In this document: positions 1 to 64,000 of the stretch, piece after piece
How the letters are laid out: every line of letters begins with the position of its first letter
Numbering within the stretch: position 1 is the stretch's first letter
Virus record (IMG/VR): IMGVR_UViG_3300027736_000029
Span: 32,001 to 96,000 of that record
From: a virus
Reading direction: 5' to 3' (one strand)
Length of the DNA: 64,000 nucleotides
Notes under the pieces: model-generated
What the model was told of the DNA's origin: nothing
Seen by the model: only the letters and a program-made list of their open reading frames with translations
Database searches by the model: none
Program-made: the position numbers and the translations under genes

Positions 1-401
1 TTGTCGTTTTTAACATATACTTTGGACTTTTTAACGTCACCTTGCATTATTTTACCCAACTGAACTTTTCTTCCCTGATATTCAGCTTCGGTTATTAAAT
101 CGCCGATAATAAAATTGGTTTCTTCTACCGAACCATATTCATCTTCATATAAAGTTTCATTTTTGGGTGCAATACCCTTTTTCTTCATATTGATTGCAAT
201 TGCAGCTTGTTGAGCAGGGCTTGAAGCTTCGTTTGTTTCCACATCTTCAGATTCATTCTTAACACAATTTGGATATCTTTTTCCAAACATTGTTTTCATT
301 CCTTTTTTCTTATAACCACTCCAACATTTTTCTGTTAGTTGTTGTTTTGAATCACCCTCAATTATGATTTTTAATTGTTGTTCGGTTATTATTATTTCCA
401 T
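1..401 (-). CDS. Partial (runs off window) putative virion/head-associated protein
   Basis: Not in ORF track. Open frame from ATG 401: MEIIITEQQLKIIIEG...KCWSGYKKKGMKTMFGKRYPNCVK...; TATTTATT motif 3 nt upstream. Confidence 0.75.
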   Translation of the reverse strand, partial: MEIIITEQQLKIIIEGDSKQQLTEKCWSGYKKKGMKTMFGKRYPNCVKNESEDVETNEASSPAQQAAIAINMKKKGIAPKNETLYEDEYGSVEETNFIIGDLITEAEYQGRKVQLGKIMQGDVKKSKVYVKND

Positions 402-418
402 AATAATAAATATCCTGT

Positions 419-454
419 AAAACAAAAAACCCCGAACAATTTCTTGTCGGGGTT
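419..454 (-). terminator. Intrinsic terminator ending the tRNA/ncRNA unit
   Basis: Stem aaccccga (428-435)/tcggggtt (447-454) followed by a U-rich tract on the minus strand. Confidence 0.85.
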
Positions 455-457
455 CTT

Positions 458-1296
458 GGCTTCAGGTTGAGAATACACCTTCTTACGAGAGACTTTACAG
501 GAGATTATTGTTTACTCCGATTTCCACTTCCTTTTGAGAAGTACCTCTCAGTCACGGTCAATTAGATTAACCAATCCTTAAGTCGTAATCTACTCTGTTT
601 TTACTCGTTGCTCTTCAAGGTTGCCACCCTGATTATGTCTTGCGGACTTAGAGAACTTTCACAACAATCGTATTGGGCTTGGGACCCTTTACGGCCATGA
701 ACATCTCATGACTATGTAGTGACCTGTCAATCACGACTGGCGAACGCTTTTCCTTGTATCTTTTAGTTGTTAAACATCAATTAACAAAGTTTGCGGTTGT
801 GGATGATGAAAGTAGCGGTTCGCCGACCAAGCCATGTCATCTTTTGAACGACACGATACTTAACTACTCCCTAAGATATCCCTATCTTCATACTTCAAGT
901 TTGTTTCATCTTAAATCCCTTGGTAGAGACTTTAAGAAGGAATCACCAGCACCACCTGTACGACCTCTTACCTTTCGGTTTTAAACCCACTTTAATATTG
1001 AATCACGCAATAGTATGGTCGGATAACCATGTGTCTTACAATAATTCTACGAGTTATTCTTATTGGTGTTCCCACCTCAACCAAACGACCCACATCGCTT
1101 GGTCATTAAACCAGTTTCCCTACAGTGTCACCCTCGGTACTCAAGGTCTAACGATATCTCGCTTGTCTACTCGAGCTCCCTTTCGGAAGCCGCAAACCAC
1201 TTAACCAAATGATTCACTTTATACCACTTTCATGGTTTATTTTATGGACTATAGACCGCCCAATATCTTTAATTCAAAGAACGTTTTCTTAATTGT
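458..1296 (-). ncRNA. Large (~800 nt) structured ncRNA, GOLLD-like candidate
   Basis: No credible ORF; visibly more G+C-rich than flanks; own promoter and terminator; GNRA-capped hairpins (1175-1190, 970-979, 873-888); long-range inverted repeats (789-796/1190-1197, 739-745/818-824); directly downstream of a tRNA. Confidence 0.75.
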
Positions 1297-1300
1297 TTCA

Positions 1301-1332
1301 CAAAGGTAAGATAAAGTTTTCAATTTACCAAA
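1301..1332 (-). promoter_or_regulatory. Bacteroidota sigmaA promoter for the ncRNA, with boxA-like GTTCTTTGA downstream (1274-1282)
   Basis: TTTG-N20-TACCTTTG, an exact match to the -33/-7 consensus. Confidence 0.85.
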
Positions 1333-1355
1333 CTTTTTGTGAAGTTTTTTTTTTG

Positions 1356-1428
1356 TTGCGAGAGAGGGAATCGAACCCCCGACCTCAAGGTTATGAGCCT
1401 TGCGAGCTACCGCTGCTACCATCTCGCG
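1356..1428 (-). tRNA. tRNA-Met(CAT), initiator (fMet) type; CCA not encoded
   Basis: CGCGAGA...CAAGG-CTCATAA-CCTTG...GGGGG-TTCGATT-CCCTC-TCTCGCAA; C1:A72 mismatch is an initiator hallmark. Confidence 0.95.
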
Positions 1429-1467
1429 ATATATCTTAAGTAAAAGAACTTTCAAAGTAATGTCCCA

Positions 1468-1576
1468 CAAAGATAAAACTATTTTTTGAAATAATCAAAT
1501 GTCTGTGGGACATTTTTTTTGAGACTCTCATCTCAATTGTTTCACAAAGTTAAAACAAAATTCTCATTTTGTCAAA
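1468..1576 (-). promoter_or_regulatory. Two tandem Bacteroidota sigmaA promoters upstream of the tRNA
   Basis: TTTG-N20-TATCTTTG (1468-1499) and TTTG-N20-TAACTTTG (1545-1576); boxA-like AGTTCTTTTA at 1441-1450. Confidence 0.8.
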
Positions 1577-1738
1577 TATATATTATGAAACTTTTTTTGG
1601 GGATGTCCGTCATTTCTGACTGAAACAATAAATATACCCAACAATTTCAAAAGTACTATATTTTTATGGATAAGTCAAATTTTTTCTATAAAAAAGTTTA
1701 AATTGACATATCTTCCACTATTATTTGTATTTATATGT

Positions 1739-2086
1739 ATGAAAGTTAGAATCAACGACAATATTTTTAATGTAAAAACTTTAATAGATAAGAAATCTCA
1801 ATCTATTGGGATGATGGGTAAAACATTTGGAGCTACGTTCGAAGGTCTATTATTTTTAATGGGTGGAGACAAACAATCTTTTTGGATGAAGAATTGTATT
1901 ATACCATTAGATATTCTCATCATTAGAAATAATGTCATTGTAAACATACATTATAATTGTCCTCCTTGTAACGGTAATGAATGTCCAAGTTATGGTGGAA
2001 ATGGAAATATTGTATTGGAAGTTGAAGGTGGAAGTTGTGAATACTTGGAGATTGAACCAGGTGATACAGTTGAATACTTACTTTGA
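1739..2086 (+). CDS. DUF192 family protein
   Basis: GLLF..SFWMKNCIIPLDILII..VLEV.GG motifs; start reassigned to the ATG 3 nt after TATTTATA. Confidence 0.85.
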   Translation: MKVRINDNIFNVKTLIDKKSQSIGMMGKTFGATFEGLLFLMGGDKQSFWMKNCIIPLDILIIRNNVIVNIHYNCPPCNGNECPSYGGNGNIVLEVEGGSCEYLEIEPGDTVEYLL

Positions 2087-3475
2087 TTCTGCGATTTTTT
2101 CTTTAAGTTTTCTTTCAAACTCATTTGCAATCATCTTTGTAAACTTAACTGAAGGTGAATCATCACTTTCAGAGTCATATCTATTTTGAGATTGAGGTGG
2201 TCTTTTACTTCTACCCAAATAATTTAAACCAGAAATGTTTGTAATACATTTGTGTCCACCTGAATTTGATTGAATTAAATCCCATGCATTGATTCCAATT
2301 TTATCTAACATATTTCTATGTTCTTCAGTTAAATCTTTGAATGGTGTTTCCATCATATCTTGAATATGGTCCAAAACTTTTTCACCACCTTCTATAGTGG
2401 TAAACTTATCACCATATAATGCTTCAAAGTCTTTAAATGTGAATCCAATACTTTCAGGACCCACAGAAGTTTCACTAACCCACTTAATAGTTGATAGAGG
2501 AATTGTTCTTTGTTTTAGTTGGTCTTCCCATTTACTTATAACTTCTTGAGCGATTTCACCTAAGTTAACACCTTTTAATTCTCTTTCTTTTTTGAATGGA
2601 TTACAAGATGCTTGAACCAATCCCATTGGCCATGCCATAATTAAAAAGTCCGCTTCAGGATTGTTTCTAAATGGTGTGTATCTATCATAAGAACCAGGTT
2701 TAAACATATTACCACCACCATATTGAAAAATGATACTATCACTAACTCTTGGATAGTTCTTCATATTTTGTTTATAATCTTCAGCGTTTTTCTGTAGTTC
2801 TTCAGGTTTAGCTGCGTTTGTTTTTTTCATCCAATCTTTAATACTATTTAAAATAGACATTAAAGATGGTTCTGAATCCATAACTAACGATTCTAAAAAC
2901 CCTGGTTTATTTTTAAACGCCAACAATAACTTATTAATAACCAAACCTAACAACATTTTATTCTTTTGAAGTGGTTTGTCTTTATCTAATCGATAAATGT
3001 AATTAACCACCTCATCAGGTGTAATGTCATATTTAGCATAATCTGCAGAATCAACAGTATTGATTAATAAGATGTCTGATGATGGAAACAAATCTCTTGG
3101 TGATACTACTTGTGATATTGTTTCTACGTTTGAACGAGCACCTCTGAATTGTTTTGAAGTACCTTTTTCAACTCCCACTTGTTTGTCGTGGTGGTCCGTA
3201 TGAATTACGAACATTGGCTTACCGTGAGCAAAATCTACAAGAACTGGCATCACATCTCCCTGTGCGTCGTTCTTTTTAACTGAGAATTCTTTGTCACCGT
3301 ATTGGATTATGTGAGTACCTACAACTTCAATACCATTATTTTCAAGGTATCTTTTCATTGCAATTGCAGTTGTTACTCCATCCAAATCTTGGTGAAAGTA
3401 TATTTCAGCTTTAGGATATCTTTTTCTTAAAGCTGAAATATCTCTTATTCCAGTTTCTTTAATTAACATTTTCAT
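2078..3475 (-). CDS. DHH-family phosphoesterase
   Basis: HQDLDG, VLVDF, TDHH and C-terminal GGH (DHHA1-like) motifs. Confidence 0.75.
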   Translation of the reverse strand: MKMLIKETGIRDISALRKRYPKAEIYFHQDLDGVTTAIAMKRYLENNGIEVVGTHIIQYGDKEFSVKKNDAQGDVMPVLVDFAHGKPMFVIHTDHHDKQVGVEKGTSKQFRGARSNVETISQVVSPRDLFPSSDILLINTVDSADYAKYDITPDEVVNYIYRLDKDKPLQKNKMLLGLVINKLLLAFKNKPGFLESLVMDSEPSLMSILNSIKDWMKKTNAAKPEELQKNAEDYKQNMKNYPRVSDSIIFQYGGGNMFKPGSYDRYTPFRNNPEADFLIMAWPMGLVQASCNPFKKERELKGVNLGEIAQEVISKWEDQLKQRTIPLSTIKWVSETSVGPESIGFTFKDFEALYGDKFTTIEGGEKVLDHIQDMMETPFKDLTEEHRNMLDKIGINAWDLIQSNSGGHKCITNISGLNYLGRSKRPPQSQNRYDSESDDSPSVKFTKMIANEFERKLKEKIAESK

Positions 3476-3843
3476 TAATCTAATCCAAAGAAGTGAGCGC
3501 CTTTATCAAGGATATCACCATAATCGGAAACACATTGCTTGAACATCTCTTTATCTTTATTTAACATCTTACTCATAGTATCAGGACCCCAAACTCCGTC
3601 AGCAGGATATACTCCAATTTTAGCCTGATAATTACTTATCGCTTGCGCTGATTTAGATTTTGGATAATTACCAATACTTCCGTCAATTACCAATGCCTTT
3701 CCTTCATCATCTTTGATACCTTTTTTATTTAAAAAACATTGGATTGCTCTATTGTAATTATATCCCTCTGTTTGTTCTTTAATAACACGTTTAACTATTC
3801 TTGTTAAATCCGATTCTGTTAATTTTATAATTTTTTGTCCCAT
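3475..3843 (-). CDS. Peptidoglycan-binding-domain protein
   Basis: IDG.IG...AI..YQ..IG...DGVWGPDT pattern; N-terminal LTESDL..IVKRVIKEQ helix. Confidence 0.7.
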   Translation of the reverse strand: MGQKIIKLTESDLTRIVKRVIKEQTEGYNYNRAIQCFLNKKGIKDDEGKALVIDGSIGNYPKSKSAQAISNYQAKIGVYPADGVWGPDTMSKMLNKDKEMFKQCVSDYGDILDKGAHFFGLD

Positions 3844-3873
3844 ATTAGTTTTTTAAATAAATATCCATAAAAC

Positions 3874-3899
3874 AAAAAAAAGGGTTGTTAAACCCTTTT
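3874..3899 (-). terminator. Intrinsic terminator
   Basis: aaaagggtt/aaccctttt stem with U tract, immediately after the MTase gene. Confidence 0.7.
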
Positions 3900-4749
3900 A
3901 TTTAAATTCCATTTCCATTTGTTTATTTCGGTCAATAAAGTGTTGAACTCTATCTTGAGCAACTTTACTGTAGTTTTCACTCAATTCTATTCCAATCCAT
4001 CGTCTTCCACTAATCTCAGCGGCACATAAACTAGTCCCACTACCAGCAAAAGGGTCAAGAATTACATCGTTCTTATAAGTTAGAATCTTAATCGCTTTCA
4101 TTGGAATATCCATTGAGAAGGTCGCCTTAGTTTGTTGTCTTGTATCCGCAAAGTATTCCCACTGACCATAAACCAAAGACATAAATTCTTTCTTATCATT
4201 ATCCTGATATATCGCTTTGGTTTTTACGGTACCATCTTCCTGTTCCATGTCAACCATGTCAGCTTTCCATTGTGGTTCACCTTTAATTTTTTTAATCCTG
4301 TCTTTCTTATAAGCCAAGATAACACACTCCTTTGGATTGTAGATGTAAGGACTTGAAGGACTCATCCATGAACCCCAAGCTGTGGTCTTACTTCTGTGTG
4401 GTGAATTCTCATCAAGGTCAACAAGACCATAAAACTTAAACCCAACCTGTTTCATGATAGCCCAAAACTCTGACATAAACAATACTCGTCCACCTCTATC
4501 CTGTACGTTCACTTCGTATGGGATGTTTACAGCAATTCTACCATCATCTTTCAATGTGTTGTAGGCTTCGGTCAACCATTTTCGTGAAAACTCCCAGTAA
4601 TCCTCCATACTCATTCTGTCGTCATGACTATCGTATTCGATTCCAACATTGTATGGTGGTGATGTCACAACTAAATCAACAGATTCTAACGGTAATGTTT
4701 TCATTACCTCGATACAATCACCTTGTAATATTTTTCCTGTTTCTATCAT
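3898..4749 (-). CDS. Orphan DNA N4-C/N6-A methyltransferase, beta class
   Basis: TSPPY near the N-terminus; LDPFAGSGT near the C-terminus. Confidence 0.92.
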   Translation of the reverse strand: MIETGKILQGDCIEVMKTLPLESVDLVVTSPPYNVGIEYDSHDDRMSMEDYWEFSRKWLTEAYNTLKDDGRIAVNIPYEVNVQDRGGRVLFMSEFWAIMKQVGFKFYGLVDLDENSPHRSKTTAWGSWMSPSSPYIYNPKECVILAYKKDRIKKIKGEPQWKADMVDMEQEDGTVKTKAIYQDNDKKEFMSLVYGQWEYFADTRQQTKATFSMDIPMKAIKILTYKNDVILDPFAGSGTSLCAAEISGRRWIGIELSENYSKVAQDRVQHFIDRNKQMEMEFK

Positions 4750-4970
4750 ATCTTACTATTCTTTAAATTATCTATTCGTCTTTGTAGATACCATAGAGCC
4801 TTATTCAGGTCTTGTAATTCTTTATCTTTTTCTTTTTTTCCCGCCCTTGAAATATATTTAACAGTATTTCCAAGATGGAAATCTAATTCCCACGCCTCGA
4901 TAACTTTGATTGCTTCGTATGGATTGTCTTCCCCTCCGTAATGTTGGGGGTGATTTACTTGTTCACTCAT
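4746..4970 (-). CDS. DUF3310 family protein
   Basis: VNHPQHY..EAI.VI..GN.VKY..RAGKK..DL.KA.WY. Confidence 0.88.
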   Translation of the reverse strand: MSEQVNHPQHYGGEDNPYEAIKVIEAWELDFHLGNTVKYISRAGKKEKDKELQDLNKALWYLQRRIDNLKNSKI

Positions 4971-5124
4971 CTTCTTTTTCTTTATAGAAACCAATTTTAA
5001 TTTGTTGATGCATTTCTTCTTTTAATGCCTTGTTTTCTCTTTGAAGAGGTCTTACCATCATAAAATACATTATGATTAAATTTACAACTACTGTAATCGC
5101 TAAAATAAAATACATCCAAAACAT
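4963..5124 (-). CDS. Small single-TM hypothetical protein (53 aa)
   Basis: MFWMYFILAITVVVNLII...; fills the gap and its stop overlaps the next start. Confidence 0.65.
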   Translation of the reverse strand: MFWMYFILAITVVVNLIIMYFMMVRPLQRENKALKEEMHQQIKIGFYKEKEDE

Positions 5125-5150
5125 ATTATTTTTTTTTATTATTTGTTTAT

Positions 5151-5525
5151 TTACAAGGGTTTAATCACATAATAATCTTTTGCATAGGTAGATTCTTCGA
5201 TTAAATTTTCTTCAATAAGTTTGTTTAGTTCAACTCTTGCCTCATCCTCAGGAATTCTTAGGATATACTTTGCAATATAATCGATGTGAATGGGTTGTCT
5301 TAATTTAGACAATAATTTTTTAGTTGATTCAGTATCCATCTGTTTAGTTATTATTTTTAAAATTTCTTCATCTGTATTACCTTCATTGTGTAAGTCATAA
5401 ACCTTAAGACTTTCTTTATCTTCAAAAAAAAGAGCATCACTCTTACCGTAATACTCTTTCAATTTATTTTCATGAAGTAACTTTAAACTTCTTTCAATAT
5501 TGATATGTCGTTTATTGAATCCCAC
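5151..5525 (-). CDS. Hypothetical protein, possible C-terminal winged helix
   Basis: GTG start 4 nt after TATATTTG. Confidence 0.7.
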   Translation of the reverse strand: MGFNKRHINIERSLKLLHENKLKEYYGKSDALFFEDKESLKVYDLHNEGNTDEEILKIITKQMDTESTKKLLSKLRQPIHIDYIAKYILRIPEDEARVELNKLIEENLIEESTYAKDYYVIKPL

Positions 5526-5543
5526 GACACAAATATAAGTATA

Positions 5544-6323
5544 TTATATTTCAGAGTCAAAGTTTTTTACCTTAACCATGTTAACTATTTGAAAAATATA
5601 TGCGGTTATTTTTCGTTTCATGATTGGTACGATGGCTTGTTCCATTGGAAAATTCTGACTACATGACATTTCAAATACTGGTAAGTCTTTATAGTATTCA
5701 GTTTTGTTAAACTTGGAATGGTTTTCGATGATTGAAAGTAATGTTGTTTTGTCAGGAGTGTTCTCATATATCTTAGTTATATAAGTTTGACTTATGTTTA
5801 TATCTCCTCGTTTCTTTTTGATTTCATATTCCCAAACATAAACTTTATTATCCAACTTTCTATAATAAAAAACATATCCTGAACCCGCAACCAAGTGTTC
5901 TTTATTCTTTTTGATTGAGATTTCAACTTCATCAAACACAATGTTCCAAATAGATTTTGCAATATTGAATGTGTCAAATAATTTGTTGTTTGAATATTTG
6001 ATTGTCCTACCCAACTCGTCCTCCTCTTCTTTAGACATTTCTCTTGGCTTCTTTGGATACAAATCTTTTAACATGATTTCATCATCATAAGAATGAAATT
6101 TTTTGTCTGTAAGTAGGAGAGTATTTTCTTTGGATAATGATTGCATGTTTGCCAAGTGTAACGACAACTCAACAAAGTCAGGATAAATTTCAAACTTATC
6201 TAACCTCTGCTCGCATTTCTGTATGTAATCCAATAAAGTATATTTATTGTATTCAAAATCCAACGGCTCTTTTAACATCCACTCAGGATTTAGCTTAAAT
6301 GCTATTTTCTTTCTTCTCCCCAT
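5544..6323 (-). CDS. Hypothetical protein
   Basis: 259-aa ORF with a DFEY.KY.LL.Y.Q motif. Confidence 0.8.
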   Translation of the reverse strand: MGRRKKIAFKLNPEWMLKEPLDFEYNKYTLLDYIQKCEQRLDKFEIYPDFVELSLHLANMQSLSKENTLLLTDKKFHSYDDEIMLKDLYPKKPREMSKEEEDELGRTIKYSNNKLFDTFNIAKSIWNIVFDEVEISIKKNKEHLVAGSGYVFYYRKLDNKVYVWEYEIKKKRGDINISQTYITKIYENTPDKTTLLSIIENHSKFNKTEYYKDLPVFEMSCSQNFPMEQAIVPIMKRKITAYIFQIVNMVKVKNFDSEI

Positions 6324-6349
6324 ACAACAATTATAACCAAATAAAAATC

Positions 6350-8104
6350 TTAATCAATTCTCATTACATAAAAGGTCACACCTTCAACATCGATTTCATC
6401 CGCACTTCCATCATAACCATTTAGTGTGGTACCATATCCATCTTCTTCAACAATCCCTTTAATGAACGCATCTTTGTCTATATACTCATTCATTTCTAAT
6501 CCATACTCATTCATAAAACCTTCTACATCATTTTTTGCTTCTTGAACTCTACTTTCAATTATCTCTTCAAGTAAATCCTCAGGGAAATCACCTTCAGGGT
6601 CTTCTTTGATATCCTCAATCTCTGTGTCCATCTCGGTAATCTCATCATTCAACTCGTCAATCCTTTCTTCAATATCCTCATCATCCTCACCATCCATACT
6701 ACCCTCCAATTTGGTTATTAACTCTCTATATTTTTCTATCTTATCATTTAAAATTGCAATCTTTTCTTCTTGTTTTGTAGATAAATTTCTTTGGTCATTT
6801 TCCAAATAAGAATCAGGACTATCATAAACGTCTTGGTTGAATAAATCTTCGGCATATGAAATAACCGCATCCTCATCAATATGTTGTTGCACAAAATTAG
6901 AGTTAAATCCTTCATACCCTATATCATCAATTAATTGTTCAACATATTCATAAGCACTTGTTTCCATCTCATTCTCATCACCAACCACATATCTACGGTC
7001 TTCAACTTCAGGAGCTCCAATCACTTCAAACTCCGACGCATCATAATAAGTTCCTGTTGGGATAATATTATACACATCTATCTTGTTATCTAATTCGGTT
7101 AACTCATCTTCCAACTCACTTATTTCATCCAACAAATCACCTCTTACTTCTTCGTCATTATCATATTCCGCTTGAAGTCTGGTAATTTCATTTTCAATTC
7201 TTGCAATCTCACCTCGGTCTTGATTGGTCATTACTTCAATATCACCTTCTATCTCAAGAACTCGTAATAACGCATGTGCCTTCAATCCAATTTCAGGTGC
7301 GTTGGGTAACGCCCATTCATTCTCTTCACGTCTTTCTTGAGCGGCATTTTCTCTTTCTCTTAAAATTTGAGCTATTCTTAATTTTTCTAATCGGTCTCTT
7401 TCTTTTCGAGCCAACTCTTTATCACTATAAATCTTAACCTGTTCAGGATAAGTTGATTTAATATAATCATCAACTGAACTTAAAATCTCGTTTAACTTAT
7501 TTGTTCCAAAAATCCAACCACCATTAACCGTTGCATCCAAAGCATCATAATAAGTTTTATCCCCATCGAATTTTTGAAGTAATGCAACTTTATAGAACTT
7601 ATTATTACTTGGAGCATTTCGGTCCAAAATATAAAATAACTTACCGTCTTGATTGTATCTATTGAACTGGTAATCCGAATCAGCACTAGTACACCATTTA
7701 GTACCTTTACCATAATAACATGATGAATCATGGGTTAAAGGATTCACAACAAAAAATCTATCATCATCATAAACAACATTCCCACCTTCAACTTGTTTGA
7801 CTACTCGTCTTTGTCTTTCATCATATTGACTAATCGCCGAGAATAATTGTCCAACACTTTTATATTGGAAGATATCTGTTATAGGTAAGTTTGTTGATAC
7901 CCTTTCAAACTTATCTAAGGCTTGCTTGAGTTTTGAAAGGTTGTCTTCAAAATTAACCATGTCAAGATTTTTACCAACCCAATCCAAATATTTTTGTGGC
8001 ACCGCCCCAAGAATTTTATTTACATTCTCTGTACCAAACTTTTGTGAGTACTTGGCTTTGAAGTCGTCAACTCGTCCTTCTTGTATTAATTTTAAAAAAT
8101 CCAT
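6350..8104 (-). CDS. 'TxWC'-motif protein with acidic coiled-coil C-terminus
   Basis: SCYYGKGTKWCTS...FNRY..DGKLFYI core shared with 13191-14510; start reassigned to MDFLKLIQEG. Confidence 0.8.
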   Translation of the reverse strand: MDFLKLIQEGRVDDFKAKYSQKFGTENVNKILGAVPQKYLDWVGKNLDMVNFEDNLSKLKQALDKFERVSTNLPITDIFQYKSVGQLFSAISQYDERQRRVVKQVEGGNVVYDDDRFFVVNPLTHDSSCYYGKGTKWCTSADSDYQFNRYNQDGKLFYILDRNAPSNNKFYKVALLQKFDGDKTYYDALDATVNGGWIFGTNKLNEILSSVDDYIKSTYPEQVKIYSDKELARKERDRLEKLRIAQILRERENAAQERREENEWALPNAPEIGLKAHALLRVLEIEGDIEVMTNQDRGEIARIENEITRLQAEYDNDEEVRGDLLDEISELEDELTELDNKIDVYNIIPTGTYYDASEFEVIGAPEVEDRRYVVGDENEMETSAYEYVEQLIDDIGYEGFNSNFVQQHIDEDAVISYAEDLFNQDVYDSPDSYLENDQRNLSTKQEEKIAILNDKIEKYRELITKLEGSMDGEDDEDIEERIDELNDEITEMDTEIEDIKEDPEGDFPEDLLEEIIESRVQEAKNDVEGFMNEYGLEMNEYIDKDAFIKGIVEEDGYGTTLNGYDGSADEIDVEGVTFYVMRID

Positions 8105-8200
8105 TGTATCTTTAATTGATAAATATTCTTTTACTCTTATATTTCCACAAAGATAGTATTTATTATCAGGAAACAAATAAACTAACTAAAATACAATACC

Positions 8201-8362
8201 ATGGGATGCGGATGCAAAAATAACGGAAACCAATCACAACAGCCTTCACCTCAACAGGTTCAACAGGCTGCAGCTCAAAGACAACAAACTAACGAAAGTG
8301 TCAAATCAGCCATTAAAAAAACGGTTGAGAAGTACTACAACGTAAACAAAACGAGTAAGTAA
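8201..8362 (+). CDS. Small Gln-rich protein MGCGCK... (53 aa)
   Basis: Not in ORF track; TATTTATT upstream and terminator downstream. Confidence 0.75.
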   Translation: MGCGCKNNGNQSQQPSPQQVQQAAAQRQQTNESVKSAIKKTVEKYYNVNKTSK

Positions 8363-8386
8363 TCTAACACATTTAAGAAATTAATG

Positions 8387-8414
8387 AGGGGACAATGAAA
8401 ATTGTCCCTTTTTT
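8387..8414 (+). terminator. Intrinsic terminator
   Basis: ggggacaat-GAAA-attgtccct followed by a T tract. Confidence 0.8.
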
Positions 8415-8428
8415 CGTATTTATATTAT

Positions 8429-9415
8429 ATGGACATTAATGAATTAATAGAAAAGTTTAATGATGGAGATACTGATTTTATTCAGTACTTTAACGACATT
8501 GATACATTTCTTAAGTTTGTTAATAAAAGAGGTCTAATTAATGAGTTAGACCCTGAAGGAAAACTTTCCGAACATTATCAAAACGAATTACTATTATTTT
8601 ATTACGAAAACGATAAACAAAAGTTTTGGGAATATGTGTTGAAGTATTTGAATGATGTTGAATTAGTTGATGGAGTTCCATATCTTATTCTCGATAGTAT
8701 AGGAGAACTATCCGCATTATTCTGTGATGGAAACAGATATGATATATCTCAAGATACTGTTGAAGGCATATTATCAGGTGAATATGATAGAGATTTTTAT
8801 TACGATTCAACTGATGATGTTTACAGAGATGTCATTCAAGAACTTACCAAAGAAAATTTAAAGAGATTAAAAGAGTATATCATTCAAACTTTAGATGGTC
8901 AACAATTATCCACAGATACGGAAGTACTTGAGTCTATCGCTCAAAGAGAAAATACTGAATATGTTACTGTAAATGAATCTAACATTGACGAAATAGTTGA
9001 CGATGAGGAAACTATGAATGAATTAATGAAAGACGAATTAGGAGACCTTAAAAGTGAATTATATATTATTTATAATTCTTCATATAACTCAGCATATGAA
9101 GAAGAATTATTCGAAGATATTATGGGAGAACTTTCAAAATATTTTGGTGATGGTGAATGGGTAACAAGACCTCACACTTGGAAAAATGATACTGAAGTAC
9201 AAAGATATAAGGCACCAATACACAACTTTGAAAGTAACATTGTTGATTATTTAAGAGAAAACAAAAGTTATAGTTACGGGACACTTGAATATTGGGGCGA
9301 TTACTTGGGTGTTATAAAAGACCAAAACGATTGTTTATCTGTAATACCTCCTGATTATCCTGACTCAAGAAAAGTAGATAAAAATATCAACTTGTACTTT
9401 AACGATTACATTTAA
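8429..9415 (+). CDS. Highly acidic hypothetical protein
   Basis: D/E/Y-rich ORF; ATG 4 nt after TATTTATA. Confidence 0.8.
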   Translation: MDINELIEKFNDGDTDFIQYFNDIDTFLKFVNKRGLINELDPEGKLSEHYQNELLLFYYENDKQKFWEYVLKYLNDVELVDGVPYLILDSIGELSALFCDGNRYDISQDTVEGILSGEYDRDFYYDSTDDVYRDVIQELTKENLKRLKEYIIQTLDGQQLSTDTEVLESIAQRENTEYVTVNESNIDEIVDDEETMNELMKDELGDLKSELYIIYNSSYNSAYEEELFEDIMGELSKYFGDGEWVTRPHTWKNDTEVQRYKAPIHNFESNIVDYLRENKSYSYGTLEYWGDYLGVIKDQNDCLSVIPPDYPDSRKVDKNINLYFNDYI

Positions 9416-9477
9416 TATTCTTTTTACGAATTAAATTGTTTATACTTAAACAATAATAAATTCCAAAAGAAATACCA

Positions 9478-10239
9478 ATGATATTAAAATCACCAACAAG
9501 CAAACTATCAATAGTTAATTTATTTGCAGATTTCATATTAAATCAAATTCCAAAAGACGAGGAAAGTATTATCCAAGTCGCCGACTGTTTAAACTTTTAT
9601 GTAATCAAAGGTAAAACAACCTATAAAGAAACTTTGGACATTGCAAAAATAAAAGATGAATTCACCTCAAAGTTTAAAGAACAATTAGTTGACCTAAAAT
9701 TAACTCATACAATTGATTTAATCGATTATAATTCCAAATTGAACCCGTTAGATGAAATAACATTTTCATATCATAACAACTCAAGTAATTGCTCGTATCA
9801 TAAGCATCAGTGTGATGAATATTTAATTGATGATACAAAGTCTTACGACCATAACTTTCATGTAAAACCAATCTTGGAAGACAATAACTTAATTTTTTGT
9901 TCCGAGTTCCCTCATGGTTATTCATTGAAACAGGGAAGGTTGATGTATTACTACGGAAAACATATTTTCTATAACATCCCATACAACTATCCATTCTCAA
10001 CCTTGACATTCACGATGTCAACAAAAAAAGACGAATCAGGTGATAACCAATTCTCAGTTAAAAACTCACACCAAAAAGAAGATGAAACATTAAAGTCTGC
10101 AATCTTGGATGTATTTGATTTTGATATGTCTTGGTTAGAGACAGAAATGAAAAAAGTGGATTGGTCTATTGAATTAACCAACCCACTTCAGGAATACGAC
10201 CTTATTAAAAAGAAAGTAAAAGACTTTGTAATTTTTTAA
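9478..10239 (+). CDS. Hypothetical protein, possibly a degenerate S-adenosylmethionine synthetase fold
   Basis: Segments resembling MetK N- and C-terminal elements, but no GHPDK, GAGDQG or GGGAFSGKD motif. Confidence 0.45.
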   Translation: MILKSPTSKLSIVNLFADFILNQIPKDEESIIQVADCLNFYVIKGKTTYKETLDIAKIKDEFTSKFKEQLVDLKLTHTIDLIDYNSKLNPLDEITFSYHNNSSNCSYHKHQCDEYLIDDTKSYDHNFHVKPILEDNNLIFCSEFPHGYSLKQGRLMYYYGKHIFYNIPYNYPFSTLTFTMSTKKDESGDNQFSVKNSHQKEDETLKSAILDVFDFDMSWLETEMKKVDWSIELTNPLQEYDLIKKKVKDFVIF

Positions 10240-10541
10240 ATCAGACCAAGTTTTTGTCTGTGTTCCTGAATAATTGTAACCGCTTCACTTAATTCGTTGT
10301 AATTTCTTTCAGGAGCATATAAAAATGATTCATGTTTGTCGCCATCTTCTTCAATGATTAACATTGCCGGTATCATGTCATTCTCTGTAATCTCAACAAA
10401 GATATCATACTCATCTTTATAATCATCAATATCTCGGTCAAAAAATTCAATTCCCTCATTAGTTAACATTTCTTTAAAGTCAGTACAAAACGGACATCCG
10501 TTCATTGTATAGACAACCACATTTAAATCTTTCATACTCAT
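10236..10541 (-). CDS. Glutaredoxin
   Basis: VVYT..GCPFC...IP motif. Confidence 0.85.
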   Translation of the reverse strand: MSMKDLNVVVYTMNGCPFCTDFKEMLTNEGIEFFDRDIDDYKDEYDIFVEITENDMIPAMLIIEEDGDKHESFLYAPERNYNELSEAVTIIQEHRQKLGLI

Positions 10542-10861
10542 TAAGTAAGTAATTCAAGAACTTCTGTTGGTGACATTACACCCGCCCTTGAAAAGACTTC
10601 AGAACCTTCTTTGAATATTTTTATTGTTGGTACGCTTCTAACACCCAACTCCATCATAAATTTCATGTCGTTATCTACATCGAATTTATAAATATTATAC
10701 TTAGGTCTGTCAGTTGATTCACTAATTAATGATTCATTTACTTTACCCAAATTGCTTAACATAACTTTACATGGTCCACACCAAGTGGCATATAAATCTA
10801 ATACGAAGTTTTCTCCGTTGCTAATCTTTTCTCTAAGTTCATTTGTTGTTAATTGTTCCAT
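10541..10861 (-). CDS. trxA: Thioredoxin
   Basis: YATWCGPCK and VRSVPT. Confidence 0.92.
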   Translation of the reverse strand: MEQLTTNELREKISNGENFVLDLYATWCGPCKVMLSNLGKVNESLISESTDRPKYNIYKFDVDNDMKFMMELGVRSVPTIKIFKEGSEVFSRAGVMSPTEVLELLT

Positions 10862-11174
10862 TCTTATATGTTTTTAATAATTGTTTTATAAATAATTTTA
10901 ATTCGTTTAATTGTTCTTCTTTATAATAAATAACCAAAGTTTTCTTATCGACACAATCTTTAAATAAATATAAATAAAATGGTTGTTTGGTTTTATATAT
11001 TTTACTTTTGATTTTAATTTCATCCATTTCAAACTCCATCCAACTATCACTAAAAACTGTAGTAAATGCACGACCATCCAAGAACTTTATAAAGTCATCA
11101 GGAACCTCAAGTTCCAACGTTGAGAATAATTTTCCATCTTCAAGTTTTTCAATATATTCTGGTTTACTTACCAT
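10839..11174 (-). CDS. Hypothetical protein
   Basis: Overlaps both neighbours within the operon. Confidence 0.7.
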   Translation of the reverse strand: MVSKPEYIEKLEDGKLFSTLELEVPDDFIKFLDGRAFTTVFSDSWMEFEMDEIKIKSKIYKTKQPFYLYLFKDCVDKKTLVIYYKEEQLNELKLFIKQLLKTYKNGTINNK

Positions 11175-12820
11175 ATGTTCTCAATTTTGTCTTTATCCCA
11201 GACCAAACGGCCATCATCCCTCCAATAAGAAGTAGACTCAAGTTCCAAACCAGACTTGTGAACCTTTTTAATTTTGACTGTATCGAATTTTTCATCTTTA
11301 ACATAATATAACATACGTCCATCCAATTTAAATAGAACGTCATCCCATTCTTCAGTTAATTTCTTATTAAACCTACCCAAAGATTGAACTCGGTCAACAT
11401 AAATAGTCTTGGAAACTAACGCCTGACTTAATTTATATTCAACGGTGGCTCTAACATCTGAATCAACCCCACCCTGACGCAAAGACACAATCATTGAACC
11501 ACACTTACCAATATATGTTTTAACACAATTGGATTGAATTGCACTCTCCTGATTATAGCTCTTACTGTTATCCAACAACACAGGATAATAAACTTCACCA
11601 CCATGTTCAATTGGTTCACTTATGACCCGATAACTATAGTCAGGGTACTTACGATAGTAGGTACCTTCTCTATATGACTGTATTTTATCTACCCAATCCA
11701 AATGTTCACCCCTAAAATCACTTTTATCGTCATCAGATGACATCCATTTAATATTTGGTTCATACAACTTCAAATCACAATAAAATCTCATATGGTCATA
11801 GAATGTATGAGCGTCCAATGTACCATGTATAACAACATGTCTAAACAATTTAAACACACGTTTCAATTCTTCATTGGTGACAAATTCTTTAAAGTCTACA
11901 GGTAACGGATAATAATTAATGTTTGAATTCAAACATCCCAAAATTAACTCATAGTCTTGATTAACCCAATCGTCATTAAACATATTACGAGCCAAGGTAA
12001 GCATTGGAAGATTCAAACCTTCACAATTGTGTAAGGCTTTCTTAATCTGTTTACCCGATAACTCATTGCGTACCATAACGGCATCAACCATTCTATTATC
12101 AGTTTTCTTAAGAATTTTTTTAATCTCAGGTCCGAACCACTCATTCGTGTAAATATGGAAATTGTTAGGAAACTTAACCCCTCGTTTATTTAAATAAAAC
12201 TTAAATAACCTTTGATTATTGGTTAACACTCCAAAATTATCAATGGGGTCAATCGTTTGAATAAAAACTTCCAAAGCTTCTTGAGTACAATCCACATCAA
12301 GATTAGAATCCACACGTCTTATACAATTCCTAATTGACAAACTCAAATTATTCAAAGGTTCGCCAATAAAGTAATTTCTATTGATTCGTTTTTTTGATTT
12401 TCTTTTTAAGTGGTAGTTATCAATACCTCCAACATACACATCACCAGTCTTGGTGTTCACACTAATAAATTCAACGTGTTTAATTGTCTTGAACCAAACA
12501 ACACCCGGTCTTCTGTGTTTATAACCCCAGAATAATTTAATAGCAACTTTATCCCCATCTCTTTCAACTACAATAGTTACATTATTTCTAGTAACCGAAT
12601 ACAATTGGTCAGCAAATCGGGTAACAAACTCTTCCTCTGTTTTATTGGTTTTTTTATAAATAAATAATGGATGTTTTTTTGTTGGTTCAGGACCATCTTC
12701 AAGTTCAAAATTGAGGGTTTGACTTTGAATCATTCTCTTTACATAAGGGAACTCACTATAAGATTCGTGCTCAATAGTTTCATAGCTCACGAACTCTTTT
12801 TTGAATAACACCTCCTTCAT
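11168..12820 (-). CDS. PcfJ-like domain protein
   Basis: C-terminal E...Q.NCV.TY...IVSLR...RATVEY...Q..G..N pattern. Confidence 0.7.
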   Translation of the reverse strand: MKEVLFKKEFVSYETIEHESYSEFPYVKRMIQSQTLNFELEDGPEPTKKHPLFIYKKTNKTEEEFVTRFADQLYSVTRNNVTIVVERDGDKVAIKLFWGYKHRRPGVVWFKTIKHVEFISVNTKTGDVYVGGIDNYHLKRKSKKRINRNYFIGEPLNNLSLSIRNCIRRVDSNLDVDCTQEALEVFIQTIDPIDNFGVLTNNQRLFKFYLNKRGVKFPNNFHIYTNEWFGPEIKKILKKTDNRMVDAVMVRNELSGKQIKKALHNCEGLNLPMLTLARNMFNDDWVNQDYELILGCLNSNINYYPLPVDFKEFVTNEELKRVFKLFRHVVIHGTLDAHTFYDHMRFYCDLKLYEPNIKWMSSDDDKSDFRGEHLDWVDKIQSYREGTYYRKYPDYSYRVISEPIEHGGEVYYPVLLDNSKSYNQESAIQSNCVKTYIGKCGSMIVSLRQGGVDSDVRATVEYKLSQALVSKTIYVDRVQSLGRFNKKLTEEWDDVLFKLDGRMLYYVKDEKFDTVKIKKVHKSGLELESTSYWRDDGRLVWDKDKIENIW

Positions 12821-12834
12821 ATTACAAAGATAAT

Positions 12835-12867
12835 AAAAAAAGAATGGGAGACAAAATATCTCCCATT
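12835..12867 (-). terminator. Intrinsic terminator
   Basis: aatgggaga/tctcccatt stem plus U tract. Confidence 0.7.
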
Positions 12868-12879
12868 ATTTTATAAACC

Positions 12880-13164
12880 TTAATTCAAGATAATATTACC
12901 AAATTTTGTTTCCATGATAAAACTTTCCAACTTCTTCTTTGGTTTTTGTGGGTCACCTCCATTAACCACCACACAAATTTCAAGAATCTGTTTTTGAGTT
13001 AGTGACGGGTCATCACCTTTTTGAGTATTTTCTAAAGACATTAGTTTAACCTTTCGATAAAACTCATCTTCCTTCCCTTTGGGAATAAGTGTAAATAAGT
13101 CATCTGGATTTTCCCTGAAGAACTTGATGAAGTTATTCATGTATATTTCAACATCAACATTCAT
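12880..13164 (-). CDS. Hypothetical protein
   Basis: 94-aa ORF. Confidence 0.75.
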   Translation of the reverse strand: MNVDVEIYMNNFIKFFRENPDDLFTLIPKGKEDEFYRKVKLMSLENTQKGDDPSLTQKQILEICVVVNGGDPQKPKKKLESFIMETKFGNIILN

Positions 13165-13190
13165 TATAATAAAATTTAATAGTTAAACAA

Positions 13191-14510
13191 TTAATCTTGA
13201 AGGTCCCACATTCCTGGACCCATTTCAGTGCCCTTAGCCTTGATTGATTCAGGTACTTGTACGTTATTACTACCCTTAAGATTCAAGAAGTATAAACTTG
13301 GTAAATCTGCAATACAATCAGGAATACTTCTAAGTTTTTCGTTGTTGTTTAACGCCAAGAATCTTAATTTAGGTAAAGTACAGATTGAATCAGGTATGCT
13401 TTCAATACAATTATCCAAGATAATACCTGTTAAATCTTTGAATCTTCCAATTTCTTCAGGGATATTAATAATAAAACCATTTTTATCTCTGTTTTGAATA
13501 TGAAATTCTTTCAATGTGTTAGGTAAATTACCAATTAAATCATCCAATCCGTATAATCCAATAAATTTACCAACCGCACCATGACTGAAACTATCAATAA
13601 CTAATTTCTCACCACCAATTGTTAAACCTTTTGCAAATTCAGGTTTGAAGAAATTTTTCAACTCTGTCATTGGTCCGTTTAATAATTGAACCAAATCTTG
13701 TTGACGGTCATCCTTATCCATAAATTGATTCGATGGGAAGTGGAACTGATATCTATTTTTTGGTAATCCTGTTTCAGCAGTAACATCAGAGTCATTTGGG
13801 TTAAATATAACATATAAAGGACCATCTTTAATGTATCGGTTAAACCATTGGTCGGTACCAGGTGTTGAAGTACACCATCTAGTTTCTACATTGTTTCCTC
13901 CATAAAAACAAGCGGCCTCTTTACCTACAGGTCCTTTGTTTTCAATTTCAATAACTCTCCATGTTGGTCCATCAAATACCAATTTAGCTCCAGGGTGAAC
14001 AGGTGCTAACTTTCTTTCAGCCTTAGTTGTTGTCGCCAAAGTCAAGTCAAAGTCCTTAACCGTATCGTATAATGTGTCAGGAGTTAACTTATTGATATCT
14101 CTCATATCTTGAGGGATTTTACCTTTAAACTTTTCAAACTTTGCAAGGTCATCTGTAACCTTATATAAATCCTCCATGAAAGTGTCTTTCACTTGTTGAA
14201 CTTCACGTTCATAACCTGATTCACCAGGTTGTCTTTCGGTTTTTGGCATTAAGTATCGTTTAATCAACCATTGAACGTATTTACCAGCTTTAACCTTCTC
14301 AAGTTCTTTTGAGTCGGCGTTAGTTAAATCAACGTTATTTAACCTTGTTGTTGGGTCAGCTTCAACTAACTTGTTAAACTCTTCCCTGCTCATCTTAGGC
14401 TTTACCTTATTACCTTCTTTATCTTTAGATGGCTTAGTAAGTGCGTCAGACAACAATTCAAATCTTGATTGTTCTAAAATGACCTTTTTTAATATTGACG
14501 TGAATTTCAT
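13191..14510 (-). CDS. 'TxWC'-motif protein with C-terminal leucine-rich repeats
   Basis: ACFYGG...TRWCTS core; LRRs IPEEIGRFKDL.., IPDSICTLPKLRFLALNNN, IPDCIADLPSLYFLNLKGS. Confidence 0.8.
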   Translation of the reverse strand: MKFTSILKKVILEQSRFELLSDALTKPSKDKEGNKVKPKMSREEFNKLVEADPTTRLNNVDLTNADSKELEKVKAGKYVQWLIKRYLMPKTERQPGESGYEREVQQVKDTFMEDLYKVTDDLAKFEKFKGKIPQDMRDINKLTPDTLYDTVKDFDLTLATTTKAERKLAPVHPGAKLVFDGPTWRVIEIENKGPVGKEAACFYGGNNVETRWCTSTPGTDQWFNRYIKDGPLYVIFNPNDSDVTAETGLPKNRYQFHFPSNQFMDKDDRQQDLVQLLNGPMTELKNFFKPEFAKGLTIGGEKLVIDSFSHGAVGKFIGLYGLDDLIGNLPNTLKEFHIQNRDKNGFIINIPEEIGRFKDLTGIILDNCIESIPDSICTLPKLRFLALNNNEKLRSIPDCIADLPSLYFLNLKGSNNVQVPESIKAKGTEMGPGMWDLQD

Positions 14511-14556
14511 CTTTGTTATTTTATTACTATAAATATATTGACGATACAAAAATAAC

Positions 14557-15396
14557 TCAATAATTCAAGATTAACAACTCTTCCCCCATATTTTGTTTCG
14601 TTCCCTTCTTCGCGGCTGCGGCTTTTGCAAACTCTTTTCTCTCCCAACGGTACTGTTCTTCGGGAAACCATTCATGTAATAACTCAAAATCGTAGTAGGA
14701 TAAACTAAACTTACCTTGAACATTATGTAATACATTTGCAAGTCTTTCGTGGTCTTTTCTGTCGAAGTCATGGTTATTATAATAGTTCTCAGTCTTCCAA
14801 TATGGTGGGTCCAAATAGATATAGGTGGTTGGTGAATCATACTTTGTAATTACATCCGCAAAGTCCATATTCTCGACCTCAGTTATTTTTAAGAAATGTT
14901 CAACCCAATCAGGTTTAGATAACTTATCTCTAAATGTAAGGTACTTTGATTTGTATTTACCCTTTAAGTCTATGAATGAACTTGTCTCAGGTTTACTACC
15001 GCTAAACACTTGAGTTAAAACATAAGCATATTTTGCTGCAACATTATAATCAGGATAATTGATGGTAAATCCACTACCAAATACTTCAGATTGAAACTCT
15101 ACAAATTGTTCTTTATATATTGACGGTGTAGTTTCCTCACCGAATTGTTGACATGGAATTGAATTAATTGATTCCAATAATTGTTCAGGATTCTTGATAC
15201 ATTGAAATAAATTGTAGTTGAGTGGGTTAAAATCATTATAGACAACTTTCTTAAGATTTGGGAATTGCGTTAAATCCATGTTGAAGAAACACCAAAACAT
15301 TCCTCCGAATGTCTCAACATAAGTCTCCATATCTTTATCATAGAAAGGGACAATCCACTTTCCAATTTTACTTTTACCTCCGATGTATGATAGCAT
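14557..15396 (-). CDS. Dam/D12-family DNA adenine methyltransferase
   Basis: YIGGK, E.FGG, YND.N and YLDPPY motifs. Confidence 0.9.
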   Translation of the reverse strand: MLSYIGGKSKIGKWIVPFYDKDMETYVETFGGMFWCFFNMDLTQFPNLKKVVYNDFNPLNYNLFQCIKNPEQLLESINSIPCQQFGEETTPSIYKEQFVEFQSEVFGSGFTINYPDYNVAAKYAYVLTQVFSGSKPETSSFIDLKGKYKSKYLTFRDKLSKPDWVEHFLKITEVENMDFADVITKYDSPTTYIYLDPPYWKTENYYNNHDFDRKDHERLANVLHNVQGKFSLSYYDFELLHEWFPEEQYRWERKEFAKAAAAKKGTKQNMGEELLILNY

Positions 15397-15444
15397 ATTT
15401 TTACGTTTATACAAGTATAAGAAAAAAACATAAAAAGGCAAATT

Positions 15445-15627
15445 TTATTTGTAACAATTTTTGTATGGTCGACAAGATGCCTTCTGAGTAAATCCCATAT
15501 CTTTACATGAAGTAGATTCACAATAGGATTTACTATACTTACGAGGTTTCTTATATTCTTCTTGTTCTTTCTCGTCAAGATATTGATAAAGAACTCTTTT
15601 AATAATTTGCTCAATTAACATACTCAT
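15445..15627 (-). CDS. Small Cys-containing protein
   Basis: Four Cys in the C-terminal half; start may be ATG 15621. Confidence 0.7.
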   Translation of the reverse strand: MSMLIEQIIKRVLYQYLDEKEQEEYKKPRKYSKSYCESTSCKDMGFTQKASCRPYKNCYK

Positions 15628-15631
15628 AAAT

Positions 15632-15775
15632 ATGACAGAAGGTTGTAAAACATGTAAACAAAAAGGTCCTGGTAAATTTCAGATTGGAGCTATAGTATTA
15701 GGATTCTATGTATTAGGGATGACCATATACGGAACATATACTTTAGTTAACGATATTATTAGTTACTTTAAATAA
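15632..15775 (+). CDS. Small CxxC membrane protein (47 aa)
   Basis: [11 protein letters not shown]...[17 protein letters not shown]; fills the gap between two minus-strand genes. Confidence 0.6.
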
Positions 15776-16700
15776 CTCGATTAAACTTAACATTTAGTTT
15801 AACGTACATATCACCGTCATTGAAACCTTTACCTTTCAATCTTAAAGGTTTAGATGAATCAAAAATAGGTAAAGCATTTATAACTAACTCTCCATTTGGA
15901 TGTGGTATAGTAAATTTGTCATCCTGTATCTCTTGTAGATTTAAAAACAAATTATAAATCAAATCATTATTCATTTTTTCAAACCCATCTTGACTAACCA
16001 TCGAGATTTGGACAACCAAATCACCATACTCCCCATTTCTAAAATCACCCAAACTCGCAAGTTTTAAGTATTGACCGTCATCAACTCCAACAGGTAATTT
16101 GACAGTAATTTCATGAGTAGTTGATTTAATACCTTTACCATCACAACTAAAACATCGATGTACTAAAGTATATCCTCTACCCGCACATGTTTGACATGCG
16201 GTTCTAATTTGTTGTACCATAAATCCAGTTCCAAATGTTTTAATTTGAAATCCGGCACCTCCACAGGTTCCACATTTCTGTTGTTCACCACCACTTCCAC
16301 TACAAACATCACAATGATTATCTTTCATGTAACGTATGACCTTATCAACCCCTTTAAACGACTCTAATGGACTAACCTGAACTTTAATTATCTTATCAGG
16401 TGCGGATTTTCTTTTTTGTTCAAAAGGATTATTACCTTGATTACCAAACATTTGATTAAATATGTCCTCGTAAGACACATTTCCATTACCCCCAAAAGGA
16501 TTGTTCATTTTGTTGTCGTATTGAACTCTCTTGGTTTCGTCACCAATAGTATCATAGGCGACTGAAATCTCTTTAAACTTTTCACCACCCTCAGGATTTA
16601 CGTCTGGATGGTATTGTTTACTTAGTTTTCTGTAAGCCTTCTTGATTTCATCTTGAGTGGCATCTTTACTTACGCCTAAAGTTTCGTAATAATTATTCAT
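15768..16700 (-). CDS. dnaJ: DnaJ co-chaperone
   Basis: J domain with HPD, four CxxCxGxG repeats, C-terminal domain. Confidence 0.95.
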
Positions 16701-16702
16701 AT

Positions 16703-17350
16703 ATGGAGAACTATTTGGTAGTCTTATTTAAAAATAAAAAAAGAAAACGAATAATAAAGAAGTTTGTCACTTTATCTCGCGCCAAATCGTTTTTTAATAA
16801 ACTAATCAGTGAATCTGATGAGGTAATCTTTGAAACTACCATTGAAAATGCTAAGGATTGTAAATTTGAATTGGGTATAATTGAAATGAGAACTAATCAA
16901 TCCTCACCAATATATGTAACAGATGAGTATGGTAGGAACGTTAAGGTTAAGTTAGAAGATGACGGTATGTCCATATTACAAATTAAGACCTATAAAGAAG
17001 AAGAATTGATTTATGACGTACAAAAGAAAATAAAAATAAGTTCAAAAGACCTGATTAAATCATATCTTAAAGGTGATGGTTTAAAAATGGTCTCAGTATT
17101 GAATAATAAAATTGTAATACAAAAAGATGATGACATTAAATTATTCTCATTGAAAAATGAAAAGGAGTCATCAAGATTTATTGATTGTCTTTCGTCACAC
17201 TTCTTTAAAATAAAAAGAGGTGACTGTCTTTTTATTAAAGACTATTCGTCACCTCAGAGAAAATATTTGTATAGTTTGTTAGAATCTAATGGATTTGATA
17301 AGAAAGTTCTTTACAGAAAGTTTACTACTTATCCTTCTCATCCAAAATGA
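16703..17350 (+). CDS. Hypothetical protein
   Basis: 215-aa ORF, head-to-head with dnaJ. Confidence 0.75.
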
Positions 17351-17555
17351 AATGGAACTCGGTTCCTGATATATCCATTGAAAATTGTTTGTGGTGTCTG
17401 TCAACCTCTCTAAAATGACTAATAACACTGTTGTATTCACCTTTAGGTAATTCAAATATAATCGTACCCTTACCACTGAATAAAGTTTGAACTGATTCTG
17501 CAATCAATGCCAACTTTTCTATTGTCCTAAGAGAATTATCTTTATTTTCTTCCAT
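17325..17555 (-). CDS. Hypothetical protein
   Basis: Last gene of an overlapping minus-strand run. Confidence 0.65.
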   Translation of the reverse strand: MEENKDNSLRTIEKLALIAESVQTLFSGKGTIIFELPKGEYNSVISHFREVDRHHKQFSMDISGTEFHFILDEKDK

Positions 17556-17713
17556 ATACTTAATTTTTTTGGTTTAGGAAAAAGGTCGTCTTTATTAAGA
17601 CCTTTAATCTCTTTGATTATTTTTTCTTTACCCTTATCAAGTTCCTTTTTGTCCTTCAGTTTTTCACTGTTGAACCAATTCACTAATTGTTGACTCCTGT
17701 CCGTTTTGCTCAT
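17519..17713 (-). CDS. Small basic hypothetical protein
   Basis: Overlaps both neighbours. Confidence 0.6.
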   Translation of the reverse strand: MSKTDRSQQLVNWFNSEKLKDKKELDKGKEKIIKEIKGLNKDDLFPKPKKLSIWKKIKIILLGQ

Positions 17714-18125
17714 CTTCTAAATCTATTTCAGTTTCTAAATCAGTATCTAATTCATCCCCTACCTCAAAATCAAAATAAAGATTTTGTAGTTTATCTAAAT
17801 CAGTTTTTTCAAAAGTTTGTTTCAACTGTTCAACAGTTTGCTTAAACAGTCTTTCTTTCAATTCTCGTTCTTTGTTCAATTTAATAATCTTACCAATTTT
17901 AACAATGATTGAAGAAACTTCTTTTTCTCCGATTGGACTAATAAAGGTAATCCCTTTCATGTTTGGGTCCTCAACTTCAAATCCAACGACTTGACCTTCA
18001 TCAACAATACTTTTTGGTATTGACCACTTTGTTGGGAATTTCATATCAAAACTTAGATATGATTCCAATTTTCTAATTGAATGAATATATTCAACGAATG
18101 GTAATATTTCTTTATAAAAACTCAT
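17664..18125 (-). CDS. Hypothetical protein
   Basis: 153-aa ORF with acidic tail. Confidence 0.75.
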   Translation of the reverse strand: MSFYKEILPFVEYIHSIRKLESYLSFDMKFPTKWSIPKSIVDEGQVVGFEVEDPNMKGITFISPIGEKEVSSIIVKIGKIIKLNKERELKERLFKQTVEQLKQTFEKTDLDKLQNLYFDFEVGDELDTDLETEIDLEDEQNGQESTISELVQQ

Positions 18126-18310
18126 TTTTGTAATAGATATGTTATTAAATAACTAATTGATATTCCTAAAAGGAAAAGTTCCCTGTTACTAAGAACCAAT
18201 GGTTTTGGTTCTCTTTGTAACAGGGCTCTTAAAAATTTTAAGACATTAAGTAATGTCACTAATATTGTGAAAACAAATATAAAAAGATATATCGTATCAA
18301 TATTATGCAT
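18122..18310 (-). CDS. Small two-TM membrane protein
   Basis: Two hydrophobic segments; ATGA overlap with the next gene. Confidence 0.7.
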   Translation of the reverse strand: MHNIDTIYLFIFVFTILVTLLNVLKFLRALLQREPKPLVLSNRELFLLGISISYLITYLLQK

Positions 18311-18485
18311 TCTTGTCAGTCTTGTTGTGTTCTAAAATTTCTCCTCTTAATTGTTGAAGCAAAGCTTTCAACTCTTGTGCAGATTTTCTTGCTCTTGTAC
18401 CTGCGCTTTTGTTTCCTGCGAAAAATTTTGTAGTATCTACTGAAAGTAACTCAGATAATACTTTGATTTGTTCTAATGTTTCCAT
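18303..18485 (-). CDS. Histone H1-like (Hc1-type) small protein as found in Bacteroidota
   Basis: GNKSAGTRARK..ELK..L..LR motif. Confidence 0.8.
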   Translation of the reverse strand: METLEQIKVLSELLSVDTTKFFAGNKSAGTRARKSAQELKALLQQLRGEILEHNKTDKNA

Positions 18486-18560
18486 TTTTTTAATTTTCTA
18501 ATAGTTTATTTATAAACAAAATTATAAGTTTTTCCTATCTGGTGTAAATAGAATCGACAC

Positions 18561-19019
18561 TTATTCTGAATTTTTTTCAATTAATTTGTAAAGCTCGGTT
18601 AGTAAATCTAAATCAGATTTTGAATAAGTTATTCCAACGTCAAATATTTCATTTAAAAATTTTGAGATTGATTTTTTTAGACTACTTTCCGTTTGATTAT
18701 AAAAAGTATCCATAAAAAAAGATTGAAAATAATCTTTATGCTCTCCGTCAGATTTAATTATAATATTTTCCCTTTTAAAATTTTCAATTACTTTATTCCA
18801 ACACCATTCAAAATGTGAAAGATTGTCGTCATAAGATAAGGATATTTTGGTTTCAGAAGTACTGTCACCTAAATAGGTATCCATGATAATTTGATTTAAT
18901 GACTTAAAAAAATCGCCACATAAGTCAATCTTTTCATAAGTCATGTTATGAACATTAAACCAAATTATTAATTCTTCTTTAGGTAAAGGCTTGGTCATCC
19001 AATTAAAAAAATTCTCCAT
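18561..19019 (-). CDS. Hypothetical protein
   Basis: 152-aa ORF. Confidence 0.75.
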   Translation of the reverse strand: MENFFNWMTKPLPKEELIIWFNVHNMTYEKIDLCGDFFKSLNQIIMDTYLGDSTSETKISLSYDDNLSHFEWCWNKVIENFKRENIIIKSDGEHKDYFQSFFMDTFYNQTESSLKKSISKFLNEIFDVGITYSKSDLDLLTELYKLIEKNSE

Positions 19020-19041
19020 AGAGTATGAGTCTATGGAGAAT
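19005..19041 (-). terminator. Terminator-like hairpin containing the start codon of 18561-19019
   Basis: 12-bp perfect inverted repeat 19011-19022/19030-19041 followed by a U tract. Confidence 0.7.
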
Positions 19042-19069
19042 GTAATACAATTTTAATAAATGTGAATTT

Positions 19070-21022
19070 TTATTGAGTTTTTCTGTTGTATGAAATTAAA
19101 TTTTTCATTTTTTGTAAATCCTCGTTGATAATTTTTGTTGCTTTAGCTTCAGTAGATTCTAATGTATTAAGTATCTTAGTTGCCTTGTTGATTGAATTTG
19201 ATTTGTCAGCTCCTTGTTGTTTGGATTTTAAAGACCCTTTTGTTTTACCATTACCTTCAACTTCAATCGTTTCTTGTGGTTGTCTTTTATAAGATGCTTT
19301 CATTTGTTCAGCACCATATAAGTTTTCGTCAAAATTTTTCTTAAATCTATCACCAACTTTCTCACTTCTTTTTGAAACATTTCCTAATGCTTTACCATCT
19401 TTACCCGTAACCGCATTTCCTGTTGTGGAGTCTCCTTTTAATTGTTTACCAATTCTTTCATCTTCTGGTTTAATCTCGTCATAAACAAGATTTGTCATAC
19501 CAGGATAAGAGAACGCTTCAATATATTCTTCAACAGCATCAGATGGTTGGTATTTCATCTCATTATGTTCTTTCTCCATATCGTAATTACTTTGAGGGAA
19601 ATCATCTGGATTCTCATCATATCCCTTACCACCCATGTACATATCCTTCATGTAATCTTTCATTTTCTTAACAACTTCTTTACTATAGTTGTCATTTTCT
19701 TTTTTACTTTCACCTTGAGCCTTTTCAGTCTTCTTTAACCCTTGAGGTTTATTAACACTAAAACTGTTTTTTTCTGCTGTGTCCTTAACAATCTCTTCTT
19801 TTACAATTTTTTCAATCATATCAATTAACTCATTCTCACTTAAAGATAAAGTATTTCTACTTTCATTAAGACCACCTAAAGTCAAAGCCATGTTTACTTG
19901 TTTTAATAACTTAGAATCTGCAGCAGACAATTTCTTATCACCTTTAGCCTTTGTCATTAAATCTTTTTTAATTGCGTTTAATTTGGCTTTAGGTATTTTT
20001 TTACCTTCAGGTATTCCTAAAGCTTTATGTAATCCCCCTTTTGTCATGTTAGCCTTTTGAATAAATTTGTCTTCAGATTCATTCATTTTTTTCTCACCTT
20101 TAACGTGATATGTTTTACCGTCAACCTCAAAAGTATCTTCACCGTCTTCTATTGCCTGAGCTCTTGCTCCTGAAAAAGCATTACCTTCTTCCATTTCTTC
20201 ATCTTTCATGTCTTTTTGGTCTCTGTTAAATCTACTTTGACCAGGTTCAGGTACTTGCCAACCAACTATATCATTAACGTATTCATAACCCGCATCCCAT
20301 AAACTTGGATTTTCTTTTCTGTCTTTTTCACGAGCAACTTCAGGGTCTTCTTTTTTACCAAACATTTTCTTGAAAATGTTTTCCTCAACTTCACTCTTGT
20401 TAGATTTTTTACCTTCAAATTTATGTGTTTCTTCTAATCCTTTAACCATTCTAACTCTAAATGGTTTTCCACCAAATTTTTGTTGATATTGATTAAAGTA
20501 TTTTTCACCATCATTTGGTGCAAACCATCTTTGGTTTTTACCATGTTTTGACATTAATGATGGAAAATCTTCAAATTCTTCCTCATCATAATCAAAATCA
20601 AAATCACCAGTATGTTCTCTATCAGATTGGTCAAACCAACCGTGTTCATCATCAAATGAACCAAACATTTTATTTTTGATAGTATTTTTGATTTTATTGT
20701 CAGCTAAACCTCTACCAACATAAGTGGGTTCATTTTTTGATAATTCTTCAGCTTCTTCAAAATCAGAATCATCACTATAGTAAAATTCTTCAACTTCTTC
20801 TTTATGAGATTTAGCGTCTCTTAATTTTTTGAAGTCAGCAGCAGTAATCTTACCCTTAGGTTCTGCAACATCAATTTTAGATTGTCCACCTTTAAGGTCT
20901 TCATTCATTTCAATTTCTTTCCACTCACCTTTAGTTTCCATTATTTTTCTAACTTTAGAGTCAATTTCTTCACTAAGAATTTTTGAAACTAATTTATCGA
21001 TATCATTTTGAAAGTCTTTCAT
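19070..21022 (-). CDS. Large charged, probably head-internal/scaffold-like protein
   Basis: K/E/D-rich with many (I/L/M/V)xE motifs; TATTTATA upstream. Confidence 0.6.
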   Translation of the reverse strand: MKDFQNDIDKLVSKILSEEIDSKVRKIMETKGEWKEIEMNEDLKGGQSKIDVAEPKGKITAADFKKLRDAKSHKEEVEEFYYSDDSDFEEAEELSKNEPTYVGRGLADNKIKNTIKNKMFGSFDDEHGWFDQSDREHTGDFDFDYDEEEFEDFPSLMSKHGKNQRWFAPNDGEKYFNQYQQKFGGKPFRVRMVKGLEETHKFEGKKSNKSEVEENIFKKMFGKKEDPEVAREKDRKENPSLWDAGYEYVNDIVGWQVPEPGQSRFNRDQKDMKDEEMEEGNAFSGARAQAIEDGEDTFEVDGKTYHVKGEKKMNESEDKFIQKANMTKGGLHKALGIPEGKKIPKAKLNAIKKDLMTKAKGDKKLSAADSKLLKQVNMALTLGGLNESRNTLSLSENELIDMIEKIVKEEIVKDTAEKNSFSVNKPQGLKKTEKAQGESKKENDNYSKEVVKKMKDYMKDMYMGGKGYDENPDDFPQSNYDMEKEHNEMKYQPSDAVEEYIEAFSYPGMTNLVYDEIKPEDERIGKQLKGDSTTGNAVTGKDGKALGNVSKRSEKVGDRFKKNFDENLYGAEQMKASYKRQPQETIEVEGNGKTKGSLKSKQQGADKSNSINKATKILNTLESTEAKATKIINEDLQKMKNLISYNRKTQ

Positions 21023-21045
21023 TTTGTATTTTTATTATAAATATC

Positions 21046-21696
21046 TTATTTTATTCTTTTGTTTAGTTTTTGGTACTCATGTTCCAAAATTGTCTTAACT
21101 ACGTTAGGACTAACACCCATTTTCTTTGCAACATTATTAATCGCATCATTAACAGATTCGTTTTTACTAATCTTTAGATTATTAATGTCTCCTTGATTAC
21201 AGTATGGGAATTTAGTACATTTCTTTTTGATTTTTACAAATCCACCTCCAGGATATTGTGTTTTTCTACTTGGCCCCCAATCTTTCTTACTTGTTGACTT
21301 AGCCCACATTGAAGGTGATTCATATCCACCTACAGAACCTGACGTAGTAGCTTCTTTAGCTTCAACCTTATCAACATCACTTTCTTTCAATCCTGGTGTT
21401 TCAGACCTACTTTTTTCCCAAAACTCATCGTCGTCACCACCACCAAATACGGGTCCCGAATAAGCTCCTGAAGAACCTGAACCTGTAGCTTCTTTAGTTT
21501 CAGATTTATTTTTTTTTACTTTTTTACTTTTATTTAAAAAAGTTTCATATTTGTTTCCATCTTCGTCAACTTCTTCAGTAAACGATGATTTATATTTTAA
21601 TGCATCTCCCATAGTACTTGAGTTTAATTTAACATTTGGTTGAGTTGTATACGCCTTATCTATAGCGGTTTTAAATGTATCTTTAGAGGTTTTCAT
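21046..21696 (-). CDS. Hypothetical late protein
   Basis: Two internal KEAT.S.S.G.Y..P repeats; CxxFPYC motif. Confidence 0.7.
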   Translation of the reverse strand: MKTSKDTFKTAIDKAYTTQPNVKLNSSTMGDALKYKSSFTEEVDEDGNKYETFLNKSKKVKKNKSETKEATGSGSSGAYSGPVFGGGDDDEFWEKSRSETPGLKESDVDKVEAKEATTSGSVGGYESPSMWAKSTSKKDWGPSRKTQYPGGGFVKIKKKCTKFPYCNQGDINNLKISKNESVNDAINNVAKKMGVSPNVVKTILEHEYQKLNKRIK

Positions 21697-21698
21697 AA

Positions 21699-21944
21699 TT
21701 AAGCATTTCTAAGTTTTGGCTCCCAATAACTACGGTTCATCCACATAAATTGGTAGAATTCACGGAACATTTTTAGGGTTATTTCTTTAACTTCACCAGT
21801 AAGTTTCCCTCTTTTAATCTCTTTTGAGATTCTATCCATCAATTTGTCTTCAAATTGTTTAAGGGTACTATTATCCATAAAGCTTCTAATCTCTTTACGA
21901 ATCATAGTTTCAATTTCTTTTTTGTCTGTTGTAGTAAGTGCCAT
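21699..21944 (-). CDS. Hypothetical protein
   Basis: 81-aa ORF coupled to its neighbours. Confidence 0.7.
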   Translation of the reverse strand: MALTTTDKKEIETMIRKEIRSFMDNSTLKQFEDKLMDRISKEIKRGKLTGEVKEITLKMFREFYQFMWMNRSYWEPKLRNA

Positions 21945-22357
21945 TATTTTATAATCAAAAATGTTCCCAATATTAATATGGCAGAGCCTGATAATATTGA
22001 AGTAAATTTATTTTTAACTTTCAACTTCTTTAAATCCCACTCAAGTTGTTTTGTGTGGTTTTCCAAAATTGAATATTTTTCATTTTGAGCCAAAATAATT
22101 GTATTATAATTTTCTTCTTTAACTCTCATTATTGAAATAACACTATCTTTCTTTTCAACTATATTTTCTGTTTTATATAATTGTTGTTCTGTTAGTTTCA
22201 ATTGAGCTTTGGCTGAATCTCCACTCAATAAATCCTTTGTTATCTGTTTCACAATTGGTATTGGGAAACATTTAACAGGTTCTTTATTTGTATCTATTTG
22301 AGAAAAAGCTGTCAAACTCAGACTTAGTATACTCATCAACACGAATAATTTCTTCAT
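21944..22357 (-). CDS. Exported coiled-coil protein, putative spanin partner
   Basis: Signal peptide ending AFS|Q, coiled coil, C-terminal hydrophobic segment; overlaps upstream gene by 74 bp. Confidence 0.5.
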   Translation of the reverse strand: MKKLFVLMSILSLSLTAFSQIDTNKEPVKCFPIPIVKQITKDLLSGDSAKAQLKLTEQQLYKTENIVEKKDSVISIMRVKEENYNTIILAQNEKYSILENHTKQLEWDLKKLKVKNKFTSILSGSAILILGTFLIIK

Positions 22358-22643
22358 GGTATTTCTTTGCTACTTTAGTTTTATCCTTTTTTATTTTGGT
22401 GACATTATCTTCAATCTTATCGATTTCTTTATTGATATCAGTAATCTTGTTTTCTAATTTGTCTTGTTCTTTATACATTTCATTAACTACATTATCTAAT
22501 GAGTCAATTTTCTTACTATCCGCAATAGCCATTGTATTTAATGGTGTTAAAATAAAAATAACCCAATACAACAAAAACAATCCCACTAATACAGAGATAA
22601 TTGTTTTATAGTTTTTAGTAATAAAGTTCTTAATTGTTTCCAT
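22284..22643 (-). CDS. Putative inner-membrane spanin (Rz-like)
   Basis: N-terminal TM plus coiled coil, near the amidase. Confidence 0.5.
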   Translation of the reverse strand: METIKNFITKNYKTIISVLVGLFLLYWVIFILTPLNTMAIADSKKIDSLDNVVNEMYKEQDKLENKITDINKEIDKIEDNVTKIKKDKTKVAKKYHEEIIRVDEYTKSEFDSFFSNRYK

Positions 22644-23248
22644 TATTCAGGTGATTCTTTTGTTTTCTTTCTACTTGCAAGGACTTTACCCCATTTGGAT
22701 TTGAACTTTTGGTAGAACTGTTGTAATTTATTAATCATTTCCAAGAAATCTTCATCAACTTTAACCATATCACCATCGATATAGATTCCACTATCTTCAC
22801 CAATTGTAAATGTAAATTCAATATCTTGGTCAATAATTTTACCTGACCAATCAACATTGTTTTGGTAAACATTTAAAGTATTAAAATCCACCAAATCGGA
22901 AACCTCTTCAACAAACTCATCCATACTTTCTTGGAAAGCAATTTTCTCATCAGTTGTAATATCCAATTCATTTTTATCTTTACCATGTAAGGCTAAGATT
23001 CCACCTGATATTCTATACTTCTGTGTTTTATCTTTTGGAGATTGTTTACTATACTCAGTATCATCACCATCTTCAATATCATCACCAGGTTCTCTATCAC
23101 TAACCGCAGTTTCATAATCTTGGTCTTGGTCAATTCTTTGTTCAATACTCGCAGCAACATTATCTTGAGTATCTTGCTCAAGTAACATTCTTGATTTCTT
23201 TAATAACGACTTAATCTCGTCGTATCTGTTATTGTGTATATTAGTCAT
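22643..23248 (-). CDS. Acidic hypothetical late protein
   Basis: 201-aa ORF coupled to its neighbours. Confidence 0.7.
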   Translation of the reverse strand: MTNIHNNRYDEIKSLLKKSRMLLEQDTQDNVAASIEQRIDQDQDYETAVSDREPGDDIEDGDDTEYSKQSPKDKTQKYRISGGILALHGKDKNELDITTDEKIAFQESMDEFVEEVSDLVDFNTLNVYQNNVDWSGKIIDQDIEFTFTIGEDSGIYIDGDMVKVDEDFLEMINKLQQFYQKFKSKWGKVLASRKKTKESPE

Positions 23249-23837
23249 TGTCTATTAATTTAATAAAGTTTTCAAAATTGAAAGATGGGTTTAGGTCAGT
23301 GTACTTTCCGTCAAAATTGCTCTTTGAGACAATCCCTTCAAAATGTTCAACACCTTCAAATCTGGTGTTATGACCTACACATCTTTTTTTAATCTTGAGT
23401 ATCTCAGTTAAATGTGAACATAATTCAGCGGTAGATTTCACCTGTTCCTCTGAATATGGTTCCCAAAAAAAGAAATCTCTCCATTTTTTTTCGTAAACTT
23501 CTTGATTATAAATACTTCCTTTCCAGTTAATATAATAGTTTGTTAAAGGTTTCTTTTCTAACCATCCAAAATTCTCCAAACATACAATAATGGAGTTTCT
23601 ATTAATATTATCTTCAGTGAAAAAATTGCTGTGACCTTCATCTGGAAGTAGTTGAAGGATTTTACCGTCTTTGGTAATTAAATAATTGGGAATTTTGTCA
23701 TACTTGGAATTGTACCTAAACTTAAGGGAGGTCAAGTATTCCTCAACCTCCCTTGATGTATGACATAAAATTATTTGTTTTTTCTTTTTTTGTTTACCTG
23801 TTGTTTTGAAATTTCCGTATTTTTCAATATTAAGCAT
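23241..23837 (-). CDS. N-acetylmuramoyl-L-alanine amidase (Amidase_2), putative endolysin
   Basis: IILCHT, YLI.KDG.I.QL, NxNSI..CLEN, Y..EQ.., GH and D..P motifs. Confidence 0.75.
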   Translation of the reverse strand: MLNIEKYGNFKTTGKQKKKKQIILCHTSREVEEYLTSLKFRYNSKYDKIPNYLITKDGKILQLLPDEGHSNFFTEDNINRNSIIVCLENFGWLEKKPLTNYYINWKGSIYNQEVYEKKWRDFFFWEPYSEEQVKSTAELCSHLTEILKIKKRCVGHNTRFEGVEHFEGIVSKSNFDGKYTDLNPSFNFENFIKLIDND

Positions 23838-24528
23838 CTCGTTTACTATAACTTAACCTTCTTACTTGGTCTTCATTTATTGGGTCAGAAGTTTTCTCAG
23901 TTAAGTTACCAAATTTTTGTTCGTTAACTCGTCTCAATTCTTCCTCAAGTCTTTGTAAATCTTCTTGAGTTGGAACATACTTTTCTTTTTCAACTTCAGC
24001 TTCTTTCTTTCCTGCTTCGGTACTCAATGCTTCGATATCAATTTCAGGTTCAGGAGCGTCAGTCTTTCCCTCTTCCTCAAACTTAACTAACATGTGCAAA
24101 AAGGACAGAGAAATTATTGGTAACATACCACCAGCAAATAATGCTAAGAATCTTTTGTGTCCAATAGGGTCTCCTGAATCAACACCAAGATAACTAACAA
24201 CTGGGTCAACTAATTCAACCCAATCTTTAAATGCTTTCGCATCAACATTAATATATTGATATGAAAAAAAAATATTACCGATAAATTGAATTAAAGTTAC
24301 AATACCAAATGGGATATAAACTTTCTTACCCATATTTGCTGATATCGCAGCAACTGCAGATAAGGCAGCAATCTCAATACCAATAGATAGGTATACCGCC
24401 CAACTCATTGGGTTTGATAATCCATACCAAGTTGTTACGTGGGATATTGAAACACCAGCAACTGCCAAGATTGGGACCAAGAAGGCAACATAAATTATCT
24501 TCTTAAAATTTTTCTGTATCCAACTCAT
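23830..24528 (-). CDS. Multi-TM membrane protein (holin-like position)
   Basis: About four TM segments plus charged tail, directly upstream of the amidase. Confidence 0.55.
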   Translation of the reverse strand: MSWIQKNFKKIIYVAFLVPILAVAGVSISHVTTWYGLSNPMSWAVYLSIGIEIAALSAVAAISANMGKKVYIPFGIVTLIQFIGNIFFSYQYINVDAKAFKDWVELVDPVVSYLGVDSGDPIGHKRFLALFAGGMLPIISLSFLHMLVKFEEEGKTDAPEPEIDIEALSTEAGKKEAEVEKEKYVPTQEDLQRLEEELRRVNEQKFGNLTEKTSDPINEDQVRRLSYSKRDA

Positions 24529-24529
24529 T

Positions 24530-24811
24530 TTATTTAGATTTTAATTTTTTAATCTCCTGTTCAATTTGAGTTTGTCTTTGAACATCCAATAACTTTCTGT
24601 CAGTTGCTTGAATCATTCTTTTTTCAGACTCCAATCCCATGATTGTTAATTCAACATTCAATTCTTGTTTAGTGTAAGTTGAGTCTTTAATTGCTTCAAC
24701 CTCTTTTCTCATTTTAGCAAGTTCTCTACCATCACCACATCCTTTAAAGAAGGACAATAAAGCAATGACCAATACAATAACCACAAAGTTTTTTTCTATA
24801 AATTTTTTCAT
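24530..24811 (-). CDS. Membrane-anchored, possibly lipidated coiled-coil protein
   Basis: Hydrophobic N-terminus ending FKGC. Confidence 0.6.
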   Translation of the reverse strand: MKKFIEKNFVVIVLVIALLSFFKGCGDGRELAKMRKEVEAIKDSTYTKQELNVELTIMGLESEKRMIQATDRKLLDVQRQTQIEQEIKKLKSK

Positions 24812-24842
24812 ATTTTTTTTGTTTTTTATTTATCCCAATAAT

Positions 24843-24872
24843 AAAAGGGTGTACTAATAAATACACCCTTTT
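24843..24872 (-). terminator. Terminator hairpin with embedded TATTTATT motif
   Basis: aaaagggtgta/tacaccctttt inverted repeat. Confidence 0.75.
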
Positions 24873-24879
24873 TCAACTT

Positions 24880-25677
24880 TTACATATAATCGAACAAACT
24901 TGATGTCTCGTTCCTCAATTTTCGGAGAGCTTTTTCCTTAATTTGTCGAACCCTTTCTTTGGTTAATGAGAAGTCACCACCAATATCTTCCAACGTTCTT
25001 GTGTTACCTGTCAATCCAAAATAATCTTCAATGATTACTCGTTCACGATTGTCCAACACATCCAACATCTCAAGAAGTTTCTTCTTCAAGGTGTCCTCAG
25101 TTGATAAATTGACATCGGCAAGTTCCGCATTTGGGTTATTCAAGATGTCCAACAGGGTATCACCTTCCTCATTCAAAGGATTGTCCAAGTTGATGGTGTA
25201 TGGCAATGTCGCAAACTTTTCAGGTAGAGCAACTCCTGCGGAATCCAACTCCTTCTTAGCTCGATGTAGTTCTTGAACCACATTAACAGGGAGACGGATG
25301 GTTCTTGCATTCTCGTTCAACGATTGCAAGATTGATTGACGAACCCACCACACAGCATAAGAGATGAATCTTAACCCTTTGGTCCAATCAAAGTTTTCGA
25401 TGGCTTTCATAAGACCGTAGTTCCCTTCTGCAATCAAGTCAGATAAGTCCAATCCTTGATTTTGGTATTGTTTACTAACCGTGATGACAAAACGAAGATT
25501 ACCTTCCAACAACTCTTGTTGAATCTGTTCCTTTTCTTGTTCTGTCACATCAGGAGATAACATCCTTTTTGCGAGTTCTCTCTCCCTGTCAGGTGTCATA
25601 ACTCGAATTTTTCGGATGTCCTTAAGATATACCGCAATTTCTTCTTGGTTGATTGGAATTGATGATTTTTCTTTCAT
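24880..25677 (-). CDS. Sigma70-family RNA polymerase sigma factor, Bacteroidota sigmaA-like
   Basis: YLKDI (1.2), NLRFV, DLIAEGN.GL, FISYAVWWVRQSI..IRLP (2.3-2.4), TLEDIG...ERVRQI (4.2). Confidence 0.95.
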   Translation of the reverse strand: MKEKSSIPINQEEIAVYLKDIRKIRVMTPDRERELAKRMLSPDVTEQEKEQIQQELLEGNLRFVITVSKQYQNQGLDLSDLIAEGNYGLMKAIENFDWTKGLRFISYAVWWVRQSILQSLNENARTIRLPVNVVQELHRAKKELDSAGVALPEKFATLPYTINLDNPLNEEGDTLLDILNNPNAELADVNLSTEDTLKKKLLEMLDVLDNRERVIIEDYFGLTGNTRTLEDIGGDFSLTKERVRQIKEKALRKLRNETSSLFDYM

Positions 25678-25678
25678 A

Positions 25679-26191
25679 TTATTTTTGGCTATAGTTGTCT
25701 AATGTTGCTTTTTCGTATGGAGTAAGGGATTCAACTCCGTTATCAACTACCTTGTCCAACAATTGGTCCAATGTTGGTATCTGTAGGTTTTTCTTCACTT
25801 GGTTCATTAATGCTGTCACAATGTCATCTTCATCATCTTCATCATAAGATATGTCAAAATCATTTTTTGTTTCAAATTCAAAGGTAATCGCACCTTCAGT
25901 CTCAGTCTCCAAATCAAATAAATGTTGTTTCATATCGTCCGTCATGAATACTGATACATTATCATTATACTCAGTCAATATGAATGAATCATACATGGGA
26001 TAAGAGGTTAGTTCCACAAACTCATGAATGTCCTCCATTTGGATTTCAGATTCAAAATGGAAAATAATAACACCACTACGGTATTGAAACTTTAAGTGAG
26101 TTGAATCAACCAACGGTTCCAAACAATGAGCAATCTCCTCACACTGTTCTGATTGAAAATTACCAAATACGGTTAACAAGTATTTCTTCAT
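25679..26191 (-). CDS. Acidic hypothetical protein co-transcribed with sigma
   Basis: TATCTTTG upstream; C-terminal LDQLLDK...G..SLT..EK motif. Confidence 0.75.
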   Translation of the reverse strand: MKKYLLTVFGNFQSEQCEEIAHCLEPLVDSTHLKFQYRSGVIIFHFESEIQMEDIHEFVELTSYPMYDSFILTEYNDNVSVFMTDDMKQHLFDLETETEGAITFEFETKNDFDISYDEDDEDDIVTALMNQVKKNLQIPTLDQLLDKVVDNGVESLTPYEKATLDNYSQK

Positions 26192-26224
26192 ATTTTTTTG
26201 TTTGACAAAGATAAGACAATTATT

Positions 26225-26317
26225 CTAAACTCTTTTAGAATATCCAACAATTTGGTAAAAATCTTTTTTACCATCACAATAATCTTTAACCAATTCAAGT
26301 AATATAATAAAAAAGAA
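26225..26317 (-). pseudogene. Possible 3' remnant of a disrupted gene
   Basis: Frame with no ATG, ...LLELVKDYCDGKKDFYQIVGYSKRV*, beside the R-M island terminator. Confidence 0.35.
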
Positions 26318-26328
26318 TTAAACAGTCA

Positions 26329-26360
26329 AAAAAAAATCCCACCTTTTTAGGGGTGGGGTT
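26329..26360 (-). terminator. Intrinsic terminator after the MTase
   Basis: cccacc/ggtggg stem plus long U tract. Confidence 0.75.
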
Positions 26361-26367
26361 AGTTATA

Positions 26368-27792
26368 CTAAAAACCTTCAAGGATAGAATCTTTAGGTAT
26401 TGAAAAATATTGTTTATTTAAACGTTTTTTTCTTTTAATCCACCAATCAGATTTAGAAACATATAGTAAATATTCAAAAACATCGGTAAATGGTTTTTTT
26501 GTCATAGTAGTCCAAAAAGTTTTAAATTCATCTGTTAAATTATTTTCAATATCTTCAATAGGTACTGTCCTTAATGCACCTGGTGATGAATTTCTATTAA
26601 CATCGTATGTGGTATATCCAAAATAATCTGTGGATATTTTTGTTGGGTTACCTGTAAAATAAAATGATTCTCCAGGGTTTGGATTTATTAAATAAACAAA
26701 TCCATATTTTTTTAATGATTCATGTCTAAAATAAAATCTTACTTCTTGTCGATGAGTAATCACTTTATAATTATTTATATCAGAAAATATTTCATTCGAT
26801 TGTAAAAGATTATTTTTAATATCATTAATATAGGTGGTAACGGTATTAATCTTACTTTGATTATTTTTCTTAAGCTCACCCAAATGCGGTAATCCATTGT
26901 AAGATAAAAGTGATATTAAATTATCTTCAGTTACAATCGTATTTTCATTAAAAATAAGTTCCATTCTTTGTTTAAAATTTTCTAAACTTTCATTTTTACA
27001 AGATAAAAATATACTTTCAGTTGGAACTGAACCTAAGTAAGTTTTTTTAAAAATATCATTATATGTGAAAACATCGTCATACCAAATATCACTCAATAAG
27101 ACCTCATCATTGTTATATTTTATAGAATAATCTTGATTATTAGGTTTTTCACAAATGAAATGACATAAAACTAAATCTTGGTCAACATTTTCAAAGAAAT
27201 TCTCAATATCTATAATTGATTTTAAAGTGACTGTTTTTTTAAAAATATCCCTAAATCCTTCAAACACTTTAGTAGGATTTTGAAATATTGTTTTAGGTAG
27301 GATATAATATACATGACTATTTTTTGGTGAAATATCTATAGTATGTAATATAAAAAAAACCGCTTCTTCCTTTATTGCCTTTATTGAATACGTATTTTTT
27401 AATTTTTTAATGACTTTGGTATGGGTTTTGGATGATTCGTTTGGTGTCCTAAAAGGTGGATTACCAAAATAAAAAATAGGATTATTATTTTTAGAGAAAT
27501 CAACATCATAAAAATTTTTAAATGATAATGTTAAATTTTTATCTCTCAACTCATCTATAACCCATTGATATTCCTCATCAATTTCAAAACCATATATATG
27601 ATTAAAATTGTAATTGTTTTTAACGTATCTTAAGATATTACCACTCCCAAAACTCGGTTCAACAAAATCATAATTGCTATAATCAAAATCAGCATTTAAT
27701 CCAAACAACTTTTCTATAGTTTCAATAGGTGTATTATATTGACCTAAAAGTTGTTTTTTATTTGCGGTATTCTTAGATACAGAATTTTTCAT
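26368..27792 (-). CDS. N6-adenine DNA methyltransferase, gamma class (R-M associated)
   Basis: GQYNTP, EPSFGSG and GNPPF in gamma order. Confidence 0.85.
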   Translation of the reverse strand: MKNSVSKNTANKKQLLGQYNTPIETIEKLFGLNADFDYSNYDFVEPSFGSGNILRYVKNNYNFNHIYGFEIDEEYQWVIDELRDKNLTLSFKNFYDVDFSKNNNPIFYFGNPPFRTPNESSKTHTKVIKKLKNTYSIKAIKEEAVFFILHTIDISPKNSHVYYILPKTIFQNPTKVFEGFRDIFKKTVTLKSIIDIENFFENVDQDLVLCHFICEKPNNQDYSIKYNNDEVLLSDIWYDDVFTYNDIFKKTYLGSVPTESIFLSCKNESLENFKQRMELIFNENTIVTEDNLISLLSYNGLPHLGELKKNNQSKINTVTTYINDIKNNLLQSNEIFSDINNYKVITHRQEVRFYFRHESLKKYGFVYLINPNPGESFYFTGNPTKISTDYFGYTTYDVNRNSSPGALRTVPIEDIENNLTDEFKTFWTTMTKKPFTDVFEYLLYVSKSDWWIKRKKRLNKQYFSIPKDSILEGF

Positions 27793-28471
27793 TTATAATT
27801 TTTTCAATATTTTTTTTAGTAAAGATTTCACCTATCGTTTTATCACCTCTATTATAATTATAGAGGTTCTTTCCATCATTATAAATACTTAATAAATAAT
27901 GGTTATTTAATACCTTGTCATTATAATTTAATTGCCCCTCATAATTATTACCTTTATGTTGCCCTGATAAATAAGCCTTTTCAATTTCTCTGTTTTTTAC
28001 TGTCTTAGAAATCATATCTGATGGTAATATGAATATATCCATACCATCTTTAAACAATACTACCGCCAATAAATACTCAAATTCTTTAGGTTTAATCTGT
28101 TGAAAGGTACTGGTTGAAATGTTTCCACCATATTGTTTTGTGTTTTCTTTATACCCTTTCTTAGAATCTTTAATACTAATTGCCCTTTCATAATACGGTC
28201 CGTCACCCTTTACCATCATTCTAATTAATTTAGTTTCAATAGTATGTTTTTCTTCGGCAGTTAGTTGGTCATAGTTTTTACGAGAAACTCTGAACAAATC
28301 TTCAAATATCTCATTAGACAACAGTTGTTCCCCATTTTCACCAGCATTAGTTGATTTTTTAAATATGTCTATGTAAGGAAACCCACTAAATTTTAATATG
28401 TTAGTTTTATGAGTATTTAACTCTTTTATCTTCTCGTCTATTTGTTCAATAGTTAAAAAATTGTTTTCCAT
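27773..28471 (-). CDS. Putative type II restriction endonuclease
   Basis: GE.GE...YD...IETK (PD-(D/E)xK-like) and FQQIK; overlaps the MTase. Confidence 0.55.
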   Translation of the reverse strand: MENNFLTIEQIDEKIKELNTHKTNILKFSGFPYIDIFKKSTNAGENGEQLLSNEIFEDLFRVSRKNYDQLTAEEKHTIETKLIRMMVKGDGPYYERAISIKDSKKGYKENTKQYGGNISTSTFQQIKPKEFEYLLAVVLFKDGMDIFILPSDMISKTVKNREIEKAYLSGQHKGNNYEGQLNYNDKVLNNHYLLSIYNDGKNLYNYNRGDKTIGEIFTKKNIEKIINEKFCI

Positions 28472-28501
28472 ACTACAAAGATAAGGAAAAAATCTCACAT
28501 T

Positions 28502-30880
28502 TTATTGTGAGACTTTTGAAATGTTTTCAGTTTTTGTAATTCTAACCACATTGTCGGCCCAATTTGAAATTAAAGGATTGTGACTAATCACAAAGATTTT
28601 CTCAAAGTAGTCCTTCAACTTCATGAAGAAGTCCCCAACCATTTCCAAGTTTTCATTAGAAACCTTACCCCAAGTCTCATCGTAAACCGATATGTTAGGT
28701 TTTGGAAGTGAACATACCTTTGATAGTACCGCTCTAATTGCCAACGCTCCGATTGTCTTTTCATATCCTGAACCAGCTGTCATTGGTTTTTCAATACCTG
28801 TACCGTTATCAATCATGATAAAGTCAACCTCGTTCTTGTCGTTAATACGAATCTCTAAGTTAAAGAAACAAGAGTCCTGAAGGAGTCTTTGTAGTTCAGA
28901 GTTAATCAACGGCATCATGGTCTTCATAATCACCTTTGTAATACCGTTCTTACCAAACACCTCGACATACATCTTGTAAATCTTCTCACGTTCAAACTCT
29001 TCGGCAATCTTTAAGATAACCCCATTATTCTTTTCAATACGAGCATGAAGGTTTTCAATTTGATTTTGATTGGTTGATTGGATTCTTTCGTATCCACGTT
29101 TCTCGTTAATCAATTCATCAATACGTAATCCAGCCTTCACCAACTGAGCATCAATCTCGTTGTTCTTCTTAATCTTGTCTTGAACCTCTTCGTACCTCTT
29201 AAGTTTGTCTTTGGCTTGACCTAATTTCAATTCACTTGATTCCAATTGAATCTCATATTTTTCTTTGATGAGTTTGTTTCTCTCGTATTCATCAAAGTCT
29301 TTCTTAAGTTGAGTATAAGACTTTTCTTTGAAATCAAGGTCTTTCCATTGTTTGGATAACTTGTCAACCTTCTTTTCCCAATCTCCCAACTCATCAATCT
29401 TTTTCTTTGTGAGCGCCGCTTCCATCAATTTGATTCCGCAGTGTTCACATTGAATGCCATCTCCAAACTTCTTAACCAATTGTTCAATCTCTTCAACTTT
29501 GTTCTGAGCAAGGATGAGTTCACCGTTTGTGGTTTTCATTCCTTCTTTAACCTCATCATGTTTGTCTTCATGATAAAAATCTTTTGGTTCCACAATCTTA
29601 ACCTCTTTGATTTGACCTCTAAGTCTTTCACAAGAACCATCAAAATCTGTGATGTCTGATTGTAGTTTAATTGGGTTTAGGACAATAAGTTCTTGGTCGA
29701 TGTCACTATACTTTGACTTCAACAAGTTGTCTTTGTAGTCCTGACCTTTCTGTAATCTCAAATCAACATCCTTAACTTTCACATTAGATTCTTCAATCTC
29801 GGTTTTAAATTTTTGGATTTGTTCTGATGAACTGTCGTTATCCTGTTTCAAAGATTCTGTGTTGTAAACATTTGACATCATTCCTTTTGAGAACTCAGAA
29901 TAGATTTCTTTACCTGTCTCTTCTTTCTTTTTCAAGAACTCAAGACCCAAGAATCTGCTTAACACCTGACCACGAGCTGTTGGTTTTGCATCCAATAAAT
30001 CTTCAAGGTTTGATGCTGTTGTTACGATTGTCATCAAGAAGTCATCCATACTACCGATGGATGTTTTCATGAAGTTCTCGGTCTCTCTACGTTGTTCACC
30101 AGTAAAGTTCTGAAGTTGTCCATCAGCTAGTTTCTTGAAGAACTCCAACTCGGTCTTAACATTCCATTCACCTGTTTTGGATTTCTTTCTTTCAATCTTA
30201 CGAGCAATGATATACTCCTCACCGTCAATGATGATGTCACCCTTAACAACTACCGTGTTTTTATCGGTAAATCGATTGAAGATTTCTTCCGCCTTCTGTG
30301 TTTTTGTTGTTGTGTTGAAGAACAAGAACAATAATAAGTCTACCGTTAATACGGTCTTACCTCCAAAGTTTGGTGGGTCTGATTCAACCACGGTAATACC
30401 ATTACATTGGTCAAAGTCAATAACTTGGTTCTCACCATAAGATAAGAAGTTACTGAACTCAATTTTCTTGATGTGCCATTTCTTAAATGCAGTAACTTCA
30501 ACATCGTTGGCTGTCAATCTATTTTCAACCGCAGAATCAATTCCCATTACTTGTTCGTAATATTGTTCTTGACCTTTGGATTCCAACATTGACTTGATAA
30601 GTTCTCTTTGGTAGTTCTTATCCATGATGTTAACTGATACATCAATCGTTTGTTGTGTGTCCTCTGTGGTCTTAACCTTTGTGATGACATTGATATTGGT
30701 TGAGTTATATTTCTTTTGGAAATATTGCTTAACCGATTTGATTCTTTCTTGTGTGAAGTTCTCTGGTGTGTCTTCCCATACCACTTGGATATAAGGATTC
30801 TCCAATGATTCTACGTCTAACTTTGTTGACATTGTTTTGTAATTAAATTCTGGTTTCGGATTGAATAAATCCCATTTCAT
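28502..30880 (-). CDS. sbcC: SbcC/Rad50 (gp46-like) ATPase with N-terminal extension
   Basis: F.NFLSYG, NFGGKT Walker A, coiled coil, CEHC zinc hook, SGYE signature, YDE Walker B, ISH. Confidence 0.9.
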   Translation of the reverse strand: MKWDLFNPKPEFNYKTMSTKLDVESLENPYIQVVWEDTPENFTQERIKSVKQYFQKKYNSTNINVITKVKTTEDTQQTIDVSVNIMDKNYQRELIKSMLESKGQEQYYEQVMGIDSAVENRLTANDVEVTAFKKWHIKKIEFSNFLSYGENQVIDFDQCNGITVVESDPPNFGGKTVLTVDLLLFLFFNTTTKTQKAEEIFNRFTDKNTVVVKGDIIIDGEEYIIARKIERKKSKTGEWNVKTELEFFKKLADGQLQNFTGEQRRETENFMKTSIGSMDDFLMTIVTTASNLEDLLDAKPTARGQVLSRFLGLEFLKKKEETGKEIYSEFSKGMMSNVYNTESLKQDNDSSSEQIQKFKTEIEESNVKVKDVDLRLQKGQDYKDNLLKSKYSDIDQELIVLNPIKLQSDITDFDGSCERLRGQIKEVKIVEPKDFYHEDKHDEVKEGMKTTNGELILAQNKVEEIEQLVKKFGDGIQCEHCGIKLMEAALTKKKIDELGDWEKKVDKLSKQWKDLDFKEKSYTQLKKDFDEYERNKLIKEKYEIQLESSELKLGQAKDKLKRYEEVQDKIKKNNEIDAQLVKAGLRIDELINEKRGYERIQSTNQNQIENLHARIEKNNGVILKIAEEFEREKIYKMYVEVFGKNGITKVIMKTMMPLINSELQRLLQDSCFFNLEIRINDKNEVDFIMIDNGTGIEKPMTAGSGYEKTIGALAIRAVLSKVCSLPKPNISVYDETWGKVSNENLEMVGDFFMKLKDYFEKIFVISHNPLISNWADNVVRITKTENISKVSQ

Positions 30881-30881
30881 T

Positions 30882-31052
30882 TTATTGGTTTTGCGTGTTT
30901 CCTGACATTTCTGCCTCACGTTGTTTTGTTAATTCAGCAAGTTGTCTTTTCATTGACTCTTGGAATAATTTTTGCATTGCACTGTCAGCGGCCTTCATTT
31001 TTTGATTTCTCGCCTCAACCTTTTTTCTGTGTTCCTTTTTTCCTTTACCCAT
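30882..31052 (-). CDS. Small basic helical protein (56 aa)
   Basis: MGKGKKEHRKKVEARNQK...; not in ORF track. Confidence 0.65.
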   Translation of the reverse strand: MGKGKKEHRKKVEARNQKMKAADSAMQKLFQESMKRQLAELTKQREAEMSGNTQNQ

Positions 31053-31063
31053 TGTTTTTGTTT

Positions 31064-31414
31064 TTAATTATTTGGTGATGGTCGATTCACTTCGAACCAC
31101 TCGATGATTGCGTTGATTGCCCATACTGACCCTGAAGCCAACATACCATCAAAGAACCATGAGTAATAATTGTGAACTCCAAGTAATTCATGTACAGGTG
31201 AATATAAGAAAATTCCGTAGAAGAATCCAACCCAAACTGAACAACACATCATACAAGATAACATCTTTGATAAAAATGCTCCGAATCCGTTTAATGGGTA
31301 TTTACTATCCCCCCACTTGTTAATGAAATTTCTTGGTCCGTTAAAGATTGAACCATAAACTAAGATGTTGCTCATACCATAAGCCATAACCATCCATAAT
31401 AATAATTGTACCAT
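31064..31414 (-). CDS. Membrane protein with CxxC (DUF1360-like)
   Basis: LSCMMCCSVWVG and three hydrophobic segments. Confidence 0.65.
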   Translation of the reverse strand: MVQLLLWMVMAYGMSNILVYGSIFNGPRNFINKWGDSKYPLNGFGAFLSKMLSCMMCCSVWVGFFYGIFLYSPVHELLGVHNYYSWFFDGMLASGSVWAINAIIEWFEVNRPSPNN

Positions 31415-31417
31415 ATC

Positions 31418-31588
31418 TTATTCGAAAATTATTCCTTCTTTATCAACATACTGTTTAAAGGCTTCCACGGCCTCTTCTTTTGTTGAGTGGTAACCAATAA
31501 TCGCGTCGTGCTCTGTTGGGTCAATTGCGACAAATGACCCTGCTAATGTTTCATAGACAAATGAGTCTAAAATTTCTTGTGTTATCAT
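31418..31588 (-). CDS. Small hypothetical protein (56 aa)
   Basis: MITQEILDSF...; fills the gap. Confidence 0.65.
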   Translation of the reverse strand: MITQEILDSFVYETLAGSFVAIDPTEHDAIIGYHSTKEEAVEAFKQYVDKEGIIFE

Positions 31589-31596
31589 ATTTCTTT

Positions 31597-32397
31597 TTAT
31601 TTGTATAATTTATCGTCCAGGTTTGACCCCTTTAAGTAGACGGCTTGTTTATTTTCTTGGAACTTTTGAATCTCTTGAATCGTCTGTTCCAATTCTTTTA
31701 TTTTTTTGTCTTTCTCCAAAGTCTCTTGTCTAACTTTGGCTAAAGTGTTTTGTAATGCATCAAGTTTAGACTTTGATAAATTGTCCGTTGTTTCCTTCTC
31801 TACGACCACTTCTACAGGTGGTTTAGCTAAATGTTCATCTAGAGTTCGTCTAAGTTCATCTAGTTCCTCATCCTTCTTAGACATTTTATAGTGGAAAATA
31901 TTTTCGTTTTCTGTCGTTATAGTGGAAAATTCTTGTCTAATTATACCGATTTCGGTAGTTTTAGTGGAAAATTCTTGTTCCAACTGTTGTATTTTTAACA
32001 ACAGTTCATTCTCACTACTGTTGTCGTAAATTGTTACAATTTTTTCGACAGGAACCTCTTTAATAATTTCCTTAATAACTTCTTTTTCAACAATTACTTC
32101 TTTAATAACTTCAACAATTTTTTCAACAGGAACCTCAACATACTCAATTTTTACAACCTCTTTGATGACTTCAACAGGTATTTCCACCCGTTTTTCACGG
32201 ATGACCTCAATTTCCACCCGTTTTTCTTGAATCCCACCCATATTTTCCAAAAGTCCGTACTTTTCAATACTGAACCCTTGTTTGAATGAACTCTTAATTA
32301 TCTCATCAACATTAAACTTGTTAAGAGCACAATAAGACTCCAAGTCCTTCAACTCGTCTTTAGTTAAAACTATAGTCTTTTGTGTCCCGAAACTCAT
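31597..32397 (-). CDS. Coiled-coil protein with V/I/E/K-rich repeats
   Basis: VEIPVEVIKEV and VEVPVEKIVEVIKEV repeats. Confidence 0.75.
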   Translation of the reverse strand: MSFGTQKTIVLTKDELKDLESYCALNKFNVDEIIKSSFKQGFSIEKYGLLENMGGIQEKRVEIEVIREKRVEIPVEVIKEVVKIEYVEVPVEKIVEVIKEVIVEKEVIKEIIKEVPVEKIVTIYDNSSENELLLKIQQLEQEFSTKTTEIGIIRQEFSTITTENENIFHYKMSKKDEELDELRRTLDEHLAKPPVEVVVEKETTDNLSKSKLDALQNTLAKVRQETLEKDKKIKELEQTIQEIQKFQENKQAVYLKGSNLDDKLYK

Positions 32398-33176
32398 TAA
32401 TAGTTCATCAGTTTTTCAGTCCCATCAACAAGGTTGTCGATTGAGTTAATGTGAAACGCCAAGAATGGTTTTGGATTAGGTAAATCAACAAAGTCATATT
32501 CATCCTTCTCAACATCATAAACACCATAACCATGTTTGGTAATCTTCTCACCAAAGTTTTGTTGGATAGTTGAACCAATCATGTAGGCTTTCTTTTTACC
32601 AGGAATGTCGAACACTTGTCGTTTGTGAATATCACCACATAACACCAAGTCACATCCACTGAATTTGTCTACATCAAACCCATCTTCAAACTTGAATCCG
32701 ATATCGGTATACAACCCTTGAATAGGTCCGTGAAATAATCCAATGTTCTTCTTGTCTGACTTTTGAATATCAGGTGGAATGTTATGTTCCATCAAAGAGT
32801 AAACACACCAGTTCACATTATCATCTTCATAGACACCACGATTCTTCAAATAGGTAATTCCATCGTTCTTCAACGAATCAATAATGGGAGTAAGAGCATC
32901 CAACCTTGTGTTGTTGTTTTCAAGGAAATCATGGTTTCCAATAATAACTATAGTTTTGGCAATTTTAGCACATTCAGATAACACCCACGCAACGAATTCA
33001 ACCAATTCAGGTGTCATTTGATTTTTAGAATGTACCAAGTCCCCCGTGAAAACAATACGGTCTGGTCGTAATGTTTCCCACTCCTTTAACGCAGTTTGAA
33101 GAATACTACGATATAACTCGTGGTCTTTAAATAATCTGACGTGTAGGTCAGAAAAGTGAACTAATCTATTAATCAT
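32397..33176 (-). CDS. sbcD: SbcD/Mre11 (gp47-like) metallophosphoesterase nuclease
   Basis: SDLH, TGDL, GNHD, FHG, GDIH, GS..QQ.FGE motifs. Confidence 0.9.
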   Translation of the reverse strand: MINRLVHFSDLHVRLFKDHELYRSILQTALKEWETLRPDRIVFTGDLVHSKNQMTPELVEFVAWVLSECAKIAKTIVIIGNHDFLENNNTRLDALTPIIDSLKNDGITYLKNRGVYEDDNVNWCVYSLMEHNIPPDIQKSDKKNIGLFHGPIQGLYTDIGFKFEDGFDVDKFSGCDLVLCGDIHKRQVFDIPGKKKAYMIGSTIQQNFGEKITKHGYGVYDVEKDEYDFVDLPNPKPFLAFHINSIDNLVDGTEKLMNY

Positions 33177-33411
33177 TCAACGTAATCTTTGGTTGTTCAA
33201 AGTCATCAAAAGGATTGAATCCTTTATTCACATGACCACATGAATCACATTTGTAGATTGGGAAAGGTACGATTGTATCCTCTGCAGAACCTGTTAATAG
33301 TTTTGACACTTTCTTAATGTAAATCACCTCTCTGAAGTAGATGCTTTCACATTGTTCACATTTGATAGTTTCACTATCTCTTAAATTAACTTTTGGTGTT
33401 AAATCGCTCAT
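33169..33411 (-). CDS. Zn-ribbon protein
   Basis: CEQC...CDSCGH. Confidence 0.75.
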   Translation of the reverse strand: MSDLTPKVNLRDSETIKCEQCESIYFREVIYIKKVSKLLTGSAEDTIVPFPIYKCDSCGHVNKGFNPFDDFEQPKITLND

Positions 33412-33443
33412 ATTTATTTTTTTATAAGTTTAATCAATTAAAG

Positions 33444-34286
33444 TTATTTTGTCAAATATTGTTTCATATCCATATCCATTACGGTATTGATAATTTTTTG
33501 AGGTACCTTGTATTCATCATACAAAGAATCTTCCTTTAAGTGTGAAATTACACAACCATAAAGTTTAATGTTTCCATACTTACTACCTTCCAACATCTTC
33601 AATAACAACTTACCGTAAAGAGGTAACTGAAGATAGTAGTGACCCAAGGCATTGTCATGATAATCATCAAATGGGTGTAACATTTTCTTAGTGAAATTTG
33701 TTACGGTAAAGTTCTTTGGTTTGTTAGTTTTCCAGTCCGTGATGACAATTCCATACTCAGTTTTGTCACGGTTCATCATCAACCATACTTTATCGGGTTG
33801 ACCTGTGTATCCAAGTTCAGGATGACCCAGAACCATCTCAGTATCAAGCAATACCGCTCCTCGTTCTTCCATAAGGTCAAGGTATTTTTTACCCGCAACA
33901 ATCATGTTATCCCCCTTCATAATTTGGGTTAAATCACAATCGAATTCAGGTTGTCTTACATCCTTATAGCTTCCGTGTTTTTTGATAACCTCACTCTCTA
34001 AAACAAAGTGAACTCGACTACCCATATTGGTAGAGTAATCACCTGCCGCTGCCCACTCTGCAATCAACTCTTGTTGTTTGATTGGGTCACCTTTTGCAAC
34101 TTTATTGGCAACTTCTTCCGTAGCAAATTCTGTATAAAATTTCTTTAGTACTTTGGATACTGATGGGTAATCAGTTTTACCGTTCATGGTATATATGTGG
34201 TTTTCTTCCTCAAAAGTTAAACCAAGTTCATTTTGTTTTTGTGAAATAATCTCTCTTATTTCTTTAACAATCTCTTTTAATTCCAT
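33444..34286 (-). CDS. PD-(D/E)xK (RecB/Cas4-like) exonuclease
   Basis: PSVS, G..VH, G.PD, DWKT and Y.LQL.LY motifs. Confidence 0.85.
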   Translation of the reverse strand: MELKEIVKEIREIISQKQNELGLTFEEENHIYTMNGKTDYPSVSKVLKKFYTEFATEEVANKVAKGDPIKQQELIAEWAAAGDYSTNMGSRVHFVLESEVIKKHGSYKDVRQPEFDCDLTQIMKGDNMIVAGKKYLDLMEERGAVLLDTEMVLGHPELGYTGQPDKVWLMMNRDKTEYGIVITDWKTNKPKNFTVTNFTKKMLHPFDDYHDNALGHYYLQLPLYGKLLLKMLEGSKYGNIKLYGCVISHLKEDSLYDEYKVPQKIINTVMDMDMKQYLTK

Positions 34287-34289
34287 ATT

Positions 34290-34445
34290 TTAATTTTCAA
34301 ATTTTGATGTTAAGTACTCTATCATATACTTTGCATAATCTGTTAATAAATCATGATTATCAAAGGTGAACACTTCTAAATTGTTCTGACGAGCTGTGTT
34401 GTAAGCCACTTTTAATCTTTGGTAGGTGTCTAATGTAAATGTCAT
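34290..34445 (-). CDS. Small hypothetical protein (51 aa)
   Basis: MTFTLDTYQRLK...YAKYMIEYL; not in ORF track. Confidence 0.65.
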   Translation of the reverse strand: MTFTLDTYQRLKVAYNTARQNNLEVFTFDNHDLLTDYAKYMIEYLTSKFEN

Positions 34446-34508
34446 ATCCGTGTATATCGTTATATTCTTAAGCTAAAATACAACATATTTTTCATACCAC
34501 CAAACTTT

Positions 34509-35423
34509 TTATTTTATTTCGACATAATATTCATCTATTTGTCCTCTTAAATCACAGATATCCTTATCAATTGGTAATTTAATAATTTTTACTTTATTAT
34601 ATAATACTCCACCATTTAATTCATGATAAAGTTTTAATCCATCCTTCCACGCATCTCCATCAGGACATATAATCACATTACCTTTGGCATTGTTATATAA
34701 GGTTTCAAATAACAACTGACTCATCTTCTTACCTAACATCACTATTGAATTATCTAAAAAGAATCCATCAAAGGCACCTTCAACCAAATAAACATCTTTG
34801 GACCAGTCAATTAATCCTTCGTTGAATATGATTTCATCTTTAGCTGCGGTTGGGTTTTTATATTTCATCTTCTTTGATACCCAAGCTCGAGCAACAAAAT
34901 AATTCAATGTACCTTCTTTGTTAAATGATGGAACGATTATTCGATAAGCAAATTCACCTGTTACCGTATATCCTATCTTATACTTCTTAATCATCTCATC
35001 CGTGATGCCTCTTGACTTGAGGTAGTTCATCGCTTCGATGTGTGGAATGAATCTTGCATTGGAATCTTCGAAGGTCGTATAACCTTCAGGTAATTTTAAC
35101 TTTGGTTTCTTCGCGTCTTGTTGTTTTAATTCCTCAGGTTTGATGAGGTTGTATACTTTCTTTTGAGCCTTGGTTGCGTGTTTGTCAAATAGTCTCCCTA
35201 ACGGTCCTTGAGTTCCGTATGTCTCACCACAAGACCAACACTTGTATACGTGTTTTGAGTAGTTAATTTCAAGGTTACCTTTTCCGTCTCCATCGTCAAG
35301 ACCTTTCTCATCAGCACAGACAGGGCAGTCAAAAGATATTTGACCTTTTGACTCGTAGTGTTGTTTCTCATGACCCAACACATCTCTAAGTAACTCCACT
35401 AAAACCTCTACCTCATCTGACAT
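34509..35423 (-). CDS. dnaG: DNA primase (Zn finger plus TOPRIM)
   Basis: CPVC..CWSC, YL.SRG, KYKNP, LVEG.FD and DGDA motifs. Confidence 0.9.
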   Translation of the reverse strand: MSDEVEVLVELLRDVLGHEKQHYESKGQISFDCPVCADEKGLDDGDGKGNLEINYSKHVYKCWSCGETYGTQGPLGRLFDKHATKAQKKVYNLIKPEELKQQDAKKPKLKLPEGYTTFEDSNARFIPHIEAMNYLKSRGITDEMIKKYKIGYTVTGEFAYRIIVPSFNKEGTLNYFVARAWVSKKMKYKNPTAAKDEIIFNEGLIDWSKDVYLVEGAFDGFFLDNSIVMLGKKMSQLLFETLYNNAKGNVIICPDGDAWKDGLKLYHELNGGVLYNKVKIIKLPIDKDICDLRGQIDEYYVEIK

Positions 35424-35477
35424 ACACTAAATATAGTAATTTTTTTGAGTTTAACTACACACGTGATTGATTACTGT

Positions 35478-35612
35478 TCAAAAACCCAATAATTTCTCTC
35501 TCCACCATTTTTTGAAACGATTACCGTCTTTCAATTTTGTACTTACAATGTGTTCAATCATTACAAATACTACCGCTACGGACATTATTAATGTCCAAAT
35601 AATTAAAATCAT
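35478..35612 (-). CDS. Small single-TM protein (44 aa)
   Basis: ATGA overlap with the upstream gene; MILIIWTLIMSVAVVFVM... Confidence 0.55.
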   Translation of the reverse strand: MILIIWTLIMSVAVVFVMIEHIVSTKLKDGNRFKKWWREKLLGF

Positions 35613-35974
35613 ATCCATGTTATTTTTTTTATACTATCAACCCATTTAACATTAATACCAAAATAAACAGCATGACTTTTAACCTCGGTTAAAAGGCATT
35701 TTTTGATTAATTTATTAATTTTTATTTTGGAAATGTTTTTTTGACCATAAATCTCAGATGACTGCCATCTTTTACCTTCAAGGACGCTTATCTTACCAAA
35801 AAGTTCACCTTTGAACTCAACATCAATTTCATGATGCATGGGATATTTTCTGAAGTTTGTAATTTTAAATGAACCTCTTAGAGTTCCATTCGTAAATGAT
35901 ATGTCGCTACCCGAAAACTTTTTGATTGCTTTCTTAATTGCTTTGGATTCATCATCATTTATCACATGTCTCAT
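35609..35974 (-). CDS. Basic hypothetical protein
   Basis: ATG 4 nt after TATCTTTG. Confidence 0.75.
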   Translation of the reverse strand: MRHVINDDESKAIKKAIKKFSGSDISFTNGTLRGSFKITNFRKYPMHHEIDVEFKGELFGKISVLEGKRWQSSEIYGQKNISKIKINKLIKKCLLTEVKSHAVYFGINVKWVDSIKKITWI

Positions 35975-36002
35975 ACGACAAAGATAATGATAATATTTTA
36001 AT

Positions 36003-36605
36003 TTACCAAATTTCTTTGAGTTTCATATAACCAAGAGCGGCACAATAAGCATCGGTTTGGTCAAAATTTTCTTTCTTAAGAGTATTGTTTTTGGTATACG
36101 ACCAAATAATTTGTGGTTCTCGTTTTGCAACCAATTCCCATATTATAACTTTTTTGTCTGTATCTTTTGGAAGACCACCAAATAGAACATGTTTACCCTT
36201 GTCGTTTTGTTGGACAAGGTGTGGGAATGCAAATTTTCTTGAGTTATAGGTGGATATAAATTCAGGTATGATTCCAAGAACATCATAAACTTCTTTACAT
36301 ACCAAAGTATTAAATCTCATAAGAGTACCAACGGTATAGATATTATTAGAATTTAATAATGGTTCTTCAATGACAACATGAGTAATACCCATACCAACAT
36401 AGTCTTTAATTTTTTCTTTAAAAATATGACCCTTGAGTATAAGTTCTTCGATTTTATTTTCAACCTTTGGTTTTGGTACTGGAGATACGTGAGTTAATTC
36501 TAAAAGTTCTTTTGTTTGAATGTCAAATAAACTCCACCCAATTGTTTTGGTTGAAACGTCAAGCCCAAGTACTTTAGGCGATGTTTTATTGATTGTTTTT
36601 GTCAT
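36003..36605 (-). CDS. ruvC: RuvC-like Holliday junction resolvase
   Basis: VLGLD, VVIEE and D..DA acidic motifs. Confidence 0.8.
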   Translation of the reverse strand: MTKTINKTSPKVLGLDVSTKTIGWSLFDIQTKELLELTHVSPVPKPKVENKIEELILKGHIFKEKIKDYVGMGITHVVIEEPLLNSNNIYTVGTLMRFNTLVCKEVYDVLGIIPEFISTYNSRKFAFPHLVQQNDKGKHVLFGGLPKDTDKKVIIWELVAKREPQIIWSYTKNNTLKKENFDQTDAYCAALGYMKLKEIW

Positions 36606-36608
36606 ATG

Positions 36609-38813
36609 TTAAAAATCTAATTTAACCACGTACTGCTGAATACCTTGTCTTAACTCAGGAGATTGTAGTTTAGATATAACAATAAGGTCATAATTAGAAT
36701 CGTAAAGGGCAATTTCAGTAACATATGAAGTTGTTCCTGACATCCATGTTGGATTTGATGTATTGGTAAATTGGTTACGTCCAAGATTTATAAGATATCT
36801 CATCTCATAAATGGTTGCACTAATATCGGTTTCCAAGTTTCCATAAAAATAATACTCATCACCAAAGTTTAATATTTCAGGATATCCATTTTCAGGTATG
36901 TCAATATAATTAGCTAAATTATATGTTGTCGCACTATTATATAGTTCGTTAGTTATTTGGAATGTAGTACCAGTTAAACCACTAACAGTTAAATAACCAT
37001 TAACACTTGAACCACTTATTTCACTTGTAAAATCAATTTCTCTCCATGCCGTTGGACTTGGTTGTGTTGTTCCACTAATAAGTTGACACAATACTTTAAA
37101 TGAATTTGCAGAATATCCTGAAAGAGTACCTTCAGATAAGAATGGAAACTCATTACCGAATCTAACAGCTACGTTTTGAGAGTCGATTGTACACCCTGTT
37201 CCCGGTCCTGTAATAACTGAATAATAGTTACAATGTAATGAATCAGTAAATCCTGTTGAATCCAATCGATATGTTACCCACATCCTTTGAACATCATTTG
37301 TTAAAATACCTACCGAACTTTGTCCTGTATTACAAGTGTTTGGAGATATTAATGACAACTTTGGAGCGGTTAACGTCCAGTTTCTGTTTGCCTTGTAAGA
37401 CATTGCGGCGATGATTTCTTCATCATCAATAACAACAATTTCTTGGTCAGGGAATACTTTACCAATTCTATTTAAATTTCCATTAGTATCAGGATTAGTA
37501 TCCCATAAATGGTAGTATCTAATACCAGGGTCATTCATATCTATATTTTCCGTAGATTTAATATAGTATGGTTTACATAAATCATATCCCGCTGGGTCAA
37601 TATAAAATGTTTCACCAATAGTTGATGCGGATGATTTATGCCACATTAATGTTGGCAATGTTAACTTAAAGTGTCTTGCTAAACCTGTGTCGTCATTTGG
37701 ATTTTGTGGGTCAAAAGGAACCGTTGAAAATTTTTCTCCGTATACATTATCAATATCTTGATTTGTATAATGGATAATCGCAATCGCTTTTTGTTCTTTA
37801 GGTGTTACAATAATTTCTTCATCAAATGAATTATAATAGTAAACTAAACTTGTGTCTGTTTGAGCACTTTCAGTTTGATATCCTAAATATTCTTTCGTAC
37901 CTAAATAAGTAACCGAACCATAACTACCATATCCCTCATATTGACTTGTGAATACACCAGCTAAATTAACCGACCAAGGAATATTCATATTCCAAATTAC
38001 AGTGTTTTCACGATTTCTAACATCACAAGGTGATTCAAAATTAAGTGTGTCTGTCTGCCAATAAGGTGCTGGAGTTATAGTATCATACAATTGAGTCATC
38101 CCTGAAGGATATATCAATGCTCGAGCCATGTTACCATTAATTGCAATTGCGGAATAATCAGGGACGCTTCTATCAAGGGTTAATGTAAACACCGTTGTTC
38201 CTGTTGTACCTGTTGATGGGTCAATATCTTGGATTCTATAAGTAAGAATTGGATAGGTGCCAAAATCACCACATCCACCATTACCATCTAATATAAGAGT
38301 CACATAATCATTAATTGATGGTGTTCCTGAAGTAATTGCACAAAAGGCTGGGTCAAGTTCAATATCAATAGTTGTTTGACCTGTTAATGTTGTCATGTCT
38401 ACCCAATAATTTGAAGTAACTGTATATGCCGAACTTGTTTGAGCTGACCAATTACCTTGGGTACCTCCAGTAACAAAAAACCCTTTAGGTCCCGCAGAAT
38501 TATAAACAGGTTGAATTTTATTATCTAAAAATGGAATACCGTATGTTCCTCCACTACCACCCTGAACATAATAAGGGTATTTAACATTTTGTTTGTTTGA
38601 TTGAGGCGAACCAGTATCATTCTGTGCGTTAAACGCTGGCATTAAAATATTATTATTTGTTTGATTATAATTTGTCACAGCACTGTAACTAACTTCACTA
38701 TCACCTATTTGGAAATAAGAAATTGAAAAATTTCCTTGTGAAATATTTCTTCTTCCAACATCAGTAAGTCTGGTGTTAATTAATCCTGATGTATTTTTTA
38801 TAATGTATGCCAT
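36609..38813 (-). CDS. Virion tail/baseplate-type structural protein
   Basis: LTDVGR N-terminus and VTEIALYD..DLIVISKL C-terminus, as in tail-collar/baseplate proteins; TATTTATA upstream. Confidence 0.65.
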   Translation of the reverse strand: MAYIIKNTSGLINTRLTDVGRRNISQGNFSISYFQIGDSEVSYSAVTNYNQTNNNILMPAFNAQNDTGSPQSNKQNVKYPYYVQGGSGGTYGIPFLDNKIQPVYNSAGPKGFFVTGGTQGNWSAQTSSAYTVTSNYWVDMTTLTGQTTIDIELDPAFCAITSGTPSINDYVTLILDGNGGCGDFGTYPILTYRIQDIDPSTGTTGTTVFTLTLDRSVPDYSAIAINGNMARALIYPSGMTQLYDTITPAPYWQTDTLNFESPCDVRNRENTVIWNMNIPWSVNLAGVFTSQYEGYGSYGSVTYLGTKEYLGYQTESAQTDTSLVYYYNSFDEEIIVTPKEQKAIAIIHYTNQDIDNVYGEKFSTVPFDPQNPNDDTGLARHFKLTLPTLMWHKSSASTIGETFYIDPAGYDLCKPYYIKSTENIDMNDPGIRYYHLWDTNPDTNGNLNRIGKVFPDQEIVVIDDEEIIAAMSYKANRNWTLTAPKLSLISPNTCNTGQSSVGILTNDVQRMWVTYRLDSTGFTDSLHCNYYSVITGPGTGCTIDSQNVAVRFGNEFPFLSEGTLSGYSANSFKVLCQLISGTTQPSPTAWREIDFTSEISGSSVNGYLTVSGLTGTTFQITNELYNSATTYNLANYIDIPENGYPEILNFGDEYYFYGNLETDISATIYEMRYLINLGRNQFTNTSNPTWMSGTTSYVTEIALYDSNYDLIVISKLQSPELRQGIQQYVVKLDF

Positions 38814-38855
38814 TTGTTATAAATATTCTTATTGTCTTTTATTTTAAATTATTAA

Positions 38856-41195
38856 TTAACATGGTCCACCGTATGTACCTATCGCATTTATTTCACCATT
38901 ACCAATAACTAAATAAACCGTCGAATTAGTACTGTTTGGATATCTAAATACCACACCATCTGGCGCTAAATTTGTTAAAGAATCATTAGTATAAACCGTT
39001 GCACCATCCACAAATCCTGGTGAAGCATTTGTATATAATGTTGCAAATCCTGTTATTCCATAAACCCCAATTGTACCTCCACTACATATTGTTGTCCCTG
39101 TTAATGTCCTTAATGATATTGAATTAGTTGAAACTGCACTTGATAAAGTGTGATTAACAACTCCTTGGCCTGTTGAGTTATTCACAACAACAGAACAATC
39201 TTTACCTGAAATGGTAGGTTGTGACGTAGATACTAATATGGTTTGAACCAATTGGGTAATACAACCATTACTTCCTGTAGCACCAGTGGTTATTAACAAT
39301 TGTGATGATGAAGTTCCACTAATTACATCACCATGTCCAATTGTTAAGTTATAAACTTGTGATTTAGTAGTTTTAACTTGAGTATATGGTGAACAATTTT
39401 CTCTTGTTGATGACTGTGATGTTGAATTAACAGTTGTTTGTATTAATGAGGTACCATTTTTATTAACGGTAGTAGTGTTGGTAATTATACCACCACCAGG
39501 TCCGTCAACGTCTTGAACCGCATTAACATTTAACTTAAATGATATTGATGTACCAACAGGAAGTGCTGGTGTAACATCAACTTTCCAAGTTGCAACTTCA
39601 TTATCCGCACTATAATTAACATCATTAATTAATTGAACTTTTATATTATATGTTGTTGCGATAGATGATGAACCAATACTTATACCTGAGTTTAAAGTGT
39701 TTCCAACTGAGTCTTGTACAATAACAGTATAATCGTTTGCACATAATCCTTGGAATATATTACTCGTTTGATATGTGTTTCCATTATTAATTGAATAACT
39801 ATAAGGTGGTACTCCATTGTATGTTGCAATAGTTATTGAACCATTACAGTTTTGAGTTCCTGGACATGAACTATCTTGTTTAGTAATCTCAACTGATAAT
39901 GGTGCATATGTCGGACAAGTTCCCTGTACCACATAAACAGTTGCATTCTGACCACCATACATACTCCATCCATTATCAGGTATGTTTGTTTGGTTGGTAC
40001 TAACAGGTGTTCCTGTCGTAAACGTCCATCCAATGACTTCCCATCTTGATTGTAATGAACTCCAAGCGATTGATAGATTTACCGATTGATAAGTTGCCGA
40101 CCACATTGGTTTTCCATTTGAATCGCCACTAGGAACAAACTGAATTGGACCATAAGCAATTGAACCTCTTACATATGTTAAACATAAGTTTGGCCAAACA
40201 GGAGTAGGTGTAATTGTTGGAGTAGGTGTAATTGTTTGTGTTGGTGTTTGTGACGGTGCAAATAAATTACAAATAGTCGTTGAAGAATAATCACCATAAT
40301 AATCCACAACTGTAACTTGATATGAACCTTCAGGTATTCCAACTAATGTTCTAGTTCTCTGACCTCCTGACCAATAATATGAATAAGGACTTGTTCCTCC
40401 TGTTACTTTTAAAGATAATACACCATCATTAGAATATTGATTTGATGGCATTTGAATTGGGTTACATTGAACACCCATATCAAATAATGTTAGAACATCA
40501 CATTCATTCTTCAATGAATAATCTTGTTTAAGTGATGTTGTTGGCGTTTGAGTTGGAGTTGAATTTGGAGTTGTACTTGGTGTTACAGTATTTGTCACCG
40601 TAGGAGTTACTGTCGGTGTTGGTGTTTGAGTTCTTGTAGGTGTCGGTGTTAAACATGAAGTTGTTGCAGGTACATTTAATTTTGTAATACCATTATAAGG
40701 TTGTCCATAATTGAATATTACAACGGTTCCAATTGTAAGGTTAGAACTTACAAAGTTTCCACAACAATCGGTATAATAAACACTTGAAGTTGTTGTAATA
40801 CCACTACCACAAATAATTGGTGTAGTTGTTGGTGTTGGGTTTGGCGTTCTTGTTACTGTTGGAGTAACTGTTTTTGTTGGTGTATTTGTAGGAGTAATGT
40901 TTGGCGTTCTTGTTGGAAATTGAGTTGGAGTTATACTTGGTTCAGGTACGGTTTCACAAGGAGATATTAATATACCATTATAGTTAATATAACCAGTACC
41001 TCCATTTTCAATATACACTTCATTACTAGTTGCGTATGAACCTGACGCTTGACATCCACACACACTATAAAATTGACCAGCGCCAACAAGTGAACTTAAA
41101 AGGGTGGTACCGTCATTACAATCGTAATAATAAAAAATCTGATTTTGACCAGATTCATTCCACACCATCCATCTGGTACAAGTAGTACAAGCCAT
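38856..41195 (-). CDS. Thr/Pro-repeat, Cys-rich protein with SprB-like repeats (putative virion fibre)
   Basis: TPT tracts; VTGGTSPYSYYW...G.Y.VTVVD and NGVPPYSYSI...F.GL...Y.V.V.D repeats. Confidence 0.7.
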   Translation of the reverse strand: MACTTCTRWMVWNESGQNQIFYYYDCNDGTTLLSSLVGAGQFYSVCGCQASGSYATSNEVYIENGGTGYINYNGILISPCETVPEPSITPTQFPTRTPNITPTNTPTKTVTPTVTRTPNPTPTTTPIICGSGITTTSSVYYTDCCGNFVSSNLTIGTVVIFNYGQPYNGITKLNVPATTSCLTPTPTRTQTPTPTVTPTVTNTVTPSTTPNSTPTQTPTTSLKQDYSLKNECDVLTLFDMGVQCNPIQMPSNQYSNDGVLSLKVTGGTSPYSYYWSGGQRTRTLVGIPEGSYQVTVVDYYGDYSSTTICNLFAPSQTPTQTITPTPTITPTPVWPNLCLTYVRGSIAYGPIQFVPSGDSNGKPMWSATYQSVNLSIAWSSLQSRWEVIGWTFTTGTPVSTNQTNIPDNGWSMYGGQNATVYVVQGTCPTYAPLSVEITKQDSSCPGTQNCNGSITIATYNGVPPYSYSINNGNTYQTSNIFQGLCANDYTVIVQDSVGNTLNSGISIGSSSIATTYNIKVQLINDVNYSADNEVATWKVDVTPALPVGTSISFKLNVNAVQDVDGPGGGIITNTTTVNKNGTSLIQTTVNSTSQSSTRENCSPYTQVKTTKSQVYNLTIGHGDVISGTSSSQLLITTGATGSNGCITQLVQTILVSTSQPTISGKDCSVVVNNSTGQGVVNHTLSSAVSTNSISLRTLTGTTICSGGTIGVYGITGFATLYTNASPGFVDGATVYTNDSLTNLAPDGVVFRYPNSTNSTVYLVIGNGEINAIGTYGGPC

Positions 41196-41256
41196 TTACT
41201 TTAAAGTGTTTGTGTTGTTTAGTTTATTTATCATATAAGTATAATCTCTAATATTT

Positions 41257-41904
41257 TTATGGACATAGTTGGAATTCAACAATAGCTCCTTGAGCATTAA
41301 TTTTAACCACATAAAAATTTCCTCCAAAACTCATTTTAATGTACCTATTTCCACCGTTGTATGGATTATATAGAGTATCATTAACAACCGTTTGATAAAC
41401 TATCACACCAACCACAGGTGTCAAATTTGCTTGAGCAATGTATGTGTAATAATTAGTTAATGTGATTGTGTTGGTACAAGTAGTTGCAGATGTTGCAGAT
41501 ACTTGATTACCAATAGGGTGTATTGAAATTACAGGAGTTGTTGTTGGTGTTGGTGTGTTAGTCGGAGTATATGTTTGAGTCGCAGTATTTGTGGGTGTAT
41601 AAGAGGGTGTATTAGTTGGTGTTGATGTGTTTGTTGTAGTAACTGTTGGCGTGTTTGTTGGTGTTGGAGTTAATGTTAATGTTGGAGTTGGTGTAATTGG
41701 AATTACATATCCATCCACACAACTTTGAGTATCAACAATCTTTATAACAATATTCTGTTCATCGTATGGTGGAGGAACACTAAATGTATATGGAAATACA
41801 GATACAGTTGATACGTAAACACAACTTGCACTCATTGAATCACAATAGTAGATTTCAACTGGTGTGTTAGCGGTTACGGATGTTATGGTTACTTGTTGAC
41901 TCAT
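41257..41904 (-). CDS. Thr/Pro-linker two-domain putative virion protein
   Basis: N-domain paralogous to 41918-42142; C-domain shared with neighbours. Confidence 0.7.
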   Translation of the reverse strand: MSQQVTITSVTANTPVEIYYCDSMSASCVYVSTVSVFPYTFSVPPPYDEQNIVIKIVDTQSCVDGYVIPITPTPTLTLTPTPTNTPTVTTTNTSTPTNTPSYTPTNTATQTYTPTNTPTPTTTPVISIHPIGNQVSATSATTCTNTITLTNYYTYIAQANLTPVVGVIVYQTVVNDTLYNPYNGGNRYIKMSFGGNFYVVKINAQGAIVEFQLCP

Positions 41905-41917
41905 TTTAATTTATAGT

Positions 41918-42142
41918 TTAACATGGGACAACATCTTCAATCCCTGTTATTATACATCCATTATTATCAATAACTTTTAACATATATTGAGTTGATGAAT
42001 CGTATGGTGAAGGGATATCAAAAACATACGGAACGGTAGATATAGTTGCCATATAAAAACAACCCGTACCATCTCCCTGACATATATAAATGTCGTATGG
42101 TGTTGCACCTGTTATATTATTTATTGTTACTTGTATTGCCAT
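41918..42142 (-). CDS. Small beta-rich Cys protein
   Basis: VTI..ITG.TP..IY.C.....C.Y..T....PY.F..P.PYD...K..D...C. Confidence 0.7.
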   Translation of the reverse strand: MAIQVTINNITGATPYDIYICQGDGTGCFYMATISTVPYVFDIPSPYDSSTQYMLKVIDNNGCIITGIEDVVPC

Positions 42143-42144
42143 TA

Positions 42145-44835
42145 TTAACAAGAATTAGTATTAACGTTTTGTTTTGCGGTTATGTATCCCGAAGTATTAA
42201 TTTGAACCGCAGTTCCAAGATTTGATGATGTGTTTAATTTTAATACAACCCATAAATTATTACCATTTGTTGGTACTGATGTAAATACATCATAAACTCT
42301 AACACCAACATTAAGTATTGTAGTGTTTGTATAATATGAAGTAAATGCCTTATAATTTAAACAAGCATCTTGTGCTGAAATAGAATTAACTTCATCACCC
42401 ATATATTTAACGGCCTGACCTTGGAAATTTAAACAATCAGTACAAGTATCAAAGACATCAGACACAATTGATTGTGAACCAAAATAATTACCAGTATAAG
42501 TTATTGGTGACACCGTTGGAGGTGCAATATAATCAGTTGTAAACTGTCCAATATATTTCCAACATCTACCTTGATTATCTTGGAATGTTTGGTCAACAGT
42601 TAAATTGGTAAATGATGTAATTTTAATTGTTTGAATAACTTGAGTATTAACCAATTGTTCACCTATTGGCTGACAACTTTCATAAACATAAACCCAATGT
42701 GGTGTAGGTGTCGGTGTTGATGTTGGTGTTTTTGTATTTGTCGGTGTTGATGTTGGTGTTCCTGGTGGTCGACTTGGCGTATTTGTAACTGTTTGCGTTG
42801 GAGTTTGAGTTGGTGTGTGAGTAGGTGTTGACGATGGGAAAACATTACAAGTACCACAACTAGAAGAAATTGCAATAATTTCATCAACATTACAATTAGA
42901 TGAAATCGTATTACTTGTACCACTATAGGTTACACACATAAGACTACCATTAATAATAACTGACATTGTAATACCAGTTGTAACAGGTGTTCCAGAATAA
43001 ATTAAATTATCACTAGTATATAATTGGTCACCTGTTTCACAATCAACCAATATCTTAACGTTAACACACTCGAATAATTCATCCAACATAACAAATGTTG
43101 CTTGTCCTTGAACATCAACAGTTTTTGTTAATGTAATTGTTGGTGTTGTCGTAGGAGTTGGTGTTGTTGAATTATATTGACATACCGAGAATGAAACACC
43201 TGTACCACTACAAGCATAACCTGTAGGTGTTGGTGTTGGGGTCACACCTAAAGATGTAACGTCAAAATCAACATCACCACAATTCACACTTGGGGATGGT
43301 GTTGGCAATGGTTCCCAATCACAATCAAAGTAAGCGTTGAAATCAAATGGTTCACAATTAACAGGACTTGGTGTTGGTGTGGGACAAGGTCCTCCATTAA
43401 AATAATTGGCTGAAATATCAGGACAAGTTGAATAACATGGTGTCGCACCTTCCAATAAACAAGTACCACCTAATGATGTACTTAAACACCAATAACTACC
43501 AGTATAATAAACCACACCAAAATTAATTCCATCACCATTATAATAGAAATTTGAATTGTAAGTACCTGTTTGAGTATAGTTCCCACTATACCCTGATAAA
43601 GATGGTAATGTTGTTCTAAAACAATAAATTGAATCACATGCACCATTACTTGGTGTCGGTGTTGGCGTAAGAGTACTTGTTGGACTAACCGTTGGTGTCT
43701 GCGTCTGAGTTTGAGTAACCGTTGGTGTTGGAGTTGGTGTTGGACATGACGGTGCTCCAGTGAAAGTACTACCCACAGATGGATATAATAACCCTGTTGC
43801 AACATATGGTACAACCGTGGCATATCCATTAAAATAAGGACCACTAATTAAATAAACATCGCCAATAGTTAATGTTCCTGGTACATTTTCATATCTAAAT
43901 TGATTTGATGAATTTCCACATTCAGCAAATAAATATATATCGTAAGGTTCAGTTTGAGTTGGAGTTTGAGTTGGAGTATTTGTTGGTGTTTCAGTATTGG
44001 TAGGAGTTTGAGTATTCGTTACAGTTGGAGTTGGTGTTTCAGTATTAGTAGAAGTTGGTGTTGGTGTTTCGGTATTAGTTGGTGTTTGTGTTGGAGTTTC
44101 ACTTGGAGTGTTTGTCGGTGTTTCAGTATTGGTAGGAGTTTGTGTAGGAGTTTCACTTGGAGTATTTGTTGGTGTTTCAGTATTTGTAGGAGTTACAGTT
44201 GGAGTTTCAGTATTAGTTGGTGTTGGTGTTACTATTTCATTGCAACAATTTATACCTGTTTGGTAATAAGTTGAATTATCTGCGAGTGCTACTGCATCAT
44301 TAACATAATATTGTAAAAAAATATATGTTGGAATTGTTGATGGACTTATACATACCTCATTAGTGTATGTTCCAGCAGTATCATAATACTTATTTGTAAT
44401 GCTGTACTCACCACAAGGAATATAAATTAACTCTACCTTATTATTGAAGAATGGTTCACTAACATTACCAGTAGCATTATCAAGGTCAATTTGAGATATT
44501 GTGATTGTAATATATTCACAATTACAAGTTGGTGTTGGTGTCGGAGTTTTAGTTGGTGTAACAGTATTAGTAGGTGTTATTGTAGGTGTTGGCGTTGGTG
44601 TTGGAGTAGTTGCCTGACATGTCGCACAATCAGGATGTCCAATAGAAACTGTTGCAACAGTATCTATTGGTGATGAACCTACATTACCAATATATTCGTA
44701 GCATCCACCAGGTAATGCGCCCGTAAACGTAAAGGAATAACTAATACCGCCAGTTAAACCAGCTAAGGAACTTATAGAAACTTCATAAGAAACTAATGTA
44801 TCACAAGATATTATTGTTATTACTGGAAATGCCAT
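42145..44835 (-). CDS. Large mucin-like Thr/Pro-repeat, Cys-rich putative virion protein
   Basis: Multiple Cys-bounded modules joined by (TP)n linkers; TATTTATA upstream. Confidence 0.75.
43950..44232 (-). repeat. Coding tandem repeat (TPTNTETPT / TPSETPTQ units)
   Basis: Recurrent ggtgtttcagtatt and ggagtttcacttggagt units. Confidence 0.85.
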
Positions 44836-44932
44836 TTGTACTATAAATAACTCGATAGTGAGTTTTTATACAATTTAAAAATAGAAATATCAAAAGATAA
44901 ATAAACAGGCACTTAAACTATATTTATATTAT

Positions 44933-45106
44933 ATGAAGCTTATTAAGACAATAGAGAAAATAATCAAAGAAGCCGAGGAATTATATGTTAATGCCTTGGA
45001 GTCTGTTGTTGATGAAAAAGAACTGCAACGTCTTGAAAAGAACTATCAAGATAGTCTTAAATTGATGAAGACCTTTAGTCAGATTAATAAAACTAAATCA
45101 GATTAA
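44933..45106 (+). CDS. Small helical protein (57 aa)
   Basis: MKLIKTIEKIIKEAEE...; ATG 4 nt after TATTTATA. Confidence 0.7.
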   Translation: MKLIKTIEKIIKEAEELYVNALESVVDEKELQRLEKNYQDSLKLMKTFSQINKTKSD

Positions 45107-45283
45107 ATTCTTATTTTAATCTTGGTCTTTTTTATAAAATCCGTTATTCTCAGGTTGATATTATTCATCCAATAACTTTGGCACCTTTGGTACCATAATA
45201 ATAATTGTTGTAATTAGAATTTAACGACAATAAAAACCAAACTTTCATTTATTTTTATCCAATAAAAACTATATTATTTTGAT

Positions 45284-45712
45284 ATGGGTAGTATAAAAAA
45301 CGTACAATTTGGTGAAAATGTTTTTGTTGTTGAACCAACAAACCTTTATGGTTGTAAGATTGGTAACAATGTTAAGATTGGTCCATTTGTTGAAATTCAA
45401 CGAGATTCAGAAATTGGGAATGATTCTATTATTAGTTCACACTCTTTCATACCTTCAGGTGTTAAAATAGGTAACAATGTTTTTATCGGTCACGGAGTTA
45501 TGTTTACCAATGACACATTTGACTCAGATTTAATAGAAAATTGGGAAATGAAAAAAACAATTATTGGTGACCGCGTTAGAATTGGTTCCAACTCAACAAT
45601 TTTACCAGTCAAGATTGGTAATAACGTAATAATAGGTGCGGGTTCAGTCGTTACAAAAGACATACCTGATAATGTAACAGTTTATGGAAATCCGGCAAGA
45701 ATTAAATCATAA
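45284..45712 (+). CDS. Hexapeptide-repeat sugar N-acyltransferase (WbpD/FdtC-like)
   Basis: Left-handed beta-helix repeats, FTND, GAGSVVTKD..GNPAR. Confidence 0.9.
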   Translation: MGSIKNVQFGENVFVVEPTNLYGCKIGNNVKIGPFVEIQRDSEIGNDSIISSHSFIPSGVKIGNNVFIGHGVMFTNDTFDSDLIENWEMKKTIIGDRVRIGSNSTILPVKIGNNVIIGAGSVVTKDIPDNVTVYGNPARIKS

Positions 45713-46526
45713 AATTTGCCTAATTGGATATGGTTATTGGGGTAAAATACTCCATAAAAATTTATTATCATTAGGGTATAATGATATCACAATTGTTGAT
45801 GTTGTTTTAGACAACTTCAATCTATTGGATGATAGTTATTCACATTATTTTGTTGTAACACCATTTACAACACACCACGAAATATTATTGAAATTATCTG
45901 AATTTAAGAACAAAAGAATTTGGTGTGAAAAACCTTTGGTTAACACATATAAAGAATCAACCGAAATATATTCATTAATGGAACAAAATAACAATATGTT
46001 ATTTGTTGATTGGGTTTATACGTTCAATCCATGTGTTGATAAAATCAGAAAAATTGTGTCTAAGAAAAAAATTAAACAAGTCATTCTTAACAGAACCAAT
46101 GACGGTCCAAAAAGATTTGACACAAGTTCAATCCACGATTTATCATCACATGATTTATCCATTTTATATCACATATTTGGTAGAACAAATTTTGATTTTA
46201 CTTGGAATGAATTTTCAGTTAAATCAAATGAAGACTTTGGTTCCAATATTAGTTGGTATTATAAAAGTGGATTGCAAGTTATAATTAATTCATCTTGGCA
46301 ACATAAAACAAAAAACAGGGTATCATTATTCATTACTGAAGATGATGAAGTTATCGTTTTTGATGATGTAAAAAAAGTAATCATTACTAATAATGGTGTT
46401 GAAGATTTTTCAGACTCTCCATCCCCAATCCATATTGGTATGAGACACTTCTTCAGTGACAATAATTTTGATTCAAATAAAGAAATAACACTTAAAATAA
46501 CAAAAAACTTAGAACATGCAATTTAA
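45684..46526 (+). CDS. Gfo/Idh/MocA oxidoreductase (sugar 3-dehydrogenase-like)
   Basis: IGYGYWG, CEKP and DL.SHD motifs. Confidence 0.88.
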   Translation: MEIRQELNHKICLIGYGYWGKILHKNLLSLGYNDITIVDVVLDNFNLLDDSYSHYFVVTPFTTHHEILLKLSEFKNKRIWCEKPLVNTYKESTEIYSLMEQNNNMLFVDWVYTFNPCVDKIRKIVSKKKIKQVILNRTNDGPKRFDTSSIHDLSSHDLSILYHIFGRTNFDFTWNEFSVKSNEDFGSNISWYYKSGLQVIINSSWQHKTKNRVSLFITEDDEVIVFDDVKKVIITNNGVEDFSDSPSPIHIGMRHFFSDNNFDSNKEITLKITKNLEHAI

Positions 46527-47625
46527 CGATTTAGGAAAACAATGGGAAACAATTAGAGAAGTTGTTTTAGAAAAAATAGATAAACTTGGTTATCAAGGTT
46601 CATATATTAACGGACCTGCGGTTTCAGAATTTGAATCTGAATTTGCCCAACATTATAACACAAAATACGCTGTTGGTGTGTCAAATGGTACTGATGGTTT
46701 AAAATTGGCTCTTCAAATGTTTGATTTAACCAATACTGATTTAGTTATTATACCATCAAACACATTTGTTGCCGATTACTTGGCAGTTAAACATTTACCA
46801 CTCACAGAACCTTTTGTAGCACTTATTGACCATGACGAACATTTCACGATTGATACAAATCATTTAGAGTTGTTTTTAAAAAATCGTAGAGATAATTTTA
46901 ATAAAGTGGTTGTAATACCTGTTCACTTATATGGTCACTCATGTGATATGGATACCATTATGAGATTATCAAAGGAATATAATTTTCACGTCATTGAGGA
47001 TTGTTCTCAATCACATGAAACAAAATACAAAAACAATTATTTGGGTTCATATGGTGATTTGGCAGTTTATTCATTATATCCAGGTAAGAATCTTGGCGCT
47101 TGTGGTGACGCTGGTATTATTACAACTAACAATGAAGATTTTTATAATAGATTAAAGTCAATTAGAAACTATGGTTCAAAAGTAAAATATCATTATGATG
47201 AGATTGGTTATAATAATAGATTGGATTCAATGCAAGCAATTGTATTATCTGAGAAATTAAAACACCTTAAAGAGTGGACTGATATTAAAAATAAAATTAC
47301 AGAACGTTATCATAATGAAATTAACAACCCAAAAGTTGTTTTACCAAAAGTATCTGAAGATTGTACAACACATTCATATCATATTTTTTGCGTTGAGGTT
47401 GATGACCGTAAGTCATTTGAAAAACATATGTCTGATAATAGTATTACTACAATTATTCACTATCCAATTCCAATTCATCAAACATCAATTTTTGATAGTG
47501 AAGATATTGTATTTTCAAGTTCAAAAACAGATGAGACATGTAATAGAATAGTATCAATTCCAATTCATCCATTTTTGACAATTGACGAAGTAAATCATAT
47601 TATTAACACAATTAACAATTATTAA
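46516..47625 (+). CDS. DegT/DnrJ/EryC1/StrS sugar aminotransferase
   Basis: SNGT, PVHLYG, IEDCSQ, S.YPGKNLG..GD.G motifs. Confidence 0.95.
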   Translation: MQFNDLGKQWETIREVVLEKIDKLGYQGSYINGPAVSEFESEFAQHYNTKYAVGVSNGTDGLKLALQMFDLTNTDLVIIPSNTFVADYLAVKHLPLTEPFVALIDHDEHFTIDTNHLELFLKNRRDNFNKVVVIPVHLYGHSCDMDTIMRLSKEYNFHVIEDCSQSHETKYKNNYLGSYGDLAVYSLYPGKNLGACGDAGIITTNNEDFYNRLKSIRNYGSKVKYHYDEIGYNNRLDSMQAIVLSEKLKHLKEWTDIKNKITERYHNEINNPKVVLPKVSEDCTTHSYHIFCVEVDDRKSFEKHMSDNSITTIIHYPIPIHQTSIFDSEDIVFSSSKTDETCNRIVSIPIHPFLTIDEVNHIINTINNY

Positions 47626-47627
47626 CC

Positions 47628-48344
47628 ATGAAAATTAAAATAGTTCACCTTTTAATAAATCCTGAACATCAAAAAGATGTATCAGATGAGAGATGGCAAT
47701 CAATCTTAAATAAACAAAAACAATCCATTGATTGTTTTGAAAAATTAAAGTGTAAATTTGATTCTTATACTCAACAATATTCCATTATTAATAGAGAAGA
47801 ATTACCTTGGAATACTTGTTGGGAAAACGCAATTATTAATGAGACTTGTGAAGGTAATGACTCGTATTGTTTATCTTATGGTCATTACGGTGCATACATG
47901 GCACATAAACGAGCAATAACCCAAGAATTTTCAAATGATTTAGATGCATTAATTATTTTAGAGGGTGATGTAATAACGGAATTAAACCCTGATGATTTTT
48001 TTAATACAATTAAAAAAGGATATGAATTGGGTGTTGAACGTGGTTCAAAAATTTGTTCTTTTTCAGGAAATATTGTTTGGTTATCAGGAAATGATGATTA
48101 TTGGGATAAAGTGATTGATTTGGGAGATTTTTACGATGTACCACATTTCTTATTAGGCTCAATGTATATGATATATAAATCAGAAAGAAATAATATAATT
48201 AATAATCTCCAAACACATTATTGGCATTCTCCAGATGTTTGGTTGGCTTGGGTTTATGCCAATAGAGGTGGATTATTATCACATAAAGAAATGATTGGTA
48301 AACAAGTTTCAGGTTATTCAGCATTGAATAATACAATGAAATAA
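47628..48344 (+). CDS. Putative GT-A glycosyltransferase (GT25-like)
   Basis: LS.GHYG.Y.AH..A...IILEGD pattern. Confidence 0.6.
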   Translation: MKIKIVHLLINPEHQKDVSDERWQSILNKQKQSIDCFEKLKCKFDSYTQQYSIINREELPWNTCWENAIINETCEGNDSYCLSYGHYGAYMAHKRAITQEFSNDLDALIILEGDVITELNPDDFFNTIKKGYELGVERGSKICSFSGNIVWLSGNDDYWDKVIDLGDFYDVPHFLLGSMYMIYKSERNNIINNLQTHYWHSPDVWLAWVYANRGGLLSHKEMIGKQVSGYSALNNTMK

Positions 48345-48359
48345 CTTATAATTCACATT

Positions 48360-49367
48360 ATGCGTAAATACTGGCACACAACAAACAAATATCTTTGGGA
48401 TGCAAACATACTTGACGTAGGAGATTCAATCTTTTACGATTTAAGTGACTGCCCATCAATTGGTGATACTTTATGTTCAACACCTACCATTAAAAAAGTA
48501 AGTGAGGCTTATAATTGTAAAGTTAATATAATTTCACAACACCCTGAAATTTTTAAAAATAATCCATATATAGATAAAAATTACCCATCGGGTGGTATGA
48601 ATATGGACTATATTAGAGAAAATTTCATAGTACACAATTCGTTTTACGATATTGGTAAACAAAATGATAAAGGAATCCAACATAAACACGCACATACCGA
48701 TATTCGTCAGTATCATGCAATGTTGTTAGGATTTCAATTGTTTCCTGAAGAAATGGAATGTATCTATAACCCAGATGAATTTACACCAATTGAAGGATTA
48801 CCTGAAAAATATGTTTTGATACACCCAGTTCAGAACTGGCCAAGTAGGACTTGGGACTCATATCAATGGGTTAAATTAACTGAAGAATTAAATAAATCGG
48901 GTATTTCTGTTGTTTCAATAGGTAAAGATTCAAGTGAGGTTGGTTTTTGGAATATTGATAAACCAGTATTTAATTTTCATATAGAAAATGGTTTAAATTT
49001 AATGAATGAAACCAATTTATCACAAGCTTGGCATTTAATTCAAAATTCAATTGCGTTTGTTACAATGGATTCGGGTCTTTTACACTTAGCAGGTACAACC
49101 GATGCTCATATTATACAATTAGGTTCATCAATTAATCCTCGTTGGAGGGCACCATATAGACACAATTCTCAAGAATACAAATACCACTATGTTGGTGGTG
49201 GATGTTCAATATTTTGCGCTTCAGATATGAAGTACGGTGTTGAAGAGTGGGGAAGTGTTCAAGGAGTACCACCTTTAATTAATTGTTTGGAGAAAAAACC
49301 TACATTTGAATGTCACCCACAATACGATTCAGTATTTAATAAAATTATGGAAATATATGAAGAATAA
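48360..49367 (+). CDS. GT9-like glycosyltransferase with C-terminal Cys cluster
   Basis: IGD, W..R.W, DSGLLHLA, C..C...C...FEC. Confidence 0.8.
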   Translation: MRKYWHTTNKYLWDANILDVGDSIFYDLSDCPSIGDTLCSTPTIKKVSEAYNCKVNIISQHPEIFKNNPYIDKNYPSGGMNMDYIRENFIVHNSFYDIGKQNDKGIQHKHAHTDIRQYHAMLLGFQLFPEEMECIYNPDEFTPIEGLPEKYVLIHPVQNWPSRTWDSYQWVKLTEELNKSGISVVSIGKDSSEVGFWNIDKPVFNFHIENGLNLMNETNLSQAWHLIQNSIAFVTMDSGLLHLAGTTDAHIIQLGSSINPRWRAPYRHNSQEYKYHYVGGGCSIFCASDMKYGVEEWGSVQGVPPLINCLEKKPTFECHPQYDSVFNKIMEIYEE

Positions 49368-50553
49368 TATTGAATTAAAAATTAACTACCTTGATGGTTG
49401 TATGGTTGAAATTGTTGGTGAAAAAGGTGTTCAGTATAATGAATCAGAAACATATGAAGTATTGTTTATTAATAATCAAACAGGTAAACTATTACATCAC
49501 GCAAATTTGAAACCTAATTATTGGACCAAACCAAGTATTCAGTATTTTGTTGAGTGGAAAATTGTAGTATTAAAAAACAATGTAGGTGTTATTCATGAAG
49601 AAATTATTAACCTACGAGACAAAGAAGTCTTAATTACTATTCAAAACACCCCTCTTGGTGATAACATTGCTTGGGTGGCATATGCAAATGAATTTGCAAA
49701 AAAACATAATTGTAAAGTGACATTACAATTTAGTTTGAAGGATTTATTTGAGGACACATATCCTAACATTAATATGGTTGATTTTGGAAATTATCAAATG
49801 GATGATGAAAAATTTTATGCCAGTTACAGAATGGTATATGGTAAAACACCTGAGGAACAATCTATATTACTTAATGAATTATATAAAAAAAAGAAAAAGT
49901 ATTTAGAAGGTTTAACGTTATGGAATACCGATTCATCCCCAAAACATCCTAATTTAGTACCACTACAAGAATTTGGAGCAACACAAATTGGTTTAGAATA
50001 CAAAGAAATAAAACCTTTAATTCAAAATATTTCAGACGAAAGACCAATTAAAAACAAATACATTTGTATTTCTGAATTTGCGTCAGGTCCAATAAAAGAA
50101 TGGAATAATCCTGTTGGCTGGGAAAAATTGATTCAAATGTTAAAGTCATATGGATATGAGATTGTTTCCATATCAAAAGAAAAATCAAACCTAAAAGGTA
50201 TCACTAAATTAAATGGTGACTTACCTTTATCTAACAGAGCATGGTACTTAAAACACTGTGATTTTTTTATTGGTATGAGTTCTGGTTTAGCTTGGTTAGC
50301 ATGGGCTTGTAACACCAAAGTTGTTATGATATCAGGAGTAACAATTAAAGAAAACGAATTTAGTCAAGATTGTGTTAGAATTTATAATGATAATGTTTGT
50401 CATGGTTGTTGGAATTCACCAAAACATTGTGATAAATTTGTAACATTTTTAAAAGATTTTTGTCCTGAAAATAAAAGATTTGAATGTACTAGAACCATAT
50501 CACCTACTATGGTTATGAATAAAATACTTGAAAATAATTTAATAAAAAACTAA
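49357..50553 (+). CDS. TibC/Aah-type (BAHT) protein O-glycosyltransferase
   Basis: N-terminal beta domain, LGDNIAW, WNN..GW, FIG.SSGL.WLAWA, CHGCWN..CP...FECTR. Confidence 0.85.
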   Translation: MKNNIELKINYLDGCMVEIVGEKGVQYNESETYEVLFINNQTGKLLHHANLKPNYWTKPSIQYFVEWKIVVLKNNVGVIHEEIINLRDKEVLITIQNTPLGDNIAWVAYANEFAKKHNCKVTLQFSLKDLFEDTYPNINMVDFGNYQMDDEKFYASYRMVYGKTPEEQSILLNELYKKKKKYLEGLTLWNTDSSPKHPNLVPLQEFGATQIGLEYKEIKPLIQNISDERPIKNKYICISEFASGPIKEWNNPVGWEKLIQMLKSYGYEIVSISKEKSNLKGITKLNGDLPLSNRAWYLKHCDFFIGMSSGLAWLAWACNTKVVMISGVTIKENEFSQDCVRIYNDNVCHGCWNSPKHCDKFVTFLKDFCPENKRFECTRTISPTMVMNKILENNLIKN

Positions 50554-50554
50554 A

Positions 50555-51202
50555 ATGAAAGATTTCTCTAATATACCCATTAACATAAATTTTATTGGTG
50601 GAGCATTTGTTGATATTCAAGATTTATCCTCTGAAAAATATTTAATTGAATATTATGAAAACACAGGACATGGATGGTCATTGGTCTCGTATAATGTAAT
50701 ACACTGTTATACTTGGTTCAAATACGTTGCAAAACAATTTAGAGTTAATTGGAAGATTAAAATATATGGTTGGTACGATAATAAAGTGGTTCAAGTAAGT
50801 GAACACACTTACAATGAAACCGATGAAAATGTTTTATTGCGACTTAAAACAGATTCTTATGAAGAATGTTTAGAGTGGTTTAATTTATCTGTTCAATTTA
50901 AGAAAAATACTGGTTGTAATTTACACATATATTCAAAATTTAATGACAGATTAAAATTACATAACAAATTACCTGAGATTATTTTTGAAGATATTGAACC
51001 TGCGGTATCTAACTTTCCAACAAAATATTATGCAGATTACGCAATTGATAGACACCATTTATTACATTTATCTTATGGTGAATGGGGTTCAGGTTGGGTC
51101 TTGTATCAAAACCACACGGAACCAAATGTGTCGTATAATCACAGAAATGATTGGTTAAAAATGACATCTAAACAATTATTTAACGACATTATGAATTTAT
51201 GA
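50555..51202 (+). CDS. Truncated BAHT-like protein (N-terminal part, no catalytic LGD)
   Basis: ININFI.GAFV.I...F..NWKIK, similar to the BAHT N-domains at 49357 and within 61212-63314. Confidence 0.55.
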   Translation: MKDFSNIPININFIGGAFVDIQDLSSEKYLIEYYENTGHGWSLVSYNVIHCYTWFKYVAKQFRVNWKIKIYGWYDNKVVQVSEHTYNETDENVLLRLKTDSYEECLEWFNLSVQFKKNTGCNLHIYSKFNDRLKLHNKLPEIIFEDIEPAVSNFPTKYYADYAIDRHHLLHLSYGEWGSGWVLYQNHTEPNVSYNHRNDWLKMTSKQLFNDIMNL

Positions 51203-52785
51203 GTAAAATTATAGGAATACACTATGGAGGACACGATTCCTCAGTAGCATACATAGAAGATGGTAAAATCATTTGTGCCATGGAAGAAGAAAAATTAACT
51301 GGTAGTAAAGCTCTCAATCATTTTTGGCAAAGACCAAACATGGGTTTAGATTTTTTAAGAGACAATTTTAATGTAACAATTAACAATGTTGACCATGTTG
51401 TTTTTGCTCTCCCCCGACATATGGGTATCGAACATGACTTTATGGGTGTTGAACATAAATTTGATAGTTTTTCACATCAAAAATGTCACGCATTAGGTGC
51501 ATATTTCACATCAGGTTTCAAAGGAAAAGTAATTGCAATGAGTCATGATGGTCAAGGACACAGAAGTAGAGGTAAAATCTACTTGTGTGACTCAGGTAGT
51601 TGTGAACAAGTACATACACTTCCAACATCATTAACAATGTCTATTGCTGGTGTTTGGGGTAAAGTAACCCAACTATTAGGTTGGAAGATGTTTAAGGATG
51701 AAGGTAAAATTGTTGGTATGGTTTCTCATGGTCAATTTGACCAAGAAATATATGATTATTTATCACAATGTTTAAAATATGAAGGTAATTTAATGATTGG
51801 ACCAAAAAATGGTCACCCAATGTTTGATTTTATTTTTGAACATAACTTAAATAAAAATGGTTATTTTGATTCAGTTGAAAAACGTAATAATTTAGCTTTT
51901 ACTTTAGAAGTATTATCGGAACAAATAATGTATCAATTTTTGAAGGACTTGAAAGACAAGTACCCTGATTATAATAAAATAACATTTGCTGGTGGTATTT
52001 TTGCAAATGTTAAATTAAACCAATTTATAAATAACACATCATTATTTGATGAAATCTTTATTCACCCATCAATGGGTGATGGTGGTTTGGCGTTGGGTGC
52101 CGCAATATGTAAATCTAATGAGTTAGGTGAATTACCAACACCAGTAAAATTAGACAATGTATTTTTTGGCTCAAAGTTTAGTAAAGAATATTGGGATAAT
52201 GAACTTTTATCACATGAAAACACTTTAACAACAGAACCTGTTTCTTTTGAAAAAATTGCTTCATTAATAAATGATGGTAAAATACTTGGAGTCTTTGTTG
52301 GTAAAACAGAGTATGGTCCAAGAGCTTTAGGTAATCGTAGTATTATTTGTAGACCAACAGATAAAGACACTCACACATTATTGAATACAAGACTTAAAAG
52401 AACTGAAATTATGCCATTTGCACCAAGTGTGTTGGAAGAACATTTTTTTGACGTGTTTTCAAATGACAAATCAAAGTATGCTGCAGAATTTATGACATTA
52501 TGTTATAACACTAAAGATTCTTGGATTGAGATGATTCCAGCGGTTATACATCAAAAAGATGGGACAGCAAGACCTCAAAGTGTAAATAAAATAACAAACC
52601 CACACTTTCATAATATAATTTCCGAGTATTATAAATTATCAGGAATACCATTAGTCTTAAACACATCTTTTAATTCACATGGTGAACCAATTAACAATTA
52701 TCCACACCAAGTATTAAAACATCTTTTGGACAATTCTATTGACTACATTATCACTGAAGATTATATTATTAGTAAAATAATATGA
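51199..52785 (+). CDS. NodU/CmcH-family carbamoyltransferase
   Basis: HDSS, EGK..G, AGG..ANVKLN, GD.G.A.G, EYGPRALGNRS, PFAP, DGTAR.Q, LNTSFN.HGEP. Confidence 0.95.
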   Translation: MSKIIGIHYGGHDSSVAYIEDGKIICAMEEEKLTGSKALNHFWQRPNMGLDFLRDNFNVTINNVDHVVFALPRHMGIEHDFMGVEHKFDSFSHQKCHALGAYFTSGFKGKVIAMSHDGQGHRSRGKIYLCDSGSCEQVHTLPTSLTMSIAGVWGKVTQLLGWKMFKDEGKIVGMVSHGQFDQEIYDYLSQCLKYEGNLMIGPKNGHPMFDFIFEHNLNKNGYFDSVEKRNNLAFTLEVLSEQIMYQFLKDLKDKYPDYNKITFAGGIFANVKLNQFINNTSLFDEIFIHPSMGDGGLALGAAICKSNELGELPTPVKLDNVFFGSKFSKEYWDNELLSHENTLTTEPVSFEKIASLINDGKILGVFVGKTEYGPRALGNRSIICRPTDKDTHTLLNTRLKRTEIMPFAPSVLEEHFFDVFSNDKSKYAAEFMTLCYNTKDSWIEMIPAVIHQKDGTARPQSVNKITNPHFHNIISEYYKLSGIPLVLNTSFNSHGEPINNYPHQVLKHLLDNSIDYIITEDYIISKII

Positions 52786-53363
52786 GCGTATTTAATATAT
52801 TTGCGTACGAAGATGAACCATTTGCAGGTGATGTAATTACTGAGTATGAGTTCATTAAACTAAAACATAAATTTGATGTTAAAAATGTTGTTGAGACAGG
52901 TAGTTATGTTTTTAGTACAACAAAATGGTTTGGTGAAAATTTTCAAACAGTATATACCTATGAAACTAATGAACATTTTTATAATGTCGGTATTGAAAAG
53001 ACTAAAGATTTTAATAATGTAAATTCATTTTTAGAAAACAGTTTAATTGGTCTACCAAATTTACAAGGTAAATTATCAGACCCAACAATTTTCTTCTTAG
53101 ATGCGCATTGGGGTGATTATTGTCCTTTATTAGATGAATTAGATATTATTTCAACATTAAACACAACACCAATTATTGTAATTCATGATTTCAAAACAAA
53201 TAATCCTGAATTAGGATATGATTCATATAATGGAAATGATTTTTGTTTTGATTGGATTGAAAATCATATAAAAAAAATATACCCAAATGGTTTTGATTAT
53301 TACTACAACACTGAGGCCGTTGGAGCTAAAAGAGGTTTAATTTATATCACACCAAAAATATAA
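52782..53363 (+). CDS. Class I SAM-dependent methyltransferase
   Basis: VETG, FFLDAH...PL..EL, IHD motifs. Confidence 0.75.
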   Translation: MSVFNIFAYEDEPFAGDVITEYEFIKLKHKFDVKNVVETGSYVFSTTKWFGENFQTVYTYETNEHFYNVGIEKTKDFNNVNSFLENSLIGLPNLQGKLSDPTIFFLDAHWGDYCPLLDELDIISTLNTTPIIVIHDFKTNNPELGYDSYNGNDFCFDWIENHIKKIYPNGFDYYYNTEAVGAKRGLIYITPKI

Positions 53364-53366
53364 TAC

Positions 53367-55310
53367 ATGAAAAAACTTTTAATTATTGCACCGCATTTGT
53401 CAACAGGAGGATGTCCTCAGGTTATTGTCAATAAAATTGAACTATTAAAAGACACATATCAAATAAAGTGTGTTGAATATTCAAACATTGCAGAAGTATT
53501 TAGAATTCAAAAAGATAGAATTATAAATTTAATTGGTCTTGATAATTTAGTTATTTTATCACAAAATAAAGAAGAAGTCTTGATGAATTTAATTGATGAG
53601 TTTCAACCAGATTTTATTTCTTTAGAAGAAGTACCTGAGTATTTTTTAGATGAAAAAATAACAAAAAGAATTTATTCAAATGATAGAAAATATATCATTA
53701 CTGAAACCACTCATGATTCTAGTTTTCCTGTTGAACGTAAAAGATGGTTTCCTGACAAATTTATTTTTGTAAGTGCATTTAGTGCTTTCAAATACTCAGG
53801 TTTTGATATCCCATATGAAATTGTTGAATATCCAGTTGATTTTAAATTACCAAGAAAAACTGAAATGCAAACCAAACTTAATTTTGACCCATCATATAAA
53901 CATGTGGTTAATGTAGGTTTATTTACACAAAGAAAAAACCAAGCTTATATCTTTGAATTGGCAAAAAGATTATTGGACTACAAAATTGTTTTTCACTTTT
54001 TGGGTAATTTGGCCGGAAACTTTCAAAGTTATTGGGAACCATTAATACAAAACAAACCTAATAACTGTATGGTTTGGGGTGAAAGAAATGATGTTTACGA
54101 TTTTTTAGAAGCGTCTGATTTATTTCTTTTTACATCAAAAGGTGATAAAAACAATAAAGAATTAAACCCAATAGCAATTAAAGAAGCATTAGAATATCAA
54201 ATACCAATGATGATGCACAATTTAGATGTATATTGTGGTAAATACGATGAATATAAAAATATCACTTATTTAACTGGTGATATTGAAACCGACATAACTA
54301 ACTTAAAAAAAATATTAAATATGAACACAATACAAGAAAAATTCTCCCTGTCTTTTGACGAAAATGAAAATAAAATTTATGTTAATTACAATGATAATGA
54401 ACCTGTAAATTATAAAGTATCAATTAAAGATATGACATCTAAATGTCCTATGTATTGGTTTAACTTTCAAGCAACCAATTCGGTAACATGGTATGTAGTA
54501 CCAATACCAACACATGTTGTTAAATTTAAACGATTATCGTCATTTAGAGGATTTGATGTTGATTTTTATAATGAAGATAACCAATTAGTTTTTTCTAAAG
54601 AATATGTTGTTAACGATATTGAACTACGTTATCCAATTTTTAATTATGATGGTTTTGATTGTAGTTGGAGAAACTATAATGAATTTTTTGTTGATGATAT
54701 TTATCGTAATTTTAATATAAATAATTTAGACACTGTAATTGACATTGGAGCTAATATTGGGTTATTCGCTAAATACATGTATTCTAAAGATGCTCGCAAA
54801 GTTGTTTTGGTTGAGGCTAACCCAAACTTAGAAAATAATATTAAAAATATGTTAGATAATGATTATAGTCGTTCATCTGTATATCTTTCACCAATTTTTT
54901 CAGAGAAAAAAACCGTAACATTTAATTATTCGGATAATAATTCAGCAATTGGTTCAATTGCTTTTGATTCAACAAAAGGTGTTGATTATGAATCTTTAAC
55001 TAATTCAATAGAACTTGAAACAATAACTTTAGACGAAATTATTGAAAAAGAAGGTATTGAACGAATTTCATTGTTAAAATGTGATATTGAAGGTGGTGAG
55101 TATGATTTAATTCCTTCTCTTACAGACAAACAAATGTCAATGATTGATAAATTTATGATTGAAATACATTCAAATACTGATAACCAAATACAACCTATAT
55201 TAGATAAGTTAGAATCTCATGGTTTTAATTATAAAATTTATTCACCAACGTTAAATTCAATGGAGTTAGGTGATAAAACAACAGAGTATGGGATGTTAGT
55301 TACGTATTAA
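53367..55310 (+). CDS. GT4-type glycosyltransferase fused to FkbM methyltransferase
   Basis: PHLSTGG, VG..T.RKNQ, E..P...KEA; C-terminal IDIGANIG, LKCDIEGGE. Confidence 0.88.
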   Translation: MKKLLIIAPHLSTGGCPQVIVNKIELLKDTYQIKCVEYSNIAEVFRIQKDRIINLIGLDNLVILSQNKEEVLMNLIDEFQPDFISLEEVPEYFLDEKITKRIYSNDRKYIITETTHDSSFPVERKRWFPDKFIFVSAFSAFKYSGFDIPYEIVEYPVDFKLPRKTEMQTKLNFDPSYKHVVNVGLFTQRKNQAYIFELAKRLLDYKIVFHFLGNLAGNFQSYWEPLIQNKPNNCMVWGERNDVYDFLEASDLFLFTSKGDKNNKELNPIAIKEALEYQIPMMMHNLDVYCGKYDEYKNITYLTGDIETDITNLKKILNMNTIQEKFSLSFDENENKIYVNYNDNEPVNYKVSIKDMTSKCPMYWFNFQATNSVTWYVVPIPTHVVKFKRLSSFRGFDVDFYNEDNQLVFSKEYVVNDIELRYPIFNYDGFDCSWRNYNEFFVDDIYRNFNINNLDTVIDIGANIGLFAKYMYSKDARKVVLVEANPNLENNIKNMLDNDYSRSSVYLSPIFSEKKTVTFNYSDNNSAIGSIAFDSTKGVDYESLTNSIELETITLDEIIEKEGIERISLLKCDIEGGEYDLIPSLTDKQMSMIDKFMIEIHSNTDNQIQPILDKLESHGFNYKIYSPTLNSMELGDKTTEYGMLVTY

Positions 55311-55328
55311 AATGAAAAATATAATTGT

Positions 55329-56360
55329 ATGTCAATTGATAGTGAAAAAACTTGCGTATTAATTGGTGCTCATCCTCAGAATTCAAATGATAGTGCTTTA
55401 CTATCATTAACAATTGAAGGTATTAAAAGACAAGGTTATAAAATATGTTTAGTATCTCATTCACCCGTTAATGTCGATATACAAAAATCCGTTAATTATT
55501 ATGTTTATTCAGATGAAAATGAAATTTTAACATTACCATCGTACTCAGATTCTGTAATTTTCTCAAGTTATCCTAATTATTATTACCAATCTAATTTAGG
55601 TAATAGATTAGGTACCACACATTACGCTTCGTTAATTAACTTAAAAAACGGATTAAATTTACTTAAAGAAAAAGGTTTTACACATTTCATATACCACAAT
55701 TACGATTATTTTATAAATCAAAAAGACCATACAGTATTAGAAACACACTTAAAAGATTTAACAAACTTAGACTATTGGTTTATGAATGATGCTCATGACC
55801 GTAATGGTTTATTTCCAGTTTTATCAATTTTTGCTGGCAAAATATCTTATTTTATTGAGTTATTTAGTGTTGCCAATTCTCCTGAAAATTATTTAAAATA
55901 TTGTGGTAATAATTATATTTTAGAATTTTTTGTAAGACAACGAATAAAAGACTGCGGTGGTTTTGGTATCATTGAAAAATTTAGAGCTTCAGATATTTTT
56001 ACAAGTAAGTGGGCCGGTATTGCAGACACTAAAGGATTACACCTACCAGATTATGATGTTGTAAACGCATATGTTGATTTAGTGAGAGATTATGATAATG
56101 AAAACCACATTTACGGTATTTTACCAATGTGTAATTCATCACATAATGTTGTTATTAATTTATATAAAAATGATGTGAAAATATTGTCAAACACCTTAAA
56201 ATTAGGTAGTATGTATTGGTGGTGGTATAAAACAACCGATAATGACAAATGGAAAATTGAATGTTATTTATCTGAAAGAATAATTAGTTCAGTTGAAAAA
56301 CTTGGTAGTGAAATATTATCAAATAAACCATCATTTTTAAAATTTAAGAAAAGTGAATAA
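55329..56360 (+). CDS. Putative GT-A-like protein, paralogue 1
   Basis: Family pattern ending GFTHF..NYD. Confidence 0.5.
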   Translation: MSIDSEKTCVLIGAHPQNSNDSALLSLTIEGIKRQGYKICLVSHSPVNVDIQKSVNYYVYSDENEILTLPSYSDSVIFSSYPNYYYQSNLGNRLGTTHYASLINLKNGLNLLKEKGFTHFIYHNYDYFINQKDHTVLETHLKDLTNLDYWFMNDAHDRNGLFPVLSIFAGKISYFIELFSVANSPENYLKYCGNNYILEFFVRQRIKDCGGFGIIEKFRASDIFTSKWAGIADTKGLHLPDYDVVNAYVDLVRDYDNENHIYGILPMCNSSHNVVINLYKNDVKILSNTLKLGSMYWWWYKTTDNDKWKIECYLSERIISSVEKLGSEILSNKPSFLKFKKSE

Positions 56361-57297
56361 CAGGGTAGTATTAATAAACTCATTCTGTGATAAACAGAAT
56401 AAAATTGATGTTTTAGAAAAAAACATAAAACTAATTAAATCTAATAATTTAGATGTTATATTATTATCACCCATAAATTTACCTGAGTATATTATTGATT
56501 TATGTAATGTTTTTATTCAGACAAAAGAAAATCCTGTTACAAAATGGCCAGGAAAAACAATGTTTGAATATTGGGCTTATTGTATGGATAATAAATTTTA
56601 CGAACTTCATTTAGGTAAATCAGATTATGGATGGGCGTCATTATACCAAATTAAAAAATTAAGTCAAATTGGGTTAACATATGATTATGAATATTATTTT
56701 CACATAATTTATGATACAGTAATTGACGAACATTTAATTGACACATTCTTAACTAACGAAAAATGTATATTATTCCCAAGTAATAAAGGTTTTGAAGTTG
56801 GTGGTTTTTTTATGGGTTTTAATAAAAATGTATTAAGTTTATTTCAAGAAATAATAACTAAGGATTTATATTATAAAAACTATGATGTTGCCGAAACTTT
56901 ACTATCTAACATATCAAAAGTCTTACCTTGTAAAATTGAAAAGTATGATACTAAGGATGAAATATATTTTTTTGAAAACTTAGATTTATTTAATTATTCT
57001 ATTTATGTTGATTTTAAGTTTTTCTTACATAAAAGAACATTGGCCGATGATGATACTGCTAAAATATTTTTTTACGATTTAAATGGTTCTTATGATGTAA
57101 CTGTTGAGGTAAATAACATTACTATTGATACGGTTATTAGTAATCATTATTTAATGGACCTAAATCTTCATCATGATGATGTATTTAGTTTATCAATAAC
57201 ATATAATGGTAATACACACAACTTAATCCATCTGTATAATAACATATCTCATAATAAAATTATAATAACTGATGTTGATGATTGTAATAATCTTTAA
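56353..57297 (+). CDS. Putative GT-A-like protein, paralogue 2
   Basis: Same N-terminal pattern; YG.AS...Y.Y.F..IYD. Confidence 0.5.
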   Translation: MNNRVVLINSFCDKQNKIDVLEKNIKLIKSNNLDVILLSPINLPEYIIDLCNVFIQTKENPVTKWPGKTMFEYWAYCMDNKFYELHLGKSDYGWASLYQIKKLSQIGLTYDYEYYFHIIYDTVIDEHLIDTFLTNEKCILFPSNKGFEVGGFFMGFNKNVLSLFQEIITKDLYYKNYDVAETLLSNISKVLPCKIEKYDTKDEIYFFENLDLFNYSIYVDFKFFLHKRTLADDDTAKIFFYDLNGSYDVTVEVNNITIDTVISNHYLMDLNLHHDDVFSLSITYNGNTHNLIHLYNNISHNKIIITDVDDCNNL

Positions 57298-57326
57298 TTT
57301 AATCAATTGTTTGTTATTATTTATTT

Positions 57327-58025
57327 ATGGATTTTAATTACTACTGCAACCAAAATAACACAGATAAAGGAGATTTATCACCACTTGGTAATCGATACGC
57401 CAATTTTTATGAAAATTGGTTTTCAAAACTAAAAAACTCAGCAACTAATATTTGTGAAATCGGTATTGATTCTGGAGGTTCTCTAAAGTCTTATTATGAT
57501 TATTTTCAAAACGCTCAAATTTTTGGATTAGATATAAATGACAAATCATTATACAATAATGATAGAATTAAGACATTTATTTTAGACCAAAGTAAATCTC
57601 AAGATTTAGATAGTTTTGTTAATTATTGTAAATCTAATAACATCCAATTTGACTTTATATTAGATGATGGTTCACATGATGTTGAACACCAACAATTAAC
57701 TTTTGGTAAATTATTTGAATTAGTTAAACCAAACGGTTTTTATATCATTGAAGATTTGGGTAGTAGTTACTTCACATTAGGTAATAATCTTTATGGTTAT
57801 ATTCAAACTCAAACTAAAATTAACAATAACACGATTAAATTTTTAAATCAAAGACCATTTAGTAGTCTTTGGATTTCAGAAGAAAACTTAATACAAATCA
57901 ATAACTTAGTAGATTCTGTAACCATATTTGATACATATAACAAAGATTTACCATATACTACTGATTTTACATGTGAAAATAATTACCCTATTAGGTCAAT
58001 TACTTCAGTTATTAAGAAAAAATAA
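57327..58025 (+). CDS. Sugar O-methyltransferase-like class I SAM MTase
   Basis: TDK, EIGI..GGSL, GLDI, DQS, DDGSH, YIIEDL motifs. Confidence 0.85.
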   Translation: MDFNYYCNQNNTDKGDLSPLGNRYANFYENWFSKLKNSATNICEIGIDSGGSLKSYYDYFQNAQIFGLDINDKSLYNNDRIKTFILDQSKSQDLDSFVNYCKSNNIQFDFILDDGSHDVEHQQLTFGKLFELVKPNGFYIIEDLGSSYFTLGNNLYGYIQTQTKINNNTIKFLNQRPFSSLWISEENLIQINNLVDSVTIFDTYNKDLPYTTDFTCENNYPIRSITSVIKKK

Positions 58026-58027
58026 TT

Positions 58028-59044
58028 ATGAAACTTTTAACCATATTAGATTGTTACATCCATAACAACACAATACTCAATAAATTAGATTCGTTTATTG
58101 ACAAATTAAAATCAAAAAATTCTGATATTTTATTAATTTCAAATACAACTATTCCAATAGAAATTCAACAAAAAGTAGATTATTGTTTATACGATTCCAA
58201 TAATCATTTTTTTTCAAGTGATTGGGAATTTTCTGAATTGTTTGTAGTTAAGACTTTAATATCTGGCGGTAATTGTCAAGATGTTTTTCCAAAATTACAA
58301 CCACATGGTTTATCTGTGATGATTAATATTTTTAACGCAATTACTATTGGTAAAAGTTTAGGTTATACCCATTTTGAAAAATTAGAATATGACCCATTAT
58401 TCTCTGACGAGTCATTTAACAATTTATCTTTATTACCTTCAAGATGTTTAGATGAAAATAAAAAAGGTTTGTACTTACTAAATAATATAACAAACCCTCC
58501 TGATGTATCCTTTCATTATTTTTTCTCTGAAATTGATTATTTTTTATCAAATGTTAAAAACATAAAATATGAAAATGATTATCGTGATTTTATTAATCAA
58601 ACAAATGGTAATAATTTCTTCATCAATGTTGAAAGATTTTTATATCAAAATTTAGAAATTTCTGGTTTAGAAAATTTTGTATTAATTAACGAAGAAGAAC
58701 GAGATTTGAAATTTCCAAACACGTATTGGAATTCTGAAGTTTCACCAAATAACATACCTAAAAAATATAATAGCTGTACATCTCGTTTGTATTTGCCAAT
58801 GGATACAAATGAGTATGTCGTATTATTATCAATGAATTATGATAATAAACATAAAGAAAGAATTATTAAATGTTATTTTGATGATGGTTTTATTTACACA
58901 TCAACACATCATATAACCAGTAAAGGTAGTTATACTTATGACAGTATAACCCCCAACATTCAGTTTATTGAAGTATTTGAGAATGGTGAGTTACTTTATA
59001 CTGAACATATCTCAGAAGTTAATAATCTAATACAAATTAGTTAA
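58028..59044 (+). CDS. Putative GT-A-like protein, paralogue 3
   Basis: HGLSV.IN...LGYTHF..LEYD. Confidence 0.5.
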   Translation: MKLLTILDCYIHNNTILNKLDSFIDKLKSKNSDILLISNTTIPIEIQQKVDYCLYDSNNHFFSSDWEFSELFVVKTLISGGNCQDVFPKLQPHGLSVMINIFNAITIGKSLGYTHFEKLEYDPLFSDESFNNLSLLPSRCLDENKKGLYLLNNITNPPDVSFHYFFSEIDYFLSNVKNIKYENDYRDFINQTNGNNFFINVERFLYQNLEISGLENFVLINEEERDLKFPNTYWNSEVSPNNIPKKYNSCTSRLYLPMDTNEYVVLLSMNYDNKHKERIIKCYFDDGFIYTSTHHITSKGSYTYDSITPNIQFIEVFENGELLYTEHISEVNNLIQIS

Positions 59045-59046
59045 AT

Positions 59047-60177
59047 ATGAAATTCACATTTGTTACATCATTTTATAAAACAGAGAATTATATTAAAGAA
59101 TTATATGATTCAATAAAATCACAAACCTATACCAATTGGGAATGGATTGTAACTGACGATTTTTCTGATGATAATACAAAACAAATTTTGTTAGACATTT
59201 GTTCTAATGATAAAAAAGTTAGATATATAGAACAATCCAAGAAAAAAGAAATGTTTTACAATCCACAATGGTTTTGTAAAGAATCTGAAATTATTGTTGA
59301 ACTTGGAAGTGATGATGTTATATCCCCCAAAGCTCTTGAGGTATATCTATATTATTTCACCAAATTCCCTGAAGTTATTATGATATCTTGTAGGTCCAAT
59401 TCTTTTTTGGACGATGGTAGTTGGAATAACTTTGAGGTTCGTAATTTCAAGAATTGTAAAAATCTATTGTGTGGGAATATCTTATATCTTAAAGCATGGA
59501 GAAATAAGATTACCGATGTTGATTACAACCCTGGTGATTGGATGGAGTTCTTCTATAATGATTTGGTATTCAATGCTCATTTAGAAGAGGAAGGTAAAGT
59601 ATTAATCTTACCAAGAGCTTTATACAAATACAGGTATAGACCTGAATCCATCAGCAGAAAATTATACACAATGGAAAACTTGGACAAGATGATGGATGAG
59701 AATAGAAACATTGTTTCAATGGTTAATGAACGTAGAGGTAACGAGATTGAAACGATTGACAGGTATTTTGAGGACATTGTTGATTTATCATTACCATTTA
59801 TGGATATGGAATTTTCCATGATTGATACTCAGAAAAGGATTGGGTATTTTACAACGTCAATTAACGATAAAAAATTTGGTTTAATTAAGGAGTTATTATT
59901 TGACCAAGACGTACATTTAAACAAATTTGACCGTGAGTATGATTGGGGATTTTATTATATTAAAACCATGACCGATGTTGTTCTTATGACGAATACAATA
60001 TCCAAAATTTTTGAATTAAACCCAAACTGCAATGTTAGAATTGCCGTGGACAATATTGAAAACACTGAATTAAGAGAAAAACTTTATAATGAAATTTCTG
60101 ATTTTTTATTACAAAAGTATTATTATTTCACTAACTGTTTTGAATTCTGTCTTTTTACAGTAGGAATACCATCATGA
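59047..60177 (+). CDS. GT2 glycosyltransferase
   Basis: S...QTY.NWEWIVTDDFS.D, SDD, LY.YR motifs. Confidence 0.9.
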   Translation: MKFTFVTSFYKTENYIKELYDSIKSQTYTNWEWIVTDDFSDDNTKQILLDICSNDKKVRYIEQSKKKEMFYNPQWFCKESEIIVELGSDDVISPKALEVYLYYFTKFPEVIMISCRSNSFLDDGSWNNFEVRNFKNCKNLLCGNILYLKAWRNKITDVDYNPGDWMEFFYNDLVFNAHLEEEGKVLILPRALYKYRYRPESISRKLYTMENLDKMMDENRNIVSMVNERRGNEIETIDRYFEDIVDLSLPFMDMEFSMIDTQKRIGYFTTSINDKKFGLIKELLFDQDVHLNKFDREYDWGFYYIKTMTDVVLMTNTISKIFELNPNCNVRIAVDNIENTELREKLYNEISDFLLQKYYYFTNCFEFCLFTVGIPS

Positions 60178-61205
60178 AAAAAATTACAATTATAGATTGC
60201 TTTATCAGTTCTGATAAAGTCTTAGAAAAATTAGAAACAATGATTTCTCAACTTAAAAATAATGGTGAGGATGTCTTTCTGTTATCTAATACAAACATAC
60301 CACCACATATACAAGAATTAACAAACTATTCTTTTTACGATAAAAACAATCGTTTATTTACCGATGATTATGAAGGTGTTAGTTTGTTGGACATTTGGAA
60401 AGGTTTTGATAAAGGTGGTATTCATGAACTTGAACCAGCGTTTCAAAGACATGGTTTGTCCGTTATTATTAATTTATTTTTTACATTAGAATTGTGTAAA
60501 AATTTGGGATACACCCATTTTCAAAGGTTGGAAGTTGATGCGTTACTTGGAGAAAAATCATTGGAGTTCATGAAACAAATACCCCAAACTTGTTTGGAAC
60601 AAAACAAAAAAGGTTGGTTTTATGTTAACAAATATGATGATGGTAAAGAAGCATCTTTTCACTACATGTTTTGTGAAATTGATTATTTCCTAAACACCTC
60701 CCCCAAGATTAGTTGTGAAAAAGATTATCAAGATTACATCTTTAATAAATGGGGTGTTAAAAAGTTTACCCCTGTAGAGACGTTTATTTTTGATACTCTT
60801 AAATTAGAAAATAATACTGATATTATAACAAGAAATGGTAAGGACAATATGAGTTCTGATTTTGAGGGCACATATTTTAATAGTGAAACTAGTGAGGCTA
60901 ACTTATCACCAAAGTATCGAGGTTGTTCAACAAGAATTTATAACTGTATCAAATGTGAAAATGAAACGGATAAAATCATTTTAACTTTTAACTATAAAGA
61001 TAAAATGGTTAAAAGAGATGTTAAAATATTTTACACTGATGGTAGTATTGATAATATAGTTCATGTTGTTGAATCTAAAGGATATTTTACTTATACTACA
61101 CATTCAAAAGAAATTGAAAAGATTGAAGTTTATGAAAATGACAAATTACTATACGATGAATATAACAAAAACATTTATAGTTACGTTGAATTTACTATAT
61201 TTTAA
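60174..61205 (+). CDS. Putative GT-A-like protein, paralogue 4 (closest to 58028)
   Basis: HGLSV.IN...LGYTHF..LEVD; SFHY.F.EIDYFL shared with paralogue 3. Confidence 0.5.
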   Translation: MKKITIIDCFISSDKVLEKLETMISQLKNNGEDVFLLSNTNIPPHIQELTNYSFYDKNNRLFTDDYEGVSLLDIWKGFDKGGIHELEPAFQRHGLSVIINLFFTLELCKNLGYTHFQRLEVDALLGEKSLEFMKQIPQTCLEQNKKGWFYVNKYDDGKEASFHYMFCEIDYFLNTSPKISCEKDYQDYIFNKWGVKKFTPVETFIFDTLKLENNTDIITRNGKDNMSSDFEGTYFNSETSEANLSPKYRGCSTRIYNCIKCENETDKIILTFNYKDKMVKRDVKIFYTDGSIDNIVHVVESKGYFTYTTHSKEIEKIEVYENDKLLYDEYNKNIYSYVEFTIF

Positions 61206-61211
61206 TAAATT

Positions 61212-63314
61212 ATGAAAATTACTCAGGTAACACCAGGTTTAATATCAATACCTCCAAAAGGTTGGGGTGCGATAGAAAAGATTATTTGGAACTATAAGAT
61301 ACAGTTTGAAAAAATGGGTCATGAGTGTGGTATTCAATATCTTGATGATGTTGATACCACATCTGACATTATTCACATCCACGTTGCCAATTTGGCAATT
61401 ATGGCTCAAGAAAGAGGTATACCGTATATCTTTTCATTACACGACCATCACGTTGTTCGTCATGGTAAAGATTCTCAAACTTATAAAGAAAACCTTGATG
61501 CCATTAAAGGGTCAATTATTTCTTTTACACACGCTGAAAATTTGTGTAAGTATTTTGATGAGACGGATAAATTGTTTTATTTGAGTCATGGTGTTGATAC
61601 TGAGTTATATAAAAACGACTCTCTTATTAAACCTTATACAAAATTATTGTGTGTTGCCAACAATGGATATGCTGATAATCAAAGTGTGGATAGAAAAGGT
61701 TTTAGATATGCTATTGAAGCCGCTCGTGAGTTGAATCATCCGATTACTATTGTTGGTCCAAAAAACAATGAGAATTTCTTTAATGTTAATAAAGATTTAT
61801 TGGATTATGATAAATTACACATCATTGATACAAACCCAAATGAAGAAGAGTTAATTAAATTGTATAATGAACATACAATATTTTTACATCCATCTGAATT
61901 AGAAGCGGGTCATCCAAATTTAACATTACTTGAGGCGATTTCATGCGGTCTTCCAATTGTTGGAACTTATGATGGTACCAAAGAACTTAATAGTATTTAC
62001 AAGATTGATAGGTCAACAAATTCTGTGGTAACAGGTATTAAACACGTTACATCAAATATTGAAACTTTTGTTAACCACACTCAAAGTGAAAAATTAAAAT
62101 ATGATTGGTCGGTTATTTGTAAAAGATTGTTAAACATATATAATTCAGTAAACGATATTAAAAAAGAATATAACTCTGAATTAACCAAACAACTTTACAT
62201 TGATGTGTATGAAAATACCAATAAAATCGAACATGAAATATTAAATGATTATTCGTTTAATATCAATTTTATTAAAGGTGCTTACATAGAAGTTTTAGGT
62301 TCTGCAACAAGACATTTTGATGTTGAGATTTGGAATGACAATCATTTGGATTATAAAAATAAACTCAGTTCTGGTATGTTTGCCAAAACAAATAAACAAT
62401 ATTTCCGTAATTGGAATATGAAAGTTTATGATGGTGATATGCCTGTTTTTGATTATAAACTTAACTTATCAGGTAAACGAGTTTATATCGCAGTTGATTC
62501 AGGTTCTTTGGGTGACAACATTGCATGGATGCCATATATTGATGAATTTAGAAAAAGACATAATTGTCATGTTATTACTTCAACATTCAAGAATGATTTG
62601 TTCAAAAATGTATATCCAAAAATTGAATTTGTAACACCTGGAAGTACAGTAAATGATTTATTTGGAATGTACACTTTGGGTTGGTTTTATGATTTGAATA
62701 AAGAACCAACATTACCAAACATTGTTGGTTTACAAGAACATGCTAGTTTAATACTTGGTTTAGACCACAAAGAAATTAGAACTAAAATTGATTTTACACC
62801 ATCAGAAAGACCTTATGAAGAAAAATATGTGGTTATTGCAACTAGTTCAACAGCACAATGTAAATTTTGGAATAATGAAACAGGTTGGGTTGAATTGGTT
62901 GATTACTTAAAATCAAAAGGTTATAGGGTAATCAACATATCAAAAGAAGGTAACAATGTTCACAACGCTGAAATGATTAATGATACTTCAATGTATAATA
63001 CCCAAAACGTAATTTACCATAGTGAATTTATGATTGGATTATCAAGTGGTTTATCTTGGTTATCATGGGCTTTAGGAAAACACGTTGTTATGTTATCAAA
63101 CTTCACAAGTGCTGACCATGAATTTGTCGGTGATTGTACAAGAATCGTTAATTACGATGTATGTAATGGTTGTTGGAATAAAGCTATGTTTAAGTTTGAT
63201 AAAGGTGATTGGAATTGGTGTCCTGAACACAAAAATACTTCAAGACAACACGAGTGTCATAAATTAATAACGTCAGAAATGGTAATAAATCAAATACAAC
63301 ATTTAATAAAATGA
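61212..63314 (+). CDS. GT4 glycosyltransferase fused to TibC/Aah-type O-glycosyltransferase
   Basis: IPP.GWGAIE, RKG, EAG...LLEA..CG; then SLGDNIAW, STAQCKFWNN..GW, GLSSGLSWL.WA, CNGCWN..WCP.H..ECHK. Confidence 0.9.
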   Translation: MKITQVTPGLISIPPKGWGAIEKIIWNYKIQFEKMGHECGIQYLDDVDTTSDIIHIHVANLAIMAQERGIPYIFSLHDHHVVRHGKDSQTYKENLDAIKGSIISFTHAENLCKYFDETDKLFYLSHGVDTELYKNDSLIKPYTKLLCVANNGYADNQSVDRKGFRYAIEAARELNHPITIVGPKNNENFFNVNKDLLDYDKLHIIDTNPNEEELIKLYNEHTIFLHPSELEAGHPNLTLLEAISCGLPIVGTYDGTKELNSIYKIDRSTNSVVTGIKHVTSNIETFVNHTQSEKLKYDWSVICKRLLNIYNSVNDIKKEYNSELTKQLYIDVYENTNKIEHEILNDYSFNINFIKGAYIEVLGSATRHFDVEIWNDNHLDYKNKLSSGMFAKTNKQYFRNWNMKVYDGDMPVFDYKLNLSGKRVYIAVDSGSLGDNIAWMPYIDEFRKRHNCHVITSTFKNDLFKNVYPKIEFVTPGSTVNDLFGMYTLGWFYDLNKEPTLPNIVGLQEHASLILGLDHKEIRTKIDFTPSERPYEEKYVVIATSSTAQCKFWNNETGWVELVDYLKSKGYRVINISKEGNNVHNAEMINDTSMYNTQNVIYHSEFMIGLSSGLSWLSWALGKHVVMLSNFTSADHEFVGDCTRIVNYDVCNGCWNKAMFKFDKGDWNWCPEHKNTSRQHECHKLITSEMVINQIQHLIK

Positions 63315-63688
63315 ATATAGAAGTATCACACGGAGAGATTGTCGATAAGTTAACAATTCTCCAAATTAAAAAAGAAAATATAAAAGACCCAAGTAAGTTG
63401 GATAATATTGTAAAGGAGTACAATTATTTATTATCAATCGTTGAGAATGATTTAGGTATTTTAACGTCATCTCCTGAATATTTAGAACTATTATCAATTA
63501 ATAAGGACCTTTGGGTTATTGAAGATGATATTAGAGAAAAAGAAAGGCAAAAACAATTTGACGATGATTTCGTTAAACTTGCTCGTGATGTTTACTACAC
63601 CAACGATGTTCGTGCTAAAATAAAAAAAGAAATAAACCTGAAATATTCATCAGGGTTTATTGAAGAGAAAAGTTATTCTCAATATTAA
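63311..63688 (+). CDS. DUF6165-like protein typical of glycosylation loci
   Basis: S.GE..DKLTIL.IK...LW.IED.IR..AR.VY..ND.R..IK..IN...EEK.Y. Confidence 0.75.
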   Translation: MNIEVSHGEIVDKLTILQIKKENIKDPSKLDNIVKEYNYLLSIVENDLGILTSSPEYLELLSINKDLWVIEDDIREKERQKQFDDDFVKLARDVYYTNDVRAKIKKEINLKYSSGFIEEKSYSQY

Positions 63689-63954
63689 ATACTTGTAGGA
63701 TATCCTGTAATTGTCATTCCTCTATCGGAAGCAATTGCTTGTATAATTACCTTATCATCAGTTCCCCAAGTTTGTAAGACTGATGGTGATAATTTATATG
63801 TTTCACCAAATACATATTCTCCTGAAGAATTCAAGAGGTCATATTTGACATAACATTCTGAAGCCATTAAATCATATCTACTGATACTTGCTCTAAGATA
63901 TGAGGCTTGTTTAGTTAAAATTGATACCGGTGTAATTGATGCTAATAATGCCAT
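63685..63954 (-). CDS. Hypothetical late protein
   Basis: ATG 4 nt after TATTTATA (63959-63966). Confidence 0.7.
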   Translation of the reverse strand: MALLASITPVSILTKQASYLRASISRYDLMASECYVKYDLLNSSGEYVFGETYKLSPSVLQTWGTDDKVIIQAIASDRGMTITGYPTSI

Positions 63955-64000
63955 ATGTTATAAATATATTAAAAGTTGTTTATGTTACGTATATGTCATA

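Follow-up and report, generated by a model that had tools for sequence, protein, structure and literature searches.

A full-length GOLLD RNA gene of the env-38 type beside an initiator-type tRNA-Met gene in a freshwater phage

The window analysed here, a stretch of 64,000 nucleotides corresponding to bases 32001-96000 of an IMG/VR virus record 104 kb in length, carries near its start a segment of about 800 nt in which the minus strand contains no ORF of at least 50 aa (positions 464-1263) and the GC content is 0.415, as against 0.311 across the window. This locus raises the question of which RNA, if any, is encoded there and what that RNA would do for the phage. An earlier reading of the letters (the sequence-only reading) had described the segment as non-coding and GC-enriched, both of which hold, and had taken it to be either a Bacteroidota-phage variant of the GOLLD RNA or a new class of large RNA. 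GOLLD was reportedly first described by Weinberg et al. in 2009. One member of the family, env-38, has been resolved by cryo-EM as a homo-14-mer nanocage (Kretsch et al. 2025, PMC12286853). The features of the locus and of its surroundings are listed in Table 1.

Table 1. Positions of the GOLLD gene, its parts, and neighbouring features (window coordinates unless stated otherwise).
Feature	Position	Strand	Evidence or remark
Phage smpB	L001:374-847, 190-663 bases before window start	-	PF01668 151.6 bits, NF003843 150.5 bits
Next gene, ORF of ~190 aa (start part in window)	1..401	-	ORF list
Intrinsic terminator, CCCCGAC/GTTCGGGG stem then T6	424..452	-	-12.2 kcal/mol
GOLLD 3' domain ('ring' domain)	464..871	-	RF02032 match, 324.1 bits
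Pseudoknot, 738-729 with 590-581	581..738	-	[[[ ]]] pairing of the Rfam consensus
Two adjoining hairpins, loops CGCAA (644-640) and UGGCAA (626-621)	615..647	-	self-complementary GC in each
Variable A/U-rich linker	749..813	-	poorly conserved and length-variable in the alignment of relatives
GOLLD 5' domain ('cap' domain in env-38), ~21 helices	872..1263	-	collinear with env-38
ACC-GAAA-GGT hairpin, loop 976-973	970..979	-	GAAA loop in 53 of 54 sequences
Bacteroidota-type promoter, TTTG-N20-TACCTTTG (TTTG-N20-TAccTTTG)	1301..1332	-	exact consensus match
tRNA-Met(CAT), initiator type	1355..1428	-	ARAGORN; Rfam tRNA, 51.3 bits
Leader and promoter cluster upstream of the tRNA	1429..1679	-	three more TTTG-N20-TAnnTTTG sites
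DUF192 protein	1703-2086	+	conserved upstream neighbour of GOLLD
465-aa DHH-like protein	2078-3475	-	DHH match 20.9 bits, below the Pfam cut-off of 28.1
639-aa phage protein	L214:5449-7368, genome 20948-22867	-	C-terminal T9SS type A sorting domain

Identity of the RNA gene

A cmscan search against Rfam 15 matched positions 871..464 of the minus strand to GOLLD (RF02032; E = 1.5e-93). The match covered model positions 1-416 of 416 without truncation, and its score over the whole 3'-domain model was more than twice the gathering score of 150 bits. Only one other Rfam match in the 64-kb window was above threshold, a tRNA at 1428..1356 on the same strand. Among the further families that the sequence-only reading had proposed to screen, ROOL (RF03087) gave no match at the gathering score in the window, nor at E ≤ 1 in positions 1-2000, and the OLE, tmRNA, RNase P RNA, and group I/II intron models gave none, even at E ≤ 1 in positions 1-2000. 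ROOL resembles GOLLD in being a large, ornate, tRNA-linked RNA of phages and prophages that forms an RNA-only nanocage (an 8-mer), whereas its sequence and secondary structure are unrelated to those of the window RNA. The setting is that of a phage RNA, with the gene located in an IMG/VR virus record among phage-type genes and adjoining a tRNA-Met gene.

The RF02032 model represents only the universally conserved 3' domain of GOLLD, and the 5' half therefore needed a separate test. When the whole stretch was compared with GenBank phages by blastn, the only matches were to the 5' half in LR756502 (642 kb) and LR745206 (635 kb), two of the huge phages of Al-Shayeb et al. 2020 (PMC7162821), at ~68-77% identity. 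Both genomes encode a full-length GOLLD (275 and 287 bits, respectively) with the same 5'-domain type, situated among tRNAs; unlike the window copy, they have one additional hairpin, inserted where the 5' domain ends. These two GOLLD genes, located at ~434.2-435.1 kb of LR756502 and ~420.4-421.3 kb of LR745206, are unannotated. The alignment of the window with these genomes contained two invariant blocks, GAGCTCGAGTA and CAGGTGGTGCTG, separated by ~205 nt, and this two-block 5'-domain pattern retrieved 113 IMG/VR loci, 89 of which were full-length relatives with identities to the window from 99.9% down to ~68%.

The 5' end of the env-38 construct, the sequence of which was taken from the supplement of PMC12286853, aligned collinearly from window position 1263 on, with stem changes that preserve pairing, indicating that the window has the env-38 type of 5' domain and not a variant one. 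The 5' half aligned block by block both with env-38 and with the 113 other GOLLD loci, and the 5' domain measures 392 nt within a GOLLD core of 800 nt. We have very little doubt that window positions 1263..464 (-) constitute a full-length env-38-type GOLLD gene, in identity as well as in fold. Of the alternatives offered by the sequence-only reading, GOLLD was borne out, whereas neither the variant nor the new class was: the copy is of the standard env-38 type, with neither a variant architecture nor the status of a separate RNA class. A strong GOLLD match, as that reading had foreseen, confirms the feature and at the same time lowers its novelty.

Fold, covariation, and predicted cage assembly

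Covariation across homologues had been named in advance as a check on the feature, and it was found in most of the predicted pairs. The relatives were reduced to 54 sequences less than 95% identical to one another, and a consensus was computed with RNAalifold, yielding ~38 helices, nearly all with compensatory double changes. In total, 222 pairs were predicted, with 94-97% of their cells canonical, and 151 showed compensatory changes, a pair being counted when the change was seen in at least two sequences. The 5' domain accounted for 116 pairs (96.5% canonical cells and 75 compensatory pairs) and the 3' domain for 106 (94.5% and 76, respectively). In controls in which the 3' partner was slid by 1-3 columns, 35-47% of cells were canonical and 17-28 pairs were counted (17-25 in the 5' domain), while column shuffles produced a maximum of 48 compensatory pairs in the 5' domain and 55 in the 3' domain.

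All the motifs quoted in the sequence-only reading were located on the minus strand, and six of its seven helices carry compensatory changes among the 54 sequences. Four of the six are local hairpins, namely GCTTCC-GAAA-GGGAGC (1190-1173), ACC-GAAA-GGT (979-970), AAGATA-GGGA-TATCTT (888-873), and GGTTAAT-CTA-ATTGACC (572-556). The fifth, GGCGAAC/GTTCGCC (824-818/745-739), is part of the covarying helix 824-814/748-739 that closes the variable linker; it is 99% canonical, and all seven pairs are present in 52 of the 54 sequences. The sixth, AGTCGT/ACGACT (738-733/586-581), is the known pseudoknot, the 10 pairs of which are 97-100% canonical, nine of them with compensatory changes. The seventh, a helix spanning ~400 nt between GTTTGCGG (1197-1190) and CCGCAAAC (796-789), was rejected as a chance match: only 49% of its cells are canonical, and only three of the 54 sequences, the window and two close relatives, are able to form it. 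The bases of the GTTTGCGG arm are instead part of a local hairpin that covaries (1217-1209/1200-1192), and the CCGCAAAC arm falls within the variable linker.

Several loops of the window RNA have probable counterparts in env-38, although the mapping of residues is approximate because the env-38 sequence, obtained by OCR, is short of ~17 letters. Judging from its position in the alignment, the loop of the ACC-GAAA-GGT hairpin is probably L11a, which is the sole conserved loop without a contact in env-38 (PMC12286853). The two adjoining hairpins at 615..647 probably correspond to the symmetric kissing loops L21a, for which a GC/CG switch is reported, and L21b, which is conserved (PMC12286853); among the relatives, the loop at 644-640 switches between CGCAA (36) and GUCGA (12), and the loop at 626-621 retains its GC. 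The GGGA loop is kept in 51 of the 54 sequences. By homology with env-38, in which linker 497-538 is disordered (PMC12286853), the variable linker of the window RNA would be a disordered loop inside the cage.

The same homology suggests how the RNA would assemble. It would fold into two domains and, like env-38, self-assemble without protein into a closed D7 homo-14-mer nanocage, in which the 5' domains would form the caps and the 3' domains the rings, with the variable linker facing the interior. The window copy and env-38 have the same two-domain architecture, with an 800-nt core in the former and an 830-nt construct in the latter. They also have in common the 5'-domain type, the 3' domain with its pseudoknot, the variable linker, the conserved GAAA loop, the GC-bearing kissing loops (predicted in the window copy), an aquatic phage origin, and a site just downstream of tRNA-Met. 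On the other hand, their 5' ends are homologous yet diverged, with many aligned columns differing, and several hairpins are shorter in the window copy (e.g., CUUCC-GAAA-GGGAG versus a longer stem in env-38). The window copy further differs in its Bacteroidota-type promoter, its freshwater phage, and the nearby smpB gene.

Transcription signals and probable abundance in lakes

The sequence-only reading had placed the RNA between a perfect host promoter and a terminator, and both were recovered. The promoter consists of a -33 TTTG at 1332-1329, a 20-nt spacer, and a -7 box, TACCTTTG, at 1308-1301, and the first conserved helix lies ~30 nt further downstream. From it, transcription is predicted to start near 1295-1292, giving a transcript that would run from ~1294 to ~425, where the terminator lies directly 3' of the last GOLLD hairpin. 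A TAnnTTTG box was present in 16 of the 113 relatives, in 12 of which its distance was the same as in the window. A second candidate promoter from a simple scan, TTGAAT/TATAGT at 1277-1248, was disregarded as it falls inside the conserved RNA.

When the window was scanned with the consensus TTTG-N18-22-TANNTTTG, 12 matches were obtained versus 5.7 expected, so that such sites are commoner than in shuffles, and several copies directly precede ORFs. Four are clustered at 1301-1679: the GOLLD promoter and the three leader sites upstream of the tRNA (1468-1499, 1545-1576, and 1648-1679) lie within 380 nt of one another, all on the minus strand. The motif CTTTGTGAAACAATT is common to the promoters at 1308 and 1552. 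A long hairpin in the leader (~1514-1459, TGTCCCACA.../...TGTGGGACA; -31.6 kcal/mol, z -4.6) encloses the 1468-1499 site.

According to an index of public runs, the stretch is present in six metatranscriptomic libraries as well as in many DNA runs from lake water. We compared contigs from four lake metatranscriptomes of four studies, which were chosen for containing the stretch. The RNA-library contigs that matched ~531-1255 with zero mismatches had word depths of ~175-2550, while contigs of the flanking protein genes (few or no mismatches) in the same runs had depths of 2-6, and a contig over the tRNA leader had a depth of 63; as depth pools close relatives and the runs had been picked because they contain the stretch, these values are a hint of abundance rather than a measurement. 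The contigs carry neither strand nor transcript ends nor time course, and the parts of the 5-kb region left uncovered in two runs do not constitute evidence of silence. Carry-over of DNA would yield even depth, and the uneven depth was thus read as a good hint of RNA, specifically that the GOLLD RNA is here a discrete and very abundant RNA. This agrees, as a hint, with the claim of the sequence-only reading that the segment is transcribed like a stable RNA. In L. brevis, GOLLD expression rises at phage lysis (PMC12286853). Two contigs run straight into an Illumina adapter, the one at position 1255 and the other at position 531; these are single records that could mark fragment ends.

Gene context, host, and possible function

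The tRNA-Met gene lies 47 nt upstream of the GOLLD promoter and is the sole tRNA on the 104-kb contig. It has a C1:A72 mismatch, A11:U24, and, in the anticodon stem, two of the three G-C pairs (G30-C40 and G31-C39). The C1:A72 mismatch is a mark of bacterial initiator tRNAs. Among the relatives, a same-strand tRNA-Met was found within 300 nt upstream of GOLLD in 22 of 88, and a tRNA adjoined GOLLD on either side at 30 of 79 loci; of the 33 different tRNA-Met genes lying no more than 600 nt from a related GOLLD, 26 carried the C1:A72 mismatch. The env-38 gene has likewise been described as downstream of a Met-tRNA (PMC12286853), and no feature of the genomic context is more consistent within the GOLLD family than linkage to tRNAs (PMC12286853, PMC6582537).

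On the other side, smpB is two genes downstream of GOLLD, with the ~190-aa ORF, unrelated and with no Pfam or NCBIfam family match, between them. An smpB gene was located downstream of GOLLD on the same strand at 12 of 58 loci, which represent four of 39 clusters, and in seven loci, including those of three divergent phages (L015, L088, and L116), it starts only 29-79 nt behind GOLLD. ARAGORN found no tmRNA on the 104-kb contig; with the record being 36% complete (CheckV), this absence says nothing about the phage. Upstream of GOLLD, the DHH-like and DUF192 genes are syntenic in 26 of 41-46 clusters.

A length of 104 kb at that completeness suggests a genome near 300 kb, and GOLLD relatives occur on contigs of up to 483 kb. 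The T9SS type A sorting domain of the 639-aa protein (TIGR04183, 26 bits versus a cut-off of 23) suggests that this protein uses the Bacteroidota secretion system of the host, and a virion-like protein contains an SprB repeat. Together with the promoter type, these two features indicate that the host is probably a member of the Bacteroidota, as the sequence-only reading had also proposed. The phage additionally has a long co-directional block of sugar-modifying genes (45284-63688, +), which includes a Nol-like carbamoyltransferase (51199-52785), glycosyltransferases, an FkbM methyltransferase fusion (53367-55310), and a GT1-GT9 fusion (61212-63314).

As for function, our preferred guess, to which we give well below an even chance and hold only tentatively, is that the cage acts on the translation apparatus. 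The phage would make the cage in quantity during infection, and this container or scaffold would have tRNA, initiator tRNA, or ribosomes as its target. This guess draws on the recurrent adjacency of initiator-type tRNA-Met, on the position of smpB directly behind GOLLD in some lineages, and on the ribosome pull-down cited in PMC12286853. The link to translation is guilt by association, with smpB behind GOLLD in no more than four of 39 clusters, a tRNA next to GOLLD at 30 of 79 loci, and, here, an unrelated ORF standing between GOLLD and smpB. A more specific form, in which GOLLD, the initiator-type tRNA-Met, and SmpB constitute one phage module for the takeover of translation, appears unlikely. 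Such a module would redirect initiation or ribosome rescue towards phage messages, the cage doing so by binding initiator tRNA, ribosomes, or SmpB-bound complexes or by taking them up inside.

At least as likely as the translation guess, and in our estimate an even call, is that the GOLLD cage has a role unrelated to translation; it might, for instance, counter the RNA-sensing defences of the host as a decoy or sponge, or it might hold small molecules or stress proteins. Metabolites and stress proteins are among the possible cargos considered in PMC12286853, the linkages to tRNA and smpB are partial, and the genes kept on the upstream side in 26 of 41-46 clusters encode DHH-family and DUF192 proteins and are not translation genes. 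Set against this are the tRNA linkage, which is the most consistent element of the family context (PMC12286853, PMC6582537), and the lack of any known link here between GOLLD and a gene for defence or anti-defence.

It is much less probable, and indeed very unlikely, that the segment serves the operon formed by the ~190-aa ORF and smpB as a long, structured 5' leader or as a cis-regulatory element, rather than being a stable RNA in its own right. The adjoining genes are on the same strand, smpB follows closely behind GOLLD in some relatives, and one RNA-library contig, spanning positions 1 to 509 with a depth of 19, crosses the terminator; however, this is ~1% of the depth that GOLLD contigs reach in that run. 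Moreover, a strong terminator stands straight after the last hairpin, here and, in the form of terminator-like sites within 80 nt of the GOLLD 3' end, in 57 of 90 relatives (a perfect-stem criterion, which we judged too strict, recovered 4 of 90). In most relatives the downstream neighbours are other genes or tRNAs, and members of the GOLLD family act as free self-assembling RNAs (PMC12286853).

That the segment is a large structured RNA of a new class, resembling GOLLD only in size and context, is scarcely credible: the Rfam model spans only the 3' half, but the match to that 3' model is complete, and the 5' half is alignable to env-38 and the 113 loci. A protein-coding region or degenerate gene can be dismissed, as the plus strand has only two frames overlapping GOLLD, both TTG-started (76 and 94 aa), whereas the substitutions among relatives are paired stem changes rather than codon-wise ones, indels of any length fall in loops, and the minus strand lacks an ORF of at least 50 aa.

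With the class already known (GOLLD in 2009, the cage in 2025), the window copy is in itself no discovery, and its modest value lies in its context. Among large and huge phages of fresh water, GOLLD of the env-38 type is widespread, occurring on contigs of up to 483 kb and in genomes of 635-642 kb. The recurrent adjacency of initiator-type tRNA-Met and smpB points to testable partners, namely initiator tRNA, SmpB, and the ribosome, and GOLLD RNA can be made and assembled in vitro, which suits binding experiments. If the phage module of GOLLD, initiator-type tRNA-Met, and SmpB were true, it would be the first function of GOLLD.

Follow-up and report, generated by a model that had tools for sequence, protein, structure and literature searches.

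We suggest that this large, uncultured phage encodes a cytoplasmic system for protein O-glycosylation, in which a giant Gly-Ser/Thr fibre is probably the main acceptor and a group of Thr/Pro-rich proteins a possible second one. We infer every sugar of the system as well as the choice of acceptor, the latter from gene neighbourhood. The window is a stretch of 64,000 nucleotides (positions 32,001 to 96,000 of IMG/VR virus record IMGVR_UViG_3300027736_000029), and the record itself is 104 kb long and 36% complete. The ORF list of the window places an island of 19 tightly packed genes on the plus strand at 45284-63688 (18,405 bp), in agreement with the 18.4-kb same-strand cluster described in a first-pass annotation of this DNA.

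Two products of the island carry complete BAHT domains, as that annotation had proposed from an LGD motif and four cysteines. One is a predicted stand-alone O-glycosyltransferase of the TibC/Aah type (49306-50553, plus strand, likely ATG start at 49357) and the other is a GT4-BAHT fusion (61212-63314, plus strand) with the BAHT domain at residues 354-697. They scored 246.2 and 307.8 bits, respectively, against the NCBIfam model TIGR04414, for which the curated cut-off is 200 bits, and sequence comparison with TibC (PDB 4RAP/4RB4) gave E-values of 2e-40 and, over TibC residues 65-383, 3e-58. These comparisons, which the annotation had called for, support both domains as true members of the family. 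In TibC, Asp110 of the LGD motif is the catalytic base, Lys230 and Thr226 are at the beta-phosphate, Trp305 contacts the heptose, Arg286 contacts N1 of the adenine and gives specificity for an ADP-activated sugar, Cys339, 342, 358 and 370 form the iron-finger, and a beta-hairpin thumb (about residues 262-273) builds the dodecameric ring (PMC4358343). The Asp, Lys230, Trp305 and the four Cys were near-invariant across 75 BAHT sequences, and Asp110 was present in both window copies and in 58/58 members of one clade (SH-aLRT 99). The stand-alone enzyme keeps Asp110, Lys230, Arg286, Trp305 and the four Cys, with Ser at position 226, and the fusion keeps Asp110, Thr226, Lys230, Trp305 and the four Cys, with Arg286 replaced by Thr. 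The iron-finger Cys align in both copies and, like the LGD motif, are invariant in the alignment; iron binding is predicted.

Position 286 is Arg in 17/17 BAHTs outside the clade and in only 10/58 inside it, where Thr was found in 40/58. In addition, both window copies and most of the clade have a deletion of 9-10 residues at the thumb, where 6 of 15 aligned positions are filled. Because the clade is without the thumb and mostly without the Arg that contacts adenine, its donor sugar may not be ADP-heptose, and because the thumb builds the TibC dodecamer, the handling of substrates would have to differ. The annotation had noted the absence of a classical acceptor and of ADP-heptose synthesis genes, and this held for the 104-kb, 36%-complete record, which gave no match to the autotransporter strand-loop-strand repeat (TIGR04415) and contained no SIS or PfkB heptose-pathway genes. 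A 139-aa nucleotidyltransferase outside the window in the same record is ambiguous between TagD and RfaE domain II. We did not find RfaE domain I in 41 genomes sampled from the genus of a MAG titled 'uncultured Flavobacterium sp.' (L168), which may not be the host of the phage. Classical BAHT plasmid loci do show an adjoining AIDA-type gene.

The BAHT domain has relatives in at least 386 stretches of IMG/VR contigs, and a single-protein scan of IMG/VR for a second BAHT paralog gave no locus. The GT4-BAHT fusion recurs in the 735-kb phage LR756501 at 47% identity, and relatives carry the domain in fusions with GT4, FkbM, pyruvyl-transferase and DXD-transferase domains. Such recurrent fusions fit one priming step followed by extension. 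The BAHT fragment noticed earlier is a 215-aa protein (50555-51202, plus strand) that aligns with the beta-barrel and early N-lobe of the fusion (residues 350-473, 25% identity, E 6e-7) and has 'SYEE' in place of 'SLGD', without the catalytic LGD. It has homologues in 19 related loci, which suggests that the gene has been retained and is not a pseudogene.

Among the other genes of the island, all on the plus strand, Pfam and NCBIfam identified the GT2, GT4 and tailoring enzymes that had been claimed. The genes at 45284-47625 form a three-gene amino-sugar pathway with a hexapeptide N-acetyltransferase, a 3-dehydrogenase-like oxidoreductase of the GFO/IDH/MocA family (top NCBIfam match, UDP-GlcNAc 3-dehydrogenase) and a DegT aminotransferase; judged from the families, the product may be a 3-acetamido sugar of the UDP-GlcNAc3NAc type. 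A 238-aa protein (47628-48344) gave no match in Pfam, NCBIfam or PHROG and recurs in related islands, with homologues in 21/88 related loci. The related GT9-like enzyme of the annotation was recovered at 48360-49367 (Pfam Glyco_transf_9, E 6e-15; RfaF structure 1PSW, E 6.5e-7); it is a glycosyltransferase without the BAHT beta-barrel and is 22% identical to the BAHT domain. It is followed, beyond the stand-alone BAHT and the fragment, by a NodU/CmcH-type O-carbamoyltransferase (51199-52785; Pfam Carbam_trans_C, E 2e-52, and Carbam_trans_N, E 3e-32), a 193-aa protein (52782-53363) with no match in NCBIfam, PHROG or Pfam, and a GT4 glycosyltransferase fused to an FkbM methyltransferase (53367-55310; Pfam), which has homologues in 84/88 related loci. 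Further along are a probable SAM-dependent methyltransferase (57327-58025; Pfam Methyltransf_31, E 6e-4, below the cut-off), a GT2 glycosyltransferase (59047-60177; Pfam Glycos_transf_2, E 7e-18) and a DUF6165 protein (63311-63688; Pfam, E 5e-10). The last is the most conserved companion of the BAHT fusion, with homologues that are 54-87% identical and directly 3' of the BAHT gene in 30 related loci.

Four paralogous genes of the island, at 55329, 56353, 58028 and 60174, had been missed in the earlier annotation. The first two (55329-57297; 343 and 314 aa) are weakly paralogous to those at 58028 and 60174 and probably have a GT-A or nucleotide-sugar fold. For the 338-aa protein of 58028-59044, a model was predicted (pLDDT 63, pTM 0.62), and the best PDB matches listed by Foldseek were all GT-A glycosyltransferases or sugar nucleotidyltransferases (E 1e-4 to 1e-3, TM 0.3-0.5), which gives modest support to a GT-A / nucleotidyltransferase-like fold. 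The 343-aa protein of 60174-61205 is 38% identical to it (E 4e-77). In the ESM Atlas, the GT-A-like paralog and the middle of the 896-aa protein described below matched viral clusters only, without names. TM-like segments were absent from the 19 island proteins and the flanking proteins, and all island products are predicted to be soluble.

At the right edge of the window is the tail end of a convergent fibre operon on the minus strand (63685-64000), which includes an 89-aa gene and the first part of one for 229 aa. The giant Gly-Ser/Thr fibre gene is outside the window, at 64675-71622 in window numbering, convergent with the island, and its ORF has at least 2315 aa. It begins 675 bases beyond the window end and had been missed in the annotation. 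The ORF is composed of 29% Gly, 38% Ser, 16% Thr and 0.2% Pro, and its last 400 residues match Collagen (E 2e-26) and Peptidase_S74, an intramolecular chaperone (E 9e-15), in Pfam. This kind of chaperone domain was first described in a phage endosialidase tailspike, and because the ORF ends in one, we regard the gene as a genuine fibre gene. It is the only gene with Gly-Ser/Thr tracts in the 104-kb record and it adjoins the island.

The pairing of enzyme and fibre extends to other genomes. When dereplicated BAHT rows were counted, with up to 10 kb on each side in the fetched locus, Gly-Ser/Thr repeat genes were found near BAHT genes in 30/58 cases in the clade and in 0/17 outside it (Fisher p 4e-5). 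Among loci of 18 kb or more, 24/34 had such neighbours, and in the lineage of the window phage 9/16 Gly-Ser/Thr genes were less than 1 kb from the BAHT gene. Members of the clade come from low-GC phages, the 735-kb phage LR756501, the cultured Microcystis phage Mel-JY01, which carries the enzyme-fibre pair too, a phage group with a GC of 0.45, and gammaproteobacterial chromosomes. In the Arenicellales-type chromosomes the BAHT gene has small lipoproteins with GSS/GTS repeats on its flanks, and the clade also includes a Pseudobdellovibrionaceae collagen-repeat protein. In the BAHT-bearing phage LR756504, no Gly-Ser/Thr repeat gene was found within 20 kb, and in a complete 326-kb relative the strongest match to the fibre was about 46 kb from the BAHT gene. 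A control set anchored on an unrelated gene gave only 4 loci, and complete related genomes served as background. Much of the neighbourhood evidence comes from related phages, and conserved order may thus reflect descent rather than function. Our literature search found no paper on the pairing of a BAHT enzyme with a Gly-Ser/Thr fibre. The annotation had placed the glycan on the phage's own proteins with the Thr/Pro proteins as main acceptor; O-glycosylation is still the best reading, but the clade counts link the enzyme more strongly to the fibre, and the fibre is the best-supported candidate for the main acceptor.

The left flank contains, on the minus strand, the four divergent Cys-rich genes that had been described as being without signal peptides and, in three cases, rich in Thr/Pro, and the description was accurate. 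The gene at 42145-44835, divergent from the island, encodes a modular protein of 896 aa with numerous Thr/Pro linkers (36 Cys; 230 residues in Thr/Pro tracts). The 215-aa protein of 41257-41904 (5 Cys; 65 residues) consists of an N-terminal beta module, a (Thr-x)n linker of about 55 residues and a C-terminal domain, and the 779-aa modular protein of 38856-41195 (23 Cys; 117 residues) has Thr/Pro linkers and SprB repeats (Pfam, E 7e-8). Between these, a 77-aa protein without a Thr/Pro tract (41918-42151; 4 Cys) is a paralog of the N-terminal module of the 215-aa protein (39% identity over 64 aa, E 1e-13), a kinship that had been overlooked; its gene is confined to loci with a Thr/Pro-tract gene (7/7 vs 7/24, p 0.001). 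None of the four has a hydrophobic N-terminus or TM-like segment. The PDB sequence search with the 779-aa protein and a 734-aa neighbour gave nothing, and the neighbour has more than 3,000 relatives, without a functional clue. We rejected an enrichment of the T4-type late promoter TATAAATA in the window (19 sites vs 13 expected); one copy of TATAAATA is about 90 nt upstream of 42145-44835.

It is possible that these proteins (38856-44835), as mucin-like components of the virion, are themselves the main acceptors, but we consider this rather unlikely. The 104-kb record has no Thr/Pro-tract genes other than these three, all on the left flank of the island, with which they share a 448-bp control region. 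A Thr/Pro, Cys-rich orthologue is still divergent from the BAHT gene in two relatives (L017 and L024) in which the island has shrunk to one or two genes, and a Thr/Pro-tract gene was present in 16/34 long related loci. Among four orthologues of 41257-41904, alternate positions of the linker are invariantly Thr and the residues between them vary. However, the adjacency is confined to the lineage of the window phage, and distant BAHT loci had a threshold-level tract at most, in 2/60 cases; the co-occurrence of BAHT and Thr/Pro genes expected in the annotation therefore held within this lineage but not beyond it. Matches to the Thr/Pro protein, mostly to its linker part, are scattered over complete related genomes, and in 3/5 of these the globular part of the 896-aa protein had its best match about 90 kb from the BAHT gene. 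As for their proposed place in the virion, the Thr/Pro proteins and the 734-aa neighbour had no match among deposited phages, the predicted fold of 41257-41904 (pLDDT 42) was too poor for a search, and the one indication was a weak PHROG match of 38856-41195 to 'virion structural protein' (E 8e-6). Glycosylation of the capsid, also suggested earlier, found no support in the analysis. No link was found between the GT9-like gene and the Thr/Pro genes (p 0.12), and nothing convincing emerged for separate enzyme-acceptor pairs of the GT9-like protein, BAHT fragment, DUF6165 or others with Thr/Pro or Gly-Ser/Thr neighbours.

The island might instead remodel a glycan of the host envelope (LPS, capsule or another polysaccharide) during infection, for example for blocking superinfection, which we regard as improbable. 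Loci for O-antigen and capsule typically contain GT2, GT4 and GT9 families, amino-sugar enzymes, and carbamoyl- and methyltransferases such as those of the island, and glycosyltransferases beside the tail-fibre genes of marine myophages have usually been read as host-envelope modifiers (PMC7029224). However, Pfam, NCBIfam and the TM scan found no membrane protein, flippase, polymerase, ligase, ABC exporter or lipid-carrier priming transferase in the island, the family of two of its domains is known only for glycosylating proteins (PMC4358343), and the association with repeat genes across phages and bacteria would be left unexplained. There is a similarly small chance that the BAHTs glycosylate host proteins, or envelope proteins exported by the phage, and that common descent alone has kept the repeat genes beside them. 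Shared gene order in related phages does not count as independent evidence, and the repeat proteins beside BAHT in Arenicellales are exported lipoproteins, not fibres. Nevertheless, the Gly-Ser/Thr repeat is common to five deep branches of the clade with unrelated genome contexts, which is hard to explain unless the repeat is the target. We considered DNA glycosylation but discarded it, since the BAHT family is specific for proteins and the island would build a tailored glycan of several sugars.

In the protein O-glycosylation system that we favour, the BAHT domains (49357-50553 and the C-half of 61212-63314) would act before assembly and add the first sugar to Ser/Thr hydroxyls in repeat-rich proteins of the phage itself. 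The fused GT4, the GT9-like enzyme, the GT4, the GT2 and the four GT-A-fold paralogs may then lengthen the glycan, and the amino-sugar trio, carbamoyltransferase and methyltransferases may supply and decorate unusual sugars. Gene neighbourhoods point to the proline-free, collagen-like (Gly-Ser/Thr-Ser/Thr)n tail fibre on the convergent side as the main acceptor and to the Thr/Pro-linker, Cys-rich proteins on the divergent side as a possible second. The fibre lacks both proline and charge, and a dense coat of glycans would make it more stable or stiffer, or would shield it. To our knowledge, the substrates of the characterised BAHTs are folded beta-helix repeats and not collagen-like or Thr/Pro tracts. 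As a tentative extension, the thumb-less subfamily of large phages and some bacteria could be a dedicated (Gly-Ser/Thr-Ser/Thr)n O-glycosyltransferase, with a donor other than ADP-heptose in most phage members, and its glycan coat could take the place of hydroxyproline and charge pairs in proline-free fibres of micrometre length; in the window phage the Thr/Pro linkers would be coated too, by a general system with a complex, carbamoylated and methylated amino-sugar glycan.

We know of BAHT enzymes only as virulence-linked modifiers of proteobacterial autotransporter adhesins, and of only a few cases of glycosylated phage virions. If phage BAHTs coat collagen-like fibres, the family gains a new class of acceptor and probably a new donor, and many glycosyltransferase genes beside the tail-fibre genes of aquatic phages, which have been read as modifiers of host O-antigen, need to be read again. 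This would explain the stability of a fibre with no proline and no charge, and it would suggest that abundant environmental phages use glycans for shielding or host recognition.

Mycobacteriophages encode glycosyltransferases that modify capsid and tail-tube proteins, and the system proposed here is similar in that phage enzymes would O-glycosylate their own structural proteins in the cytoplasm. The mycobacteriophage systems rely on one or two GT-A/GT-B enzymes, with Ser/Thr tails at the C-terminus of capsid proteins as acceptors, whereas here there is a 19-gene island with putative BAHT priming enzymes and candidate acceptors of the fibre type. The likeness to TibC-TibA and Aah-AIDA-I of E. 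coli comprises TIGR04414, the catalytic Asp, the beta-phosphate Lys and Thr/Ser, the Trp and the four iron-finger Cys (PMC4358343). The N-terminal beta-barrel region also aligns with that of TibC, and in both cases an enzyme that is soluble and cytoplasmic (here by prediction) is encoded beside a repeat-rich Ser/Thr acceptor or candidate acceptor. Unlike the TibC/Aah loci, the phage locus has neither an autotransporter nor a strand-loop-strand repeat, its neighbours are a collagen-like Gly-Ser/Thr fibre and Thr/Pro-linker proteins, the enzyme is phage-encoded, and the domain is often fused to other glycan enzymes. The phage copies also differ from TibC in the deletion of the thumb needed for the dodecamer and, in the fused copy and 40/58 clade members, in the Thr that replaces the adenine-contacting Arg286.

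BclA of the Bacillus anthracis/cereus exosporium is a heavily glycosylated, collagen-like Gly-X-Thr protein without hydroxyproline, and its anthrose-rhamnose glycan, with methylated and acylated amino-deoxy sugars from a dedicated operon, is thought to aid hydration and stability of the helix (PMC8968730, PMC6222408). Unlike those of the phage fibre, the BclA repeats are proline-rich (GPT), and the protein belongs to a bacterial spore surface. As far as we know, the enzymes that glycosylate BclA are unrelated to BAHT. In Mimivirus and Megavirinae, a virus-encoded pathway for rare amino sugars of bacterial type and glycosyltransferases decorate the virion fibrils, and virus-encoded collagen-like proteins of giant viruses are also glycosylated (PMC9614988, PMC10117803). 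In contrast to the phage in the window, these are eukaryotic viruses that use other enzyme families and modify collagen on hydroxylysine.

The island (45284-63688, plus strand) contains 19 ORFs that overlap or are separated by tiny gaps. ORF calls and Pfam/NCBIfam assignments confirmed the tightly packed, same-strand glycan cluster described in the first-pass annotation. The assigned products are a hexapeptide acetyltransferase, a GFO/IDH/MocA oxidoreductase (best named match UDP-GlcNAc 3-dehydrogenase), a DegT aminotransferase, a GT9-like enzyme, a NodU-type carbamoyltransferase, a GT4-FkbM fusion, a weakly matched methyltransferase, a GT2, a fusion of GT4 with BAHT (the TibC/Aah-type protein glycosyltransferase family, TIGR04414) and DUF6165. 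Four genes without family assignment (55329, 56353, 58028 and 60174) are mutual paralogs, and for the structure model of one of them (pLDDT 63) the best PDB matches listed are all GT-A glycosyltransferases or sugar nucleotidyltransferases, with modest scores. TM-like segments were absent from all island products. DUF6165 (125 aa, 63311-63688) lies directly 3' of the BAHT fusion; no other companion gene of the fusion is as well conserved, and its homologues in 30 related loci are 54-87% identical.

The two BAHT domains previously regarded as complete, one stand-alone (49306/49357-50553) and one in the GT4 fusion (61212-63314), were borne out by TIGR04414 scores of 246 and 308 bits (curated cut-off 200) and by matches to TibC structures (E 2e-40 and 3e-58). 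The supposed BAHT fragment is a 215-aa gene after the first BAHT, which aligns as a distant copy to the beta-barrel and early N-lobe and lacks the catalytic LGD; its recurrence in 19 related loci suggests that the gene has been retained. We aligned 75 BAHT domains dereplicated at 85% identity, took residue roles from the TibC structure paper (PMC4358343), and obtained by a quick tree search a clade of 58 rows (SH-aLRT 99). Asp110, the catalytic residue of TibC (PMC4358343), is essentially invariant, as are Thr/Ser226, Lys230, Trp305 and the four iron-finger cysteines. The position of Arg286, which touches adenine and is said to fix the ADP donor (PMC4358343), is Arg in 17/17 domains outside the clade but in only 10 of the 58 inside; it is Thr in the fused BAHT and Arg in the stand-alone one. 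Both copies and most of the clade have lost the beta-hairpin thumb, which in TibC links dimers into a dodecamer (PMC4358343). By these features the two BAHTs truly belong to the family but to a structurally distinct branch of it, and they may differ from TibC in oligomeric state and donor.

Convergent with the island, a fibre ORF starts 675 bases beyond the window's end; it spans at least 2315 aa, with 29% Gly, 38% Ser, 16% Thr and 0.2% Pro. It is the only gene with Gly-Ser/Thr tracts in the record. Its C-terminus carries Collagen repeats and a Peptidase_S74 chaperone domain, a type first described from a phage endosialidase tailspike. The ORF upstream of it (103619-104266 of the record; 71619-72266 in window numbering) has Gln/His/Val/Leu repeats resembling out-of-frame Gly-X-Y coding DNA, so further fibre sequence may lie upstream, set off by a frame change or assembly slip; the record ends there.

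BAHT relatives were found in at least 386 IMG/VR stretches, 44 GTDB genome contigs and four deposited phage records. By simple ORF calls of our own and a threshold of at least 8 (Gly-Ser/Thr-Ser/Thr)n triplets, a repeat gene was present within the fetched locus in 30 of the 58 clade rows versus none of the 17 outside (Fisher p 4e-5, related phages not being independent samples) and in 24/34 clade loci of at least 18 kb, counts that are lower bounds because many loci labelled as lacking such a gene are incomplete. The rows outside include classical Aah/TibC genes adjoining AIDA-type autotransporters. Five deep branches within the clade show the pairing: the low-GC group of this phage, with 9/16 repeat genes less than 1 kb from the BAHT gene; the 735-kb phage LR756501; Microcystis phage Mel-JY01 with a Pseudobdellovibrionaceae MAG; a phage group with a GC of 0.45; and Arenicellales-type gammaproteobacterial chromosomes, where a 377-aa BAHT lies between two or three small lipoproteins with GSS/GTS repeats and poly-Asp tails. 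As background, five complete or near-complete relatives (215-326 kb) have about one to three Gly-Ser/Thr repeat loci each; in four of them one locus is less than 10 kb from the BAHT gene, and the fifth has its strongest match to this fibre about 46 kb away from BAHT.

On the Arenicellales chromosome OZ244198.1 (locus L138, 8510-12580), a DUF6502 gene is followed by BAHT, as in loci L134, L136 and L139, and each of the two or three flanking lipoproteins also has a lipobox. This set looks like a compact bacterial enzyme-acceptor unit without other glycan genes. In relatives, recurrent fusions join BAHT to GT4, FkbM, pyruvyl-transferase and DXD-transferase domains. Single proteins seem to combine whole glycan pathways in locus L024 (5303-11047, plus strand; 1914 aa with FkbM, DXD transferase, methyltransferase, pyruvyl-transferase, GT4 and a C-terminal BAHT) and in Mel-JY01 (L008, 4750-8430, plus strand; a 1227-aa GT4...BAHT fusion with BAHT at the end). 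Just upstream of this Mel-JY01 fusion and a 'structural protein' is an 805-aa open frame (PP395634.1, 635-3052, plus strand) that has an unbroken run of 149 Gly-X-Y triplets and matches Pfam Collagen. GenBank annotates instead a 519-aa CDS (739-2298, minus strand) and a short CDS (2519-3052, plus strand), so the collagen-like gene is probably misannotated.

Four minus-strand genes (38856-44835), divergent from the island, encode Cys-rich products without signal-like N-termini, three with long Thr/Pro tracts, and composition and an N-terminus check agreed with the earlier description of them. These three are the record's only Thr/Pro-tract genes and lie opposite the fibre side of the island. 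The suggested co-occurrence of BAHT and Thr/Pro genes held in part: a Thr/Pro-tract gene was present in 16/34 long loci, and a Thr/Pro Cys-rich gene is still divergent from BAHT in L017 and L024, whose islands have shrunk to one or two genes. However, the link is limited to this phage lineage, and sequences matching the Thr/Pro protein, for the most part its linker, are dispersed across complete related genomes; for the globular part of the 896-aa protein, the best match lies about 90 kb away from BAHT in 3/5 genomes. The 448-bp divergent control region between the 896-aa gene and the island (44836-45283) contains a 57-codon plus-strand ORF (~44934-45105) and TATAAATA motifs on each strand, including one about 90 nt before the start of the 896-aa gene; the motif is not enriched across the window as a whole.

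Beyond the family membership of the BAHTs, we infer all steps of the pathway. The BAHT domains would prime Ser/Thr of the fibre repeats, perhaps also the Thr/Pro linkers, and the remaining transferases would extend a glycan containing an acetamido sugar with carbamoyl and methyl groups. To our knowledge, the family is known only for protein glycosylation in the cytoplasm. This specificity, the soluble products, the lack of lipid-carrier or export machinery among the island's family assignments and the recurrent transferase fusions point to BAHT as the priming enzyme. Phage glycosyltransferase genes of this kind are usually read as remodelling the host envelope glycan (PMC7029224), a reading we disfavour because the island has no membrane component and because of the association of BAHT with repeat genes.

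It is possible that the BAHTs act on other protein targets. The Thr/Pro proteins, the acceptor proposed in the first-pass annotation, are linked to BAHT more weakly than the Gly-Ser/Thr fibre, but are a possible second target: four orthologues of the 215-aa Thr/Pro protein all keep Thr at every second position of the linker and vary at the residues between, one point that would favour such an acceptor.

As for the donor of the BAHTs, no heptose-pathway genes were found within the 104-kb record. A small cluster about 20 kb before the window's start (9813-12808 of the record) encodes a metallophosphoesterase, a GT2, a nucleotidyltransferase and a 337-aa protein without assignment; the nucleotidyltransferase (139 aa) could be either glycerol-3-phosphate cytidylyltransferase or RfaE domain II. 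RfaE domain I is present in the BAHT-bearing Arenicellales and Pseudobdellovibrionaceae genomes, and was not found in 41 sampled genomes from the genus to which the MAG titled 'uncultured Flavobacterium sp.' (L168) belongs. This would fit a non-heptose donor for the phage BAHTs if that genus includes the host.

The IMG/VR record (104,266 bases, ~30% GC), of which the window covers 32001-96000, is 36% complete by CheckV, which would give a phage genome of roughly 300 kb. The left part of the window contains replication and recombination genes for an SbcC-like nuclease, a primase and a RuvC-like resolvase. The host is likely a member of Bacteroidota, since the primase's nearest cultured relative is from a Flavobacterium myophage (only 30% identity), MAG bins holding related BAHT contigs are Sediminibacterium, Chitinophaga, Bacteroides and Flavobacterium, and one protein flanking the island has SprB repeats (Pfam). 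A 734-aa protein (36609-38813) has more than 3,000 metagenome homologues, many at 90% identity or above, so the phage lineage is environmentally abundant; the protein has no match among families, the PDB or deposited phages. L017 keeps the order of this gene with the primase, RuvC-like and Thr/Pro genes.

Mycobacteriophages already provide examples of glycosylated phage virions, and our literature search found no paper joining TibC-type enzymes with phages or collagen-like proteins. In giant viruses, fibril glycosylation is encoded by the virus (PMC9614988, PMC10117803). The proposed glycosylation of the fibre has a precedent in BclA, a Thr-rich, hydroxyproline-free collagen-like protein that is glycosylated and whose sugars are thought to aid the hydration network of the helix (PMC8968730).
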